Part shown: positions 1 to 64,000 of the stretch, one piece after another
Layout of the letters: every line of letters starts with the position of its first letter
Position numbering within the stretch: position 1 is the stretch's first letter
Assembly (NCBI GenBank): GCA_963847895.1
Contig: CAWKBO010000001.1
Span: 813,266 to 877,265 of the forward strand
Direction: 5' to 3'
Length of the DNA: 64,000 bases
Source of the DNA: an uncultured Gemmatimonadales bacterium
GTDB taxonomy: Bacteria > Gemmatimonadota > Gemmatimonadetes > Gemmatimonadales > GWC2-71-9
The notes under the pieces: model-generated
Database searches by the model: none
The model's input: only the letters and a program-made list of their open reading frames with translations
Told to the model about the DNA's origin: nothing
Program-made: the position numbers and the translations under genes

Positions 1-447
1 GGTGAGCGCGCCGTCACCCACCACCGCGATCACCTTGTTGGTCTCGCCCAGCAGGTCGCGCGCGGTAGCCATCCCGAGTGCGGCCGACATCGCGGTGCCC
101 GCATGTCCAGCGCCGAACTGGTCGTGGGGCGACTCGTCGCGACGGAGGAAACCGGAGATGCCGCCCTCGGTGCGCAGGGTGTTGAAGGCCGCGTTGCGCC
201 CGGTGAGCAGCTTCCAGGCGTAGGCCTGGTGACCGACATCCCAGAGCACCTTGTCGGTCGGTGAGTCGAACTCGTAGAGCAGGGCGATCGCCAGTTCCAC
301 GACGCCGAGCGAGGCCCCGATGTGACCGCCGGTGACCGAGACGCACTCGATCAGTCGATCGCGGACCTCCTGGGCCAGCTCGGGGAGCTGGTCGCGGGAG
401 AGTCGCTTGAGGTCCTGGGGACCCTGGATCTGTTCGAGGAGGGACAT
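1..447 (-). CDS. dxs: 1-deoxy-D-xylulose-5-phosphate synthase, 5' part (runs off window)
   Basis: Manual translation from ATG at 447 (not in ORF track): [16 protein letters not shown]...[18 protein letters not shown]...[17 protein letters not shown], the conserved DXS N-terminus; lies downstream of ispA. Confidence 0.95.
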
Positions 448-529
448 TGGCGCTCCGCGCGCGGGGGACAACCCCGGGGTGGGGCCCCGATGGCAGGCAG
501 GCCACCCAGACCGTACCGTCAGGCGTGCT

Positions 530-1444
530 TCACGAACTCCGTGTCACAATATACCGAGCCAGGGTCGCCAGGGACCCGCCGCCCAGCCCGGCGCGGTCCA
601 GCGCCGCGAGGGCGAGTCCGCAGTGCCGCTCGGCCTCCTGGCGCGCCCCGGCCACCCCGAGCAGGCCCACGTAGGTGCTCTTGGCGTACTCGGCGTCCTT
701 CCCGGCGGTCTTGCCGAGCTGGTGCGAAGTGGCTGTCGCGTCGAGGACATCGTCGGCCACCTGGAACGCGAGGCCGATTTCGCGACCGAACCCCCGGAGG
801 GCCTGCTCGGCTTCTGTCGAGGCTCCGCCGGCGATCCCCCCGAGCATCACCGCCGCGGTGATCAGTGCGCCGGTCTTGCCCCGATGGAGCGCCATCAGTT
901 CAGGAAGATCGAGGCGATGTCCCTCGGCGGCCAGGTCCAGCCACTGGCCGCCCACCATCCCGCGAATTCCACCAGCTTCGAAGAGCTGGCCCGCGAGCCG
1001 ACCGATCACGGCGGCGTCGAGCCCGATCTCCCGCCCGGCCAGCGAGAGCTCCTCGGCGGCAACAGGCACCAGCAGGAATCCGACCCGCGTCGCCGTCGCC
1101 ACGTCGTACGCCACATGGGTGGTGGCGCGCCCGCGGCGCAGGCCGTCGTCGTCCATGCACGGCAGGTCGTCGTGGACCAGGGAGTAGGTATGGACGATCT
1201 CGACCGCGGTGGCGAGGCCGGCGAGGCTGATGCCCTCTTCGCCGCCAACGGCACGATGCGCGGCCATCAGCAAGGCGGGGCGGACTCGCTTTCCCGGCGA
1301 GCGGAGCGCATACGCCAGCGCCTCCCCGAGCCGACCGGGGTGTTCGCCGAGCATGCGCTCCGCGACAGCAGAGAGACGGGCATCCGTCACGCGCCTCGCC
1401 TCGTCGAGGATCACGCGGGGATCCTCGGACCGGAGGTCAACCAT
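530..1444 (-). CDS. ispA: Polyprenyl (farnesyl/geranylgeranyl) diphosphate synthase
   Basis: [38 protein letters not shown] and FQVADDVLD motifs. Start set at ATG 1444, overlapping the xseB stop. Confidence 0.93.
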
Positions 1445-1667
1445 CCAGTGGTTCAATCCTCGGCTGGTCGGTGTCGGCATCCCGGAGCACCTGCATGACC
1501 CGGGTCTCGGCCTGGGCCAGCCTCGCCTGGGCGTGCTTGAGGCGGCCGACCCCCTCCTCGAAGAGCGCCAAGGCCTCCTCCAGGGCCAACTCGTTGTCCT
1601 CGAGTCGACGGACAATCTCCTCGAGCCGGGACAGGTCGTCGGCGAGGGTCGGGGTGTCCTTGCTCAT
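1437..1667 (-). CDS. xseB: Exodeoxyribonuclease VII small subunit
   Basis: [40 protein letters not shown]; xseA-xseB-ispA-dxs order. Confidence 0.93.
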
Positions 1668-2926
1668 GCCTCCTCCACGCGGGCGGGAATGGTGCCGTCG
1701 CTCACGCTCAGCGTGAAGCGGCTGCCGGGGGTGAACTGCCCGACGCTGCGCATCACGCGTCCATCGGCGTCGCGTGGCAGGGCGTAGCCACGACCGAGCA
1801 CCCGGAGCGGCGAGAGTGCATTGAGTGCCGCGGCGAGGCGCCCGGTCTCGGCCGAGGCGGCCGCGATTGTCCGATCGATCGCGGGGCGAAGGCGGTCGGC
1901 GACGCGCGCCAGCCGCTCGCGCGGCTGACGCACATGTCGCTCGAGGCCCGGGACGAGCGCGGCGGACGCTCCGTGCAACCGGCGCTCCACGGTGCGAAGT
2001 CTTGCGAGCAGCGCGTTGCCCATCCGCTCGCGGGTGCGCTCCAGCCGTTCGGCACGTCGTGCCAGGCGTTCGCGGGTGGTGCGGGTGAGCGCCGCGCCGG
2101 CGGCATCGAGTCGGATGATCACGTCGCGCTGGTCGGGTAGCGCGAACTCGGCCGCTTGCGACGGGGTGGCGGCTCGCACGTCGGCCACGAGATCGGCGAG
2201 CGTCACGTCCACCTCGTGTCCCACCGCGCTGATCACCGGCACCGGGCAAGCCGCGATCGCCCGACAGACCGCCTCGTCGTTGAAGGCGGCGAGATCGTCC
2301 TTCGATCCCCCGCCGCGCCCCACGATGCAGCAGTCGATTCCCATGAGGCGGCCCACCGTCTCGAGCGCCGCGACGATCTCGGCCGGTGCGCCATCGCCCT
2401 GCACCGTCGCCCCCACCACGAGCAATTCGACCGCCGGCCAGCGACGGCGGGCCACGGTGATCACGTCGCGCACCGCCGCCCCGGCGACCGAGGTCACCAC
2501 GGCCACCCGCTCGGGATACGGCGGGAGCGGTCGCTTGCGTGCCGGGTCGAGGAGGCCGTCGGCGAGCAGCCGCTGCTTGACCTGTTCCACCTGCTGGGCG
2601 ACGGCACCGACCGCGGCAGCCGGCAGCACCTGCACCACGTTGAACCGCAGCGCGGTGCGCTCCTCCCAGACGTTCGGGGTGCCGAGGGCGAAGACCTCGC
2701 TGCCATCCTCCAGCGGTCCACGCAGCCGGGTCGCCGCGGAACGCCACATGGTGCAGTCGACCTTGGCGAGCTCGTCGGTGAGCGAGAAGTACCAGTGACC
2801 CGACGGGTAGCGCTTCACCCCGGCCAGCTCACCGCGCACCCAGATGCTCGGAAAGTCGGTCTCGACCCGTTCCTTGAGGGTGCGGGCGAGTCGCTGGACC
2901 GTCCACGCCGCGTCGGGTGCGCTCAC
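1664..2926 (-). CDS. xseA: Exodeoxyribonuclease VII large subunit
   Basis: WVRGE...[58 protein letters not shown] start at 2926 overlaps the folD stop (GTGA). Confidence 0.95.
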
Positions 2927-3816
2927 GCGATCCCCAGCTGCAGCTCGACTCCCTGCAGCGTGTTGCTGAGCACCATCGCAATGGTCATCGGCCCCACCCC
3001 ACCGGGCACCGGGGTGATCGCCCCCGCGATCGCGCGCACCGCATCGAACGCGACATCGCCGACCACGCGATATCCCTTGGGCGCACTGGCATCGGCCACC
3101 CGGTTGATTCCGACGTCGACCACCGTCGCCCCGGGCTTCACGCCGTCGGCCCCGATGAAGTCTGGCACGCCCGATCGCGACGACCAGGATGTCCGCCTCG
3201 CGGCAGATCGCCGGCAGGTCGCGGGTGCGTGAATGGCAGACGGTGACGGTGGCGTCGCCGCCGGGTCCCGACTGCATCAGCAGGTTGGCCATCGGTCGGC
3301 CCGACGATGGTCGACCGCCCGACGATCACGGCCCGGGCCCCGCGGGTCTCGATCCCCGACCGGCGCAGGATCTCCTGGATCCCGGCCGGCGTGGCCGGCC
3401 GGAACGCGGTCGGATCTCCCAGCACCAGCTTGCCGACATTCATCGGGTGAAAGCCGTCGACATCCTTCAGCGGATCGATGCGGCGCATCACCTGGTCGGG
3501 ATCGATGTGGGGTGGCAGCGGCGTCTGCACGAGGATGCCGTGGGTGTCGCGATCGGCGTTGAGCCGGTCGATCACCGCCAGCACGTCGTCGGCCGCGGTG
3601 TCTGCCGGCAGGAGGATCGTCTCGGAACGCATCCCGGCCTCGCGACACGCCCGGCCCTTCGATCGGACGTACATCTGCGAGGCCGGATCGTCGCCGACCA
3701 GCACGACGGTGAGGCCCGGGACGATCCCGCGCCCGGCGAGGACGGTGCACCGCTGCGGCCACCTCGGCGCGGATCTCGGCGGCGATCGCCTTCCCGTCGA
3801 GCAGTCGAGCGGTCAC
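2923..3816 (-). CDS. folD: Bifunctional methylenetetrahydrofolate dehydrogenase/cyclohydrolase, interrupted by three +1 frameshifts (~3747, ~3301, ~3171)
   Basis: FolD motifs are spread over successive frames: [16 protein letters not shown] / [12 protein letters not shown]...KDVDGFHP...VGRSTIVG / PMANLL...TVTVCHSRT / [14 protein letters not shown]...[15 protein letters not shown]. Confidence 0.9.
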
Positions 3817-5393
3817 TTGGCCACCTCGGTGGCGCGGGTCTCTCGAATCACGGTCACGCGGATCTGCCCCGGGTATTGGAGTTCCTGTTCGATGCGTCGG
3901 GCGATGGTCTCCGACAGCACCTGCGCCGCCTCGTCGCCCACGTCCTCGGGCTTGACGATGACCCGCACCTCGCGGCCCGCCTGGATCACGGTGGTCTTCT
4001 CGACCCCGGGATAGCTGCAGGCGATCTCCTCGAGCCGGCGCAGCCGCTTCATGTAGCTCTCGAACGCCTCGCGGCGGGCGCCGGGCCGCGAGCCGCTGAT
4101 CGCGTCGGCGGCCTGGACGAGCACCGACTCGGCGCTCTCGTGCGGCACATCGTCGTGGTGCGCCTGGATGGCATTGAGCACCGGTGGCTGTTCGCCCCAG
4201 CGGCGGGCCACCTCCACCCCGAGTTCCACATGGGTGCCCTCGTGCTCGTGGGTGAGCACCTTGCCCACGTCATGGAGCAGGCCCCCACGGCGCGCCAGCG
4301 CCACGTCGAGATGGAGCTCGGCGGCCATCATCCCGGCGAGCCAGGCCACTTCCTTCGAGTGCTCGTAGAGATTCTGGCCGTACGAGGTGCGATAGCGCAT
4401 CCGCCCGACCAGCTTCATCAGTTCGGGATGCAGTCCGTGCACCTCGAGTTCGTAGGCGGCGCGCTCGCCGAGCTCCGACAGCTCGGCCTCGAGCGAGGTG
4501 TGGGCCTTCGCGACCAGCTCCTCGATCCGCCCAGGATGGATGCGGCCATCCTCGACCAGCGCCTCCAGTGAACGGCGGGCCACCTCGCGGCGGATCGGGT
4601 CGAAACATGACACCACCACCGTGTCCGGGGTGTCGTCGATGATCACGTCGACCCCGGTGGCCAGCTCGAAGGCCCGAATGTTCCGCCCTTCGCGCCCGAT
4701 GATCCGGCCCTTCATCTCGTCACTGGGCAGCGCCACCGCGGCAACGGTCGACTCGGCGGTGTGCTCGGCGGCGAGCCGCTGGGTGGCGATGGCAATGATC
4801 CGGCGCGCATCACGCTCGGCATCGCGCTGGGCCTGCTCCCGGATCTGGCGCGCCTGGGCCTGCCCGGCGGCCCGCGCCTCGTCCTCCACCGCCTGGCGCA
4901 CCTGACGACTGGCCTCCTCAGCCGAGAGCCCGGCGATCGCCTCGAGCCGGCGAGCGGCCTCCGCTTCCGTGCCGGCCAGCGCCAGGTCGCGCTCGCGGAG
5001 CGCCTCCTCCCGTCGACGGTTCGCCTCGCGCTGTCCCGCGACGGCAGTCTCCTCGGCATGGAGCCGCTCTTCCCGCTCCTCCAGTCGCAGCTCCCGTTCG
5101 GCGACCCGCTGCTCGAGCTTCTCGACGTCGCCCCGTCGGCGCGCCAGTTCCTCGACCGCGTCACGGCGCAGGGTCGCCGCCTCGTCGCGGGCGAGCCCGA
5201 GCTGGCGCTCGCGCTCGTGGATCGCCTCGTGCTCGGCGGTGGTGCGGAGGGTGGCGGCATCACTCCGGGCCTGGTCGGTGAGCGCACGCAGCGATCGGCC
5301 ACGCGACGCCTGCACCACGCTCCAGGCGGCGATGCCACATCCGAGACCGAGCGCGGCGCCGATGGCGGCCGCGACTGCGGGAGAGAGGTCCAT
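3813..5393 (-). CDS. rny: Ribonuclease Y
   Basis: N-terminal TM, coiled coil, KH domain ([17 protein letters not shown]), HD domain (LLHDVGK), [15 protein letters not shown]. Confidence 0.97.
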
Positions 5394-5453
5394 CGATCTA
5401 TCCCCTCACCGGCGCCGGACGCCGGGTTGCGGTCAGTCGGTCACGCCGCTCCG

Positions 5454-5744
5454 CTACCCGCGCTTGGCGGGCGGCAGCAGCCGCGCAAGATCATCGGCGA
5501 GCACGCTCATGCGCGACGCCACCTCGGCATCGGTGCGACGCGCCCGGAACAGTTCATCGGTCACCGCCAGCCCGGCGAGGATCGCCGCCTTCTGGGCCTC
5601 GAGTGACGGCATCATCGTCCGGATCCGACGCAGCGCCTCGTCGAAGTACGCCGCCACCTCGCGGGTGTACTCGGGCGGCAGCTCGGAGCGCACCACGAGT
5701 TCCTCACCGCCCACCGTCACCCGCACCGATTCCTTGCTGCTCAT
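5454..5744 (-). CDS. zapA: Cell division protein ZapA
   Basis: 96 aa, VRVTVGGEELVVRS...KAAILAGLAVTDELF; pheT-X-zapA-rny synteny. Confidence 0.85.
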   Translation of the reverse strand: MSSKESVRVTVGGEELVVRSELPPEYTREVAAYFDEALRRIRTMMPSLEAQKAAILAGLAVTDELFRARRTDAEVASRMSVLADDLARLLPPAKRG

Positions 5745-6055
5745 CCGATCCCCTCGTCGCCGGGCGACTCGGCCACGAACGCCAGGCGTTGCTGAAGCCG
5801 GCCGAGCATCTCGCGAGCGCGGTCGAGCCGGGTCTCCAGTTCGAGGTTTTCGCGCTCGAGGTCGAGCAGCCGGGTCCGCAGCCGCACCAGCTCGTCGCCC
5901 GGCACCATCCCTTCCTTCCCCTTCACCGACTGCAGCTCCGCCTCGGCCTTGAGGCAGCGCCGGCGCCAGCCGCCGAGCTCGTCGCCCAGGTGCGCGAGCA
6001 CCCGTTCGAGCTCGTCGAGGGCGAGGAGATCAGGTCGTGCGTAAGGTGACGTCAA
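5741..6055 (-). CDS. Small coiled-coil protein (ZapB-like position)
   Basis: Probable TTG start at 6055; heptad-rich sequence (LDELERVL...LLDLERENLELETRLDRAREML) between pheT and zapA. Confidence 0.6.
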   Translation of the reverse strand: MTSPYARPDLLALDELERVLAHLGDELGGWRRRCLKAEAELQSVKGKEGMVPGDELVRLRTRLLDLERENLELETRLDRAREMLGRLQQRLAFVAESPGDEGIG

Positions 6056-8403
6056 GCTCGCGCTCCAGCATCGAGACCAGCCGACTGACTGCCTTGTCCA
6101 CCTCGGCGTCGGTGAGGGTGCGATCGGCGGCGCGGAACACCAGACGGAACGCCACGCTCCGACGACCCTCCGGCACTCCGGCACCACGGAACTCGTCGAC
6201 CACCGCGACCGATGCCAGTGCCAGCCGCTCACCGCGCGTCTCCAGCAGCTCGAGCACCTCGGCCACGCGACGACCATCGCCCAGCAGCAGCGCCAGGTCC
6301 CGGCTCACCGCCGGGTGCACCGGCGATGGCCGATAGGGCGGCGGCGGACGCAGCTCGGTCACGACGCGAATCTCGCCACCGAACAACGGCTCGGCCCAGG
6401 GCGGCATGTCGGCCTCCAGCGCGCCACACCAGCCGAGCGCATCGCCCTCGGGTGAACGGGCGACCCACCGATCCCCCTCAACTTGGACCGAGGCGGTGGG
6501 ATTTGCCAGCGCCACGAGCCGCTCGAAGGTCCAGCGGGCATCCCAGCGATCGAACGCCGGTGGCTCGGCATCGGTCCAGTGGGCCGGGTGGCGGGCCCCA
6601 CTGAGGACGAATCCTGCGTGCAGTGCCTCGTCGGGCCGGGCGCCCCCTCTCGCGCGGAAGACCGTCCCCAACTCGAAGAGCCGGATATCGCGAGTGTGCG
6701 CCGCCCAGTTGGCCTCCGCCTGCTCGACCAATCCGGGCACCAGCGCGTGGCGCAGGTGACCGTGTTCTGCCGAGACCGGATTGAGGATCGCCGGGGCACC
6801 CGGATCGTCGGCCGGGCGCATCGCGAGGGTGACCACCTCGCGGAGTCCGAGGGCAGCCATTCCGGTGCGCATCCGATCGGCGGCATGCCACGCCGGATCA
6901 TCATCGCGGGCGCCGGGCCGAAACGGCGAGAGCTCGGTGGGGATGTTCGCGTAGCCATGCACCCGCGCGATCTCCTCGATGAGGTCGATCTCGCTCACCA
7001 GGTCCGGACGCCAGCCGGGGACGTCCACGGCGATCCGTCCGTCATCGGGCTTGCTCACCACGGTGGCCCCGACCGCCACCAGGCAGCGCTCGATCTCGGG
7101 CCAGGTCAGCTCCACACCCAGGACCTGCGTCACCCGCGCCGGGCGCACGAAGATCCGCGGCGGATTGACCGGGGTCGGGAAGCAGTCGGCGGTCGCCTCG
7201 ACCGTGCCACCCGCGACCGTCACCAGCAGCCGCACCGCGCGGCGGAACGCATCGACCGCTCCCCAGCGATCGGTGCCGCGCTCGAAGCGCTGCGACGCGT
7301 CGGTGCTCAGTGCCATCGCGCGGCGGGCTGCGCGCACCCGCGATGGTGCGAACCAGGCGCACTCCAGGAAGATGTCGCGCGTCGCGGCGCTCACCTCGGT
7401 GTCGGCGCCGCCCATCACGCCGGCGATGCCGATCGCCCGCTCGGCGTCGGCGATCAGCAACGCCCCCTCGGGCGCGCTGCGCTCCTGGCCATCGAGGGTG
7501 ACGATCGGCTCGCCGCCGGCGCGCGCCGGTCGGACGATCACCGCCGGCCCCCGAAGGGTCGCGGCATCGTAGGCGTGCATCGGCTGGTTGAGCTCGAGCA
7601 TCACGTAGTTGGTGACGTCGACCACGTTGTTGATGCTGCGGAGCCCGACCGACTCCAGTCGCTCGGCCAGCCAGCGCGGCGACGGCCCGATCGACACGCC
7701 GCGGATCATCGCGCCGAGGAAGCGGCCACAGCCGCCACGATCGATGATCGCCAGTCGCACCCCGCCGACGGTTGCCTCGTCGGCATATCGCGCCGGCGCT
7801 GGCAGGTCGAGATCGGCCTCACCGGGGATCACCGGGAGTCGATACGGGGCCTGGAATGCGATCCCCAGCTCGCGGGCGATTCCCTTGTGGCCAAGCAGGT
7901 CGGGGCGGTTGGGGGTGACGTCGATCTCGAAGCGGTCGTCGCCGAGGTCGAGCACCTCGAGCAGCGGCGTTCCCGGGGCGCGCGTCGGTGTCGAGGGTGT
8001 GGATCCCGTCGTGATCGGTGCCGAGCCCCAACTCTCGCGCCGAGCAGAGCATCCCCTCGGAAGCAACGCCGCGGAGCTTGCGCCGCTCGATCACCAGGCC
8101 GTCCGGCATGGTGGTGCCGAGTGGCGCGAACGGGTACTTGTGCCCGGCAGTCACGTTCGGTGCGCCACACACCACGGTGTGGATCGTGCCGCTGCCGTCA
8201 TCGACGGTGGTGACCTTCAACTTGTCGGCGTCAGGGTGCTGCACGACCGTCGTGACCAGCCCCACCACGAACGGCTCGAGTTCCTTGCCCACCGGCTCGA
8301 TCGCATCGACCGGTGCCCCGAGCATGCCGAGGCGATCGGCCACCTCGCGGGGGTCGAGCGGGCGGCGCAGGAACGCCTCCAGCCAGCGGCGCGACGCCTT
8401 CAT
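6030..8403 (-). CDS. pheT: Phenylalanyl-tRNA synthetase beta subunit, one +1 frameshift near 7980
   Basis: N-terminal part MKASRRWL...HPDADKL...VVCGAPNV...SEGMLCSARELG in one frame; TPNRPDLL, NNVVDVTNYVMLE, RFERGTD, DLIEEIARVHGY and the FDX-ACB C-terminus in the next. Confidence 0.93.
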
Positions 8404-9458
8404 CCGGCGAGCCCGCCGAATTGCTCCAGGAATCGCATGTCACCGCCGTAGAGCAACCGGATGTCGGTGAGCCCGAAGCGCTGCATCGCGATCCGGCCGG
8501 GGCCCATCCCGAACGCCCAGCCGGTCCACCGTTCGGGGTCGAGGCCACAGTTGCGGAGCACCTGTTCATGCACCATCCCGCAGCCGAGGATCTCCATCCA
8601 GCCGGTTCCCTTGCAGGGACCGCAGCCGACCCCGCCGCACAGTGTGCAGCCAACATCCATCTCGGCCGACGGTTCGGTGAACGGAAAGAACGACGGCCGG
8701 AAGCGGACCGTGGTGTCGGAGCCGAGAAAGCGCCGCGCGAAGTGGGAAAGGGTCGCCTTGAGGTCGGCGAAGGTGATCCCTTCGTCAACGGCGAGTCCCT
8801 CGATCTGGGCGAACCCCGGCGCGTGCGACGGGTCGAACGGGTCGTTGCGGTACACCGTGCCGGGGATCACCACCCGGTAGGGCGGCGGCCCCTCGCGCAT
8901 CACCCGGATCTGCACCGGCGAGGTGTGGGTGCGCAGTAGCAGGCGCGCCCCTTGGGGCGCGCTCCTCTCACCTCCATCGAGATACAGGGTGTCGTGCATG
9001 TCCATCGCCGGATGGTCGGGCGGAAAATTGAGGGCGTGGAAGTTGAGCTCCTCGGTCTCCACCTCGGGACCGAGCGCGACGCTGAAGCCGAGGCCGCGGA
9101 AGATCGCGACGATCTCGTCGACCACGACGGTGACGGGATGGCGCGAGCCGATCCACCGCGCGCGGCCGGGCATCGTGAGGTCGACGCCGGCCTGTTCGGC
9201 GGCCTGCGCACTGCGCTCGAGTTCGGTCCGCCGGACCGCGAAGGCGGCCTCGAACTCCTGCTTGAGTTCGTTCAACGACGCGCCCGCCTTGCGGCGGTCC
9301 TCGACGGGAATCGAGGCGAGCGCCTTCAGGCGGGCGGTGAGTTCGCCCTGCTTGCGGCCCAGCACCGCGATCTCCTCGGCCTCGAGGGCCGCGGCATCGA
9401 GGGCCGGGATGGCGGCCAGCCGGGCGCGGAGCGCGCCGAGATCGTTGGGATCGGCCAC
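8400..9458 (-). CDS. pheS: Phenylalanyl-tRNA synthetase alpha subunit
   Basis: HPAMDMHDT, LLRTHTSPVQIR, FRPSFFPFTEPSAE, WMEILGCGMVH. Confidence 0.97.
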   Translation of the reverse strand: MADPNDLGALRARLAAIPALDAAALEAEEIAVLGRKQGELTARLKALASIPVEDRRKAGASLNELKQEFEAAFAVRRTELERSAQAAEQAGVDLTMPGRARWIGSRHPVTVVVDEIVAIFRGLGFSVALGPEVETEELNFHALNFPPDHPAMDMHDTLYLDGGERSAPQGARLLLRTHTSPVQIRVMREGPPPYRVVIPGTVYRNDPFDPSHAPGFAQIEGLAVDEGITFADLKATLSHFARRFLGSDTTVRFRPSFFPFTEPSAEMDVGCTLCGGVGCGPCKGTGWMEILGCGMVHEQVLRNCGLDPERWTGWAFGMGPGRIAMQRFGLTDIRLLYGGDMRFLEQFGGLAG

Positions 9459-9467
9459 GGCCGCCGG

Positions 9468-9821
9468 CTACTGCTGGGCCTTCGCCACCTCGGCCAGCTT
9501 GGCGAAGGCATCCGCATCGCGCACCGCGAGGTCGGCGAGGACCTTCCGGTTGATCTCGACGCCGGCCTTCTTGAGCCCCGCCATCAGCCGCGAGTACGAC
9601 AGCTCGTGGAGACGCGCCGCGGCACCGATGCGGGTGATCCAGAGCCGGCGGAAATCGCCCTTCTTCTTGCGGCGGTCGCGGTAGGCATACGCCAGGCCGC
9701 GCTCGACGTTCTCCTTGGCGGCCTTGTAGCGCTTGCTGCGGGCGCCGACGCCGCCCTTGGCGGCGGCCATGATCTTCTTCTTGCGCGCGTGATGCGCGAC
9801 GCCATTCTTGACGCGAGACAT
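9468..9821 (-). CDS. rplT: 50S ribosomal protein L20
   Basis: [31 protein letters not shown]. Confidence 0.98.
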
Positions 9822-9834
9822 GGGTGCGTTCTCC

Positions 9835-10029
9835 TCAGCCCTGCAGCAGCCGGATGGTGCGCGGATAGTCCGCCGAACTCACCAGCGCGGACTTGCCCAG
9901 CTTGTTCTTGCGGGCGGTGTCCTTCTTGGTGAGGATGTGGCGCAGGTTCGCCTTGTTGCGCTTGATCTTGCCGGTCCCGGTCAGCGTGAACCGCTTCGCC
10001 GCCGCCCGCTTGGTCTTCATCTTGGGCAT
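9835..10029 (-). CDS. rpmI: 50S ribosomal protein L35
   Basis: [14 protein letters not shown]...HILTKK. Confidence 0.98.
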
Positions 10030-10059
10030 CTGTCTCTCCAGCTCCCCGTCGGGCCCGGC

Positions 10060-10581
10060 CTATTTCGGCGCGAGCACCATGATCATGTTGCGGCCGTCGA
10101 GCTTCGCTTCCTGCTCGATCTTGCCGATGTCCGCGAGGTCGTTGGCGACCCGGTCGAGCACGGCCTTGCCGAGCTCGGGGTGGGCCATCTGCCGGCCGCG
10201 GAACATCATCGTCACCTTCACCTTGTTGCCGTCACCCAGGAACTCCCGGGCGTGGCGCGTCTTGAAGTCGAAGTCGTGGTCGTCGATCCCCGGGCGGTAC
10301 TTCACCTCCTTGAGGTGAATCACGTGCTGCTTCTTCTTCGCCGCCCGGGCCGCCTTCGCTTCCTCGAACTTGAACTTGCCGTAGTCCATGATCTTGACCA
10401 CGGGCGGCCGGGCCATCGGCGCCACCTCGACCAGGTCGAGTCCCCGCTCCTGGGCGGCGGCGAGTGCTTCCTCCACCGGCAACACCCCGAGCTGCTCACC
10501 TTCCGCGGTCACCACCCGAACCGGCGAGATGCGAATCTGCCGGTTCACCCGTACGCGCCGTTCGCGATCGAAACTGGACAG
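10060..10581 (-). CDS. infC: Translation initiation factor IF-3, probable non-canonical CTG start at 10581
   Basis: LDLVEVAPMARPPVVKIMDYGKFKFE, KVKVTMMFRGRQ. An in-frame CTG lies 33 nt upstream of the track's GTG and has an AAAGGA SD 8 nt before it. Confidence 0.92.
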   Translation of the reverse strand: MSSFDRERRVRVNRQIRISPVRVVTAEGEQLGVLPVEEALAAAQERGLDLVEVAPMARPPVVKIMDYGKFKFEEAKAARAAKKKQHVIHLKEVKYRPGIDDHDFDFKTRHAREFLGDGNKVKVTMMFRGRQMAHPELGKAVLDRVANDLADIGKIEQEAKLDGRNMIMVLAPK

Positions 10582-10604
10582 TGGCTCGGTCCTTTCGTTG
10601 GGGC

Positions 10605-10755
10605 CTGAAACACGAACACCCCGCCGGTATGGGCGGGGTGTCCGAAGAGGCGCACCGCAGCCCCGGAGGGCTGGATGCTTATGTCTCTTGGGACCCGGTT
10701 GCCCGTGACGCTGGCTCGGGGTGGAGCGGCTATCCCGCTCTCTTGGAACAGGGGG
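10605..10755 (-). promoter_or_regulatory. Putative L20-type leader of the infC-rpmI-rplT operon with a terminator-like hairpin
   Basis: Minus strand shows a GAGCGG-gatag-CCGCTC stem followed by CACCCCG...CGGGT, then hairpin ACACCCCGCC-catacc-GGCGGGGTGT plus TCGTGTTT just before the SD. Position matches known L20 leaders. Confidence 0.5.
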
Positions 10756-10820
10756 ATCTTAGTGGGTCAAGGTGCCCGAGTCAAGGGGTACGCGTTACCA
10801 GCTGCAACGCGACCCCCACC

Positions 10821-11978
10821 TCAGCCCTCGACCCGATACACCTGCAGCTCGTAGGGCACGTCAGCCTCGGGGTTGCCTTTGCACTGCAGGGCCAACCAGC
10901 CGGCAGCAAGGGAAATCCACTTGTCGGGGTGATAGCACGGCAGCGCCAAGCGACCGAGGTATCGTTCCCCAACGAAGAAATCGACCTTGGTCGAATCCCC
11001 CCGGTCGCTGAAGACCCACAACCGTCCACCGTCGTCGAACTGGAGTCCTGGCCAGGCAAACCAAGGCAGGTGCTCCCGTTCCAGCGTGTCGAGTCGCTCG
11101 CGAACGGCGGGATTCGCGCGCGACCCCGCCGCGCCCGGGGGGGGCGATCGATGGAGGACCGACTCCAACGTGGAGCGAGTCTCCGCCAGTCCATGAGGTC
11201 CTCGCGTCGGCGCCTCGCCGGGCACCTGAAGCGCGTACGATGCTCCCCCATCACGGATCGTGATCGACCCGGTTCGTGGATTGCCGATCGCGCTCCGAGT
11301 TCCACGCACAGCAAACACCGGAATCGGTAGGCGACCGGACGGGCGCGAAGGGTCGGGCACGATGGCGTCGACGAAACTCCGATCACCCTCGCCCAGGAAG
11401 ATCGAGCTGACACCCGAGCCCAGGATGTGCTCGACAATGGCGGGAGGCTCGCGCTTCAGCGGTGCGTCCTGATCAATCGTGAACAGCCGGTCACCATCAA
11501 GTGCCAAGGGAAAACTCAGTGCGTCCAACCTGAACTCCCCCCGCGCTCCCCCATCAGGTCCTAACAGCACGACCGCTGCCTTCCGCGTGTCGTAGATGGC
11601 CAGGGTGTCCCCGGTTGACAGCAGAACGCCGGCCCCCGAAATCTCTCCGGGGCCTTCCCCGCTTGGCCCAAACCGGTCTGTGGCAAGCCCCATCGAATCC
11701 AGCCTCGTCAAGAGCTGCACACCCGCTGTCTGACCATAGTAGTACAAGCCGCCGCGCGGATCTGCGGCTATCGGTACCTTGCCGAAGGGAGCACTTGTCG
11801 AATCAGGATGGAAGGCCATCCGAGTGAGTTTCGGCATGGCCTCATTGGGTGCCGATGGCATCTGAACATCGCGTCTCGAATCTCGGGAAGCCCCACATCC
11901 GGCAATCCCCGCGCAGAACAGCAGCCCCAAGTAGGGAGCGAAGGCAGTCAAGCCGAGCATTTTCAACTCGCTAGTCAC
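10821..11978 (-). CDS. Putative lipoprotein with 6-bladed beta-propeller (NHL-like) fold
   Basis: Hydrophobic N-terminus with lipobox-like GIAG-C; FGPSGEGPGEI, GDTLAIYD and FDDGGRLWV are typical propeller-blade motifs. Start is 11978 or 11960. Confidence 0.7.
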   Translation of the reverse strand: MTSELKMLGLTAFAPYLGLLFCAGIAGCGASRDSRRDVQMPSAPNEAMPKLTRMAFHPDSTSAPFGKVPIAADPRGGLYYYGQTAGVQLLTRLDSMGLATDRFGPSGEGPGEISGAGVLLSTGDTLAIYDTRKAAVVLLGPDGGARGEFRLDALSFPLALDGDRLFTIDQDAPLKREPPAIVEHILGSGVSSIFLGEGDRSFVDAIVPDPSRPSGRLPIPVFAVRGTRSAIGNPRTGSITIRDGGASYALQVPGEAPTRGPHGLAETRSTLESVLHRSPPPGAAGSRANPAVRERLDTLEREHLPWFAWPGLQFDDGGRLWVFSDRGDSTKVDFFVGERYLGRLALPCYHPDKWISLAAGWLALQCKGNPEADVPYELQVYRVEG

Positions 11979-11986
11979 GAAGGCGC

Positions 11987-12028
11987 AAAAAGTGGGATGC
12001 AGGGCGAACGCGATTCGCTACGACTCCC
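11987..12028 (-). terminator. Intrinsic terminator-like hairpin between the peptide gene and the propeller gene
   Basis: Minus strand GGGA...GCGAA-tcgcg-TTCGC...TCCC followed by ACTTTTT. Confidence 0.5.
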
Positions 12029-12042
12029 GTGAAGGTGCGAAC

Positions 12043-12294
12043 TCAGCCACAGCGGTAGTCGACGTCGATTCCATTCTGCCACTTGGTGAGCGGGTCGCAA
12101 CCACTCCGGGTCGTACCGCTCGGCGTAGCAGCATCATCCCAGAGTTCGCATCCCCCACCGGCGCACAGCCATGGGTGGAACGTGCCCCAGGATGGGTAGC
12201 CCTCACCGTTCGAATCAGCGGCGGAAAGCATGGTGGGTGCGGCGAACAGGGCCAATAGAACGGTTGCTGCAAATCTGAGTGCTGAGCGACGCAT
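12043..12294 (-). CDS. Small secreted 4-Cys peptide (83 aa)
   Basis: ATG at 12294 with a GAGG SD; Sec signal MRRSALRFAATVLLALFAAPTMLSA, then ADSNGEGYPSWGTFHPWLCAGGGCELWDDAATPSGTTRSGCDPLTKWQNGIDVDYRCG. Confidence 0.7.
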   Translation of the reverse strand: MRRSALRFAATVLLALFAAPTMLSAADSNGEGYPSWGTFHPWLCAGGGCELWDDAATPSGTTRSGCDPLTKWQNGIDVDYRCG

Positions 12295-12625
12295 GGTTTT
12301 GAACCTCACTTTAGGGGGACATCTAACAACAATGAGACTCTTACTGACCCGCCGGCGACGAGGGGCCGCATCTCGAATCACGACTAGATATGGACCGCAG
12401 TCGACGCGCGAGGGGCGCCACACAATCGTGATCGCAACTCACCATGCGAAACGCATCGTGTCAGCACAACAACTGAAGCCGCCTAGGGCTTCTCCTAGTG
12501 GGCACGTAACTCAGCCTAGGGGGGGAGATAGCAGCTTCACTTCAAGGAATTTCCACGCGGACTGTTACACAGCACCGCGCTCGAAATCGGCAAGGTCCTC
12601 GTTCCAATCCTCGAACCGACGTAGC

Positions 12626-13519
12626 TCAGTCCCCCACCCGCACCACCTCGTCCAGCTCCACCCCCTTCTCTCCCTCCACCAGTCGCCCGCCCACCACCCG
12701 GGCGTCGTGTTCGAAGACCACCCGCCACCGCTCGGCGACGCCGCGGGTGTAGAGCGCCCGCTTGCTCTCCAGTGTGCGGAGCGGCTCCACGTCGTAGCCC
12801 ATGATCCACGGCAGCGGCAAGTGGGCCGCGGTCGGGATCGTGTCAGCCGGATAGAGCAGGGTCTCCCCTTCGCTCTCCAGCAGCACGCTCCAGTGCCACG
12901 GCGTGTGCCCCGGCGTGACCAGCACCCGCACGCCCGGCACGATGGTGCCGGCCGGTCCGTCGAGCATCTCGACCCGGCCCTGCTCCACCAGCACCCGCCA
13001 GTTGTGGTCGAAGTAGCTCCCCTGAGTCCGCTCGTTGGCGTGGGTCGCATACTCGTACTCGCGCCGGTGCATCACGTAGCGCGCCTTGGGGAAACTGGCC
13101 TGCACCCGCCGCTCCGGATCGTCGGGTGCCACGAAGGTGTTGCCGCCAGCATGATCGAAGTGCAGGTGCGTGTCGAGCACCGTCACGATGTCATCGGGGG
13201 CGTGCCCCAGCTCGGCGAGGGCGTCCTCGAGTGCAGTGCGGCCGTCGGCGCCGACGTTCTCCACTCCGTAGATGTCGTGGAACTTGGCCGCCTCCTTGTT
13301 GCCGAGTCCGGTGTCGATCAGCACGAGGCCATCGGGATGCTCGACCAACAGGGGACGCATCGCCAAGGTGATCCGGTTACGCTCGTCGGGTTCGATCCGC
13401 CGCTGCCAGAGTGGCTTGGGCACGATGCCGAACATCGCGCCGCCGTCGAGCCGCTGGTGCCCCGCCTCGAGGGCGTGCACGGTGAGCTGGCCGACGGTGA
13501 AGGTGGTGATCCTGCTCAT
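12626..13519 (-). CDS. MBL-fold metallo-hydrolase (YtnP-like)
   Basis: LDGGAMFGIVPKPLW, THLHFDHAGG, TPGHT, FEHD. Confidence 0.9.
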   Translation of the reverse strand: MSRITTFTVGQLTVHALEAGHQRLDGGAMFGIVPKPLWQRRIEPDERNRITLAMRPLLVEHPDGLVLIDTGLGNKEAAKFHDIYGVENVGADGRTALEDALAELGHAPDDIVTVLDTHLHFDHAGGNTFVAPDDPERRVQASFPKARYVMHRREYEYATHANERTQGSYFDHNWRVLVEQGRVEMLDGPAGTIVPGVRVLVTPGHTPWHWSVLLESEGETLLYPADTIPTAAHLPLPWIMGYDVEPLRTLESKRALYTRGVAERWRVVFEHDARVVGGRLVEGEKGVELDEVVRVGD

Positions 13520-14334
13520 GTCGGCACCTCGCGGATCGGCGTGCGATGCAGCACCTCGAGATCGGCCAGGGTGCGCGCACCGCGTTCGCGCGCCGCACCC
13601 ATCAATCGTTCCAGCAGCATCCCCGTCACCATCGCATCGCCGGCGGCGCGGTGGCGCGCCGGGAACTCGAGTGCAAATCGGTGGGCGAGTGCATCGAGAC
13701 CGTAGCTCGTCTCGCCGCGATAGAGACGCCGCGCCAGGCGCACGGTACAGAGTCGCGGACCGTCGAGCACCAGGTCGCGTGCCCGGCGCACCTCATGGCC
13801 CACGAAGCCCCAGTCGAACCGCGCGTTGTGCGCCACGAACACCCGGCCCGCGAGCGCGGCCAGCAGCTCGTCGGCGATGTCGCTGAACGATGGCGCGGTC
13901 TGCACCATTGCATTGGTGATCCCGGTGAGTTCGCAGATCCGCGAGGGAATCGGCCGCCCCGGGTTCACCAGTGACTCGAACGCCAACTCGCGACGGCTCC
14001 CCTGTACCACCACCACGGCGATCTCGGTGATCCGGTCGTCGTCGCCGGGACGCATCCCGGTGGTCTCGACGTCGACCACCGCGAAGGCGCACTCCTCCAG
14101 CAGCGGCGACCCCTGCGCCGCGGTGACCAGCGCCCAGCGGCCATCGGCCTGCTGCCGCACCCGCGGGTCGGCGCCGAGAAGCGCCGCGGCCAGCCGCTCG
14201 GCGACCGCGGGCGGCGCCGCCGGGAGCCCCATCACCCGGGTGGCCACGGCCACGGCGTCGAGCGGCCCCTCGGCGAGGAGTGCCAGCGCCTTCTCGATCA
14301 GGGTGCCCGCGGGGTGCGGCGTGAGGCCGATCAC
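13516..14334 (-). CDS. DEDDh 3'-5' exonuclease (DnaQ/PolC-type) with N-terminal extension
   Basis: VVDVETTG, VAHNARFDWGF, HRAAGDA. Confidence 0.9.
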   Translation of the reverse strand: MIGLTPHPAGTLIEKALALLAEGPLDAVAVATRVMGLPAAPPAVAERLAAALLGADPRVRQQADGRWALVTAAQGSPLLEECAFAVVDVETTGMRPGDDDRITEIAVVVVQGSRRELAFESLVNPGRPIPSRICELTGITNAMVQTAPSFSDIADELLAALAGRVFVAHNARFDWGFVGHEVRRARDLVLDGPRLCTVRLARRLYRGETSYGLDALAHRFALEFPARHRAAGDAMVTGMLLERLMGAARERGARTLADLEVLHRTPIREVPT

Positions 14335-14966
14335 GCCTCGTCCCGGTGGGCCAGCGCATAGGAGAGGGTCTCGAGTTCGACAGCGAGGTTCACGTTCTTG
14401 ACGTCCACCCCCGGTGGGACGTGCAGCTGCACCGGGGCAAAGTTGAGGATGGCGGTGACCCCGGCCTCGACCAGTCGATCGACCAGCGCCTGGGCCGGGT
14501 CGGCCGGGGTCACCAGGATCCCGATCTCGACCTCCTCACGGTGGACGATCGCCTCGAGATCCGCAACGTCCTCGATGGTGAGTCCCCCGGTGGCGGTGCC
14601 GACCTTGGCGGGATCCTTGTCGACCACCGCGACGATCTGGAAGCCGCGCGCGCTGAAGCCGGCGTACTGGACCAGCGCCCCGGCCAGCCGACCGGCCCCG
14701 ACGATGATCACCTTGTAGCGGTGACCGAGCCCCAGGATGGCGCGCAGCTTGGTGGCGAGCGCGTCCACGTCGTACCCCAGCCCGCGCTTGCCGAACGAGC
14801 CGAAGAACGAGAGGTCCTTCCGCACCTGGGCCGAGGTGGTGCCGGCACGACTGGCCAGCGCCTCCGAGGAGATGGTGTCGCGGCCCTGCTGCTGGAACTC
14901 CTCGAGGAACCTGAGGTAGATCGCGAGGCGTCGCACCGTGGAGTCGGCGATCTTGCGCGGGAACAT
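14331..14966 (-). CDS. rex: Redox-sensing transcriptional repressor Rex
   Basis: STVRRLAIYLR, QVRKDLSFFGSFGKRGLGYDV, VGAGRLA, ILNFAP; start ATG 14966. Confidence 0.96.
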   Translation of the reverse strand: MFPRKIADSTVRRLAIYLRFLEEFQQQGRDTISSEALASRAGTTSAQVRKDLSFFGSFGKRGLGYDVDALATKLRAILGLGHRYKVIIVGAGRLAGALVQYAGFSARGFQIVAVVDKDPAKVGTATGGLTIEDVADLEAIVHREEVEIGILVTPADPAQALVDRLVEAGVTAILNFAPVQLHVPPGVDVKNVNLAVELETLSYALAHRDEA

Positions 14967-14967
14967 G

Positions 14968-14985
14968 TTGTGAAATGTTTCACAA
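14968..14985. promoter_or_regulatory. Rex operator (ROP) overlapping the rex promoter
   Basis: TTGTGAAATGTTTCACAA is an exact match to TTGTGAA-N4-TTCACAA and sits 1 nt upstream of the rex ATG. Confidence 0.92.
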
Positions 14986-15022
14986 GGCGCCCCCGGAGGC
15001 AAGCGGGCAGCTGCCGGGGGCA

Positions 15023-15106
15023 ATGGTCGATGGTCGATCGCGGATCGTCTATCGTCTATCGTCTATCGGCTATCGTCTATCGTCTCTCGTCTCTCGTCTA
15101 TCGTCC
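15023..15106. repeat. Heptamer tandem repeat (ATCGTCT consensus)
   Basis: Nine near-identical units at 15044-15106 plus three degenerate in-phase units (ATGGTCG x2, ATCGCGG); overlaps the rsmA 3' end. Confidence 0.9.
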
Positions 15107-15887
15107 CAAGCAGCCGCACGAACTCCTCGACAGTCACCACTTCGGGCCGGACATCAGGGTCAATCCCGGCCTGAGCCAGCAGGGCGCCGGCGGCCTTGGC
15201 ATCGAGCCCCAGCGCTTCGCGGACCGCCCGCAGCATCCGCTTGCGACGATAGGAGAAAAGCGACACCACCAGTCGTCGCAGATCGCTGACCCGCTCCGGG
15301 GCGATCGGCGGGGCCGGGTGGGGCACCAGGTGCACCACCCCCGAGTCGACCTTCGGCGGTGGGGAGAAGGCGCCGCGATTGACCGTCATCGCCAGGTCGG
15401 CGCTCGCCGCCGCCGCGATCCCGACGGTCAGGGCGCCATAGGCCTCGCTCCCGGGCTGGGCCGCGAGCCGGCGGGCCACCTCGAGTTGCACCAGATAGGT
15501 GACCGACGCCGGCATCGGCGCGGTCAGGGCCTTCTCGAGGAGCGGCGACGTGATGTAGTACGGGATGTTGCCGGCGACCCGCCAGCTCGCTCCCTGCGCG
15601 GTCCAGGGCGCCACCAGCGCCGGCCAGTCGAGGTCCAGCGCATCACCCTCGACCAGCACCAGGGGGCGATCGGCGAATCGTCGGGTGAGCGCGGCGCCCA
15701 TCCGGGCGTCGCGCTCGATGGCCACCACCGTGGCGCCGCGATCGAGCAGGGCCGCGGTGAGCCCACCCGTCCCGGGGCCGATCTCCAGCACCACGTCACC
15801 AGCGGCCGATTCCGTGACGGCCGCGATCCGCGCCAAGAGCGCCGGATCGTTGAGAAAGTGCTGGCCGAGGCCCTTCCGGGCGCGCAC
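15063..15887 (-). CDS. rsmA: 16S rRNA m6,2A dimethyltransferase
   Basis: RKGLGQHFL, LEIGPGTG, VAGNIPYYITSP, FSPPPKVDS. Confidence 0.96.
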   Translation of the reverse strand: MRARKGLGQHFLNDPALLARIAAVTESAAGDVVLEIGPGTGGLTAALLDRGATVVAIERDARMGAALTRRFADRPLVLVEGDALDLDWPALVAPWTAQGASWRVAGNIPYYITSPLLEKALTAPMPASVTYLVQLEVARRLAAQPGSEAYGALTVGIAAAASADLAMTVNRGAFSPPPKVDSGVVHLVPHPAPPIAPERVSDLRRLVVSLFSYRRKRMLRAVREALGLDAKAAGALLAQAGIDPDVRPEVVTVEEFVRLLGTIDERRETIDDSR

Positions 15888-15888
15888 C

Positions 15889-17409
15889 CTAGACCCGGAT
15901 CACCAGCAGCGTGCAGTCGTCGCCGGTCCGGGCGCCGAAGGCGGCCAGGTCGTCGCGCACGAATTGCAGCAAAGCCTCTGGCGCAAGGTCACGACCCGCT
16001 TCCAGCCGGGCGAGGAGGCGTTCGGCGCCGTAGCGAGCGCCATCCTCCCGCGCGCCATCGGTGAGGCCGTCGGTGCAGAGCACGAGCAGGTCCTCCCCGG
16101 CAGCCCAGGGCACGCTGGCGGCGCCGAACTCGCCGTGCTCCACGAGGCCCAGCGGCGGCGCCGTGGTGGCCAGGCGCTCGGGATGCCCGTGCCGCGACAC
16201 GCGGAACGCGTAGGGGTGCCCGGCGTTGGAGTAGCAGAGAGTGCCCGCCGCCGGATCGAACATCGCGTACACCAGGGTGAGGTACATCTCGGTGGTGGCA
16301 AGCTCGTCCTCGAGCGCGTTGCGGATCAGCGCGAGGGTGCGATCCGGGGGGGTGTCGGCGTTGACGTGGATTCCGGCGGCGGCCATCACCTGCGCCGCAA
16401 TCAGCGCCGCCGAGAAACCGTGCGAGGAGACGTCGCCGAGCATCACCCCGATGCGGCCGTGGCCGAGTCGCGCGAAGGTGTAGAAGTCGCCACCAAGTGT
16501 CTCCGCCGGCACGCTCCACACGGCGACCTCGGCCTCGCCCCGCAGGGCGGCCGGGGTGGGCATCAGCTTCACCTGGAGGTCATGGGCGAGTTCGAGTTCG
16601 CGGGTGACACGGTGCTGCTCGCGCTCCGCCGCGGCGAGGCGGGCGTTCTCGAGGGCCGCACCGACCTGGGTCGCCACCGCGGCCAGGAGCTTGGTCTCCT
16701 CGCGGGTGAACGAGCCGCCGCCCGCCCGGTCGGCCAGCGCCAGCGTGCCGACGACCCGCGGCGGCTGGCCACTGGCGGCGTAGACGATCGGCACGGCGAG
16801 CACCTCGCCCTCGACCCAGTCGGGCTGCACCCCGGTCTGCACCCGTCGGGTCCGAACCGCTCGCGCGATGACCACCTCATCGCTGCTATCAATCGACACC
16901 GCGGCGGGGATGCTCCCCTCCCTGCCATCACCGACCAGCGCCACCAATCGCAAGAAGCCGTGCTCGTCGAGCACCCGGAGCCCGGCTCGTCGCGCCCCGA
17001 TCACGGCGCTCACCTCGCGCAGGATGTGGCCGGCCACCGCCTCGATCGGATGGGACCGACCGAGCAGCTCGCCGATCGAGTAGAGCAGGTCGATCTCCTC
17101 GTAGCGGGAAGCCAGTTCGCTGGTCAGTGCCATCTGGCCCTCGTCGGCGTGCAGCACTGCCTCGACGATCGGCAGCAGCCGGGCTGCGAGTTCGTCGGCG
17201 AGTCGATCGTCGCGGGGGGTGATCTCGAGATAGAGCTCCTGGCTACCGGGGATTGCCACGAAGGCGGCGGCCTGATGCCCTGGGTCGCGCGGGGCGCGCG
17301 GGGCGGTCGCCTCGGGACCGGCCCGGAGCCGCCAGGTGGTGCCCTCGAGCCGCCAGAGCCGGACCGTGGCCCCGGCGAGCGCGCCGAGATGGGGCACCAG
17401 TGCTCGCAA
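15889..17409 (-). CDS. GAF + PP2C (SpoIIE/RsbU-family) serine phosphatase
   Basis: GAF region followed by ELELAHDLQ, LGGDFY, GDVSSHG, NAGHP, CTDGLTD, DDCTLLV. Start uncertain (~17409-17418). Confidence 0.88.
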   Translation of the reverse strand: MRALVPHLGALAGATVRLWRLEGTTWRLRAGPEATAPRAPRDPGHQAAAFVAIPGSQELYLEITPRDDRLADELAARLLPIVEAVLHADEGQMALTSELASRYEEIDLLYSIGELLGRSHPIEAVAGHILREVSAVIGARRAGLRVLDEHGFLRLVALVGDGREGSIPAAVSIDSSDEVVIARAVRTRRVQTGVQPDWVEGEVLAVPIVYAASGQPPRVVGTLALADRAGGGSFTREETKLLAAVATQVGAALENARLAAAEREQHRVTRELELAHDLQVKLMPTPAALRGEAEVAVWSVPAETLGGDFYTFARLGHGRIGVMLGDVSSHGFSAALIAAQVMAAAGIHVNADTPPDRTLALIRNALEDELATTEMYLTLVYAMFDPAAGTLCYSNAGHPYAFRVSRHGHPERLATTAPPLGLVEHGEFGAASVPWAAGEDLLVLCTDGLTDGAREDGARYGAERLLARLEAGRDLAPEALLQFVRDDLAAFGARTGDDCTLLVIRV

Positions 17410-17414
17410 CGTGC

Positions 17415-17861
17415 TCAGTGTCGGGGCAGTGTCATCCAGATGGTGTTTCCTCGGTCGTTGAAGACGACCTGCTCGGCGAGCCGGCGGATCATGAAGAGCC
17501 CGCGACCGCGGGTGGCTTCGTGGCACTCGTGGTCGTGCAGGTCGCGCACGCCGGCGTGGTCGAAGCCGTCGCCCTCATCTGCGACCGCGAGGACGATCCG
17601 ATCGAGATGCACCTCGACCTCGACGAGGACCCGCCGGCCAGGATCGTTGTCGTTGCCGTAGGTCATCGCATTGACGATCGCCTCCGCGGCGACCGTGCGC
17701 AGCCGGAAGCGGACCCGGCCGGTAAGCGGCCCCTGGGCGCGGCAACAATCGACCACCGCCTCGACCGCCTCGCCCACCTGGGCCAGGTCGGTCGGCAGCA
17801 CCAGTTCGAAGCGGGCGGCACCGAGCGACGGTGCCGGGACCCGGCGTGCGGCGAACCCCAT
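17415..17861 (-). CDS. RsbW-like anti-sigma factor / Ser kinase (HATPase_c_2)
   Basis: EAIVNAMTYGN, VADEGDGFD, GRGLFMIRRL. Confidence 0.88.
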   Translation of the reverse strand: MGFAARRVPAPSLGAARFELVLPTDLAQVGEAVEAVVDCCRAQGPLTGRVRFRLRTVAAEAIVNAMTYGNDNDPGRRVLVEVEVHLDRIVLAVADEGDGFDHAGVRDLHDHECHEATRGRGLFMIRRLAEQVVFNDRGNTIWMTLPRH

Positions 17862-17869
17862 CGCGGGCC

Positions 17870-18205
17870 TCAGAAGCCCGCGAGGGCCTCGTTCGCGGTC
17901 GGGGCGATCGCGAACAGGGTATCGAGCTTGGTCAGCTCGAACAACGACCGGAGATCCTCGTTGAGTCCGGCCAGACGGAGCTCGCCGCCGGCCTCGCGGA
18001 CTCGCTTGTTGATCGAGACCAACGCGCCGAGGCCCGAGGAGTCGATGTAGGCGGTGGCGGTGAAGTCGAGCACGAACTTGCGCGCGCCGGCCTCCACCGC
18101 GTCCTGGATCACCTGCTTCAACTCCTGCCGGTTCGCCACGATGAGCTGGCCTTCAACCGTCACCACCGTCACCCCGTCGGGCGAACGCGTCGTCGTGATG
18201 GACAT
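17870..18205 (-). CDS. STAS-domain anti-anti-sigma factor (RsbV-like)
   Basis: LDFTATAYIDSSGLGALV phospho-Ser motif; start ATG 18205. Confidence 0.92.
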   Translation of the reverse strand: MSITTTRSPDGVTVVTVEGQLIVANRQELKQVIQDAVEAGARKFVLDFTATAYIDSSGLGALVSINKRVREAGGELRLAGLNEDLRSLFELTKLDTLFAIAPTANEALAGF

Positions 18206-18210
18206 CGTCG

Positions 18211-19161
18211 TCAACGCTCCTGGAGAATTCCCGGGCGACCCGCGGCCTGCAGGGCCACCAATGCCGCCACATCCACAATATCGTCGGAGGAGGCCCCCCG
18301 CGACAGGTCGGACATCGGTCGTGCCAGTCCCTGCAGCAGCGGACCGGCCGCCGTGGCCCCGGCAAGCCGCTCGGTGAGCTTGTATCCGATGTTCGCGGCG
18401 TCGAGCGACGGGAACACCAGCACATTGGCACGGCCACCGAGCGGTGACCCCGGACACTTGCGGGCGGCAACCTCCGGAACCAGCGCCGCGTCGGCCTGGA
18501 GTTCACCATCGGCGACGACGCCCGGGCGCAGGGTGCGGAAGTGGTCCAGCGCCTCGCGGACGGCCGAGGTCTCGGCGCAGTCGGCACTGCCGTGGGTGCT
18601 GAAGGAGAGGAACGCCACCATCGGTTCGTCGCCGATCAACGCACGGCGATCGTCGGCGGCCGCGACGCCGGCCTCCGCGAGCTGGGTCGGCGTTGGCGAC
18701 GGCACCACCGCCACGTCGGTATAGGTGAGCACCCGACCGTCGGGCAGACCGTGGTACATCGCCGCGCTCACCGACCCGATGCCGGCCCGGGTGCCGATCG
18801 CCCACAGCGCGGCACGGAGCACCTCGGCGGTGGGCATCACAGCGCCGGCAACACAGCCGTCGGCCTCGCCGAGACCGACGAGGGCCGCAGCGAACCGGAG
18901 TGGATCGGCGGCCAGGTCGAGGGCGTGCAGGCCGTCACGCACCGCCTCGGGCCGTCGCGCGCGCAACAGGTCGGCCGCCGCCTGCAGCACCGGATCGTCG
19001 GCGGCCGGCCGCTCATCGTGCCGCAACAGCCGCGGCTCGGCGATGCCCAGCGCGGCGAGTGTCTCCGCCGCCGCGACGATCCGCGGATCGTCGCCCTCGG
19101 GGAGCACCAGGCGCACCCCGAGTCCTGCGGCGCGTTGCCGGAGCCGGTCGCGGAGGCTCAT
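18211..19161 (-). CDS. pta: Phosphate acetyltransferase
   Basis: LVLPEGDDPRI, VAFLSFSTHGSA, DGELQADAAL, ANVLVFPSLDAANIGYKL, GPLLQGLARPMSDLSRG. Confidence 0.9.
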   Translation of the reverse strand: MSLRDRLRQRAAGLGVRLVLPEGDDPRIVAAAETLAALGIAEPRLLRHDERPAADDPVLQAAADLLRARRPEAVRDGLHALDLAADPLRFAAALVGLGEADGCVAGAVMPTAEVLRAALWAIGTRAGIGSVSAAMYHGLPDGRVLTYTDVAVVPSPTPTQLAEAGVAAADDRRALIGDEPMVAFLSFSTHGSADCAETSAVREALDHFRTLRPGVVADGELQADAALVPEVAARKCPGSPLGGRANVLVFPSLDAANIGYKLTERLAGATAAGPLLQGLARPMSDLSRGASSDDIVDVAALVALQAAGRPGILQER

Positions 19162-19640
19162 CCGGGAAAGCGTGCCGCCAGGGCGCGAGCGACCTCGGGG
19201 TGCACCAGTCCATCGAGGTTGCCGCCGAAGCGCGCCGCCTCGCGCACCAAGGATGAGGAGAGGTAGGTGAGGTCCACCGCGGGGACCATGAACACCGTCT
19301 CGAGCTGCGGATTGAGGCGACGGTTCATCAGCGCCATCTGAAACTCGTACTCGAAGTCGCTCACGGCGCGCAGCCCTCGCACCGCCATGGTCGCCCCGCG
19401 ATCCTGCGCGAACTTGGCCAGCAGCCCTGAGAACGAGGCGAGCTCGATGCGCGGCTCGTCGCCGAGGGCGACCTGGAGGAGGCGCAGCCGTTCCTCGACC
19501 GAGAAGAGCGGCTCCTTGACCGGGTTGATGGCGACCGCGACGACCAGCCGGTCGCAGAGGGCGAGGGCGCGCCGGGCCAGGTCCTCGTGGCCGCGGGTCG
19601 GTGGATCGAACGAGCCGGGATAGATGGCGATGCGCGTCAT
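19158..19640 (-). CDS. coaD: Phosphopantetheine adenylyltransferase
   Basis: IYPGSFDPPTRGH, RGLRAVSDFEYE, LSSSLVRE. Confidence 0.97.
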   Translation of the reverse strand: MTRIAIYPGSFDPPTRGHEDLARRALALCDRLVVAVAINPVKEPLFSVEERLRLLQVALGDEPRIELASFSGLLAKFAQDRGATMAVRGLRAVSDFEYEFQMALMNRRLNPQLETVFMVPAVDLTYLSSSLVREAARFGGNLDGLVHPEVARALAARFPG

Positions 19641-20155
19641 GGGGCCCGCAGGAAGGTGACGGCCACGTCGCCCCAGCGGCGTGTCTCGCCGCCGTCGATC
19701 GTGACCTTGGGAGAATGCTCCACCGCGAGCAGTGGCGCAAATGGCGCCGCCTGCCACCGCGCGACAAGGCGGGGCGCGAAATCGATCGTGAACGGCGGAT
19801 CCGCGAGTACCACGTCGTAGGTCCCCGAGGCGATCGTCTCGAGGAACCGCATGGCATCGCCGCGCCGCACCGTGGTCCGCTCGGCTGCAGCAAGCGCCGT
19901 GATGTTGGCCGCCAGCGCGTCGAGGGAGGCGCGGTGCATCTCGACGAAGGTGGCATGCGCGGCGCCGCGCGAGAGTGCCTCGAGCCCGAGCGCACCGCTG
20001 CCGGCGAAGAGATCCAGCACCGTGGCACCCGACAGGTCGGGGGCCAGGATCGCCAGCCAGGCCTCGCGGACCCGTTCGGCAGTCGGTCGCACCCGAGCGT
20101 CGCGCGGCACCGTGAGTCGGCGCCCGCCCCAGGTGCCACTCACGATCCGGGTCAC
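19637..20155 (-). CDS. rsmD: 16S rRNA m2G966 methyltransferase
   Basis: RIVSGTWGGRRL, RPTAERVRE, LDLFAGSGALGLEALSRGA, DPPF; GTG start at 20155. Confidence 0.93.
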   Translation of the reverse strand: MTRIVSGTWGGRRLTVPRDARVRPTAERVREAWLAILAPDLSGATVLDLFAGSGALGLEALSRGAAHATFVEMHRASLDALAANITALAAAERTTVRRGDAMRFLETIASGTYDVVLADPPFTIDFAPRLVARWQAAPFAPLLAVEHSPKVTIDGGETRRWGDVAVTFLRAP

Positions 20156-21885
20156 CGGTCGGTGGGTCCCAGGGCCAGCACCCGTGCCTGGAGGGCGGAT
20201 CGGCCATTCCATGCGTTGCGCTCCAGCCGGAATGCCACGTCGACCGGCTCATCGAAGAGTCCCGCGGCCCGATCGGCCCAGTGGAAGGCGATCGCGTCGA
20301 GGCGGCGGCCCTGCGCCTCGAGGGTGGCCTTGAGGTGGTTGCTCCCGACGGTGCGGGCCCCCGTCAGGCGGGCAGCCCGCAACCCGAACACCGGGGCCGG
20401 ATTGCCCATCCCGCACGGCTCGAGGTGCCGACCCCAGCGCTCGAGGTCGTCGGTGACATCCTCGGGACCGAGCTCGAGATCGACTCGCTGCTCCGGACCA
20501 AGCTCGTCGGCCCCGAGCCGTGCGCGCGCCACGGCGGTGAAGCGCGCGCGAAACGCATCGACCTGGTCGCGCCGGATGGTGAGGCCGGCCGCCATTCGAT
20601 GCCCACCATATCGTTCCAGCAGGTCGGCACACTCGGTGAGCGCCGCGTGCAGGTCAAAACGCTCGACACTGCGCCCGCTCCCCTTCCCGATCTCGCCGTC
20701 GAGACCGATCAGGAAGGTCGGTCGGCCGAACCGCTCGACCACCCGCGAGGCGACGATGCCGACCACCCCCGGATGCCAGCCGTCACCAGCGAGCACGATG
20801 GCGCGATGTTCCTCCGGATCGGCGTATTGCGATTCGACCACCGCCAGGGCGTCCTCGAGGATCGCCTGGTCGATCGCCTGCCGTTCGCGGTTGAGTTGCT
20901 CCAGTCGGCTGGCCAGCGACGCCGCCTCGACCGGATCGTCGGTGAGCAACAACCGCAACCCGTCGCTCGCCTCGGCGATCCGCCCGGCGGCGTTGAGTCG
21001 CGGCGCCACGATGAAGCCCACCTGACCGGCACGGACCTCGGTCCGCTCGACGCCGGATGCCTCGAGCAGCGCGCGGAGCCCGACCCAGCGCGACCGGGGC
21101 AGCAGTCGCAGGCCGTGCTTCACGAGCACCCGATTCTCTCCCACCAGCGGCACTACATCGGCCACGGTCGCCAGCGCCACGAGGTCGAGGAGATGCCAGG
21201 GGAAGTTTTCCGGCAAGCCGAGCGGCTCGCGGAGCGCCTGGGCGAGCTTGAACGCGATCCCGGTGCCGGAGAGCGCCGTGAGCCCCGAGCGGTCGTCGGG
21301 ACGCTGGGGATCGACCACCGCCTCCGCCGCCGGGAGGACCGGCCCGGGCAGGTGATGGTCGGTCACGACCACCTGGAAGCCCGCCGCGCGTGCCGCCGCC
21401 ACTGTCTCGACCGCGGTGATACCGCAATCGCAGGTGACGATCAGCCGGGCGCCGACCCGCTCCGCCTCCCGGAGACCGGCCGGCCCGAAATCGTAGCCGT
21501 CGCGGAGCCGGTTGGGCACGAAGCCGTGCACCGGCACCCCGGCGGCCTGCAGCGTGCGCACCAGCAGCGCCGTGGCGCATTGGCCATCCACGTCGTAGTC
21601 GCCGTGCACCAGGATCGGGTCGCCAGCCGCTGCGACGCGCACGATCGTCGCGACCGCCTCGGCCATGCCGGCGAGGACGAACGGATCACTCAACGTGGCA
21701 AGATCGGGACGCAGGAAGGCGCGCGCCGCCTCGGGCGAGGCATGGCCGCGCTGCACGAGGATCGCGGCGAGCGGCAACGGCAGGTTGAGGGCGGCGGCGA
21801 GGGCACGCGCCGCCTCTCGGTCGGGGACCGGGGCAAGGCGCCAGCGCGGTGTCGGCGCCAACCCGGTACCCGGAGGGACGGTCAG
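20152..21885 (-). CDS. recJ: ssDNA-specific exonuclease RecJ
   Basis: HGDYDVDG, VTCDCG, VTDHH, ATVADVVPL, PRLNAAGR, GGHRMAAG. Start uncertain (21861-21885). Confidence 0.95.
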   Translation of the reverse strand: MTVPPGTGLAPTPRWRLAPVPDREAARALAAALNLPLPLAAILVQRGHASPEAARAFLRPDLATLSDPFVLAGMAEAVATIVRVAAAGDPILVHGDYDVDGQCATALLVRTLQAAGVPVHGFVPNRLRDGYDFGPAGLREAERVGARLIVTCDCGITAVETVAAARAAGFQVVVTDHHLPGPVLPAAEAVVDPQRPDDRSGLTALSGTGIAFKLAQALREPLGLPENFPWHLLDLVALATVADVVPLVGENRVLVKHGLRLLPRSRWVGLRALLEASGVERTEVRAGQVGFIVAPRLNAAGRIAEASDGLRLLLTDDPVEAASLASRLEQLNRERQAIDQAILEDALAVVESQYADPEEHRAIVLAGDGWHPGVVGIVASRVVERFGRPTFLIGLDGEIGKGSGRSVERFDLHAALTECADLLERYGGHRMAAGLTIRRDQVDAFRARFTAVARARLGADELGPEQRVDLELGPEDVTDDLERWGRHLEPCGMGNPAPVFGLRAARLTGARTVGSNHLKATLEAQGRRLDAIAFHWADRAAGLFDEPVDVAFRLERNAWNGRSALQARVLALGPTDR

Positions 21886-22598
21886 GCCGTCACCTCCTCC
21901 AGGTAGAGCAGTGCCCCGCACATCTCGCAACCTTCGAGCAGCAGGCCCTCGGCCTGCAGCTGACCGATCCGCGAGCTGGGGATGGCGGTATAGCACGCGG
22001 TGCAGATCGCGTTGTTGGCGGGCACCAGCACCTCGGTCTTGCGCGAATTGCGCAGCCGGTCGTAGCGATTGCGCAGCGTGCGGTTGAGCTCACTCGCGGC
22101 GATCTCCCGCTCGGCCTTCGCCGCGTCGTGCTCCGCCGACGCCTCGTCGATCTTCCGGTCGAGCTCCTGCCGAACCTCCGCCTGCTCTGCCTCGACTTCC
22201 ACGAGGCGTGCCTCGGCGGCACTGACCGCGGCCTCGCGCTGGGTTGCTTCCTCGGCGAGACGGAGCCACTCGCTCTCCTCCTGCGCCAGGATGCTGCGCG
22301 CCAGTTCCACGTCGGCCATCAACTGGGCCGCCACCCGCGGGTTGCGCTCCTGTTCCAGCCGCTGCCGGCGGCGCTCCTGGTGCACCCGCTGTGCCTCGAG
22401 CTTCTGGGCCCGTTCGTCGCGTCGGGTGGCGCTGTCGGCCAGCGCGCGTCGCGCCGACTCGATCTGGGTCTGCGCCCCCTCCAGCGCCGCGTCCAGGGCA
22501 GCGCGCTCGGTCGCGAGCGTCGCGAGGCCGGCGGCCAGTTCGGCCAGCCGGCGGTCCTTGCCCTGGACCTCCAGCAGCTTGGGCAGGTCGGGATGCAT
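21882..22598 (-). CDS. Coiled-coil / C4 zinc-ribbon protein (DUF164/CT398-like)
   Basis: Long coiled coil followed by CTAC...CEMCGALLY. Confidence 0.85.
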   Translation of the reverse strand: MHPDLPKLLEVQGKDRRLAELAAGLATLATERAALDAALEGAQTQIESARRALADSATRRDERAQKLEAQRVHQERRRQRLEQERNPRVAAQLMADVELARSILAQEESEWLRLAEEATQREAAVSAAEARLVEVEAEQAEVRQELDRKIDEASAEHDAAKAEREIAASELNRTLRNRYDRLRNSRKTEVLVPANNAICTACYTAIPSSRIGQLQAEGLLLEGCEMCGALLYLEEVTA

Positions 22599-24412
22599 CA
22601 GGTGTCACTCCTCGGAAACGGTTCGGCCGGCGGCCGCTGGGACCGGCGGGTGGTAGCAAGATACAACCGGAATCGGTGTTGCCCCTCTGGACTGAGCGCC
22701 CGCCAGCGACGATTCATCTCCATCGGATCGGGCTCGGCGGCGATCTGCGGGAAGGTGTGAATCTCCTCCAGCGCCTCCAATGCGCCGACATATTCATGGT
22801 CCGCCCCGGGGCCGCTCAGCGCCTCGTCGCTCCCCGCGAGACGCTGCCACACCTCGCGCGACCGGCCGTCGAGGCCGGTCAGGGCGTCGCCGACCGGTGC
22901 CCCCTCGGGGAGCGCCACCAGGGCGTCGAAGATGGCACGAAAGCTCGGTACCGCGAATCGATCGGGCGCGATCTCCCCCCGGGCCCGTTCGAGCCACTCG
23001 GGACGATGGAGCAGCAGCCGCAGCAGCTTGCGCTCGATTTCCGCACCCGGCGTCCGGGGAACGCGGTCCCCAGCCACCTCGGACCGTCGCGGGGCCGTCT
23101 CGCGCCGCGGTGGCGCAGGGGGCAGCGGCCGTGCGCGAACCGCTTCCGTCTCGGTCGCCACCACGTCCCGGGGAATCCCCAATCGTTCGGCCACCCGCGA
23201 CACATAGAGCTCCCGGGTCACCGGATCACTCGCGGCCCGGAGGGTGGGGAGCAGCTTGTCGAGTGCCTCGCGGGCCTTGTGCACGTCGGTGAACCAGCCG
23301 TGCCGCTCCAGGAGCTGCAACTTGCGCTCGAGCACGTCCACCGCATCGCCGAGCAGCGCCTCGACCGCCGCGGCCCCGCCCCGGCGCGCCACGTCGTCGG
23401 GGTCCTTCCCCTCGGGCATGGTGGCGACCCGCACCCGCATCCCTTCGGCCAACAGCAGGTCGCCGGCGCGGAACGTGGCGCGCAGCCCCGGGGGGTCGGA
23501 GTCGTAGCAGAGGATCACCTCACCGGTGTAGCGGTGGAGCAGCTTCCCCTGCGCCTCGGTGAGGGCGGTGCCGAGCGGCGCCACGACGTGGTCGAGCCCG
23601 ACCAGCGAGAGCCGCAGGGCATCGAAGTATCCCTCGACCACCACCGCACACTCCGCCTTCCGGATGGCGAGCTTGGCGACGTGGATGTGGTAGAGCTGCT
23701 CGCCCTTGTGGAAGATCGGTGTCTCGGGCGAGTTCAGGTACTTCGGCTCGCCGGGGCCGAGCAACCTCCCGCCGAAACCCACGACGCGACCGCGCAGGTC
23801 ATGGATCGGAAAGAGCAGCCGGTTCCGGAACCGCGGGAAGGACGAACCGTCGTCACGCCGCTGGATGAGAGCCGCCTCCTCGAGCACCGCCTGATCGATC
23901 CCGAGTTCGTGCATCGCCGCCAGGAACCCATCGCCCTTGGGTGCCCAGCCGAGCCCGTGTTCGGCCGCGGCATCGAGCGAGAACTCGCGACCCAACAGGT
24001 AGCGGCGCGCCGATTCGGCGTCGGGAGATTCGCGCAACTGTCGCGCGTACCACGCCTGCGCCGCGTCGCACGCCTGGAAGAGTGGCTCGCGCGGGTCCGG
24101 CCCGGCGCGCTCGGCCTGCTCGGGGATCACGATCCCCACTCGCCGGGCAACCTCCCGCACCGCGTCGGGATAATCCATGCCGAACCGCTCGCGGTACCAG
24201 GTGAAGACATCGCCGGCCGCATGGCACACAAAGCAATAGTAGAGGTTCTTGCGGGGGATGACGGCGAAGTTGCGATGGGTGCCGCCATGAAACGGGCAGG
24301 GTCCGCGCCAGTCGGTCCCGGTCCGCTTGAGTTGCACCGACTCCTGGACGATCTCCAGCAGGTCGGCGGCATCACGGACCTGCTCGATCACCTCGTCGGG
24401 GATCCTGGCCAT
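22598..24412 (-). CDS. dnaG: DNA primase
   Basis: CPFH...CFVC zinc finger, FRNRLLFPI, KYLNSPET, VEGYFD, YDSD TOPRIM. Confidence 0.97.
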   Translation of the reverse strand: MARIPDEVIEQVRDAADLLEIVQESVQLKRTGTDWRGPCPFHGGTHRNFAVIPRKNLYYCFVCHAAGDVFTWYRERFGMDYPDAVREVARRVGIVIPEQAERAGPDPREPLFQACDAAQAWYARQLRESPDAESARRYLLGREFSLDAAAEHGLGWAPKGDGFLAAMHELGIDQAVLEEAALIQRRDDGSSFPRFRNRLLFPIHDLRGRVVGFGGRLLGPGEPKYLNSPETPIFHKGEQLYHIHVAKLAIRKAECAVVVEGYFDALRLSLVGLDHVVAPLGTALTEAQGKLLHRYTGEVILCYDSDPPGLRATFRAGDLLLAEGMRVRVATMPEGKDPDDVARRGGAAAVEALLGDAVDVLERKLQLLERHGWFTDVHKAREALDKLLPTLRAASDPVTRELYVSRVAERLGIPRDVVATETEAVRARPLPPAPPRRETAPRRSEVAGDRVPRTPGAEIERKLLRLLLHRPEWLERARGEIAPDRFAVPSFRAIFDALVALPEGAPVGDALTGLDGRSREVWQRLAGSDEALSGPGADHEYVGALEALEEIHTFPQIAAEPDPMEMNRRWRALSPEGQHRFRLYLATTRRSQRPPAEPFPRSDT

Positions 24413-26781
24413 CAGGCGAGCACCGCGATCGTCACGCCGGTGCCACCCTGCTGACGGGGGGCGAAGTCGAACGCCGTCACCCGCCGGTCACGGCCAAGCA
24501 CCTCGCGCACCACCTCTCGCAACACTCCGGTTCCCATGCCGTGAATGATGCGCAGGTGCGGCTGCTCCGCCAGCACCGCCCCGTCGAGGGCCGCCAGGAC
24601 GGTGCTCTCCGCCTCGTCGGCCCGCATGCCACGCAAGTCGATCTCCCATGGCGCCTCGTGCGCCGGCCCATCGGGCACCCGGACAGCCGGTCGCACGCTC
24701 GCGGTCGATTCGTGCGGCTTGAGGCGACCGAGCGTGCCGGCCTTCACCACCAGCCGCATCGCGCCCACTTGCACCACCGCCCGGCCATCGCCACGCAGCT
24801 CCACCAACGCGCCTGCCGCCCCGGTCGAGAGCTTGACCCGGTCGCCCACCGTGAGCCGGCCCGGATCGGCCAGCTCCTCGGCCTCCCCCTCGTCGAGGCG
24901 GGCGGCCACCTGCCGGATCCCCTCCTCCACCAGGCGGCGGGCCTCCTTCGCCGCGGCCTCGTCGGCGGCCCCCTTGGCGAGCGACAGCGCCTCCTCGACC
25001 CGGCGACGGGCCTCCAGCAGGTACGCCTTGGCCTGCCGGGCCCGCTCGCGCTCGGCGTCCTTCTCCTGGCGGCGCAGTTCCGCCTCCCGGGTCGCCTGAT
25101 CCCGCTCCCGGGCCGCGACCACGGCCTCGCGTCGGTCGGTCTCGACCGTGCGTTCGATCAGGGCGTGCTCGTCGTGACGCAGCTCCTGCTCGCGTCCCTC
25201 GACGCTCGCGAGCAGCCGATCCAGTTCGCGCTCGGCCTCGGGCACCAGCGACTCCGCCGCATCGAGCACCTCGCGCGCCACGCCCAGGCGGCGGGCGATG
25301 GCGATGCCATAGGAGCGCCCGGGAAGTCCCTTGGTGAAGCGGTAGGTCGGGGAGAGCGTGGCAGCGTCGAACTGCAGCGAACCGTTGACCACGCCGGGGA
25401 CCCGCGTGGCCAGCGTCTTGAGTGCCCCGAGGTGCGTCGTGGCCAGGGTGAGCGCGCCGCGACGGGTGAGCTCCTCGAGGACCGCCATCGCCAGCGCCCC
25501 GCCCTCGGCGGGGTCGGTGCCGGAACCGATCTCGTCGAGGATCACCAGTGACGATCGCTCGGCGCCATCGAGAATGCGGCGCAGCTCGGCCACGTGGGCC
25601 GAGAAGGTCGAGAGGTCGGCTTGCAGCGACTGGTGATCGCCGATGTCCACAAAGACGCGCGTCACCAGCGGCACCCGTGACCCGCTGCCGACCGGGGGGA
25701 TCACTCCGCTGGCCGTGAGGAGCATCACCAGGCCGACGGTCTTGAGGAGTACCGTCTTGCCGCCGGTGTTGGGACCCGAGATGAGCAGCGTCCGTTCGGC
25801 CGGCTCGAGCACCAGCGTGAACGGCACGACGGCGATGCCGCGCGCGAGGAGGAGCGGATGCCGCGCTTCATGGAGCGCGAGCTCGCCCCCGGGGCCGGTG
25901 AGTTCGGGGCACTCCGCGTCGCAGTCGAACGCCCAGTCGGCGCGCGCCACCAGGGTGTCGACCGTCACCGCCATCTCATGCAGTGCGGCGATCGCCTCGC
26001 GTTCCGGCCGGAGCGACTCGGTGAGCGCCCGCAGCACGGCGAGCACCTCGCGCTCCTCGGCGATCACCGCGGCCCGGAGTGCGTTGCCGAGGGCGATCGC
26101 GGCGGTCGGCTCGATGAACAGGGTGCCAGCGGAGCCGGACTCGTCGTGGATGATGCCGTCGGGTCGGCCACGCGCGTCGCGCCGGACAGGGATCACGTAG
26201 CGGCCGCCGCGCATCGTCACCGCACCGGCCCCGCCACTGTCGAGATCGCGGAGCATTCCCTCCAGCCGCTTGACGAGTCGCTCGCGGGCCGCGTGCACCT
26301 CGCGCCGGGCCGCCGCGAGGGCTGGGCTGGCGCTGTCGAGCAATTCGCCGTCGTCACCGATCGCCCGTTCCAGCGCACGCTCCATGGCCCGGTCCGCCGG
26401 TGGGATCCGGAGCGCGGCAACGGAGGGCGCGGCCTCGGTCACCCGCTCGAGTTCGGTGGCGATCATCCGCCCGGCCACGAGGGTCCGCTGGACGTCGGCC
26501 AGCTCGCCGAGTTCGAGCACGCTCCCCTCCACCCGCAGGCGGGCGAGGGCCCCGTGCAGGGCAGGAACCGCCGACACCTCGAGGCGCTCGCCGCGACGAT
26601 GGAGCGCGAGCAGCTCGGCGACCTGCCGGAGTTGTGCGGTGATGGTGGGCGAATCGTGGCCCGGGCGAAGTGCGCGAAGCCGGCCGGCGGCGACCTCACC
26701 CGCGGCGCGACCGGCGATGACCTCGAGGACCGCGGTGAACTCGAGCGAACCGAGTGCCGCCGTCGACTCGGCGGCGGTCAT
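24412..26781 (-). CDS. mutS2: MutS2 family ATPase/endonuclease with Smr domain
   Basis: ISGPNTGGKT, DLSTFSAH, LDEIGSGTDP, TTH, C-terminal IDLRG...IIHGMGTG. Confidence 0.94.
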   Translation of the reverse strand: MTAAESTAALGSLEFTAVLEVIAGRAAGEVAAGRLRALRPGHDSPTITAQLRQVAELLALHRRGERLEVSAVPALHGALARLRVEGSVLELGELADVQRTLVAGRMIATELERVTEAAPSVAALRIPPADRAMERALERAIGDDGELLDSASPALAAARREVHAARERLVKRLEGMLRDLDSGGAGAVTMRGGRYVIPVRRDARGRPDGIIHDESGSAGTLFIEPTAAIALGNALRAAVIAEEREVLAVLRALTESLRPEREAIAALHEMAVTVDTLVARADWAFDCDAECPELTGPGGELALHEARHPLLLARGIAVVPFTLVLEPAERTLLISGPNTGGKTVLLKTVGLVMLLTASGVIPPVGSGSRVPLVTRVFVDIGDHQSLQADLSTFSAHVAELRRILDGAERSSLVILDEIGSGTDPAEGGALAMAVLEELTRRGALTLATTHLGALKTLATRVPGVVNGSLQFDAATLSPTYRFTKGLPGRSYGIAIARRLGVAREVLDAAESLVPEAERELDRLLASVEGREQELRHDEHALIERTVETDRREAVVAARERDQATREAELRRQEKDAERERARQAKAYLLEARRRVEEALSLAKGAADEAAAKEARRLVEEGIRQVAARLDEGEAEELADPGRLTVGDRVKLSTGAAGALVELRGDGRAVVQVGAMRLVVKAGTLGRLKPHESTASVRPAVRVPDGPAHEAPWEIDLRGMRADEAESTVLAALDGAVLAEQPHLRIIHGMGTGVLREVVREVLGRDRRVTAFDFAPRQQGGTGVTIAVLA

Positions 26782-27230
26782 CCCTGGCCGAGTGCCTCGC
26801 GGGCGATCCGGTTGACGGTCTTGCCGTCGGCCTTGCCCTTGAACTGTGCCATGAGGCGACCCATGAGCTTGCCGAGGTCGGATGCACCGGCGGCGATGGC
26901 GGCCTCGGCGGCGGCGCGAATCTCGGCCGGATCGGCCTCCGGCGGCAGGTAGCCCTTGAGGGCGTCGAGCTCCGCCTGTTCGCGATCGGCCAGGTCGGTG
27001 CGCTTCGCTGCGGTGTACTGCTCCACCGAATCGTGCCGCTGCTTGATCTGCTTGCGCAGCACCTCGACCACGTCGTCGTCGGTGAGCTCGCGTCTCAGTT
27101 CGATCTCGCGGTTCTTCAATGCGGCAAGGACCGTCCCCAGCAGCAGGGTCCGGTCCTTGTCAGTGGCCTTCCGCGCGGCGACCTGGTCGCTGCGCAGCGT
27201 GGCGAGGAGCTCAGGCACGGGAGCGTCCAC
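26778..27230 (-). CDS. GatB/YqeY domain protein
   Basis: [13 protein letters not shown]...YLP...GKLMG...GKADG; follows rpsU. Confidence 0.92.
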
Positions 27231-27402
27231 GACGGTTCTTCCGCTGGGCCGCGTTCATCTTGCGCTTCTTCTTCTCGCTCGGCTTTTCGTAGTGCCGATG
27301 CTTGCGAAGATCGGACAGGATGCCCGCCTTTTCGCACTTCTTCTTGAAGCGCTTCAGCGCCCGCTCGAAGCTCTCGTCATCGTGGATGATGACTTCCGAC
27401 AT
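27211..27402 (-). CDS. rpsU: 30S ribosomal protein S21
   Basis: [42 protein letters not shown]. Confidence 0.97.
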
Positions 27403-27561
27403 TCCGTGAATCACCCCTCTCGAGCCCCCGGCGAGGGGGCGGTTGGTGCATAGACCTTCAAATATAGGGCTGAGTGGCGGTTGGGGGTAGGGTGGATCGG
27501 CCGCCTGTCGGGTGCTCCCGGAGCCAATAGCTTTCCGTCTCCCCCCGTCCCCCGAGCCGCC

Positions 27562-28126
27562 ATGCGTCCCCTCTTCCTGCTTCTCGGCCTCCTCGACCCG
27601 ATCATCGCTGGCCAGGCCCAGACTCCTCGCATCCCCCCGCCAGTCGGCTCGGCGGTCACCTGGGTCGGCCACGCCACCGACACCTCACGCGGCAGCGGTG
27701 GCTCCGGACTCCCGATTGAGGGGATGGCTATCGGGGCGGGGTTGCTGGCGATCCCGGCAATCATCTGCGCAATCGATGGCAAACCCGACGGGGATTACGT
27801 CGACTGCGACCTGCGCCTCATCGTGGCGTCGGCAGCGATCGGGGCGCTGCTCGGCGGGCTGGCTCAGGGCCTGCTCTCCCCTGCCCACCCGCGGGACAGC
27901 ACCAGCGCCTGGATTCCACTGGGTCGTCCCGGCCAGCGTCTGTGGCGCGCAGCCCATGGCCTTCCCTGGCAGGGTACCGTGGGCGGGTGGAGTGCTCGGC
28001 TGGGGGCTGGTGGCGGCGTTCTGTTCCACCGAAGACCCCAGCGATCACTGTGGTCGCCAGAAGCTCCAGGTGGCGCTGTTCGGCGCGGCGATCGGAGCCA
28101 CCATCGACCTGTTCGTCAGAGGCTAG
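27562..28126 (+). CDS. Hypothetical secreted/membrane protein with two Gly-zipper helix pairs, apparent +1 frameshift near 27880-27900
   Basis: Frame 1: signal-like [11 protein letters not shown], then [16 protein letters not shown]...C...AAIGALLGG. Frame 2: a similar module [14 protein letters not shown]...C...[11 protein letters not shown], stop at 28126. Confidence 0.5.
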
Positions 28127-28186
28127 GGCGCCGGGTCGGGTCCGCGACGGCCGTCGGGCTCGCCGTCCCTACGCCCGGGATTGCCC

Positions 28187-28537
28187 TCACGCCTCCACGT
28201 GGTTGGCCACCCACCGCGCGGAGGTCCCGCAGATCGAGCAAGCGGCCTTGCCGTCGCCATAGAGGACCATCTCCGCCTCCGCCTCGCAGGTGGGGCAGGT
28301 CGCCGTCACGGTACGGAGTCCCTCGGTCGGCAGGCCGAGCCGGACCAGCCGGGCAACCATCGAACTGGGTGCGGCCGCGCCGATCGGGCACATCGCCCCG
28401 GTGCATTGCTCGCCGATCTCGAGGCAGACCACTTCCTCGTCGTGCAGGGTGGCCTGGCCGTCGTGGGCGGGAGCCTCGGAGATCATCACCCGTACCTGCC
28501 GGTCACATGCGGAACAGAAGACCTTGGTGCCTTTCAT
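28187..28537 (-). CDS. Small Cys-rich putative metal-binding protein (116 aa)
   Basis: CSAC, C-x6-C-x4-CP, CPTC, CSIC (9 Cys); GGAGG SD; last gene of the kor-rnf cluster. Confidence 0.75.
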   Translation of the reverse strand: MKGTKVFCSACDRQVRVMISEAPAHDGQATLHDEEVVCLEIGEQCTGAMCPIGAAAPSSMVARLVRLGLPTEGLRTVTATCPTCEAEAEMVLYGDGKAACSICGTSARWVANHVEA

Positions 28538-28573
28538 CGGTCCCTCCGGGTCAGAACATCGGGCCTGTCGTGG

Positions 28574-29569
28574 TCAGGCAAGCGGCAACACCTCCGCGCC
28601 CGGCACCAGCCGCCGCACCAGTCGCTCGGCGGTGGCACCGCCGAGGCCGAAGACGGCCGTAGCCGCCGCATCGGCGTCGATACAGTGGTCGGCCTGCACG
28701 GTCACGCTGTGGAGCGGTCCGCTGCGCGGGACCGCCGTGGCGGGATCCATCAGGTGGTGGTAGCGGCGGCCGTGCCATGTGAAGTACTGGGCGTAGTCAC
28801 CCGAGGTGGCCACCGCCCGGTCGGCGATGTGGAGCGTGGTGGCGAGCACCCGTTCGTCGTCCGGCGAGCGGACGCCGACTGCCCACGGATCGCCATCCGG
28901 GGCGTGCCCCAGCGCGTGGAGGTCGCCCCCCACGTTGACGATCGCCTGGGTGACTCCATGATCGCGCAACGCGGCCACCGCGCGATCCACGCCGTGCCCC
29001 TTGGCGATTCCGCCGAGGTCGAGCCGCACCCGGGGATCGGTGAAACGCACCGCGGCGGTGCGGCCGGCATGGCTGAGATCCACGTGATGCCAGAATCCCC
29101 GCCCTGCCAGCGGTCGGACCGCCGTGGCCGGGGGCGGCTCGTGGCGATTGGCCACGTCCCAGAGCTCGATCACCGAGCCAAGCGCAGGGTCGAACCGTCC
29201 ATCGGTGGCCGAGGCCCACGACAGTGCCCGCTCGAGCACGCCGGCGGTCTCCGGCGCGATCGGGATGCCGTCGCGGGCTGCTCCAGCGTTGGCGCGGCCG
29301 ACGTCCGAGCCGGCACTGAAGCGGGTCATCTGCCGTTCCACGCGCCGCAGCTCGGCGATCGCCGCGTCGATCGCCGCCTCGGCGCGACGGGTGTCTCGAT
29401 CGACCACGGTGAGCTCGGCCATCGTCCCCATCAGCGGCACCGACCGCCGCACCACGAGGCGGCGCCTGGTGATCGCCAGCGGCAACGCGGCCAGCACGAA
29501 CACCCCGACCCCCACCCCGAGGAAGCGGCGACGGTCCAGACGCGGTCTCCCGTTCTCCTCAGCCGACAC
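28574..29569 (-). CDS. apbE: FAD:protein FMN transferase with Tat-like signal
   Basis: DRRRFL twin-Arg signal, LMGT, DLGGIAKG, VNVGGD, ATSGDY, HHLMDP, ADAAATA. GTG start at 29569, 6 nt after AAGGAGG. Confidence 0.92.
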   Translation of the reverse strand: MSAEENGRPRLDRRRFLGVGVGVFVLAALPLAITRRRLVVRRSVPLMGTMAELTVVDRDTRRAEAAIDAAIAELRRVERQMTRFSAGSDVGRANAGAARDGIPIAPETAGVLERALSWASATDGRFDPALGSVIELWDVANRHEPPPATAVRPLAGRGFWHHVDLSHAGRTAAVRFTDPRVRLDLGGIAKGHGVDRAVAALRDHGVTQAIVNVGGDLHALGHAPDGDPWAVGVRSPDDERVLATTLHIADRAVATSGDYAQYFTWHGRRYHHLMDPATAVPRSGPLHSVTVQADHCIDADAAATAVFGLGGATAERLVRRLVPGAEVLPLA

Positions 29570-29699
29570 GATCATCCTCCTTGCGATTGGCACAGCCACC
29601 GCCGCATCCCGGGCAATGACCGTCACAGCCCCGGCCACCGACGAGGCCGTAGGCCACGAACAGCAGGGCCATGGCACCGATCCCGATCGCGGGCGCCAT
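29559..29699 (-). CDS. 46-aa single-TM peptide with 4 Cys (NqrM-like / FeoB-associated Cys-rich-like)
   Basis: Manual translation MAPAIGIGAMALLFVAYGLVGGRGCDGHCPGCGGGCANRKEDDRVG. ATG overlaps the rnfA stop (TGATG) and the stop overlaps the apbE start; below the ORF-track size cutoff. Confidence 0.75.
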   Translation of the reverse strand: MAPAIGIGAMALLFVAYGLVGGRGCDGHCPGCGGGCANRKEDDRVG

Positions 29700-30274
29700 C
29701 AGCCCGCCCCGAGACCGGCGAAGCCCATGAAGGCAAGCGACAGGCAGGTGGCGATCATCAGTGTGAGCCCGAATCCGCGCGCCGAAGCGGGGATCTCCCC
29801 CAGCTCGGTGCGCTCACGAATCGAGGCCATCAGAACCAGCGCCAGGGTGAGTCCCATCCCCGCCCCGAGGGCGAACGCGAGCCCCTCGAGCAGGGTGTAG
29901 CCGCGGTTGGTCTGGAAGATCGCCAGTCCCAGGATCGCGCAGTTGGTGGTGATCAGCGGCAGGTAGATCCCCAGTGCCCGGAACAGCGCCGGCGAGATCT
30001 TCTTGATCGCCATCTCCACGATCTGCACCAACGACGCGATCACCACGATGAAGGCGATGATCCGCAGGAACGGCGCTGCCACCAGCACATAGGCGTTGAG
30101 CAGCCAGACCGCGAGCGCGGTGATCACCATCACGAAGATGTTGGCCATCCCCAGCCGCAACGCCGTGGCCACCCGGCCGGTGACACCGAAGAACGGGCAG
30201 AGCCCGAGGAACAGCGTCAGGGTGAAGTTGTTCACCAGCAGTGCGGAGATGAGGATCCACGAGAGGTTCTTCAT
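29699..30274 (-). CDS. rnfA: Rnf electron transport complex subunit A
   Basis: LVNNFTLTLFLGLCPFFG, LGIYLPLITTNCAILG. Confidence 0.95.
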   Translation of the reverse strand: MKNLSWILISALLVNNFTLTLFLGLCPFFGVTGRVATALRLGMANIFVMVITALAVWLLNAYVLVAAPFLRIIAFIVVIASLVQIVEMAIKKISPALFRALGIYLPLITTNCAILGLAIFQTNRGYTLLEGLAFALGAGMGLTLALVLMASIRERTELGEIPASARGFGLTLMIATCLSLAFMGFAGLGAG

Positions 30275-30918
30275 GCGGCCTCCAGCGCACGGCGCTTCGC
30301 CGTGCCGCGCCGACGGCGCTCGACCCGCCAGCCGAGCACCAGCATCAGGCCGCCGAGCGTGAGGAAGCCGCCGGGGGGAAGGACCATGATCACCCAGGGT
30401 TCGAAGCGCGGGCCGAGCAGGTCCACACCGAGCAGCGCCCCGGTGCCGAGGAGTTCGCGCACCGCACTCATCAGGACCAGGATGACCGTGAATCCCGCCG
30501 CGGTCCCCAACGCGTCGAGCGCGGAGCGGCCCACCGAATTGCGCGACGCGAACGCCTCGGCCCGGCCGAGAATCATGCAGTTGACCACGATCAGGGCCAC
30601 GAAGGGCCCAAGCTGCTTGTGCACGGTGGGCACCATGGCCTCGAGCAACATGTCGGCAATCGTCACGAAGGTGGCGATGATCAGCACGTAGGACGTGATC
30701 CGGACCTCGTGCGGGATCAGCTTCTTGAGCGATGCTACCAACACGTTGGAACCGAGGAGCACGAACGCGGTGGCTCCGGCCATCGCCAGGCCATTGGCCA
30801 CGCTGTTGGTGACCGCCAGCGTGGGGCAGAGCCCGAGCATCTGCACCACCACCGGATTCTCGCGCCAGACGCCCCGCAGGAAGTCGTCGAAGGTCGCCGG
30901 CTGGGCCGCGGCGGTCAT
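30271..30918 (-). CDS. rnfE: Rnf subunit E
   Basis: ENPVVVQMLGLCPTLAVT, LIVVNCMILGRAEAFA, LPPGGF. Confidence 0.95.
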   Translation of the reverse strand: MTAAAQPATFDDFLRGVWRENPVVVQMLGLCPTLAVTNSVANGLAMAGATAFVLLGSNVLVASLKKLIPHEVRITSYVLIIATFVTIADMLLEAMVPTVHKQLGPFVALIVVNCMILGRAEAFASRNSVGRSALDALGTAAGFTVILVLMSAVRELLGTGALLGVDLLGPRFEPWVIMVLPPGGFLTLGGLMLVLGWRVERRRRGTAKRRALEAA

Positions 30919-31580
30919 GGCGTCCCCCCCTGCAGGTAGGCCTGCAGCAACGGCTGCCATCGCGCCGTGGCGTTGTTGATGATCCGGAGCACCGCCCGCG
31001 ACGAGATCGTCGCCCCGGTGATCGTCTGCACCTGGTCGGAATCGGTGGCCGCCGCCTTGACGCCCCGCACCGGCGTCGTGACCCCAGTGAACTCGTCCAT
31101 GAATGCCGGCCGGTCGATCTTGTCGCCGAGCCCGGGCGTCTCCTTGTGACCCAGGATCTTCATCCCCAGCAGCATGCCGCTGGTGGGATCGATCCCGAAG
31201 ATCAGCGAGATCACGTCGGAAAACCCCGGCTCGGCTGCGGTCACCGCGGCACCGACGAGCGTGCCCCCGGCGTCATAGCCGAGAAACGCGCGCTCCAGGC
31301 CACGGCCATCGCTGCCCGCTGGCGGCGATGCCCGAAGCACCCCGGAATCGAGGTAGACGGTGTCGAGCCGGGCCGGCTCCTTGAGCACCTCGCGCACGGC
31401 GCTCTCGACCAGCGCTGCCCGGTGTGCCTCGATCGTCGGCAGCGTGCGGGCATAGACCGTGACGATGAGGCCACCGGCCAGTGCACCGGCGAGACCGAGG
31501 GTGGCGAGCAGGCGCCAGGACGAGACCTTCGGCGGCGTCTCGGTGCGCGGTGGTCCGCCGTGCTGGTGACCGTCGGTCAT
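30915..31580 (-). CDS. rnfG: Rnf subunit G (FMN-binding)
   Basis: N-terminal TM, HKETPGLG, ITGATISS flavinylation motif. Confidence 0.93.
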   Translation of the reverse strand: MTDGHQHGGPPRTETPPKVSSWRLLATLGLAGALAGGLIVTVYARTLPTIEAHRAALVESAVREVLKEPARLDTVYLDSGVLRASPPAGSDGRGLERAFLGYDAGGTLVGAAVTAAEPGFSDVISLIFGIDPTSGMLLGMKILGHKETPGLGDKIDRPAFMDEFTGVTTPVRGVKAAATDSDQVQTITGATISSRAVLRIINNATARWQPLLQAYLQGGTP

Positions 31581-32578
31581 CCCCGCACCCTCCGGCCGGT
31601 GCCGAAGACGCGCGGCTGGGTCGCACGATTGATGAACGGCACCACCGCGTTCATCAACAGGATCGCATACATCACGCCCTCGGGAAGCCCGCCCCAGATG
31701 CGGATCACCACCACCAGCACGCCGATGCCTGCACCGAAGACCCAGCGCCCTGCGTTGGTCACCGGCGAGGTGACCATGTCGGTGGCCATGTAGACCGCTC
31801 CCAACATGAGCCCACCCGAGAGCAGCATGAATGACGCCGATGGCCAGTCGGGATCGGCCATGTGCAGCACCGAGGCGAGGGCCGCCGTGGTGGCCAGCAC
31901 ACTCACCGGGATGCGCCAGTTGAGGTAGCCGCGCCAGGCCAGGTAGGCGCCGCCCAGCAGGATCACCACCGCGGCCGTCTCCCCGAGTGACCCGGCGGTT
32001 TTCCCGAGCAGGAGGTCAGGCACCGGCGTGAGCCGTCCCTCGAACTTGAGGAGCCCGAGAGGAGTCGCCTCGGTCAGTGCATCGGTGATCCCGTGCGTGA
32101 ACGGCAGTGCGAAGGTGCCGCCCGCCAACGTCCAGAAGCCCTGCCCCGGGCTCGGCCAGGTGGTGATCGCCACCGGGAACGCCGCCTGAAGGAAGGCACG
32201 ACCGACGAGTGCCGGGTTGAAGACGTTCTGGCCGAGTCCGCCGAAGACGATCTTGCCGATCCCGATCCCGACCATCCCGCCAAGCAGGGCCATCCAGAGC
32301 GGCATCCCGGCCGGCAGGCAGAGCCCGAGCAACAATCCGGTGATCATCGCCGAGCCATCGGCCAGCGTCCGCTCGTTCCCGAGGAATCGCTCGGCGAGCA
32401 GCGCGCCGACACTCGCGGCCGCGATCACCAACAGGGCACTGATGCCGAAAAACCATCCGGCCACCGCCACGACGGGCACCAGGCTCAGGACCACATGCCA
32501 CATGATCCTCGGGGTCGAGTCGGGTCCCTTGAGGTGAGGCGAGGCGGTGACGACCAGCGCGGGATCGGTCATCGTCAT
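31577..32578 (-). CDS. rnfD: Rnf subunit D
   Basis: SPHL, KIVFGGLGQNVFNPALVGRAFL, ATPL, GSLGET, MATDMVTSP, LPEGVMYAILLMN. Confidence 0.95.
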   Translation of the reverse strand: MTMTDPALVVTASPHLKGPDSTPRIMWHVVLSLVPVVAVAGWFFGISALLVIAAASVGALLAERFLGNERTLADGSAMITGLLLGLCLPAGMPLWMALLGGMVGIGIGKIVFGGLGQNVFNPALVGRAFLQAAFPVAITTWPSPGQGFWTLAGGTFALPFTHGITDALTEATPLGLLKFEGRLTPVPDLLLGKTAGSLGETAAVVILLGGAYLAWRGYLNWRIPVSVLATTAALASVLHMADPDWPSASFMLLSGGLMLGAVYMATDMVTSPVTNAGRWVFGAGIGVLVVVIRIWGGLPEGVMYAILLMNAVVPFINRATQPRVFGTGRRVRG

Positions 32579-33897
32579 GCCGCCCGGGCGCGCCGCAGCG
32601 CCGCCTTGCCGACCTGAAAGAGCTGCGAGAGCGGGATGTTCGACGGACAGACGAACGAACAGGAGCCACAGAGCATGCAATCGGCCAGGTGCGCCTCGGC
32701 CATCTCCTCGTAGCGGTTCACGCGAGCCAGGTCGCCGAGCAGGGACGGATTGAGAAACACCGGGCAGGCATCGAGGCAGCGACCGCAGTGAATGCAGGGA
32801 TAGACCTGCTCGCCCCGGGTCTCGTGCCGCGACAGCACCACTACCCCCGTGGTCCCCTTGGTCACTGGCGCATCGAGGTTGGCCTGGGCCAGCCCCATCA
32901 TCGGCCCGCCAGCCACCACCTCGGCGGCGTCGGCCGTGAGCCCGCCGCAATGCGCGAAGAGATCGCGCAGCCGGGTGCCGACCGGCACGATCAGGTTGGC
33001 CGGCTTGACCAGGCCGTGTCCGGTGACCGTCACGATCCGCTCGATCAGGGGCAGGCCGGTCTCGAACACTTCCGCGATCGCCGCCGCCGAGCCGACGTTC
33101 TGCACCACCACGCCGGCCGTCACCGGCAGCTTGCCCGAGGCCACCTCCACGCCGGTCACGGCATGGATCAGCATCTTCTCCGCTCCCTGCGGATACTTCA
33201 CGGTGAGCGGCAGGATCGACACGTCGAGGTCGGCCGGAATCGTCCGGGTCAGCGCCTCGACCGCGTCGGGCTTGTTGCGCTCGACGCCGATCACTGCCCT
33301 GGTCACCCCGAGCGTCTGCATCATCACCCGGATCCCGAAGTGCACCCGCTCGGGATACTCCACCATCGTGCGGTGATCCGAGGTGAGGTACGGCTCGCAC
33401 TCGGCGCCGTTGATGATCAGGGTGTGGACCTGGTGATCCCTTGGCGGCGCGAGCTTCACATGGGTGGGAAACCCGGCTCCCCCGAGCCCCACCACGCCCG
33501 CCTGCTGCACGGCCGCCACCACCTCCGCCGTGGAGAGCCCTTCCCAGCGGGCGATCAGCCGAGGTCGGGGCACCTGGGGTGCGTACCGATCGACCGCGAT
33601 GCGCACCGCGAGCGCCATCGAGCCGTCCGGGTGCGGGGCCAGCTCGATCGCGGTCACGATGCCCGCGGCCGAGGCGTGGATGGGCACCGAGATGTAGCCA
33701 TCGGCCTCTCCCACCTTGTCGCCTCGTTCGACCCGGTCGCCGACCTTCACGCAGAGCCGCGCCGGGGTGCCCGCGTGCTGCCGCAGCGGCAGCACGATCT
33801 CGTCGGGGAATGGCATCCGCCGGATCGGGAGCTGGTTGGTCAGCCCCTTGGCCTCGGGCGGGTGAACCCCGTGCCGGAATCCCGTGCCGAACCGCAT
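32575..33897 (-). CDS. rnfC: Rnf subunit C
   Basis: GVHPPE, GLGGAGFPTHVK, NGAECEPYLTSD, KYPQGAEK, GGPMMG and two CxxCxxCxxxCP motifs. Confidence 0.96.
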   Translation of the reverse strand: MRFGTGFRHGVHPPEAKGLTNQLPIRRMPFPDEIVLPLRQHAGTPARLCVKVGDRVERGDKVGEADGYISVPIHASAAGIVTAIELAPHPDGSMALAVRIAVDRYAPQVPRPRLIARWEGLSTAEVVAAVQQAGVVGLGGAGFPTHVKLAPPRDHQVHTLIINGAECEPYLTSDHRTMVEYPERVHFGIRVMMQTLGVTRAVIGVERNKPDAVEALTRTIPADLDVSILPLTVKYPQGAEKMLIHAVTGVEVASGKLPVTAGVVVQNVGSAAAIAEVFETGLPLIERIVTVTGHGLVKPANLIVPVGTRLRDLFAHCGGLTADAAEVVAGGPMMGLAQANLDAPVTKGTTGVVVLSRHETRGEQVYPCIHCGRCLDACPVFLNPSLLGDLARVNRYEEMAEAHLADCMLCGSCSFVCPSNIPLSQLFQVGKAALRRARAA

Positions 33898-36800
33898 CAG
33901 GCGAACCGCTCCGCCCGCTTGACCCACTTGGCGAGGTCCTTCTCGCTGGGATTGAGCGGCGTGCCGGGATGAATCAACGACACCGGACACCGTTCCGCGG
34001 CGAGCACCAGTTGCTGGAACGTCCCGGCGGCGGGGTCCTTGATGTACGCCTGCTTGTCGTCGTTGTAGGCGAACATCCGGTTGTTCAGGTTGGTGCACTC
34101 GTTGCACGTGGTGCAACGCATCGTGTCGATGTACGCCTCCAGCGCCAGGGCATCATCGTCGTCCACCTCCGCGCTCGCCGCCGCGGAGGCCGGAGCGGGA
34201 GCAGGAGTGGCAACCGCTGGCGCAGCGGCCGTGTCGGCGACCGATGCAACCGGCGCCGGCTCCGGGGCCGCGCTCACCGTGACATGGCCATTGCCCGCCA
34301 CTGGGGCGGTCGCGACACCGGGAAGCGAGGCAAGCAGTTCGGCGATCGCGCCGCCGCCGCCCTGCTTCACCAGTGACTCAACCAGGCGCCGGGCGATCTG
34401 GCGGGGATAGCTGGCCCGCATCGTCGCGAGTTCGGCCTCGAACTCGGCCCGGAGCGCCGCTTCCCGGCGTGCGTAGTCGGCGTCGAGGTCGCGCGACACG
34501 ATCTCGCGCACACTGTCGCCGACCTGGATCCCGGCGAGTTGACGCAATTGCGACCAGAACTCGAGCCGCTCCCGGGCGAGGGCGACGATCGTCTCCGAGA
34601 CCCGGATTCGCCGCAACCGGCGCTCGGCGTTCACACTGTGCACGAAGGGGATCTTCCCTGCCCGGTCCTCGGGTGACATCGCCAGGTAGTCGTGGAATGC
34701 CACCATGTCGTCGGTCCAGGCGTCCCGGGGCACCTCGGTGAATTGCGGCTTGAACCGGGACTCCGTCGCGGCCCAGTCGGCGATCGTGAGCGGCAGCGTC
34801 ATCACCTGCTCCACCCCGTCGTCGTCCACGTAGGTGAGCGCGTACTCCGGCCAGTCGGTGTCCACCGACGGGTTGCCCTCGAGGCTGAGGCAATCCGCCA
34901 GGGTCGATCCCCCGTCGGGATCGTAGGTCAGGAACGGGAACGCACGGCTCTCGAGCGACAGTCGGGCAGCGTGCTGGGCCCAGTCGTCGGCCAGGCCATG
35001 CTCCACCGGACATGGCGTGTAGATGTTGAACACGGCAGGCCGCCGCTTGCCGAGCCCCTTGAGCACCCCGGCCAGCAGGTGCGACGCCGCCGCCTGGGAC
35101 GACTGGTGAACGAACACGCCGCGGTGGGCGATGGCCAGCAACCCCAGCTCCTTGCGCACCTCGGTCTTCCCCGACTGCGCCTTCCCGAACGCCGACATGT
35201 CGGCGACCTGGCCGGTGTAACCGCTGGTGCAGGCCTGACCGCCGGTGTTCGAGTAGACCTGGGTATCGAGCACCACCACCCGGATCGGCTTCCCCGACGC
35301 GAGCAGGCGGGAGAGGTTCTGGAAACCGATGTCGAGCATCGCCCCGTCGCCGCCCATCGCCACCATCGGGGGACAGAGGGCGAACTCCTCGTCGGTGAAC
35401 TCCTGCCAGTCGAGCGAGTCGTGCTCACCCGCCACCGTGGCCGGCGGCTCGCCACCCTCGGCGAGCACTCGGGCGCGACGGACGACCAGGAAGCCGTCGG
35501 CCATCTTCCGCATCTGCGCCTCGAAGATTCCGATCGCGATCGATGGTGCGTCCTGGAAGAGGTGGTTCACCCACGGGAACGGATACGGGTTGTAGGGATA
35601 GGTGCTGCCCCAGACCGACGAACAGCCGGTGGAGTTGGCCATGCCCAGGAGCGCGCGGCCCTTGCCACTCGGTCCCTCGATATAGCGCCAGCGCAGGTCG
35701 CGCAGGTCGCGCAGCGAAGCGGTGAGGGCCGCCAGTTCCTGGTGGGCCTCGCTGTCGACCGGCACCGCCACGGCCGTTTCGGCCGCCGCGGCTGCCTCGA
35801 GATCGACTCCACGGCCCACCAGCTCCCGGGCCCGGCTCTCGAGCGCGGCAATGAGGCGGTCGAGCTCGAGCACGTGGCGCTTGACGCGCGGGGCCATCTG
35901 GGCGTGGATGGCTGAAACGATCAGGTGCACCGCCGTCTTCTCGCCGCAGCCCATGCAGGCCCCATCCCCGCCGACCATCGAGCGATAGGCCTCCTTCTTG
36001 AGCAGCAGCGTCGGCAGCACGCCGATGCCCTCGTCGATGTCGTGGATGTTGACGAAGCGGTCATCGGTGTCAGGGAGGCGGTTCCACAGCTCCCAGTTGC
36101 GCCGCAGGCGCGCCAGGATCTCCTGATCCTGACGGACCGTCACCAGTGCACCATCGGGACAGACCTCGACGCAAAGATTGCATCCCTTGCACGCTTCGGG
36201 ATTGATCGTCACCGACAGCAGCCCGCCGGCACCCTTCTGCTTCGCCTCGTGGGCCGTGAAATAGGGCGCGGTCCGGGCCAGCGGGAACTCGTCGAGCCGG
36301 GCCTGGATCACCACCTGCTCGGCGTCGACCGCCGTGCGCCGTTCGGCGTCCCAGGGCATCTTGTCGGCCACCGTGCGATAGGCCTGCGCAAACGCCTCGG
36401 CCACCGGTGGGGCGCCGTCTCGGGCAAGCACCTTCTGGGTCTCGCGGGCCCAGTGCTTGACCACCGGGCGCAGTCCCTCGAACCGCGCGCCATTGGTGGA
36501 GGCCCGAATCGCCGCGTTGAGGATCTCCTCCGGCGAGTTCACCAGTCCCGGGATCGCCGAATCGGGACACTGCACCCAGCACTGGGCGCAGCCGGTGCAA
36601 TTGGCCGCGACGAACGCCGGGACCTCGAGCCGGACTCCGCTCATGTCACGGATGCTGCTGGTCACCGCGGGGATCGCACTGATCGCGGCGAACGGGTCGG
36701 CGATGCCATCCTCGCCCAGCTTGCAGAGGGCGCAGACCTGTTCCCAGAAGCGTCCCTCGTGGCCGATCCCCTCGGCCGCGTGCGCCGCCTCCATGAGCAC

Positions 36801-38957
36801 CGGCATGTGCGGCACCTCGCCCGGCTCGTCCGGCTGGTCATCCACTTCCGGTGCGACCTCCCGGAGTTCGCCGTAGCCACGCCGGATGACCCGGAGGTTG
36901 TCGTCGACCACGTGGGCCCCGCGATGCCCGAACTTCTTCTGCAACTGCTTGGTGATCCCGGAGAAGAGCGCCTCCTCCGAGACGCCTTCCCGCTCGAGCA
37001 GCGGCGAGGTGCGGAAGAAGGCCCCCATGAACGCCGCACCCTGCATCCGGTAGCGCAGGTCGGCATCGGACGCCTCCGCCATCGCGATGGCGAAGGCGTC
37101 GAGGACGTGGAGCCGGATCTTCCGATCGCGGATGGTGCGGCGGGCCTGTGCAGGGAGCGTCTGCCAGAATTCCTCCGGCGTGAGCTCGCTCTGGATCACG
37201 AACACACCGCCCTCGGCAAGACCCTGCAACGGGTCGCTGTGGCGGAAGACGTTCGGGTCGGGCGACAGCACGACGTCGACATGGCGGAGTTCGCAGTTGA
37301 GCCGGATCGGCTCGTGCGCCAGCACGGCGTAGAAGGTCGTCGGCTGTCCCTTCTTCTCCGAGCCATACTTGGGATTGGCCTTGATATGGAGCCCGAAGAG
37401 CTCGAACGCCGTCATCGCGACGTTCTTCCCCATCGTGATCGCACCCCAACCGCCGACCGAGTGGATCCGCAGTGCGGTCGAGCCCGCCGGGAGAAGGTTC
37501 ACCGGCGCAGCAGACGCCAGCGAGAGTCCCGCCAGGTGCGGATAGCTGTCGGCCAACTGCTCCTGCCAGATCTGGAGCTTGGGCACCCGGGTGCCCTGGC
37601 GCAGGAAGTCGATGCCGAGATAGAACTGGCGCCGCCCTGCGCCGGTCGGCAGCATGTTTTCCACGGCCGCGATCAGGTCGCCCGGCTGGAGGTCGCGGCT
37701 CCCGAGCCCGAAGCAGCCGCTGTAGAAATCGGGCACCGCCTCGGGTCGCAGCGGGGTGACCCCCGGATGGGCTTCCGGGCTGCGGTGGTTCTCGACTCCC
37801 TGGGCCATCGCCGCGCGCAGCTCGCGCAGCAGCGGGGCATCGACGGCCAACGGCTGGTCGACCCGCTCGAGCACCACCACGGCGCGCTTGCCCGCGAGCA
37901 GGGCAGTCACCAGGTCGGCGGGGAACGGTCGGAACATCGTCAGGTTGAGCACCCCGACCTTGAGGCCACGCCGCTCACGCAGGTGGTCGACCACCGCCTC
38001 GGCGTTGGACACCACCGACCCCTGTCCCACGATCACGTACTCGGCGTCGTCGAGCCGGTATCCCGACGCCCTGGCGTAGTGCCGTCCCGTCAGCGTGGCG
38101 AACTCCTCGATCGCCTGGTCGGTGAGCGCCATGATGTGGTCGAAGTAGAACGGCCGCTGGGCCGCCACGCCCTGGGCGTAACTGTCCTGGTTCTGCACCG
38201 TGCCGAGCATGGCCGGGTAGTCGAGGTCGAACATCTCCGGGATGCGCCGGCGCCGCTCGCCGAACACCAGCCGCTGGGCGGGGGTCGGCGACGCGATCTG
38301 GTCCGCGGGATCGCCGAGATATGCCTTGATGAGCTCCCGTTCGGGAAGCCGCACCGACTCGATCACGTGGGAGGTAAGGAAGCCGTCCTGCGCCACCAGA
38401 CCGGGGTTGAGCGACAGCTCGGCCACCCGGTGGGCGATCAGGTTCAGGTCGGCGCACTCCTGGACATCCTTGGCGAAGAGCTGGAAGAACCCGGTGTCGT
38501 CGACGGCGTGGTAGTCGTCGTGGCCGGCATGCACATTGAGGGCGTGCTTGGTCATCGCCCTGGCCGCGACGTTGAGCACGTAGGTGAGGCGCTTGCCGAC
38601 TGCGGCGTAGAGCGACTCGTGCATGTACGCGATGCCCTGGCCGCTGGAGAAGTTCGTCGCCCGCAATCCGGCCATGCTCATCCCGGCGGTCACCGCGGCC
38701 GCAGCGTGCTCGCCCTCCGGTTCGAAGAAGAGCAGCCGCCTGCCGTTGACATTGCGTCGGCCATCGGCCACTGCGGCAGCCCAGCCTTCGCCCATCTGGG
38801 TCGAGGGCGTGATCGGGTAGGCCCCGGCCCCCTCACTCGCCGCGGTCTCCATCGCGACGACGGCTGCGCTCCCGTCCATCGCGCGCAGGCTGCCGGGAAA
38901 GCGGGGGGCGACCGGCTGCGTGCCGGCGCGCTTCGACATCCGTCCGGGGAACTTCAT
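33897..38957 (-). CDS. Single-chain pyruvate/2-oxoacid:ferredoxin oxidoreductase (NifJ/PFOR-like), 1686 aa, with an extra C-terminal ferredoxin domain
   Basis: YPITPST, domain III (HSVGGWGAITMGKN...YGSEKKG), CTGCAQCWVQCP and CKGCNLCVEVCP, GACMGCGE, TGCSSVWG, GGDGAMLDIG...DTQVYSNTGGQ (TPP), and C-terminal CTTCNEC...CP after an Ala/Pro linker. Confidence 0.9.
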   Translation of the reverse strand: MKFPGRMSKRAGTQPVAPRFPGSLRAMDGSAAVVAMETAASEGAGAYPITPSTQMGEGWAAAVADGRRNVNGRRLLFFEPEGEHAAAAVTAGMSMAGLRATNFSSGQGIAYMHESLYAAVGKRLTYVLNVAARAMTKHALNVHAGHDDYHAVDDTGFFQLFAKDVQECADLNLIAHRVAELSLNPGLVAQDGFLTSHVIESVRLPERELIKAYLGDPADQIASPTPAQRLVFGERRRRIPEMFDLDYPAMLGTVQNQDSYAQGVAAQRPFYFDHIMALTDQAIEEFATLTGRHYARASGYRLDDAEYVIVGQGSVVSNAEAVVDHLRERRGLKVGVLNLTMFRPFPADLVTALLAGKRAVVVLERVDQPLAVDAPLLRELRAAMAQGVENHRSPEAHPGVTPLRPEAVPDFYSGCFGLGSRDLQPGDLIAAVENMLPTGAGRRQFYLGIDFLRQGTRVPKLQIWQEQLADSYPHLAGLSLASAAPVNLLPAGSTALRIHSVGGWGAITMGKNVAMTAFELFGLHIKANPKYGSEKKGQPTTFYAVLAHEPIRLNCELRHVDVVLSPDPNVFRHSDPLQGLAEGGVFVIQSELTPEEFWQTLPAQARRTIRDRKIRLHVLDAFAIAMAEASDADLRYRMQGAAFMGAFFRTSPLLEREGVSEEALFSGITKQLQKKFGHRGAHVVDDNLRVIRRGYGELREVAPEVDDQPDEPGEVPHMPVLMEAAHAAEGIGHEGRFWEQVCALCKLGEDGIADPFAAISAIPAVTSSIRDMSGVRLEVPAFVAANCTGCAQCWVQCPDSAIPGLVNSPEEILNAAIRASTNGARFEGLRPVVKHWARETQKVLARDGAPPVAEAFAQAYRTVADKMPWDAERRTAVDAEQVVIQARLDEFPLARTAPYFTAHEAKQKGAGGLLSVTINPEACKGCNLCVEVCPDGALVTVRQDQEILARLRRNWELWNRLPDTDDRFVNIHDIDEGIGVLPTLLLKKEAYRSMVGGDGACMGCGEKTAVHLIVSAIHAQMAPRVKRHVLELDRLIAALESRARELVGRGVDLEAAAAAETAVAVPVDSEAHQELAALTASLRDLRDLRWRYIEGPSGKGRALLGMANSTGCSSVWGSTYPYNPYPFPWVNHLFQDAPSIAIGIFEAQMRKMADGFLVVRRARVLAEGGEPPATVAGEHDSLDWQEFTDEEFALCPPMVAMGGDGAMLDIGFQNLSRLLASGKPIRVVVLDTQVYSNTGGQACTSGYTGQVADMSAFGKAQSGKTEVRKELGLLAIAHRGVFVHQSSQAAASHLLAGVLKGLGKRRPAVFNIYTPCPVEHGLADDWAQHAARLSLESRAFPFLTYDPDGGSTLADCLSLEGNPSVDTDWPEYALTYVDDDGVEQVMTLPLTIADWAATESRFKPQFTEVPRDAWTDDMVAFHDYLAMSPEDRAGKIPFVHSVNAERRLRRIRVSETIVALARERLEFWSQLRQLAGIQVGDSVREIVSRDLDADYARREAALRAEFEAELATMRASYPRQIARRLVESLVKQGGGGAIAELLASLPGVATAPVAGNGHVTVSAAPEPAPVASVADTAAAPAVATPAPAPASAAASAEVDDDDALALEAYIDTMRCTTCNECTNLNNRMFAYNDDKQAYIKDPAAGTFQQLVLAAERCPVSLIHPGTPLNPSEKDLAKWVKRAERFA

Positions 38958-39793
38958 GCTGCCTCCGTCCCGGCGATCGCTGGCGCGCGGGTGAACTGTC
39001 CGCCCGTGAGCCACACGATCGCGTTGGTGGGACACCGCCCGACTGCACGCTGCTCGGCAGCGGCGGCCAGGTCTGGGTTGATCACGGCGACACCGGTCTC
39101 CACGCTGATGAGCCCCGGTGCGCCATCGACCACGCACTTGCCGCATGCGGTGCACGCCACGCGACACTGGCGCAACACCTCGTCACCGACCAGCAGGTTG
39201 CGACACTGCACCAGGAGCGGCTGGTCCCCGGGCAAGAGGGTGAACAGGTCCTTGGGGCATGCCTCGACACAGTCGCCACAGGCGGTGCAGGCCACCGGGT
39301 CCACCACCGGGAGCCCCACCTCGTTCATCGCGATCGCGCCGAAGTCACAGGAGCGCTCGCAATCGGCGAGTCCGAGACAGCCCCAGACGCAGCCCTTGCC
39401 GCCGGCGGCAACCGCCGAGGCGGCGCCGCAGGTGGCCACCCCCCGGTACTCCGCCTGTTGCACCGCCACGTCGCGACCCCCGGCGCAGCGCAACCGGGCC
39501 ACCCGCTTCACCGCGGAGCCGACCTCGACGCCGAGATAGTCCGCGATCTGGGAGCGGATCGCGTCGGTGGCCACGCTGCATTCCGCCACCTGGATCTCGC
39601 CGGCCACCGCCCGCTCGGCGAACGCCCTGCATCCGGGAAGGCCACACGCACCGCAATTGGCGCCGGGCAGGATCGCGCTGACCACGCCGATGCGCGGATC
39701 CTCCCACACCGCGAGCCGGGCGTTGGCCACCGCGATGAGGATGCCGAACACCAGGCCCACGCCACCAAGGACCAGGATCGCGTCGAGGACCAT
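38954..39793 (-). CDS. rnfB: Rnf subunit B (polyferredoxin)
   Basis: N-terminal TM, LPGANCGACGLPGC, GCLGLADCERSC, CTACGDCVEACP, CTACGKC. Confidence 0.92.
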   Translation of the reverse strand: MVLDAILVLGGVGLVFGILIAVANARLAVWEDPRIGVVSAILPGANCGACGLPGCRAFAERAVAGEIQVAECSVATDAIRSQIADYLGVEVGSAVKRVARLRCAGGRDVAVQQAEYRGVATCGAASAVAAGGKGCVWGCLGLADCERSCDFGAIAMNEVGLPVVDPVACTACGDCVEACPKDLFTLLPGDQPLLVQCRNLLVGDEVLRQCRVACTACGKCVVDGAPGLISVETGVAVINPDLAAAAEQRAVGRCPTNAIVWLTGGQFTRAPAIAGTEAA

Positions 39794-39806
39794 TGCTCCC
39801 CCTGCC

Positions 39807-40811
39807 TCAGCCGCCACCCGGCAACCCGGCCTGCCCGAGCAGCCAGTCGGTCACCCGGTCGATTGCCTGGTCGGCTCCGATCGCCGGAGTTCCGCCACCG
39901 AGCCGGTCCGGGACCGTGAATGGAGTCCGCGCCATGTCGGCGAGCAGCCGGAGGTCCTCCGCCATCTGCCAGGCACTCGTGCCGCCGAGGCCGCGCGACG
40001 GTGCCTCGGGCATGTGGCCGACCACGATCCGCTGCCACGGCTCGTTGCCGCGGCGCGGATCGTGGCTGAACGTGGCGCACCCCTCGGGGACCATGGCGAC
40101 GATCGCCGGGCCCTCGAACGCGGCGACCTGATCCAGCCCGCTGCCGTCGCTGCTCTGGACCACCAGCGTCCCGGGGGTGATGCAACGCACCAGGGGCGCG
40201 GGGGCCGAAGGACCGCGCACCACAAGCAGCAGCTTGGCGCGCCCGTCGGCGAAGTCGGTGAGTGCCCCCGAATGCAGATCCGCACCGTCGAGCAGCACGA
40301 TCAGCGGCGGGGCGAAGCGGCGTTCCACCCGGTTCCACTCGAGAAACGCGATGGGGTCGAGGAGTCGGTCGTGCTGGGCGGGCCGATAGGCCCCGGCCCG
40401 CACCAGTTCGGCCAGGACGATCGCCCCGAACGCCCGACCGGCCTCGCGCAATGCGGCGTCGATCGTCGCACCGAGCTTGCGACCGTCGCTCACCTCGGCG
40501 ATGAAGAGCTGCTCTCCCCGAACCGCCACGTCACGGAGCACCTCGACGGCACGCTCGATCGCGGCGATCGACGTCGGATCACCCTTGCCGACCGGCGGGA
40601 AGAGGGCGGCGAACCCGGCAGGATCGATCCGGCCTCGCGCGAAATCCCCCAGTTCCGCGGCGGCGCGGTCGCTGCGCAACTCGTCGCTGGCGCCGTGTGC
40701 CGCGAGGAACCCGTAGGCCTGATCGAGGGCGCCCTCGACCTCGGCCCGGAACTCGGCGATCGGCCGGGCCAGCGCTTCGAGGGCCACGGCAACCCGGTCG
40801 TCAGACGGCAT
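39807..40811 (-). CDS. Hypothetical protein (334 aa) inside the kor-rnf operon
   Basis: ATG at 40811 overlaps the korB end; plausible protein composition; no recognisable motif. Confidence 0.75.
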   Translation of the reverse strand: MPSDDRVAVALEALARPIAEFRAEVEGALDQAYGFLAAHGASDELRSDRAAAELGDFARGRIDPAGFAALFPPVGKGDPTSIAAIERAVEVLRDVAVRGEQLFIAEVSDGRKLGATIDAALREAGRAFGAIVLAELVRAGAYRPAQHDRLLDPIAFLEWNRVERRFAPPLIVLLDGADLHSGALTDFADGRAKLLLVVRGPSAPAPLVRCITPGTLVVQSSDGSGLDQVAAFEGPAIVAMVPEGCATFSHDPRRGNEPWQRIVVGHMPEAPSRGLGGTSAWQMAEDLRLLADMARTPFTVPDRLGGGTPAIGADQAIDRVTDWLLGQAGLPGGG

Positions 40812-41754
40812 AGCGATCAAGCTCCTCGTCGAGCAGCACGGCACGCTCGGCTGGGGTACGGGGGGTGGTGCGGCGGGTCTCCTCATAGCGCGGCCGGGTC
40901 GGATCGCGGAAGAACAGCCCGAGGTGGATCCGGTCGTCGGCCTCGGCGTAGTGGCGTGCCGCCGCCAGGTCGCGCGGGTCGTGGTGGATCTGCGTGGTGT
41001 AGAGCTTGGTGAGCTCGGGGACGACCACCCCGTCGTCGTGCACCAGCAACGCGATCCGCGACGGGTCCTGCACCGCCGCCTGGAACACATCCGGGGTGTA
41101 GACCGGGCAGCGCTGCAGGATCCGGACGAACGAGGTGCCCTTGTGCCGATAGGCCGCACGGAGCGTGGCATAGAGGTGCGCCGGTACCCACTCGGCCGTC
41201 TGGGCCACGAACGATGCGTTGGTCACGCCGAGGGAGACCGCCAGCGGATTGAGCGGCGGAAGGAAGCTGCCGCGCGGCTGGGTATTGGTCGGCAGGCCCT
41301 GGGGGGTGGTCGGCGAGGTCTGCTTCTTGGTCAGCCCGTAGATCCCGTTGTCGAGCAGCAGTGCAGTGATATCGAGATTGTACCGGAGTGCGTGCACCCA
41401 GTGCGCTGCGCCGATCGAAGTGCAATCCCCGTCGCCCATCACGGTGAACACGTGCAATTCGGGACGATGCAACTTGACCCCGGTCGACACCGGCAACGCC
41501 CGGCCGTGAATCCCGTGGAAGCCGTAGGTGCTCAGGTAGTGCGGGAAGCGGCTGGAACAGCCGATCCCGGAGACGAACACGGTCTCCTCCGGCGCGAGCT
41601 GCTCCGCAGCCAGCAACCGCTGCACCGCCGTCAGCACCGAGTGGTCTCCGCAACCGGGGCACCACCGGGCGCGCGCGCCGCCGTACTCTCCCATCTCGTA
41701 GCGTGCATCCTCGTCGCGGCTGAGGACCTGGAGCAGCTGGCATTGCAGACTCAT
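40801..41754 (-). CDS. korB: 2-oxoacid:ferredoxin oxidoreductase beta subunit
   Basis: WCPGCGD, SGIGCSSR, HGRALP, GDGD, NGIYGLTKKQTSPT. Confidence 0.92.
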   Translation of the reverse strand: MSLQCQLLQVLSRDEDARYEMGEYGGARARWCPGCGDHSVLTAVQRLLAAEQLAPEETVFVSGIGCSSRFPHYLSTYGFHGIHGRALPVSTGVKLHRPELHVFTVMGDGDCTSIGAAHWVHALRYNLDITALLLDNGIYGLTKKQTSPTTPQGLPTNTQPRGSFLPPLNPLAVSLGVTNASFVAQTAEWVPAHLYATLRAAYRHKGTSFVRILQRCPVYTPDVFQAAVQDPSRIALLVHDDGVVVPELTKLYTTQIHHDPRDLAAARHYAEADDRIHLGLFFRDPTRPRYEETRRTTPRTPAERAVLLDEELDRYAV

Positions 41755-43652
41755 GCGGCACCTCCGGCAGTCAGCCGTTCACGGATCACCGAGGCGATCA
41801 CGCCCGGTCGCAACGGTTCGCCCGGCACGCGGGTCCAGCTGTCGACGTCCACCAGGGTGGCGGCACGCAGCAGCCACGCGAGCTGGCCGCGACGGCGATT
41901 CTCCACAGTGATGTACGGCGCATCGGGTGGATCGGAATAGTTGATCTCCACGGCGACCACCTGACCGAAGCGGCGCATGATCTCGGTGAGCCCCGGCTCC
42001 AGCGGCGAGAGAAACCGCAGGTGCATCGAGGAGACCTTGTGCCCCTCGTCGCGCAGTCGGTCCACCGCTTCCTCGATCGCCCCCTTGGTGCTGCCCCAGC
42101 CGACCACCAGCAGGTCCCCGGTCGGGTCGCCGTGCACCGGGGGCGGCGCCAGCAGCGACTGGAGCACGGCCAGCTTGCGGCTCCGCATCGTGGATGAGTG
42201 CTGATGGATGCCCGACGAATACGCCACCTTGCTGCGCTCGTCATGCGACAGGCCGGTGAGGGTGAACATCCCGCCGGGCTGGCCGGGGACGAAGCGGCGC
42301 GACAATCCGGTCTCGCCATCCCAGGCGTAGGGATGACTCCCCTCGCCGATCGGGGCGAGGTCGATCGGGGCCGCCTGCCATCGGGTGTCGACGGTCGGCC
42401 GGTCGAACAGGGTGACTCCTGTCGCGAGGTTGGCGTCCGAGAGCACCATCACCACGGTGCGGAACTGTTCGGCGATCCGCCGGGCGGTGACCATCACGTG
42501 GAAGCACTCCTCGATGGTCGCTGGGGCGATGACCACATGCGGTGCATCGCCTGGCTGTCCGAACAGCGCGGCCAGCAGATCGGACTGTTCCACCTTGGTG
42601 GGCAGGCCGGTGCTCGGGCCGCCCCGCTGGACGTCCACCACCACCAGCGGCGTCTCGGTCATGATCGCGAGGCCGAGGAACTCGGTCTTGAGCGCCAGCC
42701 CGGGTCCCGACGTGACGGTGAACGCCACCTTCCCCGCATAGGAGGCGCCGATCGCCACCCCGGCGGCGGCAATTTCGTCCTCGGCCTGGTGCACCATCCC
42801 ACCGAATCGCTCCATCACCTCGCTCAGGTAGTGGGAGACCGAGGTGGCGGGGGTGATCGGGTACATCGCGCAGAGCTCCATCCCCGCGGCGATCGCCCCC
42901 ATCCCGAGGGCTTCATTGCCGTTCATCACCACCTGGGGTCGATCCACCGGGGCCAGGGCCACGTCGACCCGCAGGTCGAGGTGCTCCTCGGCCCAGCGAT
43001 GCCCCAGTTCCAGGAGTGCCACGTTGGTGTCGTAGACCTTCTCGCTCTTCTTGCGGAAGGCAATGGCGATCTGCTCCCGGATCTTGTCCATGTCGCGACC
43101 ATAGATCGCGGCGAGGATGCCGAGCGCGAACATGTTCTTCCCCTTGCGGGGATTGTCGACCAGCGTGAGGCACTGCTCCTGCATCGGCACCGGGATGATC
43201 CGGTAGGCTCGGCTCTCGAGTTCGGCCATCCCCGCCTGCCACGCCGCCACGATCGCCGGATCGTCCGACGTGGCCCACATGTCCTCCACCAGCAGGATCG
43301 CCTCGTCGGCGAGGGCGCCGAGTCGGTGGCGCGCCAGCAGCACCTGTTCGTTGAATGCGATCACCAGGTCGGTCTGATCACCCCAGTTGGTGACCGGTCC
43401 GGTGCCGATGCGGATCCGGTTGCCACTGGCACCCTCCGGAACGCGCGGTGGCGGCTGCACCTCCGCTGGGATGATCTCCACCGTCCAGACGCCATTGCCC
43501 ATCTTGGCGGACACCGCGGCGAAGATCTGGCCGCACTTCTGCGCACCCTCGCCCGAATCGGAGACGATCTCGATCGTGTGCTCGCGCAGGTGGAGTCGGG
43601 TCGGCGCCGCGACTGGCGCGCGGGCCACGACATCGGCAGTGGCTTCGGACAT
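41751..43652 (-). CDS. korA: 2-oxoacid:ferredoxin oxidoreductase alpha (fused gamma-alpha) subunit
   Basis: DSGEGAQ, GNEAL, YPITPAT, QAEDEIAA, TSGPGLALK, QRGGPSTGLPTKVEQSD. Confidence 0.92.
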   Translation of the reverse strand: MSEATADVVARAPVAAPTRLHLREHTIEIVSDSGEGAQKCGQIFAAVSAKMGNGVWTVEIIPAEVQPPPRVPEGASGNRIRIGTGPVTNWGDQTDLVIAFNEQVLLARHRLGALADEAILLVEDMWATSDDPAIVAAWQAGMAELESRAYRIIPVPMQEQCLTLVDNPRKGKNMFALGILAAIYGRDMDKIREQIAIAFRKKSEKVYDTNVALLELGHRWAEEHLDLRVDVALAPVDRPQVVMNGNEALGMGAIAAGMELCAMYPITPATSVSHYLSEVMERFGGMVHQAEDEIAAAGVAIGASYAGKVAFTVTSGPGLALKTEFLGLAIMTETPLVVVDVQRGGPSTGLPTKVEQSDLLAALFGQPGDAPHVVIAPATIEECFHVMVTARRIAEQFRTVVMVLSDANLATGVTLFDRPTVDTRWQAAPIDLAPIGEGSHPYAWDGETGLSRRFVPGQPGGMFTLTGLSHDERSKVAYSSGIHQHSSTMRSRKLAVLQSLLAPPPVHGDPTGDLLVVGWGSTKGAIEEAVDRLRDEGHKVSSMHLRFLSPLEPGLTEIMRRFGQVVAVEINYSDPPDAPYITVENRRRGQLAWLLRAATLVDVDSWTRVPGEPLRPGVIASVIRERLTAGGAA

Positions 43653-43680
43653 GCTCACCTCGGGCCTCTGGTGTCACGGG

Positions 43681-43718
43681 AACAACAACAACGCCCCGAC
43701 CGAAATGCGGCGGGGCGT
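43681..43718 (-). terminator. Terminator/attenuator-like hairpin in the korA leader
   Basis: ACGCCCCG-CCG-cattt-CGG-t-CGGGGCGT followed by TGTTGTTGTT, about 30 nt before the korA start. Confidence 0.45.
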
Positions 43719-44235
43719 GCAAGCGGGATCGTGAGGACGGGCGCGTGGCCACGCCGGGGGTCGGGCCAGACACAGACGTGCCCTCCACGCCCGAGCAGGC
43801 GATGGGAGATCGCCATGTCGCCACTCGCGCGCGGTGCCTGGAATCGCATCTCGACATCCCTCCGGCAGGGTCGTCCGACATGGAGGACCGTGCCAACAGG
43901 GCGGAGAATACCGACTCCGCGACTCCTCGAAAAGCGCGAACGAATCGGTCCCCTTTGTCAGCGGCAAAGCCGCACGACAAGAGGGTTTGCCGACCAGCGC
44001 AGCAGCCAGCGACGGCTCGATTTCCGACTGAATCATCGGGGATTCGGAAGCGACGGCCCGGCTTCTGGTTAGCCCAATGCCGACCGGTGTGGTCCGGAAT
44101 GCGGCCGCTCGGGTGCGGACGAGAATCCGGGCGCGGGACTCGACGACGCCCTCCGATGATCGACGGCCGATCCGGGGCACGAACGTCGGAATGAACTCGC
44201 CCCGGGAGGTCGGTGCGACGTCCCGTGCAGGGTCG

Positions 44236-44520
44236 CTACTCTGCCTTCGGTAGCTCCGGGCGGTCGCGCATCTGCACCAGCAGTCGCTCGGAGAAATCGA
44301 GCCGCTCGTGCACCTGGTCCAGCTCCTCGCGCAGCTCGTTCACCTCGCTGCGCAGCGCCTCGAGCTCACCGACCCCCACGCCATCAAGCAGCCCGGCCCT
44401 GGCGCGCGTCTCGTCAAGTCGCATCCGGGCGGTCTTCTGCCAGGCGTTCGCCACGACCGCCACGATCGGGATCATGAGTGCAAGGATCGGGATGAACAGC
44501 ACCAGCGCGTGTCGGTCCAT
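44236..44520 (-). CDS. Small TM + coiled-coil hypothetical protein
   Basis: N-terminal TM (LVLFIPILALMIPIVAVV) and C-terminal ELDQVHERLDFSERLL coiled coil. Confidence 0.75.
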   Translation of the reverse strand: MDRHALVLFIPILALMIPIVAVVANAWQKTARMRLDETRARAGLLDGVGVGELEALRSEVNELREELDQVHERLDFSERLLVQMRDRPELPKAE

Positions 44521-44523
44521 GCC

Positions 44524-44757
44524 TCAGTCCTTTGGTTCGCGGAGTTCCTCGAGCGCCTCACGCGCCAGCGCGGCATCCCCGTCGGCCACGCGCAGCTCGA
44601 CCGGCCCGGTGATCGGATTGTACCCGAAGATGGTACCGAACCCGAACAGGTTCTGGACACCCTCACCCTGCACCAGGTACGGGATCCCCTCCGCCTCGAG
44701 CAGGACCTTGGCCACGGCGAGTTCGGCCAGGTCGCCGGTGGAGTAGATGGTGATCAT
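44524..44757 (-). CDS. DUF2007-like putative signal-transducing protein
   Basis: AELAVAKVLLEAEGIPYLVQGE...VELRVADGDAALAREAL; GGAGGA-type SD. Confidence 0.75.
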   Translation of the reverse strand: MITIYSTGDLAELAVAKVLLEAEGIPYLVQGEGVQNLFGFGTIFGYNPITGPVELRVADGDAALAREALEELREPKD

Positions 44758-44829
44758 CGCCGGATTCCTCCTGCCGCGGGTGACAGAACCGGGACTGGCA
44801 CCGGTCAGACCACGAGTGTAGGGTTGGGC

Positions 44830-45213
44830 ATGGCAGGTCACCGCTGGATCGCCCGCTCGCTCGCCGCCCGCGTACTGCTGAGAAGTCTAGCAGTGCTGGC
44901 GCTCGGCGCGCAGGCGTCCGCCCTCGCGGCACCGCTGCTCGATGTCTCTCCCGCCCCGAGCCAGGCCGCGATTTCGCAGGCGCAGGACTCCGGCGGCACG
45001 CTGGCCGAGTCGGGCACAACCAGGCACCAGCACAACCCGGCCACCTGCGCCGCCTGTATCGCCCAGTCAATTGTCGCGATCAGCTCCGGCCCGCCCGCCC
45101 GGGTGGCCGTGCTGCCGGCGGCCAGCGTGGTCACCCCAACCGACGCCGTGGTCCTGCTCCGCGCAGGTTCCGTCCGGATCGTCCGCTCCCGAGGCCCACC
45201 CCAGATCAGCTGA
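44830..45213 (+). CDS. DUF2946/CzcI/CruR-like upstream ORF (signal peptide, HxH, CxxC, C-terminal RGPP)
   Basis: Translation MAGHRW...LAVLALGAQASALAAP...RHQHNPATCAACIAQ...VRSRGPPQIS; directly precedes the metal efflux operon. Confidence 0.75.
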   Translation: MAGHRWIARSLAARVLLRSLAVLALGAQASALAAPLLDVSPAPSQAAISQAQDSGGTLAESGTTRHQHNPATCAACIAQSIVAISSGPPARVAVLPAASVVTPTDAVVLLRAGSVRIVRSRGPPQIS

Positions 45214-45272
45214 CCCTCGTGGCGGCCGCCCTCCCCCCCGGGCGCGCCCTGCACCAGTACCCAAGGGACAGC

Positions 45273-46616
45273 ATGCGCACCATTCTCACAGCCATTCTCC
45301 TGGCGGCGTGCACGCACGCGGCCGGGGCCCAGCAACCGGTCCAGATCGTCGGCGACACCGTCGCGGCCGCCCCACCGGGCTGCCATGTCGATGCCTACTC
45401 CAGCCGATCGGACACCCTGTGCCTGCGGCGCGATGACGCCGTGGCGAGGGCACTGACCGGGAATCCCAACCTGCGGGTCGCCGCGGCGCTCGCCTCCCAG
45501 GCCCGGGCCCGCCGCGTACAGGCGACCGCGATCCCCGATCCGCAGTTCAGCGCCGAATGGGATGAGTCCCGCGGACTCTTCGGCCGCGGTGGCGCCAGCG
45601 CCAAGGCGGTCGGCGCGAGCCTGACGATTCCCTTCCCGGACAAGTTCCGGCAACAGGGACGGATCGGGACCGCCGACGTGCGCGCCGCCGAAGCCGATTC
45701 GGCGCTGACCCGGCAGAATCTCGTGGCGCTCACCTCCGCAGCGTACGACGGCCTCCTGGCCGCCCTGCGACGGCGCGGTGACCTGATCGCCATCCGGGCC
45801 CTCGCCGAGGACTTCGTCGAACGCACCCGGGGACGGCTCGAGGCCGGGACGGCGGCGCGGCTCGACCTGCTGAAGGCACAGGTGGATGCCCGCCAGGCCG
45901 AGAACGACCTCATCGCCGCGGAACGCGACATCACCACCGCGCGCGCGTCGCTCAATCGCTTGATGGGCCGGCCCCTCGACGCCGGGGTGCTCACGGCCGA
46001 CACGCTCGCCCTGCCGCCACCACTTCCCGAGCTCCCCGTGGTGCTCGCGGCCGCGCTTCGTGACCGACCCGAGATCGCCTCCCTCGAGAGCCAGCGACTC
46101 GGAGCCCGGGCCGCCGCCACCCTCGCCAAGGAGTTCTGGCTCCCCGACCTGACCCTCGGCATCGGTCGCGACTACGCCGATCCCGGCCCCGGCGTCCTGA
46201 TGACGGGGATCTCGCTGCCACTGCCGCTCTTCTACTGGCAGCACGCCAAGGGCGAGATCGCCGAGGCCCGGTACCGCGAGCGTGAACTCGATGCCTCCGC
46301 CAGCGACCTTGTGGCCGCAATCGGCGAGGAGGTGCGCTCCATCTATGCCGCGGCAGCGGCGGCGGTCCGCCAAGCGGCGTTTCTCGGGGCAGAACTCGTC
46401 CCCGCCGCCCGGGAGGCGCACCGGATCGCAGCCGCCAGCTACGCTCTCGGCGGGTCGTCGGCACTCGAGGTGCTCGATGCTCGCCGGAGCCTGCTCGACG
46501 CCGAGCAGCAGTACACCGACGCCCTTCTCGCGGCCAATCAGTCGCGAGCCGACCTCGAACGGGCCGCGGCCACACCGCTCGCGTCGCTCGGCACTGGAGT
46601 CCCCAATGACCGCTAA
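45273..46616 (+). CDS. TolC-family outer membrane factor (CzcC-like)
   Basis: Signal peptide; helical OEP repeats (ALTGNPNL, RDRPEI, LPDLTLG, YALGGSSALEVLDARR). Confidence 0.9.
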   Translation: MRTILTAILLAACTHAAGAQQPVQIVGDTVAAAPPGCHVDAYSSRSDTLCLRRDDAVARALTGNPNLRVAAALASQARARRVQATAIPDPQFSAEWDESRGLFGRGGASAKAVGASLTIPFPDKFRQQGRIGTADVRAAEADSALTRQNLVALTSAAYDGLLAALRRRGDLIAIRALAEDFVERTRGRLEAGTAARLDLLKAQVDARQAENDLIAAERDITTARASLNRLMGRPLDAGVLTADTLALPPPLPELPVVLAAALRDRPEIASLESQRLGARAAATLAKEFWLPDLTLGIGRDYADPGPGVLMTGISLPLPLFYWQHAKGEIAEARYRERELDASASDLVAAIGEEVRSIYAAAAAAVRQAAFLGAELVPAAREAHRIAAASYALGGSSALEVLDARRSLLDAEQQYTDALLAANQSRADLERAAATPLASLGTGVPNDR

Positions 46617-47748
46617 GACCCACCGCCTGATCGCGCTGGCCGTGCTCACACTCGTCTCCAGCGGTTGTTCCAGGGAGGCCGAGCCGACCAACCCGCCCGC
46701 GGGCCCGACGAGCGACGGCGTGACGCTCGACTCGACCCAGCTCACCGCCATCGCCACCGCCCCGGCCGAGCGCACCGACTTCGCCCCCATGGTGCTCACC
46801 ACCGGCACGGTGCACTTCAACGGCGAGCGGTCGACCCAGGTGATCGCCCCGATCTCGGGACCGGTCTCGCGCCTCGTCGTGACGCTCGGCGACCGTGTCT
46901 CCGCCGGTGCGGTGCTGGCCACGGTGGCATCGGCCGACTTCGCCCAGGCCGTCGCCGACTATCGCAAGGCGAACACCGCATGGCACAACGCCAAGCGGAT
47001 CGACGACCTCAACGAGAAGCTGCTGACCACCGGCGCCCTGCCCCGCGCCGAGCGCGACCAGTCGGCGAGCGACCTGGCCGAGGCAACCGCCGATCGCGAG
47101 GCGGCGCTCTCGGCGATGCGATCGCTCGGCTTCGATGATTCGACACTGGCCGCGATTCTCACCGATGGCGGCACCGGGGCGGTAACCCCGGCGATCCGGG
47201 CGCCGATCGCCGGCACGGTGGTCGAACGGCTGATCACGCCCGGACAGCTCCTCGAGGCAGGCACCACCCCGGCGTTCACGATCGCCGATCTCGGCACGAT
47301 GTGGGTCGACGCAAACGTCTTCGGCATCGATCTCGCCAATGTCCGCAAGGGCGACCGCGCCGTCATCTCCACCGAAGCCTCGCCCGACTCCCTGCCCGGG
47401 CGGGTGGACTACGTGGGGGCGCTCGTCGACCCCGATACGCGGGCCACCGCGGTGCGCATCGTGGTGCCCGACCCGACCCACTCGCTCAAGCAGAACATGC
47501 TGGTCCGCGTGACGATCACCAGTGGCGCGCACCGCGAGGCGGTGCTGGTGCCGGTGCAGGCCGTGCTGCGCGATGACGAGAACCTCCCCTACCTCTTCAT
47601 CCGGACCGGTCCGGGCACCTTCGCCCGGCGCCGCATCACCGTCGGGGCGCGCTCCGGTGACCGCTACGAAGTGACCGACGGCCTGGCCGGAGGGGAAGAG
47701 GTGGTGGTGCGGGGCGGGCTCTATCTCGCCGAGACGGGGTCGGTATGA
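46606..47748 (+). CDS. RND periplasmic adaptor (CzcB-like)
   Basis: Lipoprotein signal (SSGC), APISGPV, IRAPIAGTV, VDPDTRA. Confidence 0.9.
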   Translation: MTAKTHRLIALAVLTLVSSGCSREAEPTNPPAGPTSDGVTLDSTQLTAIATAPAERTDFAPMVLTTGTVHFNGERSTQVIAPISGPVSRLVVTLGDRVSAGAVLATVASADFAQAVADYRKANTAWHNAKRIDDLNEKLLTTGALPRAERDQSASDLAEATADREAALSAMRSLGFDDSTLAAILTDGGTGAVTPAIRAPIAGTVVERLITPGQLLEAGTTPAFTIADLGTMWVDANVFGIDLANVRKGDRAVISTEASPDSLPGRVDYVGALVDPDTRATAVRIVVPDPTHSLKQNMLVRVTITSGAHREAVLVPVQAVLRDDENLPYLFIRTGPGTFARRRITVGARSGDRYEVTDGLAGGEEVVVRGGLYLAETGSV

Positions 47749-50700
47749 CCGACCATGAAACGCCCCAACCGGCCACGTCGCCGCACCGCGACGGAGGCAC
47801 GTCGAGTTCGTCGCGCTCGGTGGTCCACCGCATCGTGCAGGTGGCGCTTGGCCAACCCTGGCTGGTGCTGCTCGCGGCGGTGGTGATCGCCGCGGTCGGC
47901 ATCTGGTCGTTCACCCGTCTACCCGTCGACGCCTACCCGGATCTTGCCCCGCCAGTGGTCAGCATCGGCACCCAGTGGCCTGGGGAGGCCGCCGAGGAGG
48001 TCGAGCGACTGATCACCGTGCCGATCGAGACCGCGATGAACGGCCTGCCGAACATCGCCGTGGTCCGTTCGGTCTCGCTCTATGGTCTCTCCTCGATCGA
48101 CCTGACGTTCGAGGATGGCACCGACAACTACTTTGCCCGGGAGCAGGTCTTCGAGCGCCTCCGCGAGGTGTCGCTCCCCGACGGGATCGAGGCCGATGTC
48201 GAGCCACTGTCGTCGGTGTCGGGTCTTGTCTACCGCTACGTGCTGGAGAGTCCCGATCGCACCCCGATGGAGTTGAAGACGATCCAGGACTGGATCCTCT
48301 CGAAGGCCTATCGCGCGGTGCCGGGCGTGGCCGACCTGTCGGGCATCGGTGGCCAGACGATGCAGTACCAGGTGGTCCTCGACCCGACACGCCTGGCCGG
48401 GGTGGGCCTCTCGGTCCCGGACGTGGTCGATGCGCTGGGCAACAACAACGGCAATGCCGGCGGCGGCTTCTACTCCGAGGGAGGGCAGTTCTACTATGTC
48501 CGGGGACTGGGACGCCTCGAGACCCCGGAAGACATCGGCAATGTGGTGCTCGCGGTGCGCGATGGTGCACCGGTGCTGGTCAAGGACGTGGCCCAGGTGA
48601 AGATCGGCAATGCCCCGCGGCTGGGGCAGTTCGGCTTCAACGACCAGGACGATGCCGTCGAGGGCATCGTCCTGATGCGGGTCGGCGAACAGGCCCAGAC
48701 CGTGCTGCAACGGATCCGGGCCACGACCGACGAGCTCAACAGCACGGTCCTGCCGAGGGACGTGCGGATCCACCCCTTCTACGACCGCAGTGACCTGATC
48801 GACCTCACCACCCGCACCGTCGAGGAGAACCTCCTCCGCGGGATCGTGCTGGTGGTGATCGTGCTGATCTTCTTCCTCTTCGACGTGCGGGCCGGCCTGA
48901 TCGTCGCGGCGACGATCCCGCTCTCGCTGCTCTTCGCGTTCATCTGCCTCGACCTGCGCCACATCCCCGCCAACCTGCTCTCCATCGGCGCGATCGACTT
49001 CGGGATACTCGTCGACGGCGCCGTGGTGATGGTGGAAAACATCCACCGCGCGCTGGCCAGGCGACACGGGACTGCCCATCGGATACGAGACGTGATCGCC
49101 GAGGCCGCCGCCGAGGTCGACCGCCCGATCGTGTATGCCGTGGCGATCATCGTGGCGGGGTTCCTCCCCATCTATGTCCTGTCGGGCCCCTCGGGCAAGC
49201 TGTTCCGGCCGATGGCTGACACGACCATCTATGCGCTGGTGGCCTCGCTGGTCCTTGCGCTGACGGTGCTGCCGGTGCTCTGCATGCTCCTGTTCCGCAC
49301 CGGTGTCCGCGAGCGGCGCAACCGGGCATACGACTGGGTGCAGGCTCGCTATGCCCGGCTGCTCGATCGATGCCTCGCCCTGCCCCGGACCACCGTGGCG
49401 GCCTCGTGCGGCATCTTCGCGGCGTCGCTGCTGCTGGTCGGCGGGATCGGCTCGGAGTTCATGCCGCACCTCGACGAGGGTGCGCTCTGGGTCCGGGCCA
49501 CCATGCCCGCGACGATCTCGCTCGACGAATCGGCCCAGCTGGTCCCCCGGATCCGCGCGGTGCTCCGATCGTTTCCCGAGGTCACCGATGTCGGCTCCGA
49601 ACACGGTCGGCCCGACGACGGCACCGACGCCACCGGCTTCTTCAACGCGGAGTTCTTCGTGGGGCTCAAGCCCTACGACCAATGGACCGGTTCGTACCGG
49701 TCCAAGCCCGACCTGGTCGCGGCCATCAATGCCAAGTTGCAGCAGTTTCCCGGCGTGGCGTTCAACTATACCCAGCCCGCAGAGGACAATGTCAACGAGG
49801 TGGAGACGGGGCTCAAGAGCTCGCTGGCGGTGAAGATCTTCGGCAACGATCTCACCGTGCTCGAGGCCAAGGGCCATGCCATCGAGGATGTCCTCGCCGG
49901 AGTGCCCGGGATCAGCCGGATCACCCTGGTGCACGAACTCGGGCAGCCGGCACTCTCGGTCGCGCTCGACCGGGAGAAGCTCGCTCGGCACGGCCTCAAC
50001 GTGGCCGACGTCAACGCGGTGATCGCCTCGGCGATCGGTGGCGTGGCGGCCACCCAGGTGGTGCAGGGCGAGAAGCTCTTCGACCTCGTCGTCCGGCTCG
50101 AGCCGCGGTACCGGGAGACCCCGGAACAGATCGGCGCCATCCTCGTCGCCACCCCGGACGGTCACCCCGTGCCGTTGCGGGAACTGGCGACGATCTCGGT
50201 CACGAACGGGGCGTCGTTCATCTATCGCGAGGGCAACTCGCGCTATATCGGCGTGCAGTTCGCCGTGGAGGGCCGCGACCTCGCCGGCGCGGTGCAGGAG
50301 GCACAGCGGGCCGTGGCGGCAGCCGTGCCCGTCCCGGCCGGCTATCGCGTCGTGTGGGGCGGCGAGTACGAGCAGTACACCGCCTCGCGCGGGCAGCTCC
50401 GCCTCGTCCTCCCGCTCACCATCGCCCTGATCCTGGTGCTCCTCTTTGCACTGTACCGCAATCTCACCTTCCCGTTCATCACCATGGTGGGCGTGGTGCT
50501 GTCGGCGCCGGTCGGCGGATTCCTCGCCCTCGCGCTCACCGGGACGCCGTTCTCGGTGTCGTCGGGGATCGGCTTCCTGGCGCTCTTCGGCGTCTCGGTC
50601 CAGACGGCGGTGGTCTACATCTCGTATGTCAACGAGCTGCGACTGGCCGGCCTCGACATCGCCGCGGCGGTGCGCCAGGCGGCACTCCACCGGCTGCGTC

Positions 50701-50897
50701 CGATCATGATGACGGCACTCGTGGCAGCCCTCGGCCTCCTCCCGGCCGCGCTGAGCACCGGCGTGGGGTCCGATTCGCAGAAACCGTTCGCGCTGGTGAT
50801 TGTGGGAGGGCTCTTCTCGCGGCTGCTGATCAGCGTCTTCCTGATGCCGGTGCTCTACGCACAGACCGCCCGCGAAGGCGACCGGCTCGAGGTGTAG
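47745..50897 (+). CDS. Heavy-metal efflux RND permease (CzcA/CusA family)
   Basis: LPVDAYPDL, EEVERLIT, TM4 IGAIDFGILVDGAVVMVEN (CzcA-type), RLRPIMMTA. Confidence 0.94.
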   Translation: MTDHETPQPATSPHRDGGTSSSSRSVVHRIVQVALGQPWLVLLAAVVIAAVGIWSFTRLPVDAYPDLAPPVVSIGTQWPGEAAEEVERLITVPIETAMNGLPNIAVVRSVSLYGLSSIDLTFEDGTDNYFAREQVFERLREVSLPDGIEADVEPLSSVSGLVYRYVLESPDRTPMELKTIQDWILSKAYRAVPGVADLSGIGGQTMQYQVVLDPTRLAGVGLSVPDVVDALGNNNGNAGGGFYSEGGQFYYVRGLGRLETPEDIGNVVLAVRDGAPVLVKDVAQVKIGNAPRLGQFGFNDQDDAVEGIVLMRVGEQAQTVLQRIRATTDELNSTVLPRDVRIHPFYDRSDLIDLTTRTVEENLLRGIVLVVIVLIFFLFDVRAGLIVAATIPLSLLFAFICLDLRHIPANLLSIGAIDFGILVDGAVVMVENIHRALARRHGTAHRIRDVIAEAAAEVDRPIVYAVAIIVAGFLPIYVLSGPSGKLFRPMADTTIYALVASLVLALTVLPVLCMLLFRTGVRERRNRAYDWVQARYARLLDRCLALPRTTVAASCGIFAASLLLVGGIGSEFMPHLDEGALWVRATMPATISLDESAQLVPRIRAVLRSFPEVTDVGSEHGRPDDGTDATGFFNAEFFVGLKPYDQWTGSYRSKPDLVAAINAKLQQFPGVAFNYTQPAEDNVNEVETGLKSSLAVKIFGNDLTVLEAKGHAIEDVLAGVPGISRITLVHELGQPALSVALDREKLARHGLNVADVNAVIASAIGGVAATQVVQGEKLFDLVVRLEPRYRETPEQIGAILVATPDGHPVPLRELATISVTNGASFIYREGNSRYIGVQFAVEGRDLAGAVQEAQRAVAAAVPVPAGYRVVWGGEYEQYTASRGQLRLVLPLTIALILVLLFALYRNLTFPFITMVGVVLSAPVGGFLALALTGTPFSVSSGIGFLALFGVSVQTAVVYISYVNELRLAGLDIAAAVRQAALHRLRPIMMTALVAALGLLPAALSTGVGSDSQKPFALVIVGGLFSRLLISVFLMPVLYAQTAREGDRLEV

Positions 50898-50924
50898 CGC
50901 CGGCGCCCGTCGATCCCCGATCCG

Positions 50925-53231
50925 TCAGGGACCCTCGCCGTGCAGCAGGTCGGCATAGCGCGCGGCAAGCCGTCGCGAGATCGCGATCGCGTCGCCCCGC
51001 GGCTCGGTCGGGAAATCGCCATGCTGCCGTGACCACTGCTGTTCCCAGTCGCACATCGCCGCGGCGAACGGCGCCCGGTCGAAGGGCACCCCGGTCTCGA
51101 GGGACCGGTCGAGCGCCGTGAAGAACGCCCGCCAGCGCGGCAGGAAATACGCCGAGAACATCCCCTGCCATTCCTTGTAGGCGTAGAGGTTGAGGTCGTC
51201 GTTCTGCCCCTCGGTGCACTTGGTGCCCCAGAGGGTGATCAGGTTGCGGGCGTTCCACTCGTACAGGCGGCGCTCGGTCTCGGTGGTGCCCCAGCGGCGG
51301 GCATCGGCGATCCACCGCCCCAGCAGGAACTCCGGTCGAGTGCCCACCAGCGTATCGAGATCCTCGAGCAGCCCGATCACCCGGTTCTCGGCCGCCTGGA
51401 GCGCGACACGGTCGCCCGCACGATAGGCGGCCTCGACCCGATTCACGAGCGGCACCGCCAGCTGCCCGAGTGCCTGCCGGGCCAGGTTCACCACGTCGTA
51501 GCGGTAGGCATCCTGATCGCCGAGAGCCGGCGCGGCACCCAGCAGGGTATCGAGCGCGGTGGCGAGGATCCGTCGGTCGTACGGGGCGATCGGTTCGCTC
51601 CGGTAGGCAGTGCCCTTCACGTAGAAGCCGGGCCGCTCGGCGAGGAAGTTGCCGGTCTGCGCCGCCGACCGGAACGTGCTGCCAAGGAGCAGCCGCCACG
51701 CCGCCCAGGCCGACGTGTCGCGGCGACCGTAGCGCCGGGCGACATATGCAGCGGCCCAGTCGGTGATCTCCGGTACCGCGCGCCGCCATGTCTGGTCCAT
51801 CACGAAGTCGGGAACGATCGGATTGGTGCCAAGGCCCTCCATCATCATGCCCAGCCCGGCGAGACGTCCGCGGGCCGGACTCTGCAGCACGGTGTCGAGG
51901 TTTGCAGCGATGCTCGGCAGGTCACCGTTCACGTTCACCTTGCCACCGAAGTTGTACAGCACGTTCCAGATCCAGGGCTTGCCGTAGAATGCCTTGCGCT
52001 GCCGCCAGACCGGGTGGCGATCGCCCCAGAGATCAAGGAGCACCATCCGGTCATCGGGCACCGCCCCGAGCATCGCGCGGGCCTGGGGTTCCTGCCAGAA
52101 CTTGGCCTGGTAATAGAGGAACCACGCCTGCATCACCCACGTCGCCTGCGGGTCGGCGGCCTGCATCGCCGAGTAGATCGCGGTCCCCATGCCCGCCAGG
52201 AAGGTCGAGTCGTTGGACGGCGGATCGATCTCGTTGAACGGATCGGCAGCGTACAGATGGTCGGTGCCGAAAAGCTCGGTCTGTCGTTCCACGAAGCGCC
52301 GGCCGATCCGCGCAAAGAGCGGATCGAGCGGATCAAGGAACCAGGTGCCGCTGAACCCCGCCGACCAGTCGCCGGTCCGGTGGATCGCCGCCTCCGGGTG
52401 CACCAGCCGGATCGACTCGGGCACATGGCCGGTGAATCCCTGGAGCACCGGCGTCATCCCCAGCGACCGCTCGCGAGCCAGGATCTGCCGCTCCAGCTTC
52501 ACGTGAGAATCGATCCACGAGTCGGGCAGCGGACCACCGAGCCCGTCGATGTTTCCCATCCATCCCCAGGGCAGATAGGCGGGGCCGACCAGGAAATCGG
52601 CCACCTGCTGACGGGAGAAGCCGAACTCCTGCAGCACTGAACGCCACACCGCCTCCTGACCCGTCACTGCCAGGGGCATGTTGATCCCCTTCAGTGCCAT
52701 CCAGTCGATCATCCCCTGCCAGTCGTCCCAGTCCCACCACGCCATCGAGTAGGAAAAGGTGCAGTAGTTGAAGAAGTAGCGGAGACGGTACGGCGTGTTG
52801 ACGCGCGCGGGCGTGGCGACGCGAGGCAACCGGGCGAGGCGGACCGGGACAAGCGGGAGCGACACATTCACGCCGGCGACCTGTTCCAGGTACCAGTTGA
52901 GCGCCGAGGCGATCGCCACGCCCGACGAGCCGCGCAGGACCAGGGTGCCCCGCACCTCCTCCACTTCGAACACATCAAGGCCGGCACGGTCGGTGATCGC
53001 CTCGACGCGGAATTCCCCGGTGTGGCCCGGCATCACGCGACTGACCAGTGCTGCGGCGGCCTCGAGGTCGACCGGACCCGACCCGGCCTCGACGGCCGCC
53101 GGAGCGGGGAGACTGGCCTGCGCAACAAGCGGCCGACCGCCAAGGAGTCCGGCGAGCGCGGCCACACCTGCCACCCGGCGACACCACGGGCGCCATCGGC
53201 CGGAGCCGGTTGGTGTCAGGGGCATGCTCAC
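50925..53231 (-). CDS. Alpha-N-acetylglucosaminidase (GH89), secreted
   Basis: YFFNYCTFSYSMAWW, DWMALKGINMPLA, GPAYLPWGWMGN, DPFNE, NFGG, MEG, WNARNLITLWG. Confidence 0.93.
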   Translation of the reverse strand: MSMPLTPTGSGRWRPWCRRVAGVAALAGLLGGRPLVAQASLPAPAAVEAGSGPVDLEAAAALVSRVMPGHTGEFRVEAITDRAGLDVFEVEEVRGTLVLRGSSGVAIASALNWYLEQVAGVNVSLPLVPVRLARLPRVATPARVNTPYRLRYFFNYCTFSYSMAWWDWDDWQGMIDWMALKGINMPLAVTGQEAVWRSVLQEFGFSRQQVADFLVGPAYLPWGWMGNIDGLGGPLPDSWIDSHVKLERQILARERSLGMTPVLQGFTGHVPESIRLVHPEAAIHRTGDWSAGFSGTWFLDPLDPLFARIGRRFVERQTELFGTDHLYAADPFNEIDPPSNDSTFLAGMGTAIYSAMQAADPQATWVMQAWFLYYQAKFWQEPQARAMLGAVPDDRMVLLDLWGDRHPVWRQRKAFYGKPWIWNVLYNFGGKVNVNGDLPSIAANLDTVLQSPARGRLAGLGMMMEGLGTNPIVPDFVMDQTWRRAVPEITDWAAAYVARRYGRRDTSAWAAWRLLLGSTFRSAAQTGNFLAERPGFYVKGTAYRSEPIAPYDRRILATALDTLLGAAPALGDQDAYRYDVVNLARQALGQLAVPLVNRVEAAYRAGDRVALQAAENRVIGLLEDLDTLVGTRPEFLLGRWIADARRWGTTETERRLYEWNARNLITLWGTKCTEGQNDDLNLYAYKEWQGMFSAYFLPRWRAFFTALDRSLETGVPFDRAPFAAAMCDWEQQWSRQHGDFPTEPRGDAIAISRRLAARYADLLHGEGP

Positions 53232-53575
53232 CCCGGTGGCCAGTGGAGCTGTCGCCCACCGAGCAGGTGCAGGTGAAGGTGATCCACGGTCTGGCCGCCG
53301 AGGCGGCCCGTGTTGATCACGAAACGATAGCCGTCGGCCTCGAGGTTCAGCTCACCAGCCACCTCGACGGCGAGCCGGAAGAGTTCCTGGATGATGGCGT
53401 CACCGTCCTCGAGATGGGTTGCCTCGGCGGCGGTCGCCACATGTTCCCGCGGCACCACAAGCACGTGTGTCGGTGCTTGCGGGTTCACGTCGTGGAACGC
53501 CATCGCTCGCGGCGATTCACCCGCCCGGCGCGACGGGATCTCGCCCGCGATGATCCGACAGAAGATGCAGTCCAT
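53228..53575 (-). CDS. Histidine triad (HinT) nucleotide-binding protein
   Basis: MDCIFCRI, PQAPTHVLVVP, GQTVDHLHLHLLGGR. Confidence 0.95.
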   Translation of the reverse strand: MDCIFCRIIAGEIPSRRAGESPRAMAFHDVNPQAPTHVLVVPREHVATAAEATHLEDGDAIIQELFRLAVEVAGELNLEADGYRFVINTGRLGGQTVDHLHLHLLGGRQLHWPPG

Positions 53576-54300
53576 CAGTGCCTCCTGGCACGGCTCGACT
53601 CGCCCCGCGCCCGGTCGGTGATCACCGCCGCGGCGATCGCGGCGGTCTCGTATCGGAGGATGTGCGCGCCGAGCCGGATCCGCCTGGCCCCGAGCCCGGA
53701 CTCGGTCTCGGCCAGCTCGCGCCCGGTGAATCCCCCCTCGGGACCGATGAGCCAGCCCACCGGCTCCTGTCCCCCGAGCACGGGCAATTCCTCGCCCTGC
53801 GCGTCGGCAAGGAACCATCGGAGCCCCGGCGCCACGTCGCCGAGATTCTCGAGCGGCGTGAGCTCGGCGACTTCCGGGAGCCAGGCGTTGCCCGACTGCT
53901 TGCACCCGTCGCGCGCACGGCGCCGGGCCCGCTCGAGTGCGCCGTCACGAACCCGCGTTGCCACGCTGCGAGTCAGCTCGGTCTCGAGCGGCACCAGCCG
54001 CGTCACCCCGAGTTCGGCCGCCTTCTCTGCCACGGTGAGGAACCGGTCGCGGTCGCCGGCCCCGACCGCCAACACCAACTCGGCGGGACGCGGCGTGATC
54101 ACGGCGATCTCGACCTCGACGAGCCAGCTGCTGCTGCGGTGCACCAACCGACCCATCCCCAGGCTCCCCTCGCCGTCGATGGCGTGCACCGGTCCATCGA
54201 CGGCGGCCCGGCGCACGTCGAGATGGTGGGCCTCCTCGGCGTCCAGCGCGATCGTCGCACCGGCGGTGATCGAACCGGGAGGAACCAGGACGTGGATCAC
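53575..54300 (-). CDS. rsmE: 16S rRNA m3U1498 methyltransferase
   Basis: EKAAELGV, CKQSG, IGPEGGF, LGAHILRYETA. Confidence 0.94.
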   Translation of the reverse strand: MIHVLVPPGSITAGATIALDAEEAHHLDVRRAAVDGPVHAIDGEGSLGMGRLVHRSSSWLVEVEIAVITPRPAELVLAVGAGDRDRFLTVAEKAAELGVTRLVPLETELTRSVATRVRDGALERARRRARDGCKQSGNAWLPEVAELTPLENLGDVAPGLRWFLADAQGEELPVLGGQEPVGWLIGPEGGFTGRELAETESGLGARRIRLGAHILRYETAAIAAAVITDRARGESSRARRH

Positions 54301-55136
54301 GCTGGTCGCCCTGCCAGCACCGCCCACCACTCGCCGTCGGTCGTCTCGTCGCGCACCATCCAACCGCCCTCGGCGAGGACCGGGAGGAACAACTCGCGCT
54401 CGGTCTCCTCCATGCCGCTGAAGACCGCAGCTCCGCCCGGGCGGAGCGCCTCGGCGATCGCCGGCAGCAGCAGCTGGTTCACCAACCGGAGGATGTTGCT
54501 GCAGACCAGGTGAACAGGACCGACCAGCCGGTGCAGCTCGCCGGCATCGCCGAGGAGGAAGGTCACCCGATCGGCCACCCCGTTGCGCTCTGCGTTCGCC
54601 TCGGCGATCGGGATGGCGGTGTCGTCGACCTCGATCCCGACCGCGCTCTCGGCACCGAGCTGCACCGCGGCGATGGCGAGGATTCCCGAACCGCTGCCGA
54701 AATCGAGGACACGCTGGCCGGAGAGGAGGTGGCGCTCGAGCAGGGTCAGCGCCGCACGCGTCGAGCCGTGCTCGCCGCTGCCGAAAGCCGTCTCCGGATC
54801 AAGAGTGACGACCGCCTCGCCCTCAACACCGACCACCGGGAGCCAGGACGGCGTGAGCACCAGCCGCCCGAACCGCCGGGTGCCCAGGCCATCGCGCCAG
54901 CGCACCGTCCAGTCCACCGGCTCGAGTTCGGTGACGCTCCCCTCGAGACCGGCGAACCGATCGGCCAGTGACCCGACCAGTGCCTTGGCGTCCTGCGCGG
55001 TGGAGAGGGCTGTGGAGAGCACGCCGGGCTCCGGCTCCTCGACCCCGTGACCCGTCGCCGTCACGATCGCGGCAGCGACGGCATCGGTGTCCTCGGGGCG
55101 GCAACTCACGGTCAGGTGCCACCATCGCGCCGTCAC
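54297..55136 (-). CDS. prmA: Ribosomal protein L11 methyltransferase
   Basis: [28 protein letters not shown]; dnaJ-prmA-rsmE synteny. Confidence 0.93.
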
Positions 55137-56263
55137 GCCCCCAGCGCCTCCTTCAACTTGTGCCAGAAGCCGCCTTCGTGCTCGGGCCCCTCCGCCTCGT
55201 GCTCGGCAAGCTGGGAGAACAGCCGGCGCTGCTCCTCGCCGAGATGGCGCGGAGTCCAGAGCTGGACCCGCACGTTGAGGTCGCCGGTGACCGTGCTGCC
55301 GAGTCGCGGCAAGCCCTTGCTGCGCAAACGCAGGACGGCACCTGACTGGACCCCGGCCGGCACATCAAGCTCCTGGTCGCCCCAGGGGGTCGGCACCTTG
55401 AGGGTCACGCCGAGCGCGGCCTGGGAGAACGCCAATGGCAACTCGAGCCAGAGATCGTCGCCGTCGCGGGTGAAGCGTTCGTCGTCCTTCACCTCGATCA
55501 GCACCACGAGGTCACCCGACGGGCCGCCACGCGGACCGGCGGCACCCTGACCGCGCAGGGTGATGTAGTTCTGCGTGGCGACGCCCGGCGGAATCTCGAC
55601 GCTCACCGTCCGCTCGGATTTCACCCGTCCCTCGCCGCGACAGACCTCGCACGGCGTGCGGATCACCGAACCCTCGCCACGGCAGGTGGGGCATGGTCCG
55701 ACTTGCACGAACTGGCCAAAGATCGAGCGCGCCGCGCGGCGCACCTCGCCACTGCCGTGGCAGGTCCCGCACGGCACCGGCTTGGTTCCCTTCCCGGCCC
55801 CGCTGCCCCCGCACGATTCGCAGGCGGCGAGCGTCTTGAGCTTGATGCTCCGCTTGGTGCCGGTGGCAACTTCCTGGATCGAGAGCCGGACCGTCACGCG
55901 CACGTCCTGGCCGCGACGCGTGTCACCACCGCCGCGCCCGCCGCCGAACAGGTCACCCAGGCCGCCCATCCCCCCGAAATCGCGCATGAAGATGTTCAGC
56001 GCCTCGGAGAGATCCACGTGCTGGAAGCCACTGAAGCCGCCGCCCGCCGCGCCGGGTGCGCTACCGAAGCGGTCGTAGTGGGCCCGCTTCTGGGGCTCGG
56101 CGAGCACCTGGTACGCCTCGCTCACCTCCTTGAACTTGGCCTCGGCCTCTGGCGAGTCATTGCGATCGGGATGGAATTCCATCGCCAGGCGCCGGTAGGC
56201 CTTCTTGATATCGGCGTCACTCGCATCGCGGGTCACACCGAGGGTCTCGTAGTAATCGCTCAC
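55133..56263 (-). CDS. dnaJ: Chaperone DnaJ
   Basis: J-domain HPD, G/F region and four CxxCxGxG repeats. Confidence 0.97.
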
Positions 56264-57297
56264 TGCAGCAGTCCTTCGATCAATCGGGAAGTGTGTTCGA
56301 CCAGGCCGAGAATCTTGTCGTAGGGCATCCGGGTCGGGCCGAGCACGCCGATCACGCCGGTCGCGCCGGCCCGGCGGTAGGTGCTGGTGACCAGCGTGAA
56401 GTTCGCCAGCCCGGGATCACCGTGCTCGCCCCCGATGGTGACCATCAGCCCCTCCTGTCGCCGCTCGGCCAGCGCCTCGCGCAGCAGGTCGCGCCGTTCG
56501 GTGATCGACAGCAACGACCGGATCTGCTCACTGCTGGCGAACTCGGGCTGGTCGGCCAGCAATGATGCACTGCCGAGCAGCACCGGCTCGGTGGCGCCCT
56601 GCAGATCGAAGATCCCGTCACCCTCGGCCACCACGATATCGAGCAGGTGGCCGGTTCCGTCGCTGGTCGCCGCATCGCGCAGCCGGTCACCGAGCGAGGC
56701 GCGAATCTCCTGCAGCGCCAGCCCGCCGAGGCGCTCGTTGAGGATCCGCTGGACCTCCTCGACCTTGCCGGGCTCGACCGCCACCGGCACCCGCACGTAG
56801 ATGGTGCGGACGATGCCGCTCCGGAGATTGAACACCAGCAGCAGGCGCTCCGACGAGACCGGCACCAGGTCGATCCGCTCGAGCACGATCTCCTCGAGCG
56901 CCGGCGCCACCGCCACCCCGAGCTCGGAGGTGAGGATCCCGAGCACCTGGGCGGCGCGGCGCAGCAATTCCTCGCTCGCCACCGACGCGGCAGTCAGCTC
57001 GGTCTCCAGCGTCTCGCGGGAGCGCGAATCGGGGGGGCTCTGCCGCATGATCGCGTCCACGTAGAAGCGGTAGGCCCGATCGGTCGGAATCCGGCCCGCC
57101 GAGGTGTGGGGATGGTACAGGAACCCCCGCGCCTCGAGATCGCTCATCGTCGAGCGGATCGAGGCGGGGGAGATCCCCAGCGCCGACCGGCGGGCAATCG
57201 TCTGGCTCCCGGCCGGTTCGGCGGTGGCGATGTAGGTCTCGATCACCGCCTCCAGGACCCGCCGTTCACGGTCGCTGAGCGACTCAAGTTCTGCCAT
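56260..57297 (-). CDS. hrcA: Heat-inducible transcription repressor HrcA
   Basis: [39 protein letters not shown]. Confidence 0.96.
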
Positions 57298-57306
57298 CCC
57301 TGAAAC

Positions 57307-58413
57307 TTAGGACCCCGCGGCCACGGTGACCAGCGCGTCGAGCCGGAGCCACCCCTCGGGGGTCAGCCGGATCCGCGTGCCCTCCTCGACCGCCCAGCCG
57401 GCCTCCTGCCACTGCCGGGTCAGGAGCTGCGGGACATCGGCAGCAGCGACTCCGTGGTCAGTACGAAGCCCGAGATACCACTCCTCGAGTCGCCGCTGGG
57501 CCGGGTCGAGCGCCTCGCGTCCCGCCTCCACCGGCCCCTCCGCGGCACGCCGCGCATAGGCGACCCATTCGCGCTCGTTCCAGGATCGCACCCCGGACAG
57601 GAACGAATGGGCACTCGGGCCGAGGCCCAGATAGTCTCGCCCGGCCCAGTAGGCCGCATTGTGCTCGGCACGATGCCCGGGCCGTGCGGCATTGGAGACT
57701 TCATAGTGCTCGAAGCCCGCCCCGCGGAGCCGGGCGTGGGCGGCCAGATACTCGGCAGCGTAGCGCTCGTCGGGCGCCTCGCGGGCAGCACCCCGGGCAG
57801 TCCAGTGTCCCAGGGGTGTGTGCGGCTCGACGGTGAGTCCATAGAGCGACAGGTGGCTGGGCTCGAGCGCCAGCGACAGTTCGAGGTCACGTTCCCAGTC
57901 GCGCCGCAACGCCTCGGGGAGCGCGAAGATCAGGTCGAGTGAGAAGTTGTCGATTCCTGCCACGCGGAGTGCGTCGACCGCGGGGGCGACCTGTTCGACC
58001 CGATGGGTGCGGTGCATCCAGGCGAGCACCGCCGGGTCATGGCTCTGCACCCCCAGCGAGATGCGATTGACCCCGGCGGCTCGCCAGCCAGCGGCCCGCT
58101 CCGGTGTCACATCATCGGGGTTGGCCTCGATGGTGACCTCGGCGCCAGGGGCGAGGGATCGCCACTCGGTGAGCAGGCCGATCAGCTCGGCGATCGCCTC
58201 CGGATCGAGTCGCGATGGCGTGCCGCCGCCGAAGTAGATGGTATCGAGCGTCGCGGCCGCCACGATCGAGGGGTGGTCGCGACGCCGCTGCCATTCCGCC
58301 CGCACCGCCGTCACGAACTCGGCATCGGGGGTGCGCGACCGGACCGCGATGGCGAAGTCGCAGTAGGAGCAGCGTCGTCCGCAGAACGGGACATGGATGT
58401 AGGCGTGCATCAA
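57307..58413 (-). CDS. hemW: Radical SAM heme chaperone HemW (HemN-like)
   Basis: YIHVPFCGRRCSYCDF, YFGGGTPS, YEVSN, HNAAYW. Confidence 0.9.
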   Translation of the reverse strand: MMHAYIHVPFCGRRCSYCDFAIAVRSRTPDAEFVTAVRAEWQRRRDHPSIVAAATLDTIYFGGGTPSRLDPEAIAELIGLLTEWRSLAPGAEVTIEANPDDVTPERAAGWRAAGVNRISLGVQSHDPAVLAWMHRTHRVEQVAPAVDALRVAGIDNFSLDLIFALPEALRRDWERDLELSLALEPSHLSLYGLTVEPHTPLGHWTARGAAREAPDERYAAEYLAAHARLRGAGFEHYEVSNAARPGHRAEHNAAYWAGRDYLGLGPSAHSFLSGVRSWNEREWVAYARRAAEGPVEAGREALDPAQRRLEEWYLGLRTDHGVAAADVPQLLTRQWQEAGWAVEEGTRIRLTPEGWLRLDALVTVAAGS

Positions 58414-58429
58414 GGACTGGCAGCGATCT

Positions 58430-59824
58430 TCACGCCCAGATATTCCCCGGCGCCATCAGCCCGTGCGGATCGAGGGCCTGCTTGATGCCCACCATCACGG
58501 CGCGCTGGGCCGGTGAGAGCTGCAACGGCATCCACTTTCGCTTGAGCTTGCCGATGCCATGCTCGGCGGCAACCGTCCCGCCCATGGCGATGACCTGCTC
58601 GAGGGTCTCCCAGATCACCCGCTCGACCACCTCGACCTCGGCGTCGTTGCGCGCCACGTAGTCCTGGTGCGGATGCCCGTTCCCGGAATGCCCGTAGACC
58701 GTGGGCAGCGCCACGCGGTGTCGCTCGGCCGCCTCGCGTGCGACGCCCAGCGCGCGCTCGAGCAGCGGGTACGGCACCGCCCAGTCGGTGGCGATCCGCC
58801 GGCCGCCGTCGGCACTGAAGGCGTTGCCGCGTTCGAGCATCGTCACCGGCACGGCGTGGCGCACCAACCTGGCGGTGCGGATCTTGGCGTCGTCGTCGAA
58901 GACCAGCACATCGTCGGTCAGCGCACCGTTCGCCTCCGCCAGCTCAAGCCAGATGTCGAAGTCGAGCTCGACGTCGCCGGCGTGTTCCTCCTCGGTGTAC
59001 ACGAACGCCTCGCCGAGCCAACCGGAGCCGCCCTCTTGCGCCCGCACGATCTCGAGCGAACGCACGTCGAGGAACTCGAGGCACCGCGGCTGGATCCTCC
59101 CCGCATCCATCGCCGCGCGTGCCGCGCGAACGAACGCCAGCGCCTCCGCCTCCGCGGGGAACGGAAAGCCGAGACCGGTGACCCGCTCGGGCAACGGCAA
59201 CAGCGACAGCTCGGCCTCCACCACCACACCGAGCGTCCCCTCGCTCCCGACGAACCAGTCGACCGGGTCCTGGATCGCGGCGTAGCCCACCGTGTTCTTC
59301 TCGACCCGGCTCCGGTGCACGGTGAGGAACTCGCCATCCGCCATCGCCACCGTGAGGCCCGCGACGTGGCGTCGCGTGGCTCCGTAGCGAAGCGACCGGG
59401 CGCCCGAGGCGTTGCACGCGATCGCCCCACCGAGGGCTGCCTCCTCCTCGCTGGTCGGGTCGATCGCGAAGAGGAACCCCTCCGCGGCGAGCCGTCGCTT
59501 GAGGTCGGCCACGCCGATCCCCGGCTCGACCCGCGCCGTCATCCGCTCCCGGTCGAGGTCGAGGATCCGGTCCAGCCCTCGCACCGAGAGGATGGTCCCG
59601 TGATCGCAAATCGGCCCCGCGGTCATGCTGCTCATCCCGGCCGCCGGGGTGATCGCGGTGCGCCGGTCCCGTGCGTCGCGCACCACGTCGAGCAGCTCCT
59701 CGCGCGTGGTCGGTCTGGCCACCGCATCGGGCATCATCGTCAGGCCGGAGGCATCGGCGGCGTACGAGCGCCTCACCGCCTCGTCGCGGGTGATCACACT
59801 GGAGGGTCGCTGCGTCTGGGTCAT
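58430..59824 (-). CDS. FAD-binding oxidoreductase (GlcD/D-lactate dehydrogenase family)
   Basis: LGGAIACNASG, GSEGTLGVV, GHSGNGHPH, AEHGIGKLK, LDPHGLMAPG. Confidence 0.9.
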   Translation of the reverse strand: MTQTQRPSSVITRDEAVRRSYAADASGLTMMPDAVARPTTREELLDVVRDARDRRTAITPAAGMSSMTAGPICDHGTILSVRGLDRILDLDRERMTARVEPGIGVADLKRRLAAEGFLFAIDPTSEEEAALGGAIACNASGARSLRYGATRRHVAGLTVAMADGEFLTVHRSRVEKNTVGYAAIQDPVDWFVGSEGTLGVVVEAELSLLPLPERVTGLGFPFPAEAEALAFVRAARAAMDAGRIQPRCLEFLDVRSLEIVRAQEGGSGWLGEAFVYTEEEHAGDVELDFDIWLELAEANGALTDDVLVFDDDAKIRTARLVRHAVPVTMLERGNAFSADGGRRIATDWAVPYPLLERALGVAREAAERHRVALPTVYGHSGNGHPHQDYVARNDAEVEVVERVIWETLEQVIAMGGTVAAEHGIGKLKRKWMPLQLSPAQRAVMVGIKQALDPHGLMAPGNIWA

Positions 59825-59894
59825 CCCGTGGAATATGGCGTCAGCGCCGGCGCGGGGCGACCGGCGCGTGCCTGCGATGGCCACGGCGGCGGGC

Positions 59895-61034
59895 TCACCG
59901 CGTCCGCAGGCGGAACTGCGAGCCCGGCAGCTGTTCCACCAGTCCACCGAGCTCGAGACCGAGCAGGGTGCCGAGCAACGGACCGATCGGGAGCCCGACC
60001 TGCATCGCCAGGTCGTCGAGCTGCAGCGGGTTGGGGCCGAGCGCGTCGAAGACCCGCGCCTCGTCGGCGGTGAGGGTGCATGGCGGCGTGGGGGGGCCTG
60101 CCGGTTGCTGCTCGCGCGCGAGGCCCAGTGCCGCCAGCAGGTCCTCGGGTTCGAGGATCGGCGTGGCACCGTCACGGAGCAAACGGTTTGTACCGCGAGA
60201 ACTCGGTGCGGTGATCGGCCCCGGAACCGCGAAGACATCCCGCCCCTGTTCAAGCGCGCAGTTGACGGTGATGAGTGTCCCCGACCCTTCGGCAGCCTCG
60301 ACGACGACCAGGGCATCGGCGAGCCCGGAAATCAACCGATTGCGGCGGGGGAAGGCGCCCCGATGGCCGGGATCGCCAGGGGGATGCTCACTGAGCAGCA
60401 GTCCCTGCCCCACGATCCGTTCGAAGAGGCTGCGGTTCTCCATCGGGTAGATCCGGTCCACCCCGGTGCCGAGCACCCCGATGCTGGTGCCACCCGCCCG
60501 CAATGCCGCCCCCTGCGCCACAGCGTCGAGCCCGCGGGCCATCCCGCTCACCACCACGGCTCCGGCTGCGGCCGCGACCTCGGCGAGCCGCCCGGTCACC
60601 TCCGCTCCGTAGCGCGAATGTGCCCGACTGCCCACGATCGCCACCGCCGCTCGCCCGAGGACCGCGAGGTCCCCTCGGGCGAAGAGCACGGGAGGTGGAT
60701 CCGGGATGGAGCGGAGTCGGGCGGGAAAGCCCGGATCGGATGGCACCAGGACTCGCTGGCCGGAGCGCCGCGCCCGATCGAGCAAGCCGGCCACCTGCCG
60801 GCGATCGATTCGGCCGATCCGATCGAGCGTGCGCCTGCTGATCCTGGGAAGTCCGGCGAGGCGATGGGCCGGGACCGTCAGGACCGCAGACGCGCTGCCG
60901 AAGTGCTGGACAAGGGTGGCGATGCTGCGGGCGCCGAGGCCCGGCACCAGGGAGAGTGCCAGCCACGCGGCCCGTTCCTCCGGATCAATCGTGTCCCGGG
61001 TCGGTCTCTCCCCAGTCGAGGTCCCAGTCGCCAT
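59895..61034 (-). CDS. dprA: DNA-processing protein DprA
   Basis: VAIVGSR, VVSGMARGLD, FPRRNRLISGL, SGTLIT, VFAVPG; start approximate. Confidence 0.95.
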   Translation of the reverse strand: MATGTSTGERPTRDTIDPEERAAWLALSLVPGLGARSIATLVQHFGSASAVLTVPAHRLAGLPRISRRTLDRIGRIDRRQVAGLLDRARRSGQRVLVPSDPGFPARLRSIPDPPPVLFARGDLAVLGRAAVAIVGSRAHSRYGAEVTGRLAEVAAAAGAVVVSGMARGLDAVAQGAALRAGGTSIGVLGTGVDRIYPMENRSLFERIVGQGLLLSEHPPGDPGHRGAFPRRNRLISGLADALVVVEAAEGSGTLITVNCALEQGRDVFAVPGPITAPSSRGTNRLLRDGATPILEPEDLLAALGLAREQQPAGPPTPPCTLTADEARVFDALGPNPLQLDDLAMQVGLPIGPLLGTLLGLELGGLVEQLPGSQFRLRTR

Positions 61035-62064
61035 CGGTTGCATCTCCTCCGACGGGGGGATCCTCGTCGTCCTCGGCGGTGCGCAGCGTCCGCACCAGTT
61101 GCCAGAGTGTTTCCTGCAATCCATCGATCCCGCGACCGGTCACCGACGAGACCACCAGGGTGGGGCGCGCCTCGGGCGCATCGATCGCTGGCAGGTCGGC
61201 GTCGTCGGCCAGCAGGTCGCGCTTGCTGAGCACGACCACGAACGGCTTCGCCGCCAGCAGCGCGCTGTACCGGGCCACTTCGTGGCGCAACTGGTCGAAG
61301 GTGCCCTGGGGATCCTCGCTGTCGAGCGGGACCAGGTAGGCCAGCGCCCTGGTGCGCTCCACGTGCTGCAGGAACTTGAGCCCCAGTCCCTTCCCTTCGT
61401 GCGCCCCCTCGATGATCCCGGGAATGTCGGCGACCACGAAAGTGCGCGACCCCGACAGTCCGACAACGCCGAGGTTCGGCTCCAGCGTCGTGAAGGGATA
61501 GTCGGCGATCTTGGGACGGGCGGCACTGATCACCGACAGCAGGGTGCTCTTTCCCGCGTTCGGCTCGCCGACCAGGCCGATGTCGGCGATCAGCTTGAGC
61601 ACCAGCGCGACCCGGCGTTCCTCACCCTCGCCACCCTCCTCCCATTCCCGGGGGGCGCGGTGAGTGGCGCTGGCGTATCGGGCGTTGCCGCGACCGCCAC
61701 GACCGCCGCGCGCCAACCGCAGCGTGTCGCCGTGGTGCAGCACCTCGCCAAGGAGTTCGCCGCTCTCGGCGTCGTGCGCCTCGGTCCCCGGCGGCACCGG
61801 GAGGTACACATCCTCGGCGGTGGCGCCGGTCATGTTCTTTCCCTTGCCATGGACGCCACGGTCGGCGCGCCAGGTCGCCCGATAGCGATAGTCGAGCAAT
61901 GTCGAGAGGTTGTTGTCGGCGCGGAGCCAGACCGATCCGCCATGGCCTCCGTCGCCGCCGTCCGGACCGCCCTTGGGCTGGTACTTGAAGCGCGCGAACG
62001 AGCACGCTCCGTCCCCTCCCCGGCCGCCGTGCACCTCGACCGTCACCCGATCGACGAAGCTCAC
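60985..62064 (-). CDS. obgE: GTPase ObgE/CgtA
   Basis: GGPDGGDGGHGG, VGEPNAGKSTLL, YPFTTLEPNLG, DIPGIIEGA. Confidence 0.97.
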   Translation of the reverse strand: MSFVDRVTVEVHGGRGGDGACSFARFKYQPKGGPDGGDGGHGGSVWLRADNNLSTLLDYRYRATWRADRGVHGKGKNMTGATAEDVYLPVPPGTEAHDAESGELLGEVLHHGDTLRLARGGRGGRGNARYASATHRAPREWEEGGEGEERRVALVLKLIADIGLVGEPNAGKSTLLSVISAARPKIADYPFTTLEPNLGVVGLSGSRTFVVADIPGIIEGAHEGKGLGLKFLQHVERTRALAYLVPLDSEDPQGTFDQLRHEVARYSALLAAKPFVVVLSKRDLLADDADLPAIDAPEARPTLVVSSVTGRGIDGLQETLWQLVRTLRTAEDDEDPPVGGDATDGDWDLDWGETDPGHD

Positions 62065-62708
62065 GACAACGGGCTCCAGCTGTCCTGCACCTGTTCCCAG
62101 AGCTCCTTGATCGCCTTCCAGTCATCGTAGGTCACGAAGCTGTTCACCTCGGCGAGGGCCGCGTCGACGATGGCCACGCCTGCCCCGGCGTTGAGCGCGC
62201 CGCGCAGGTGCGAGTGGAGCTGACGGGGGGTGTTGAGCACCGCCGTCTGGGCGATCACGCAGAGCTCGCGCCGCATGAGGTCGAGTCCCGGGCGCGACAT
62301 GGTCCGACCGTATCCCTCGGTCAGCATCCAGGCATCGAGCGCCGGGTGCAGTTCGCGCACATTGTGGCGCAACTTGGCGTAGTTGTCACCGTACACCGTG
62401 CGGCAGGTCGCCTCGCCACGGCGGGTCCACTCGGGGTGGTCGGCGTAGTGCAGGTCGTCATCGCCCCCGGTGGGCGGCACACCGGTCGCCTTCCGCCAGA
62501 GCGCCGCGGCCACCAGGGTGCGGGGCCAACCGACCATCAGCACCGACTGCAGCAGCAGTTCGTCGCCCCAGACCGGTGACACGCCAGCGGCGACCGCTTC
62601 CGCCACGCGATCGCGCACCTCCGGCTCCTCGCCCTGGGCGATGGCCGCCGCCAGCGCCACCAGGGCACGGGTGGCGGGGTCAAGCGGTGGACGGGTCGGG
62701 TCGGTCAT
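62061..62708 (-). CDS. Carboxymuconolactone decarboxylase (CMD/AhpD-like) family protein
   Basis: EGYGRTMSRPGLDLMRRELC...QLHSHLRGALNAG. Confidence 0.8.
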   Translation of the reverse strand: MTDPTRPPLDPATRALVALAAAIAQGEEPEVRDRVAEAVAAGVSPVWGDELLLQSVLMVGWPRTLVAAALWRKATGVPPTGGDDDLHYADHPEWTRRGEATCRTVYGDNYAKLRHNVRELHPALDAWMLTEGYGRTMSRPGLDLMRRELCVIAQTAVLNTPRQLHSHLRGALNAGAGVAIVDAALAEVNSFVTYDDWKAIKELWEQVQDSWSPLS

Positions 62709-62724
62709 CGCGTCGCTCCCGGGT

Positions 62725-63726
62725 TCAGGTGATCGCCAGACCGCCGCGAAGTTCAGTGCGACCGGTCTCGACCCCTCGCGTGTTGCGGATCGCCGGCTGG
62801 TTCCACCGAGCGACCGCCTCGAACGGCCACTCGCGATCCGGCGCAACCTCGGCGACCAGCCGCTCGAGGATCGCCACCAGGGCGATCGCCGCAGCACGCA
62901 TGTCGCCGTCCTCGACCTTGAGCGCCACCCCGAGTCGCTGTTCCGGCAGCGCGGCAGCGTAGACACCATCCGCCCCGACCTTGACCACGATCCGGCCCGG
63001 CCAGGCAGCCATCAATGCGGTGTCGAGCCGACCGCTACCCGCCACCAGCTCAGGATGGGACATCATCGCAGCACGGATCACCGCGATCGACGGATCATGG
63101 TCGGCCCCGAGCCGTGCCCAGGCCAGCGCGAGCCGGTCGAGCGGGGTCGCGACCGCCGCCGCCGTGCATCCGTCGACTCCCCAGTGCAACTCGTCAGCAT
63201 CCAGATCGGTCCACCGAGCGAGCGAGGCGGCCACCGCGTCCTGGACCGGGTGACCCAGCGCCTGATAGCCGGCAATGGGCCAACCCTCCATCACCGCCAG
63301 CGCCAGCATCGCCGAGTGCTTGCCCGAGCAGTTGCTCCAGAGCGGCCCCGGCTTCACCCCATCGCGGATCATCGCCTCCGCCACGGTCGGCGAGAGCGAA
63401 GGATGCCCGCCGCAAGACAACGCCTCCTCGCCGAGCCCGAGAACCTCCAGCCAGGCCGCCACCAGCTCCCGGTGCATCGGCTCGGCGTTGTGCGAGGCGC
63501 AGGCGATCGCCAGCATCCGCTGGTCGAGCCCGAAGCGGGCCACCCCACCACCATTGACCAACGGCCAGAGCTGGAATGGCTTGGCACAGGAGCGCCAGAA
63601 GATCGGCTCGCCGCCCTCTCGGTTGCCGGCCACGCGCCGCCCGGTCGAGTCCACCACGGAAAGGGCGATCCGATGGCGGGACTCGATCCGGTCGCCGCGC
63701 AGGTCCACCACGACAAGGTCGGTCAT
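62725..63726 (-). CDS. L-asparaginase II family (Rhizobium AnsA-type)
   Basis: [32 protein letters not shown]. Confidence 0.9.
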
Positions 63727-63787
63727 CGCGGGCCAAGATACCCGGAGGCAGTCGCGCCCGTCACCTCGGCGGACCTACCTTCAAGCC

Positions 63788-64000
63788 ATGACAACGACGA
63801 TCGCCGAACTCTCCCTCCACCGGGTGACCGACCTCCTCGAGCGGATCGAGGGACTCCGGGCCGCCGTGGTCGGCGACGTGATGCTCGACCGATACCTCCT
63901 CGGCGATGTCGAGCGGATCTCGCCGGAGGCCCCCGTCCCGGTGGTTTCGGTGACCGAGGACTGGTCCACCCCCGGCGGAGCCGCCAACGTCGCTGCCAAC
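63788..64000 (+). CDS. rfaE1: D-glycero-beta-D-manno-heptose-7-phosphate kinase, 5' part
   Basis: Manual translation from ATG 63788: ...[27 protein letters not shown]...[10 protein letters not shown]. Confidence 0.9.

Follow-up and report, generated by a model that had tools for sequence, protein, structure and literature searches.

Does the oxidation of 2-oxoacids in some bacteria feed electrons into the Rnf complex through a dedicated, physically wired route? Rnf is described as drawing on a shared pool of free ferredoxin (PMC12174285, accessible text), and it seems that no one has yet tested whether central metabolism is hard-wired to it. The question is raised by a block of genes (positions 28187..43652) in a 64,000-nt stretch of contig CAWKBO010000001.1 (GCA_963847895.1; "the window" is this whole stretch) from an uncultured Gemmatimonadales bacterium. 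If the wiring holds, the module would be an ion-pumping substitute for pyruvate and 2-oxoglutarate dehydrogenases in oxygen-respiring bacteria or, if reversed, an insulated CO2-fixing unit in them. A pseudo-enzyme scaffold would be added to the PFOR and Rnf families, and the annotations 'PFOR' and 'ferredoxin' at such loci would mislead metabolic reconstructions.

Organization of the locus

The sequence-only reading of the window had proposed thirteen same-strand genes, nearly all overlapping or abutting, with a giant PFOR gene lodged between rnfB and rnfC. Every one of these reading frames is found, all on the minus strand and in the claimed order (Table 1); identities come from Pfam/NCBIfam profile searches, and start codons were placed at the overlapping ATG or at the one that agrees with homologues. 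The junction distances from korA to the 9-Cys gene (-4, -11, +13, -4, -1, -4, -4, -4, -4, -1, -17, +36) make 10 of the 12 junctions overlaps, which by themselves suggest that the 13 genes are co-transcribed and co-translated. The 5-kb PFOR gene does lie inside the rnf operon, unlike the canonical arrangement, in which the rnf genes are contiguous with no enzyme gene inside.

Table 1. Features of the korAB-rnf-PFOR block (positions in the window)
Feature	Position	Strand	Length	Residues
korA	43652-41751	-	633 aa	
korB	41754-40801	-	317 aa	
unk (pseudo-domain VI)	40811-39807	-	334 aa	
rnfB	39793-38954	-	279 aa	
giant PFOR	38957-33897	-	1686 aa	
PFOR Ala/Pro-rich linker	34143..34325	-		~1545-1605
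PFOR tethered single-cluster ferredoxin domain	33897..34142	-		C1615, C1618, C1621, C1657
rnfC	33897-32575	-	440 aa	
rnfD	32578-31577	-	333 aa	
rnfG	31580-30915	-	221 aa	
rnfE	30918-30271	-	215 aa	
rnfA	30274-29699	-	191 aa	
4-Cys peptide	29699-29559	-	46 aa	
apbE	29575-28574	-	333 aa	
9-Cys protein gene	28537-28187	-	116 aa	

The block is not a product of chance, because the same order recurs across genomes. Among 173 loci with at least 50% PFOR identity (loci that are kin, not independent), rnfB lies directly upstream of the PFOR gene in 151/153 and rnfC directly downstream in 110/120; in four of the ten exceptions rnfC is found 7-10 kb further on. Lack of conservation, the first ground for rejection named by the sequence-only reading, is therefore not what other genomes show. 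The rnfB-PFOR-rnfC layout is already known from one passing mention: according to the accessible text of PMC4287430 (2014), one or more PFOR genes separate rnfB2 from rnfC2 in the Solemya velum symbiont, whose rnf2 operon (rnfBCDGEA) has the same rnf order as here, and pyruvate is suggested in one sentence, with no test, as the Rnf donor. That text, compared by description alone, speaks neither of korAB nor of any pseudo-subunit or tethered ferredoxin.

All six Rnf subunits (RnfA, B, C, D, E and G) are encoded. RnfC (TIGR01945, 515.8 bits; cut-off 245.95), RnfD (TIGR01946, 323.3; cut-off 207.05; PDB match 7zc6_D, E 7e-69) and RnfE (TIGR01948, 220.9; cut-off 213.4) score above their model cut-offs. 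RnfG is above the cut-off of FMN_bind and just under that of TIGR01947 (101.2; cut-off 102), and RnfA, of the Rnf-Nqr family, just under that of TIGR01943 (216.4; cut-off 229.3). RnfB is of the long polyferredoxin type, with 20 Cys, an N-terminal hydrophobic helix, the Pfam families FeS and Fer4, and PDB matches 9eri_B (E 8e-58) and 7zc6_B (E 4e-47). ApbE (PF02424, E 5e-75) would be the flavin transferase for RnfD/RnfG, the role given to it in PMC12174285. The Rnf complexes 9eri, 7zc6 and 8ahx are alike in their six subunits, long RnfB and adjacent ApbE; they differ in taking electrons from free ferredoxin at RnfB, and the accessible text of PMC12174285 describes no enzyme subunit.

The 46-aa peptide combines a hydrophobic stretch with C-x3-C-x2-C-x3-C, and a four-Cys motif occurs between rnfA and apbE in 34/59 testable loci. 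It has no Pfam/NCBIfam match at E 10, the NqrM/DUF539 family included. NqrM adjoins apbE in nqr operons (PMC12174285, accessible text); by analogy in apbE-adjacent position and Cys content only, the peptide is possibly an NqrM-like Fe-S maturation factor. The 116-aa 9-Cys protein, whose gene is present in only part of the loci, has no Pfam/NCBIfam family match at E 0.01 and weak Zn-ribbon matches below cut-off; its Atlas clusters are labelled 'hypothetical', with Gemmatimonadota commonest. It would be at most a zinc-ribbon-like accessory.

Two predicted 2-oxoacid:ferredoxin oxidoreductases

The giant PFOR comprises domains I-VI with helical insertions, then a C-terminal extension, a linker and a ferredoxin (Pfam families POR_N, PFOR_II, POR, Fer4, TPP_enzyme_C and, C-terminally, Fer4_13); its closest PDB matches are 6cin/1b0p (E ~1e-91). 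Domains I, II, III, V and VI, YPITP, the TPP motif and 12 cluster Cys place it in the one-subunit PFOR/OFOR superfamily, and YPITP, E83, R133, the 12 Cys, GGDG and N1237 are invariant in 30/30 orthologues. The NifJ-type model TIGR02176 (~1170 aa) gives the 1686-aa chain 413.8 bits, below its cut-off of 911.35. With the one-chain homodimeric PFORs (6cin, 1b0p, 7plm; TIGR02176 NifJ type) it shares the domain order I-VI, YPITP, the TPP motif and three [4Fe-4S] motif sets; unlike them, it has ~500 additional aa, helical insertions within domains V and VI, the extension, the linker and its own ferredoxin. T50, R133 and N1237 align with 6cin residues that we take to have substrate-related roles, but two pocket Ile read Val (V142, V1115); on these motifs the substrate may be pyruvate or another small 2-oxoacid like it. 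Across 30 orthologues the linker spans 40-77 aa at 31-61% Ala+Pro. The four Cys of the ferredoxin tail are invariant among orthologues; the tail scores above the Fer4_13 cut-off and matches ferredoxin I (1dax, E 2e-5), a fairly high-potential acceptor of PFOR. A PFOR of this architecture is not described in the accessible text of a 2026 review (PMC13768988).

KorA is the alpha subunit (domains III-I-II, YPITP intact) of a two-subunit 2-oxoacid:ferredoxin oxidoreductase (TIGR03710, 533.6 bits; cut-off 482.75; best PDB match 6n2n_A, E 3e-78), and KorB the beta subunit (domain VI), retaining WCPGCG, GDGD and the cluster Cys. KorB carries GIGCSSR like 6n2n (2-oxoglutarate type), not the GIGCSGK of 5b46/5b48, and GIGCS.R is found in 52/53 orthologues. 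Its Arg presumably has a role in 2-oxoglutarate specificity, and by this motif 2-oxoglutarate may be the substrate; sucCD is found inside one of the sister operons described below. Alpha III-I-II, beta VI and the lack of domain V give KorAB the make-up of a two-subunit OGOR; domain V is missing from two-subunit enzymes (PMC13768988, accessible text). KorA III-I-II, KorB VI and one cluster are common to 6n2n/6n2o 2-oxoglutarate:ferredoxin oxidoreductase and archaeal OFOR (5b46, 5b48); the difference is that korAB here lies within an rnf operon, with korB overlapped by the gene discussed next.

A pseudo-domain VI

That gene (unk) had been called unknown, and its product indeed has no family match at E 0.01 (Pfam/NCBIfam); profile comparison nevertheless identifies it as a degenerate PFOR domain VI. 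By hhalign it matches PFOR 1147-1365, the TPP domain (prob 65, E 6e-5), and psB, a pseudo-subunit of gammaproteobacterial operons described below (prob 95.6, E 1e-8). With its AF2 model (pLDDT 90.7), the best 12 Foldseek matches are all PFOR chains, none at E<=1e-3 (TM 0.22-0.27), and VIA ranks 6cin_A 809-1170 first at a Z of 8.1 that is equalled by unrelated helical bundles. The homology and fold of an OFOR beta subunit or domain VI are present, with modest fold scores; the GDG...N TPP motif and the four proximal-cluster Cys are missing, and neither an invariant Cys nor GDG occurs in 48 sequences. The gene keeps its full length, its dN/dS of 0.11-0.23 points to purifying selection, and of the core genes it changes fastest (32-76% identity). 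The protein groups with psB (SH-aLRT 99 in a quick tree with a long-branch warning), sits between korB and rnfB in the slot that psB has, and lacks the ferredoxin tail and extension retained in psB. On these comparisons its ancestor is PFOR domain VI, not KorB, the cofactor motifs having been lost on the way, and it is probably a shrunken orthologue of psB.

unk and korB are both present in 132/136 loci and both absent from four, and neither occurs alone; we infer that the protein is an adaptor for KorAB. unk was not found in four (incomplete) genomes and one plasmid record that have the PFOR-Rnf link and no adjacent korAB-unk. Weak points of the case are the modest fold match, the quick tree and the restriction of korAB-less cases to four loci.

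Dead PFORs in sister operons

In Gammaproteobacteria a sister operon, korA-korB-psB-rnfB-PFOR*, is found in 9/10 regions, the tenth ending at a contig edge. PFOR* (about 1300-1600 aa, between rnfB and rnfC) lacks YPITP, E83, GGDG, NTGGQ, the four proximal Cys and the ferredoxin tail in 11/11 examined, and keeps all eight domain-V Cys in 9/11 and four in 2/11; dN/dS of 0.09-0.43 (4 pairs) indicates purifying selection. Judged by its motifs, PFOR* is catalytically dead, with two domain-V relay clusters retained. psB (~830 aa) matches PFOR 995-1686 (prob 100) and bears the ferredoxin tail missing from PFOR*, so a tethered ferredoxin is found on either PFOR or psB. In the Riftia symbiont Ca. Endoriftia persephone, korA, korB and a PFOR-like gene labelled as ferredoxin follow one another under consecutive locus tags (RS16060/16065/16070; PMC11636981, accessible text); going by labels and order, this trio is probably of the dead-PFOR sister type and not the window's. 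A more distant PFOR clade has an Nfn-like flavoprotein fusion next in 36/42 loci and rnfC next in 0/42; the PFOR family therefore travels with a ferredoxin:NAD(P) partner.

Wiring and direction

The sequence-only interpretation is borne out in part. Comparison across genomes speaks for both enzymes being physically wired to RnfB: the ferredoxin is tethered, the pseudo-domain VI gene occurs only with korAB, and dead PFORs persist, relay clusters included, in the position between rnfB and rnfC. We consider it somewhat better than an even chance that the block is a self-contained, conserved module in which giant PFOR and KorAB oxidise 2-oxoacids, electrons being hard-wired through the tethered ferredoxin to RnfB. 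For PFOR the substrate would be pyruvate or a comparable small 2-oxoacid, for KorAB 2-oxoglutarate; electrons from both would reach RnfB by way of the PFOR-tethered ferredoxin, letting Rnf reduce NAD+ and pump Na+ or H+. The PFOR body would dock on Rnf, because dead PFORs left with nothing but the domain-V clusters persist in the same slot of sister operons, and the pseudo-domain VI would tie KorAB, itself without a ferredoxin domain, to that dock, one ferredoxin arm serving both enzymes. The direction is most likely oxidative: when oxygen is low, the module would offer an ion-pumping substitute for pyruvate and 2-oxoglutarate dehydrogenases, which the genome encodes too (E1-alpha, SucA), together with four heme-copper oxidases. 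A bolder version, in our estimate short of even, is a stable membrane-attached '2-oxoacid dehydrogenase-Rnf' supercomplex with a PFOR-shaped seventh Rnf subunit (active here, dead in Gammaproteobacteria), a pseudo-TPP-domain clamp for KorAB and one swinging ferredoxin arm that couples both decarboxylations of central metabolism to ion pumping, bypassing the free pool; the window's operon would be its minimal, doubly active form. Against hard-wiring stand the genome's free dicluster ferredoxin (87 aa) and its third KorA-like gene, the ten loci in which rnfC does not adjoin PFOR, one Acidobacteriota genome whose predicted-active giant PFOR and korAB are both apart from rnf, and the weak partner specificity of PFORs in vitro (PMC13768988, accessible text).

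The same wiring could run backward: Rnf would spend the ion gradient to push NADH electrons onto the tethered ferredoxin, which would power the reductive carboxylation of both acetyl-CoA and succinyl-CoA, whether for anaplerosis, for assimilating acetate or as a segment of a reversed TCA cycle. PFOR, like Rnf, is reversible, NAD-linked dehydrogenases are already in the genome, the four oxidases could supply the gradient, tethering the carrier would keep oxygen away from low-potential electrons, and sucCD lies within one gammaproteobacterial sister operon (which fits oxidation too). Reversal is nonetheless unlikely: no TCA or carbon-fixation gene is recognised in the conserved flanks (largest cluster 10/115 loci), and the tail resembles a ferredoxin of fairly high potential. 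In the Riftia symbiont, moreover, KorA(3), KorB(3) and 'PFOR-like ferredoxin' decrease together when rTCA genes increase, the authors giving no mechanism (PMC11636981, accessible text). ATP citrate lyase has no match in the genome, but neither did a control give a signal, and the genome is 83% complete.

An ordinary co-regulated operon, in which soluble PFOR and KorAB feed a shared free-ferredoxin pool for Rnf and the tail and pseudo-domain VI are there just for stability, assembly or protection against oxygen, would accord with the free ferredoxin, the broken gene order in 10/120 loci, the textbook chain PFOR-ferredoxin-Rnf (PMC12174285) and known O2-protecting C-terminal extensions (domain VII; PMC13768988; both in the accessible text). 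We think it quite unlikely, since it leaves unexplained the dead PFORs with relay clusters under purifying selection between rnfB and rnfC, the ferredoxin tail on either PFOR or psB, and the exceptionless unk-korAB pairing over 136 loci. That PFOR alone is wired through its tail, with KorAB using free ferredoxin and unk a vestige or a private KorAB stabiliser or regulator, would fit the operons with rnfB-PFOR-rnfC alone (L262, L291, L292, L294, L295, L297), the trimming of unk relative to psB and its fast change; the selection on a full-length unk, its overlap with korB and its derivation from PFOR rather than KorB make this a very improbable reading.

Distribution

Among 200 other genomes of the phylum, unk occurs in 30, PFOR in 29 and a korA orthologue in 29; 27 have all three plus rnfD, and outside one distant family rnfD is found only in unk-carrying genomes (29/29; 200 sampled). 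By these counts the block is gained or lost whole and is carried by ~15% of sampled Gemmatimonadota (30/200). The anaerobic energy route that had been proposed for the lineage is thus not lineage-wide; the module is accessory. It is also open to direct testing, since the operon is present on plasmid 1 (locus L239) of a named strain in culture, Gemmatirosa kalamazoonensis KBS708.

A conserved operon of known parts

The minus strand of the window carries thirteen open reading frames in the order given by the sequence-only reading, korA-korB-unk-rnfB-PFOR-rnfC-rnfD-rnfG-rnfE-rnfA-4-Cys peptide-apbE-9-Cys gene, where unk is a 334-residue protein and PFOR a giant one-chain enzyme of 1686 residues. 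Ten of the twelve junctions overlap and the remaining two span 13 and 36 bases; GC is level across the block at about 0.68-0.71. Pfam and NCBIfam identify KorA, KorB, RnfB, the PFOR-type giant, RnfC, D, G, E and A, and ApbE, and assign the 334- and 116-residue proteins to no family. A promoter/terminator scan stayed at chance level (1 vs 0.7; 3 vs 4.1), and 98 upstream regions yielded no FNR or Rex box and one CRP-like match.

The placement of PFOR between rnfB and rnfC, which that reading had singled out, holds across genomes. The synteny set comprises 226 loci around PFOR relatives (own-genome loci L146-L158 excluded; three loci duplicate a contig already included) and is biased toward best hits and kin; fractions refer to the 173 loci with PFOR identity of at least 50%, restricted to those with sufficient flanking DNA. 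rnfB lies directly upstream of PFOR in 151/153 and rnfC directly downstream in 110/120; also upstream are unk (142/146) and korA (123/127). unk and korB occur together in 132/136 and are both missing from 4; neither occurs alone. The closest PFOR relatives are Gemmatimonadales (88% PFOR identity), and the full korAB-unk-rnfB-PFOR order is found, by record title, in Gemmatimonadota, Planctomycetota, Acidobacteriota, Rokubacteria, Myxococcota and Gammaproteobacteria, as well as in the cultured Gemmatirosa kalamazoonensis. Flanking genes are not conserved, the largest cluster covering 10/115 loci.

A survey of 200 further genomes from the phylum found unk in 30, PFOR and a korA orthologue in 29 each, and rnfD in 38 (9 of these 38 belong to one distant family, with a plain rnfCDGEA in the single region inspected there). 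All four markers are found in 27; in three more genomes, whose contigs are short or cut, one or two are missing. These counts mark the block as patchy and as moving as a unit; a phylum-wide block was rejected, only 30/200 sampled genomes having it, and within the window's genus it is present in 2/8. In the complete genome G136, PFOR is cut at about residue 1518 and lies directly beside the 9-Cys gene, with rnfD, the korA orthologue and unk not found; it is apparently a deletion remnant.

The block is real and conserved, composed of known parts in an arrangement barely in print. In the portions of PMC4287430 covered, PFOR genes of the Solemya velum symbiont lie between rnfB2 and rnfC2. Literature searches, confined to open-access papers, listed no description of the korAB-unk-rnfB-PFOR-rnfC block, nor is there one in the covered portions of PMC12174285, PMC12337175, PMC6315080, PMC10176493, PMC4949241 and PMC1779556; the abstract and sections 2, 3 and 5 of PMC13768988 describe no ferredoxin-tailed or Rnf-embedded PFOR. 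Partial text of PMC11636981 lists consecutive tags KorA(3), KorB(3) and "PFOR-like ferredoxin" (logFC -2.62, -2.57 and -1.91), a trio likened to the present genes by annotation and tag order.

Sister operons and the identity of the 334-residue protein

An acidobacteriotal rnf operon (genome G002, L245; also L246 and L247, the last with frame breaks) has two degenerate PFORs flanking rnfB, one of 1293 residues with a ferredoxin tail and one of 1417 residues with four domain-V Cys; the active giant PFOR (L168) and korAB orthologue (L240) of this genome lie away from it. A ferredoxin-tailed pseudo-subunit of about 830 residues, psB (P0277), homologous to PFOR 995-1686 (prob 100), has full-length matches in 10/351 gammaproteobacterial genomes. 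The order there is korA-korB-psB in 10/10, followed by rnfB and a catalytically dead PFOR (PFOR*) in 9/10, the tenth stopping at a contig edge; psB has the tail in 9/10 (in L285 the frame splits ahead of it). All 11 PFOR* sampled (8 from Gammaproteobacteria, 1 from a metagenome contig, 2 from Acidobacteriota) lack YPITP, E83, GGDG, NTGGQ, the four proximal Cys and the tail. All eight domain-V Cys persist in 9/11 and four of the eight in 2/11, and dN/dS is 0.09-0.43 in 4 pairs. Loss of the substrate Arg by dead PFORs was rejected: R133 is kept in 8/11.

unk is a pseudo-domain VI, related to PFOR in a way visible by profiles and folds only. Plain BLASTP against PFOR gives no significant match (best E 0.65); profile comparison aligns unk to PFOR 1147-1365 (prob 65, E 6e-5) and, more strongly, to psB (prob 95.6, E 1e-8), whose operon slot it occupies. 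With the predicted model (pLDDT 90.7), the top 12 Foldseek rows are PFOR chains, 0/12 reaching E 1e-3, and a VIA fold search ranks domain VI of the PFOR structure 6cin first (Z 8.1, rmsd 6.5, 190 aligned), level with unrelated bundles. unk groups with psB in a quick 37-row tree (SH-aLRT 99, with a long-branch warning); at E 1e-3 the unk profile does not retrieve the long pseudo-subunit of G002. Neither a conserved Cys nor a TPP motif occurs among the unk sequences compared, and dN/dS of 0.11-0.23 in 3 pairs indicates purifying selection. No weight was given to conservation of the N-terminal MPS(D/E), since the conserved end of korB overlaps it, and Atlas leads to NTPases, all below 0.9, were rejected. 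What is new here is this identity, which likely links the window's operon and the dead-PFOR operons as alternative forms of a single machine.

The giant PFOR, KorB and other layouts

PFOR aligns with the PFOR structures 6cin and 1b0p (E about 1e-91); it is about 500 residues longer than NifJ-type enzymes and scores under the cut-off of their model. A linker of 40-77 residues, rich in Ala and Pro, precedes a C-terminal four-Cys domain resembling ferredoxin I (1dax, E 2e-5). Thirty orthologues share without exception YPITP, E83, R133, GGDG, N1237 and all 12 cluster Cys, so that the giant enzyme is probably active. Two pocket positions are Val, vs Ile in 6cin, so that a slightly larger substrate may be accommodated. 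KorB has GIGCSSR, as in the two-subunit 2-oxoglutarate:ferredoxin oxidoreductase 6n2n (kept in 52/53 orthologues), a motif pointing tentatively to 2-oxoglutarate. For PFOR 980-1686, single-sequence AlphaFold prediction reached a pLDDT of 39.9, too low for use.

A third layout, rnfB-active PFOR-rnfCDGEA without korAB and unk (L262, L291, L292, L294, L295, L297), shares a genome with a psB operon in three cases. A distant giant-PFOR clade (53 loci, e.g. Vibrio, Photobacterium, Psychromonas, Accumulibacter, Magnetococcales, Cohaesibacter, SAR324) is about 35-47% identical to the giant PFOR, has the C-terminal four-Cys domain in each of its 8 aligned members, and differs in its substrate loop (VM vs VH in the window's PFOR). 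It is followed by a Fer4_20/Pyr_redox_2/DHODB_Fe-S fusion, Nfn-like and mostly of 915-1000 residues, in 36/42 loci, and by rnfC in 0/42. The studied Magnetococcus PFOR was rejected as a member of the giant type, having two subunits.

Proposed wiring to Rnf and direction of electron flow

Because the PFOR body and its relay clusters are kept beside rnfB even in dead enzymes, we propose that this body docks on Rnf within a single assembly. The pseudo-subunit, found only with korAB, would attach KorAB to it, and a tail on either PFOR or pseudo-subunit suggests one ferredoxin arm for the whole, which would carry electrons to RnfB. (KorAB-type two-subunit enzymes lack domain V, according to the covered sections of PMC13768988.) We infer the single assembly, at every step, as the simplest reading of these three patterns in the sequences. 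A shared pool of free ferredoxin would do without wiring, and several facts speak against wiring: a free ferredoxin (the gene was found, and the idea of a genome lacking one rejected) and a third KorA are encoded in the genome, rnfC is not adjacent to PFOR in 10 loci, and PFOR partner specificity is weak in vitro.

Within the single assembly, oxidation at low oxygen is somewhat favored over reverse operation, which ranks below it and seems rather unlikely. The pyruvate couple lies well below NAD+, so that oxidation can drive pumping; the covered sections of PMC13768988 place it at -515 to -540 mV. The window's own genome (G000, 3.39 Mb, 83% complete) has two E1-alpha genes, SucA and a fused E1, four heme-copper oxidases, one of them of cbb3 type (types read from sequences), two NiFe-hydrogenase-like loci and a NosZ-like gene below cut-off; ATP citrate lyase gave no match in this incomplete genome, in a search whose control was also blank. 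Elsewhere, neighboring genes for pyruvate phosphate dikinase or PEP synthase make pyruvate a possible substrate and gluconeogenesis a possible use.

Locations of the operons and of minor features
Locus	Position	Feature
Window	28187-43652	Thirteen-gene block, minus strand
Window	22598-27337; 44236-50897	Flanks: rpsU, yqeY, mutS2, dnaG-like housekeeping genes; opposite strand, TolC/RND heavy-metal efflux-like set (naming based on translations)
L241	7754-12583	Truncated PFOR of G136
L079; L097	4462; 4474	Second 9-Cys gene, divergent, upstream of korA
L079	21000-25166	Second rnfBCDG set downstream of block
L014, L027, L141		Extra 1.3-1.7 kb insert, rnfD-rnfG
L097		Extra insert of same size range, rnfC-rnfD
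L238	8977-21003	Persicobacter plasmid: PFOR-rnfCDGEA, rnfB after rnfA; korAB and unk absent
L245	5260-14254	rnf operon of G002
L283	4122-6170	sucC and sucD between dead PFOR and rnfC; same-size ORFs in L285, L286 (identity determined for L283)
L286	16751-18010	NuoF/HoxF-like gene directly upstream of korA in dead-PFOR operon; similar matches in L287, L288, L289
L296 (G511)	4128-11070	korA (1031 aa)-korB-972-aa psB-like gene, Nfn-like pieces ahead; no rnf gene in the 20 kb covered
L214	9782-17532	Nfn-like fusion locus, PRK12779 above cut-off
L163	7022-9808	Pyruvate phosphate dikinase directly preceding Nfn-type PFOR
L294	16189-18615	PEP synthase directly after rnf-PFOR operon
C8; C9 (G000)	54409; 459735	Pair of ATP synthase c/K-type genes: an F-type-like and a V/A-type-like one, by reading
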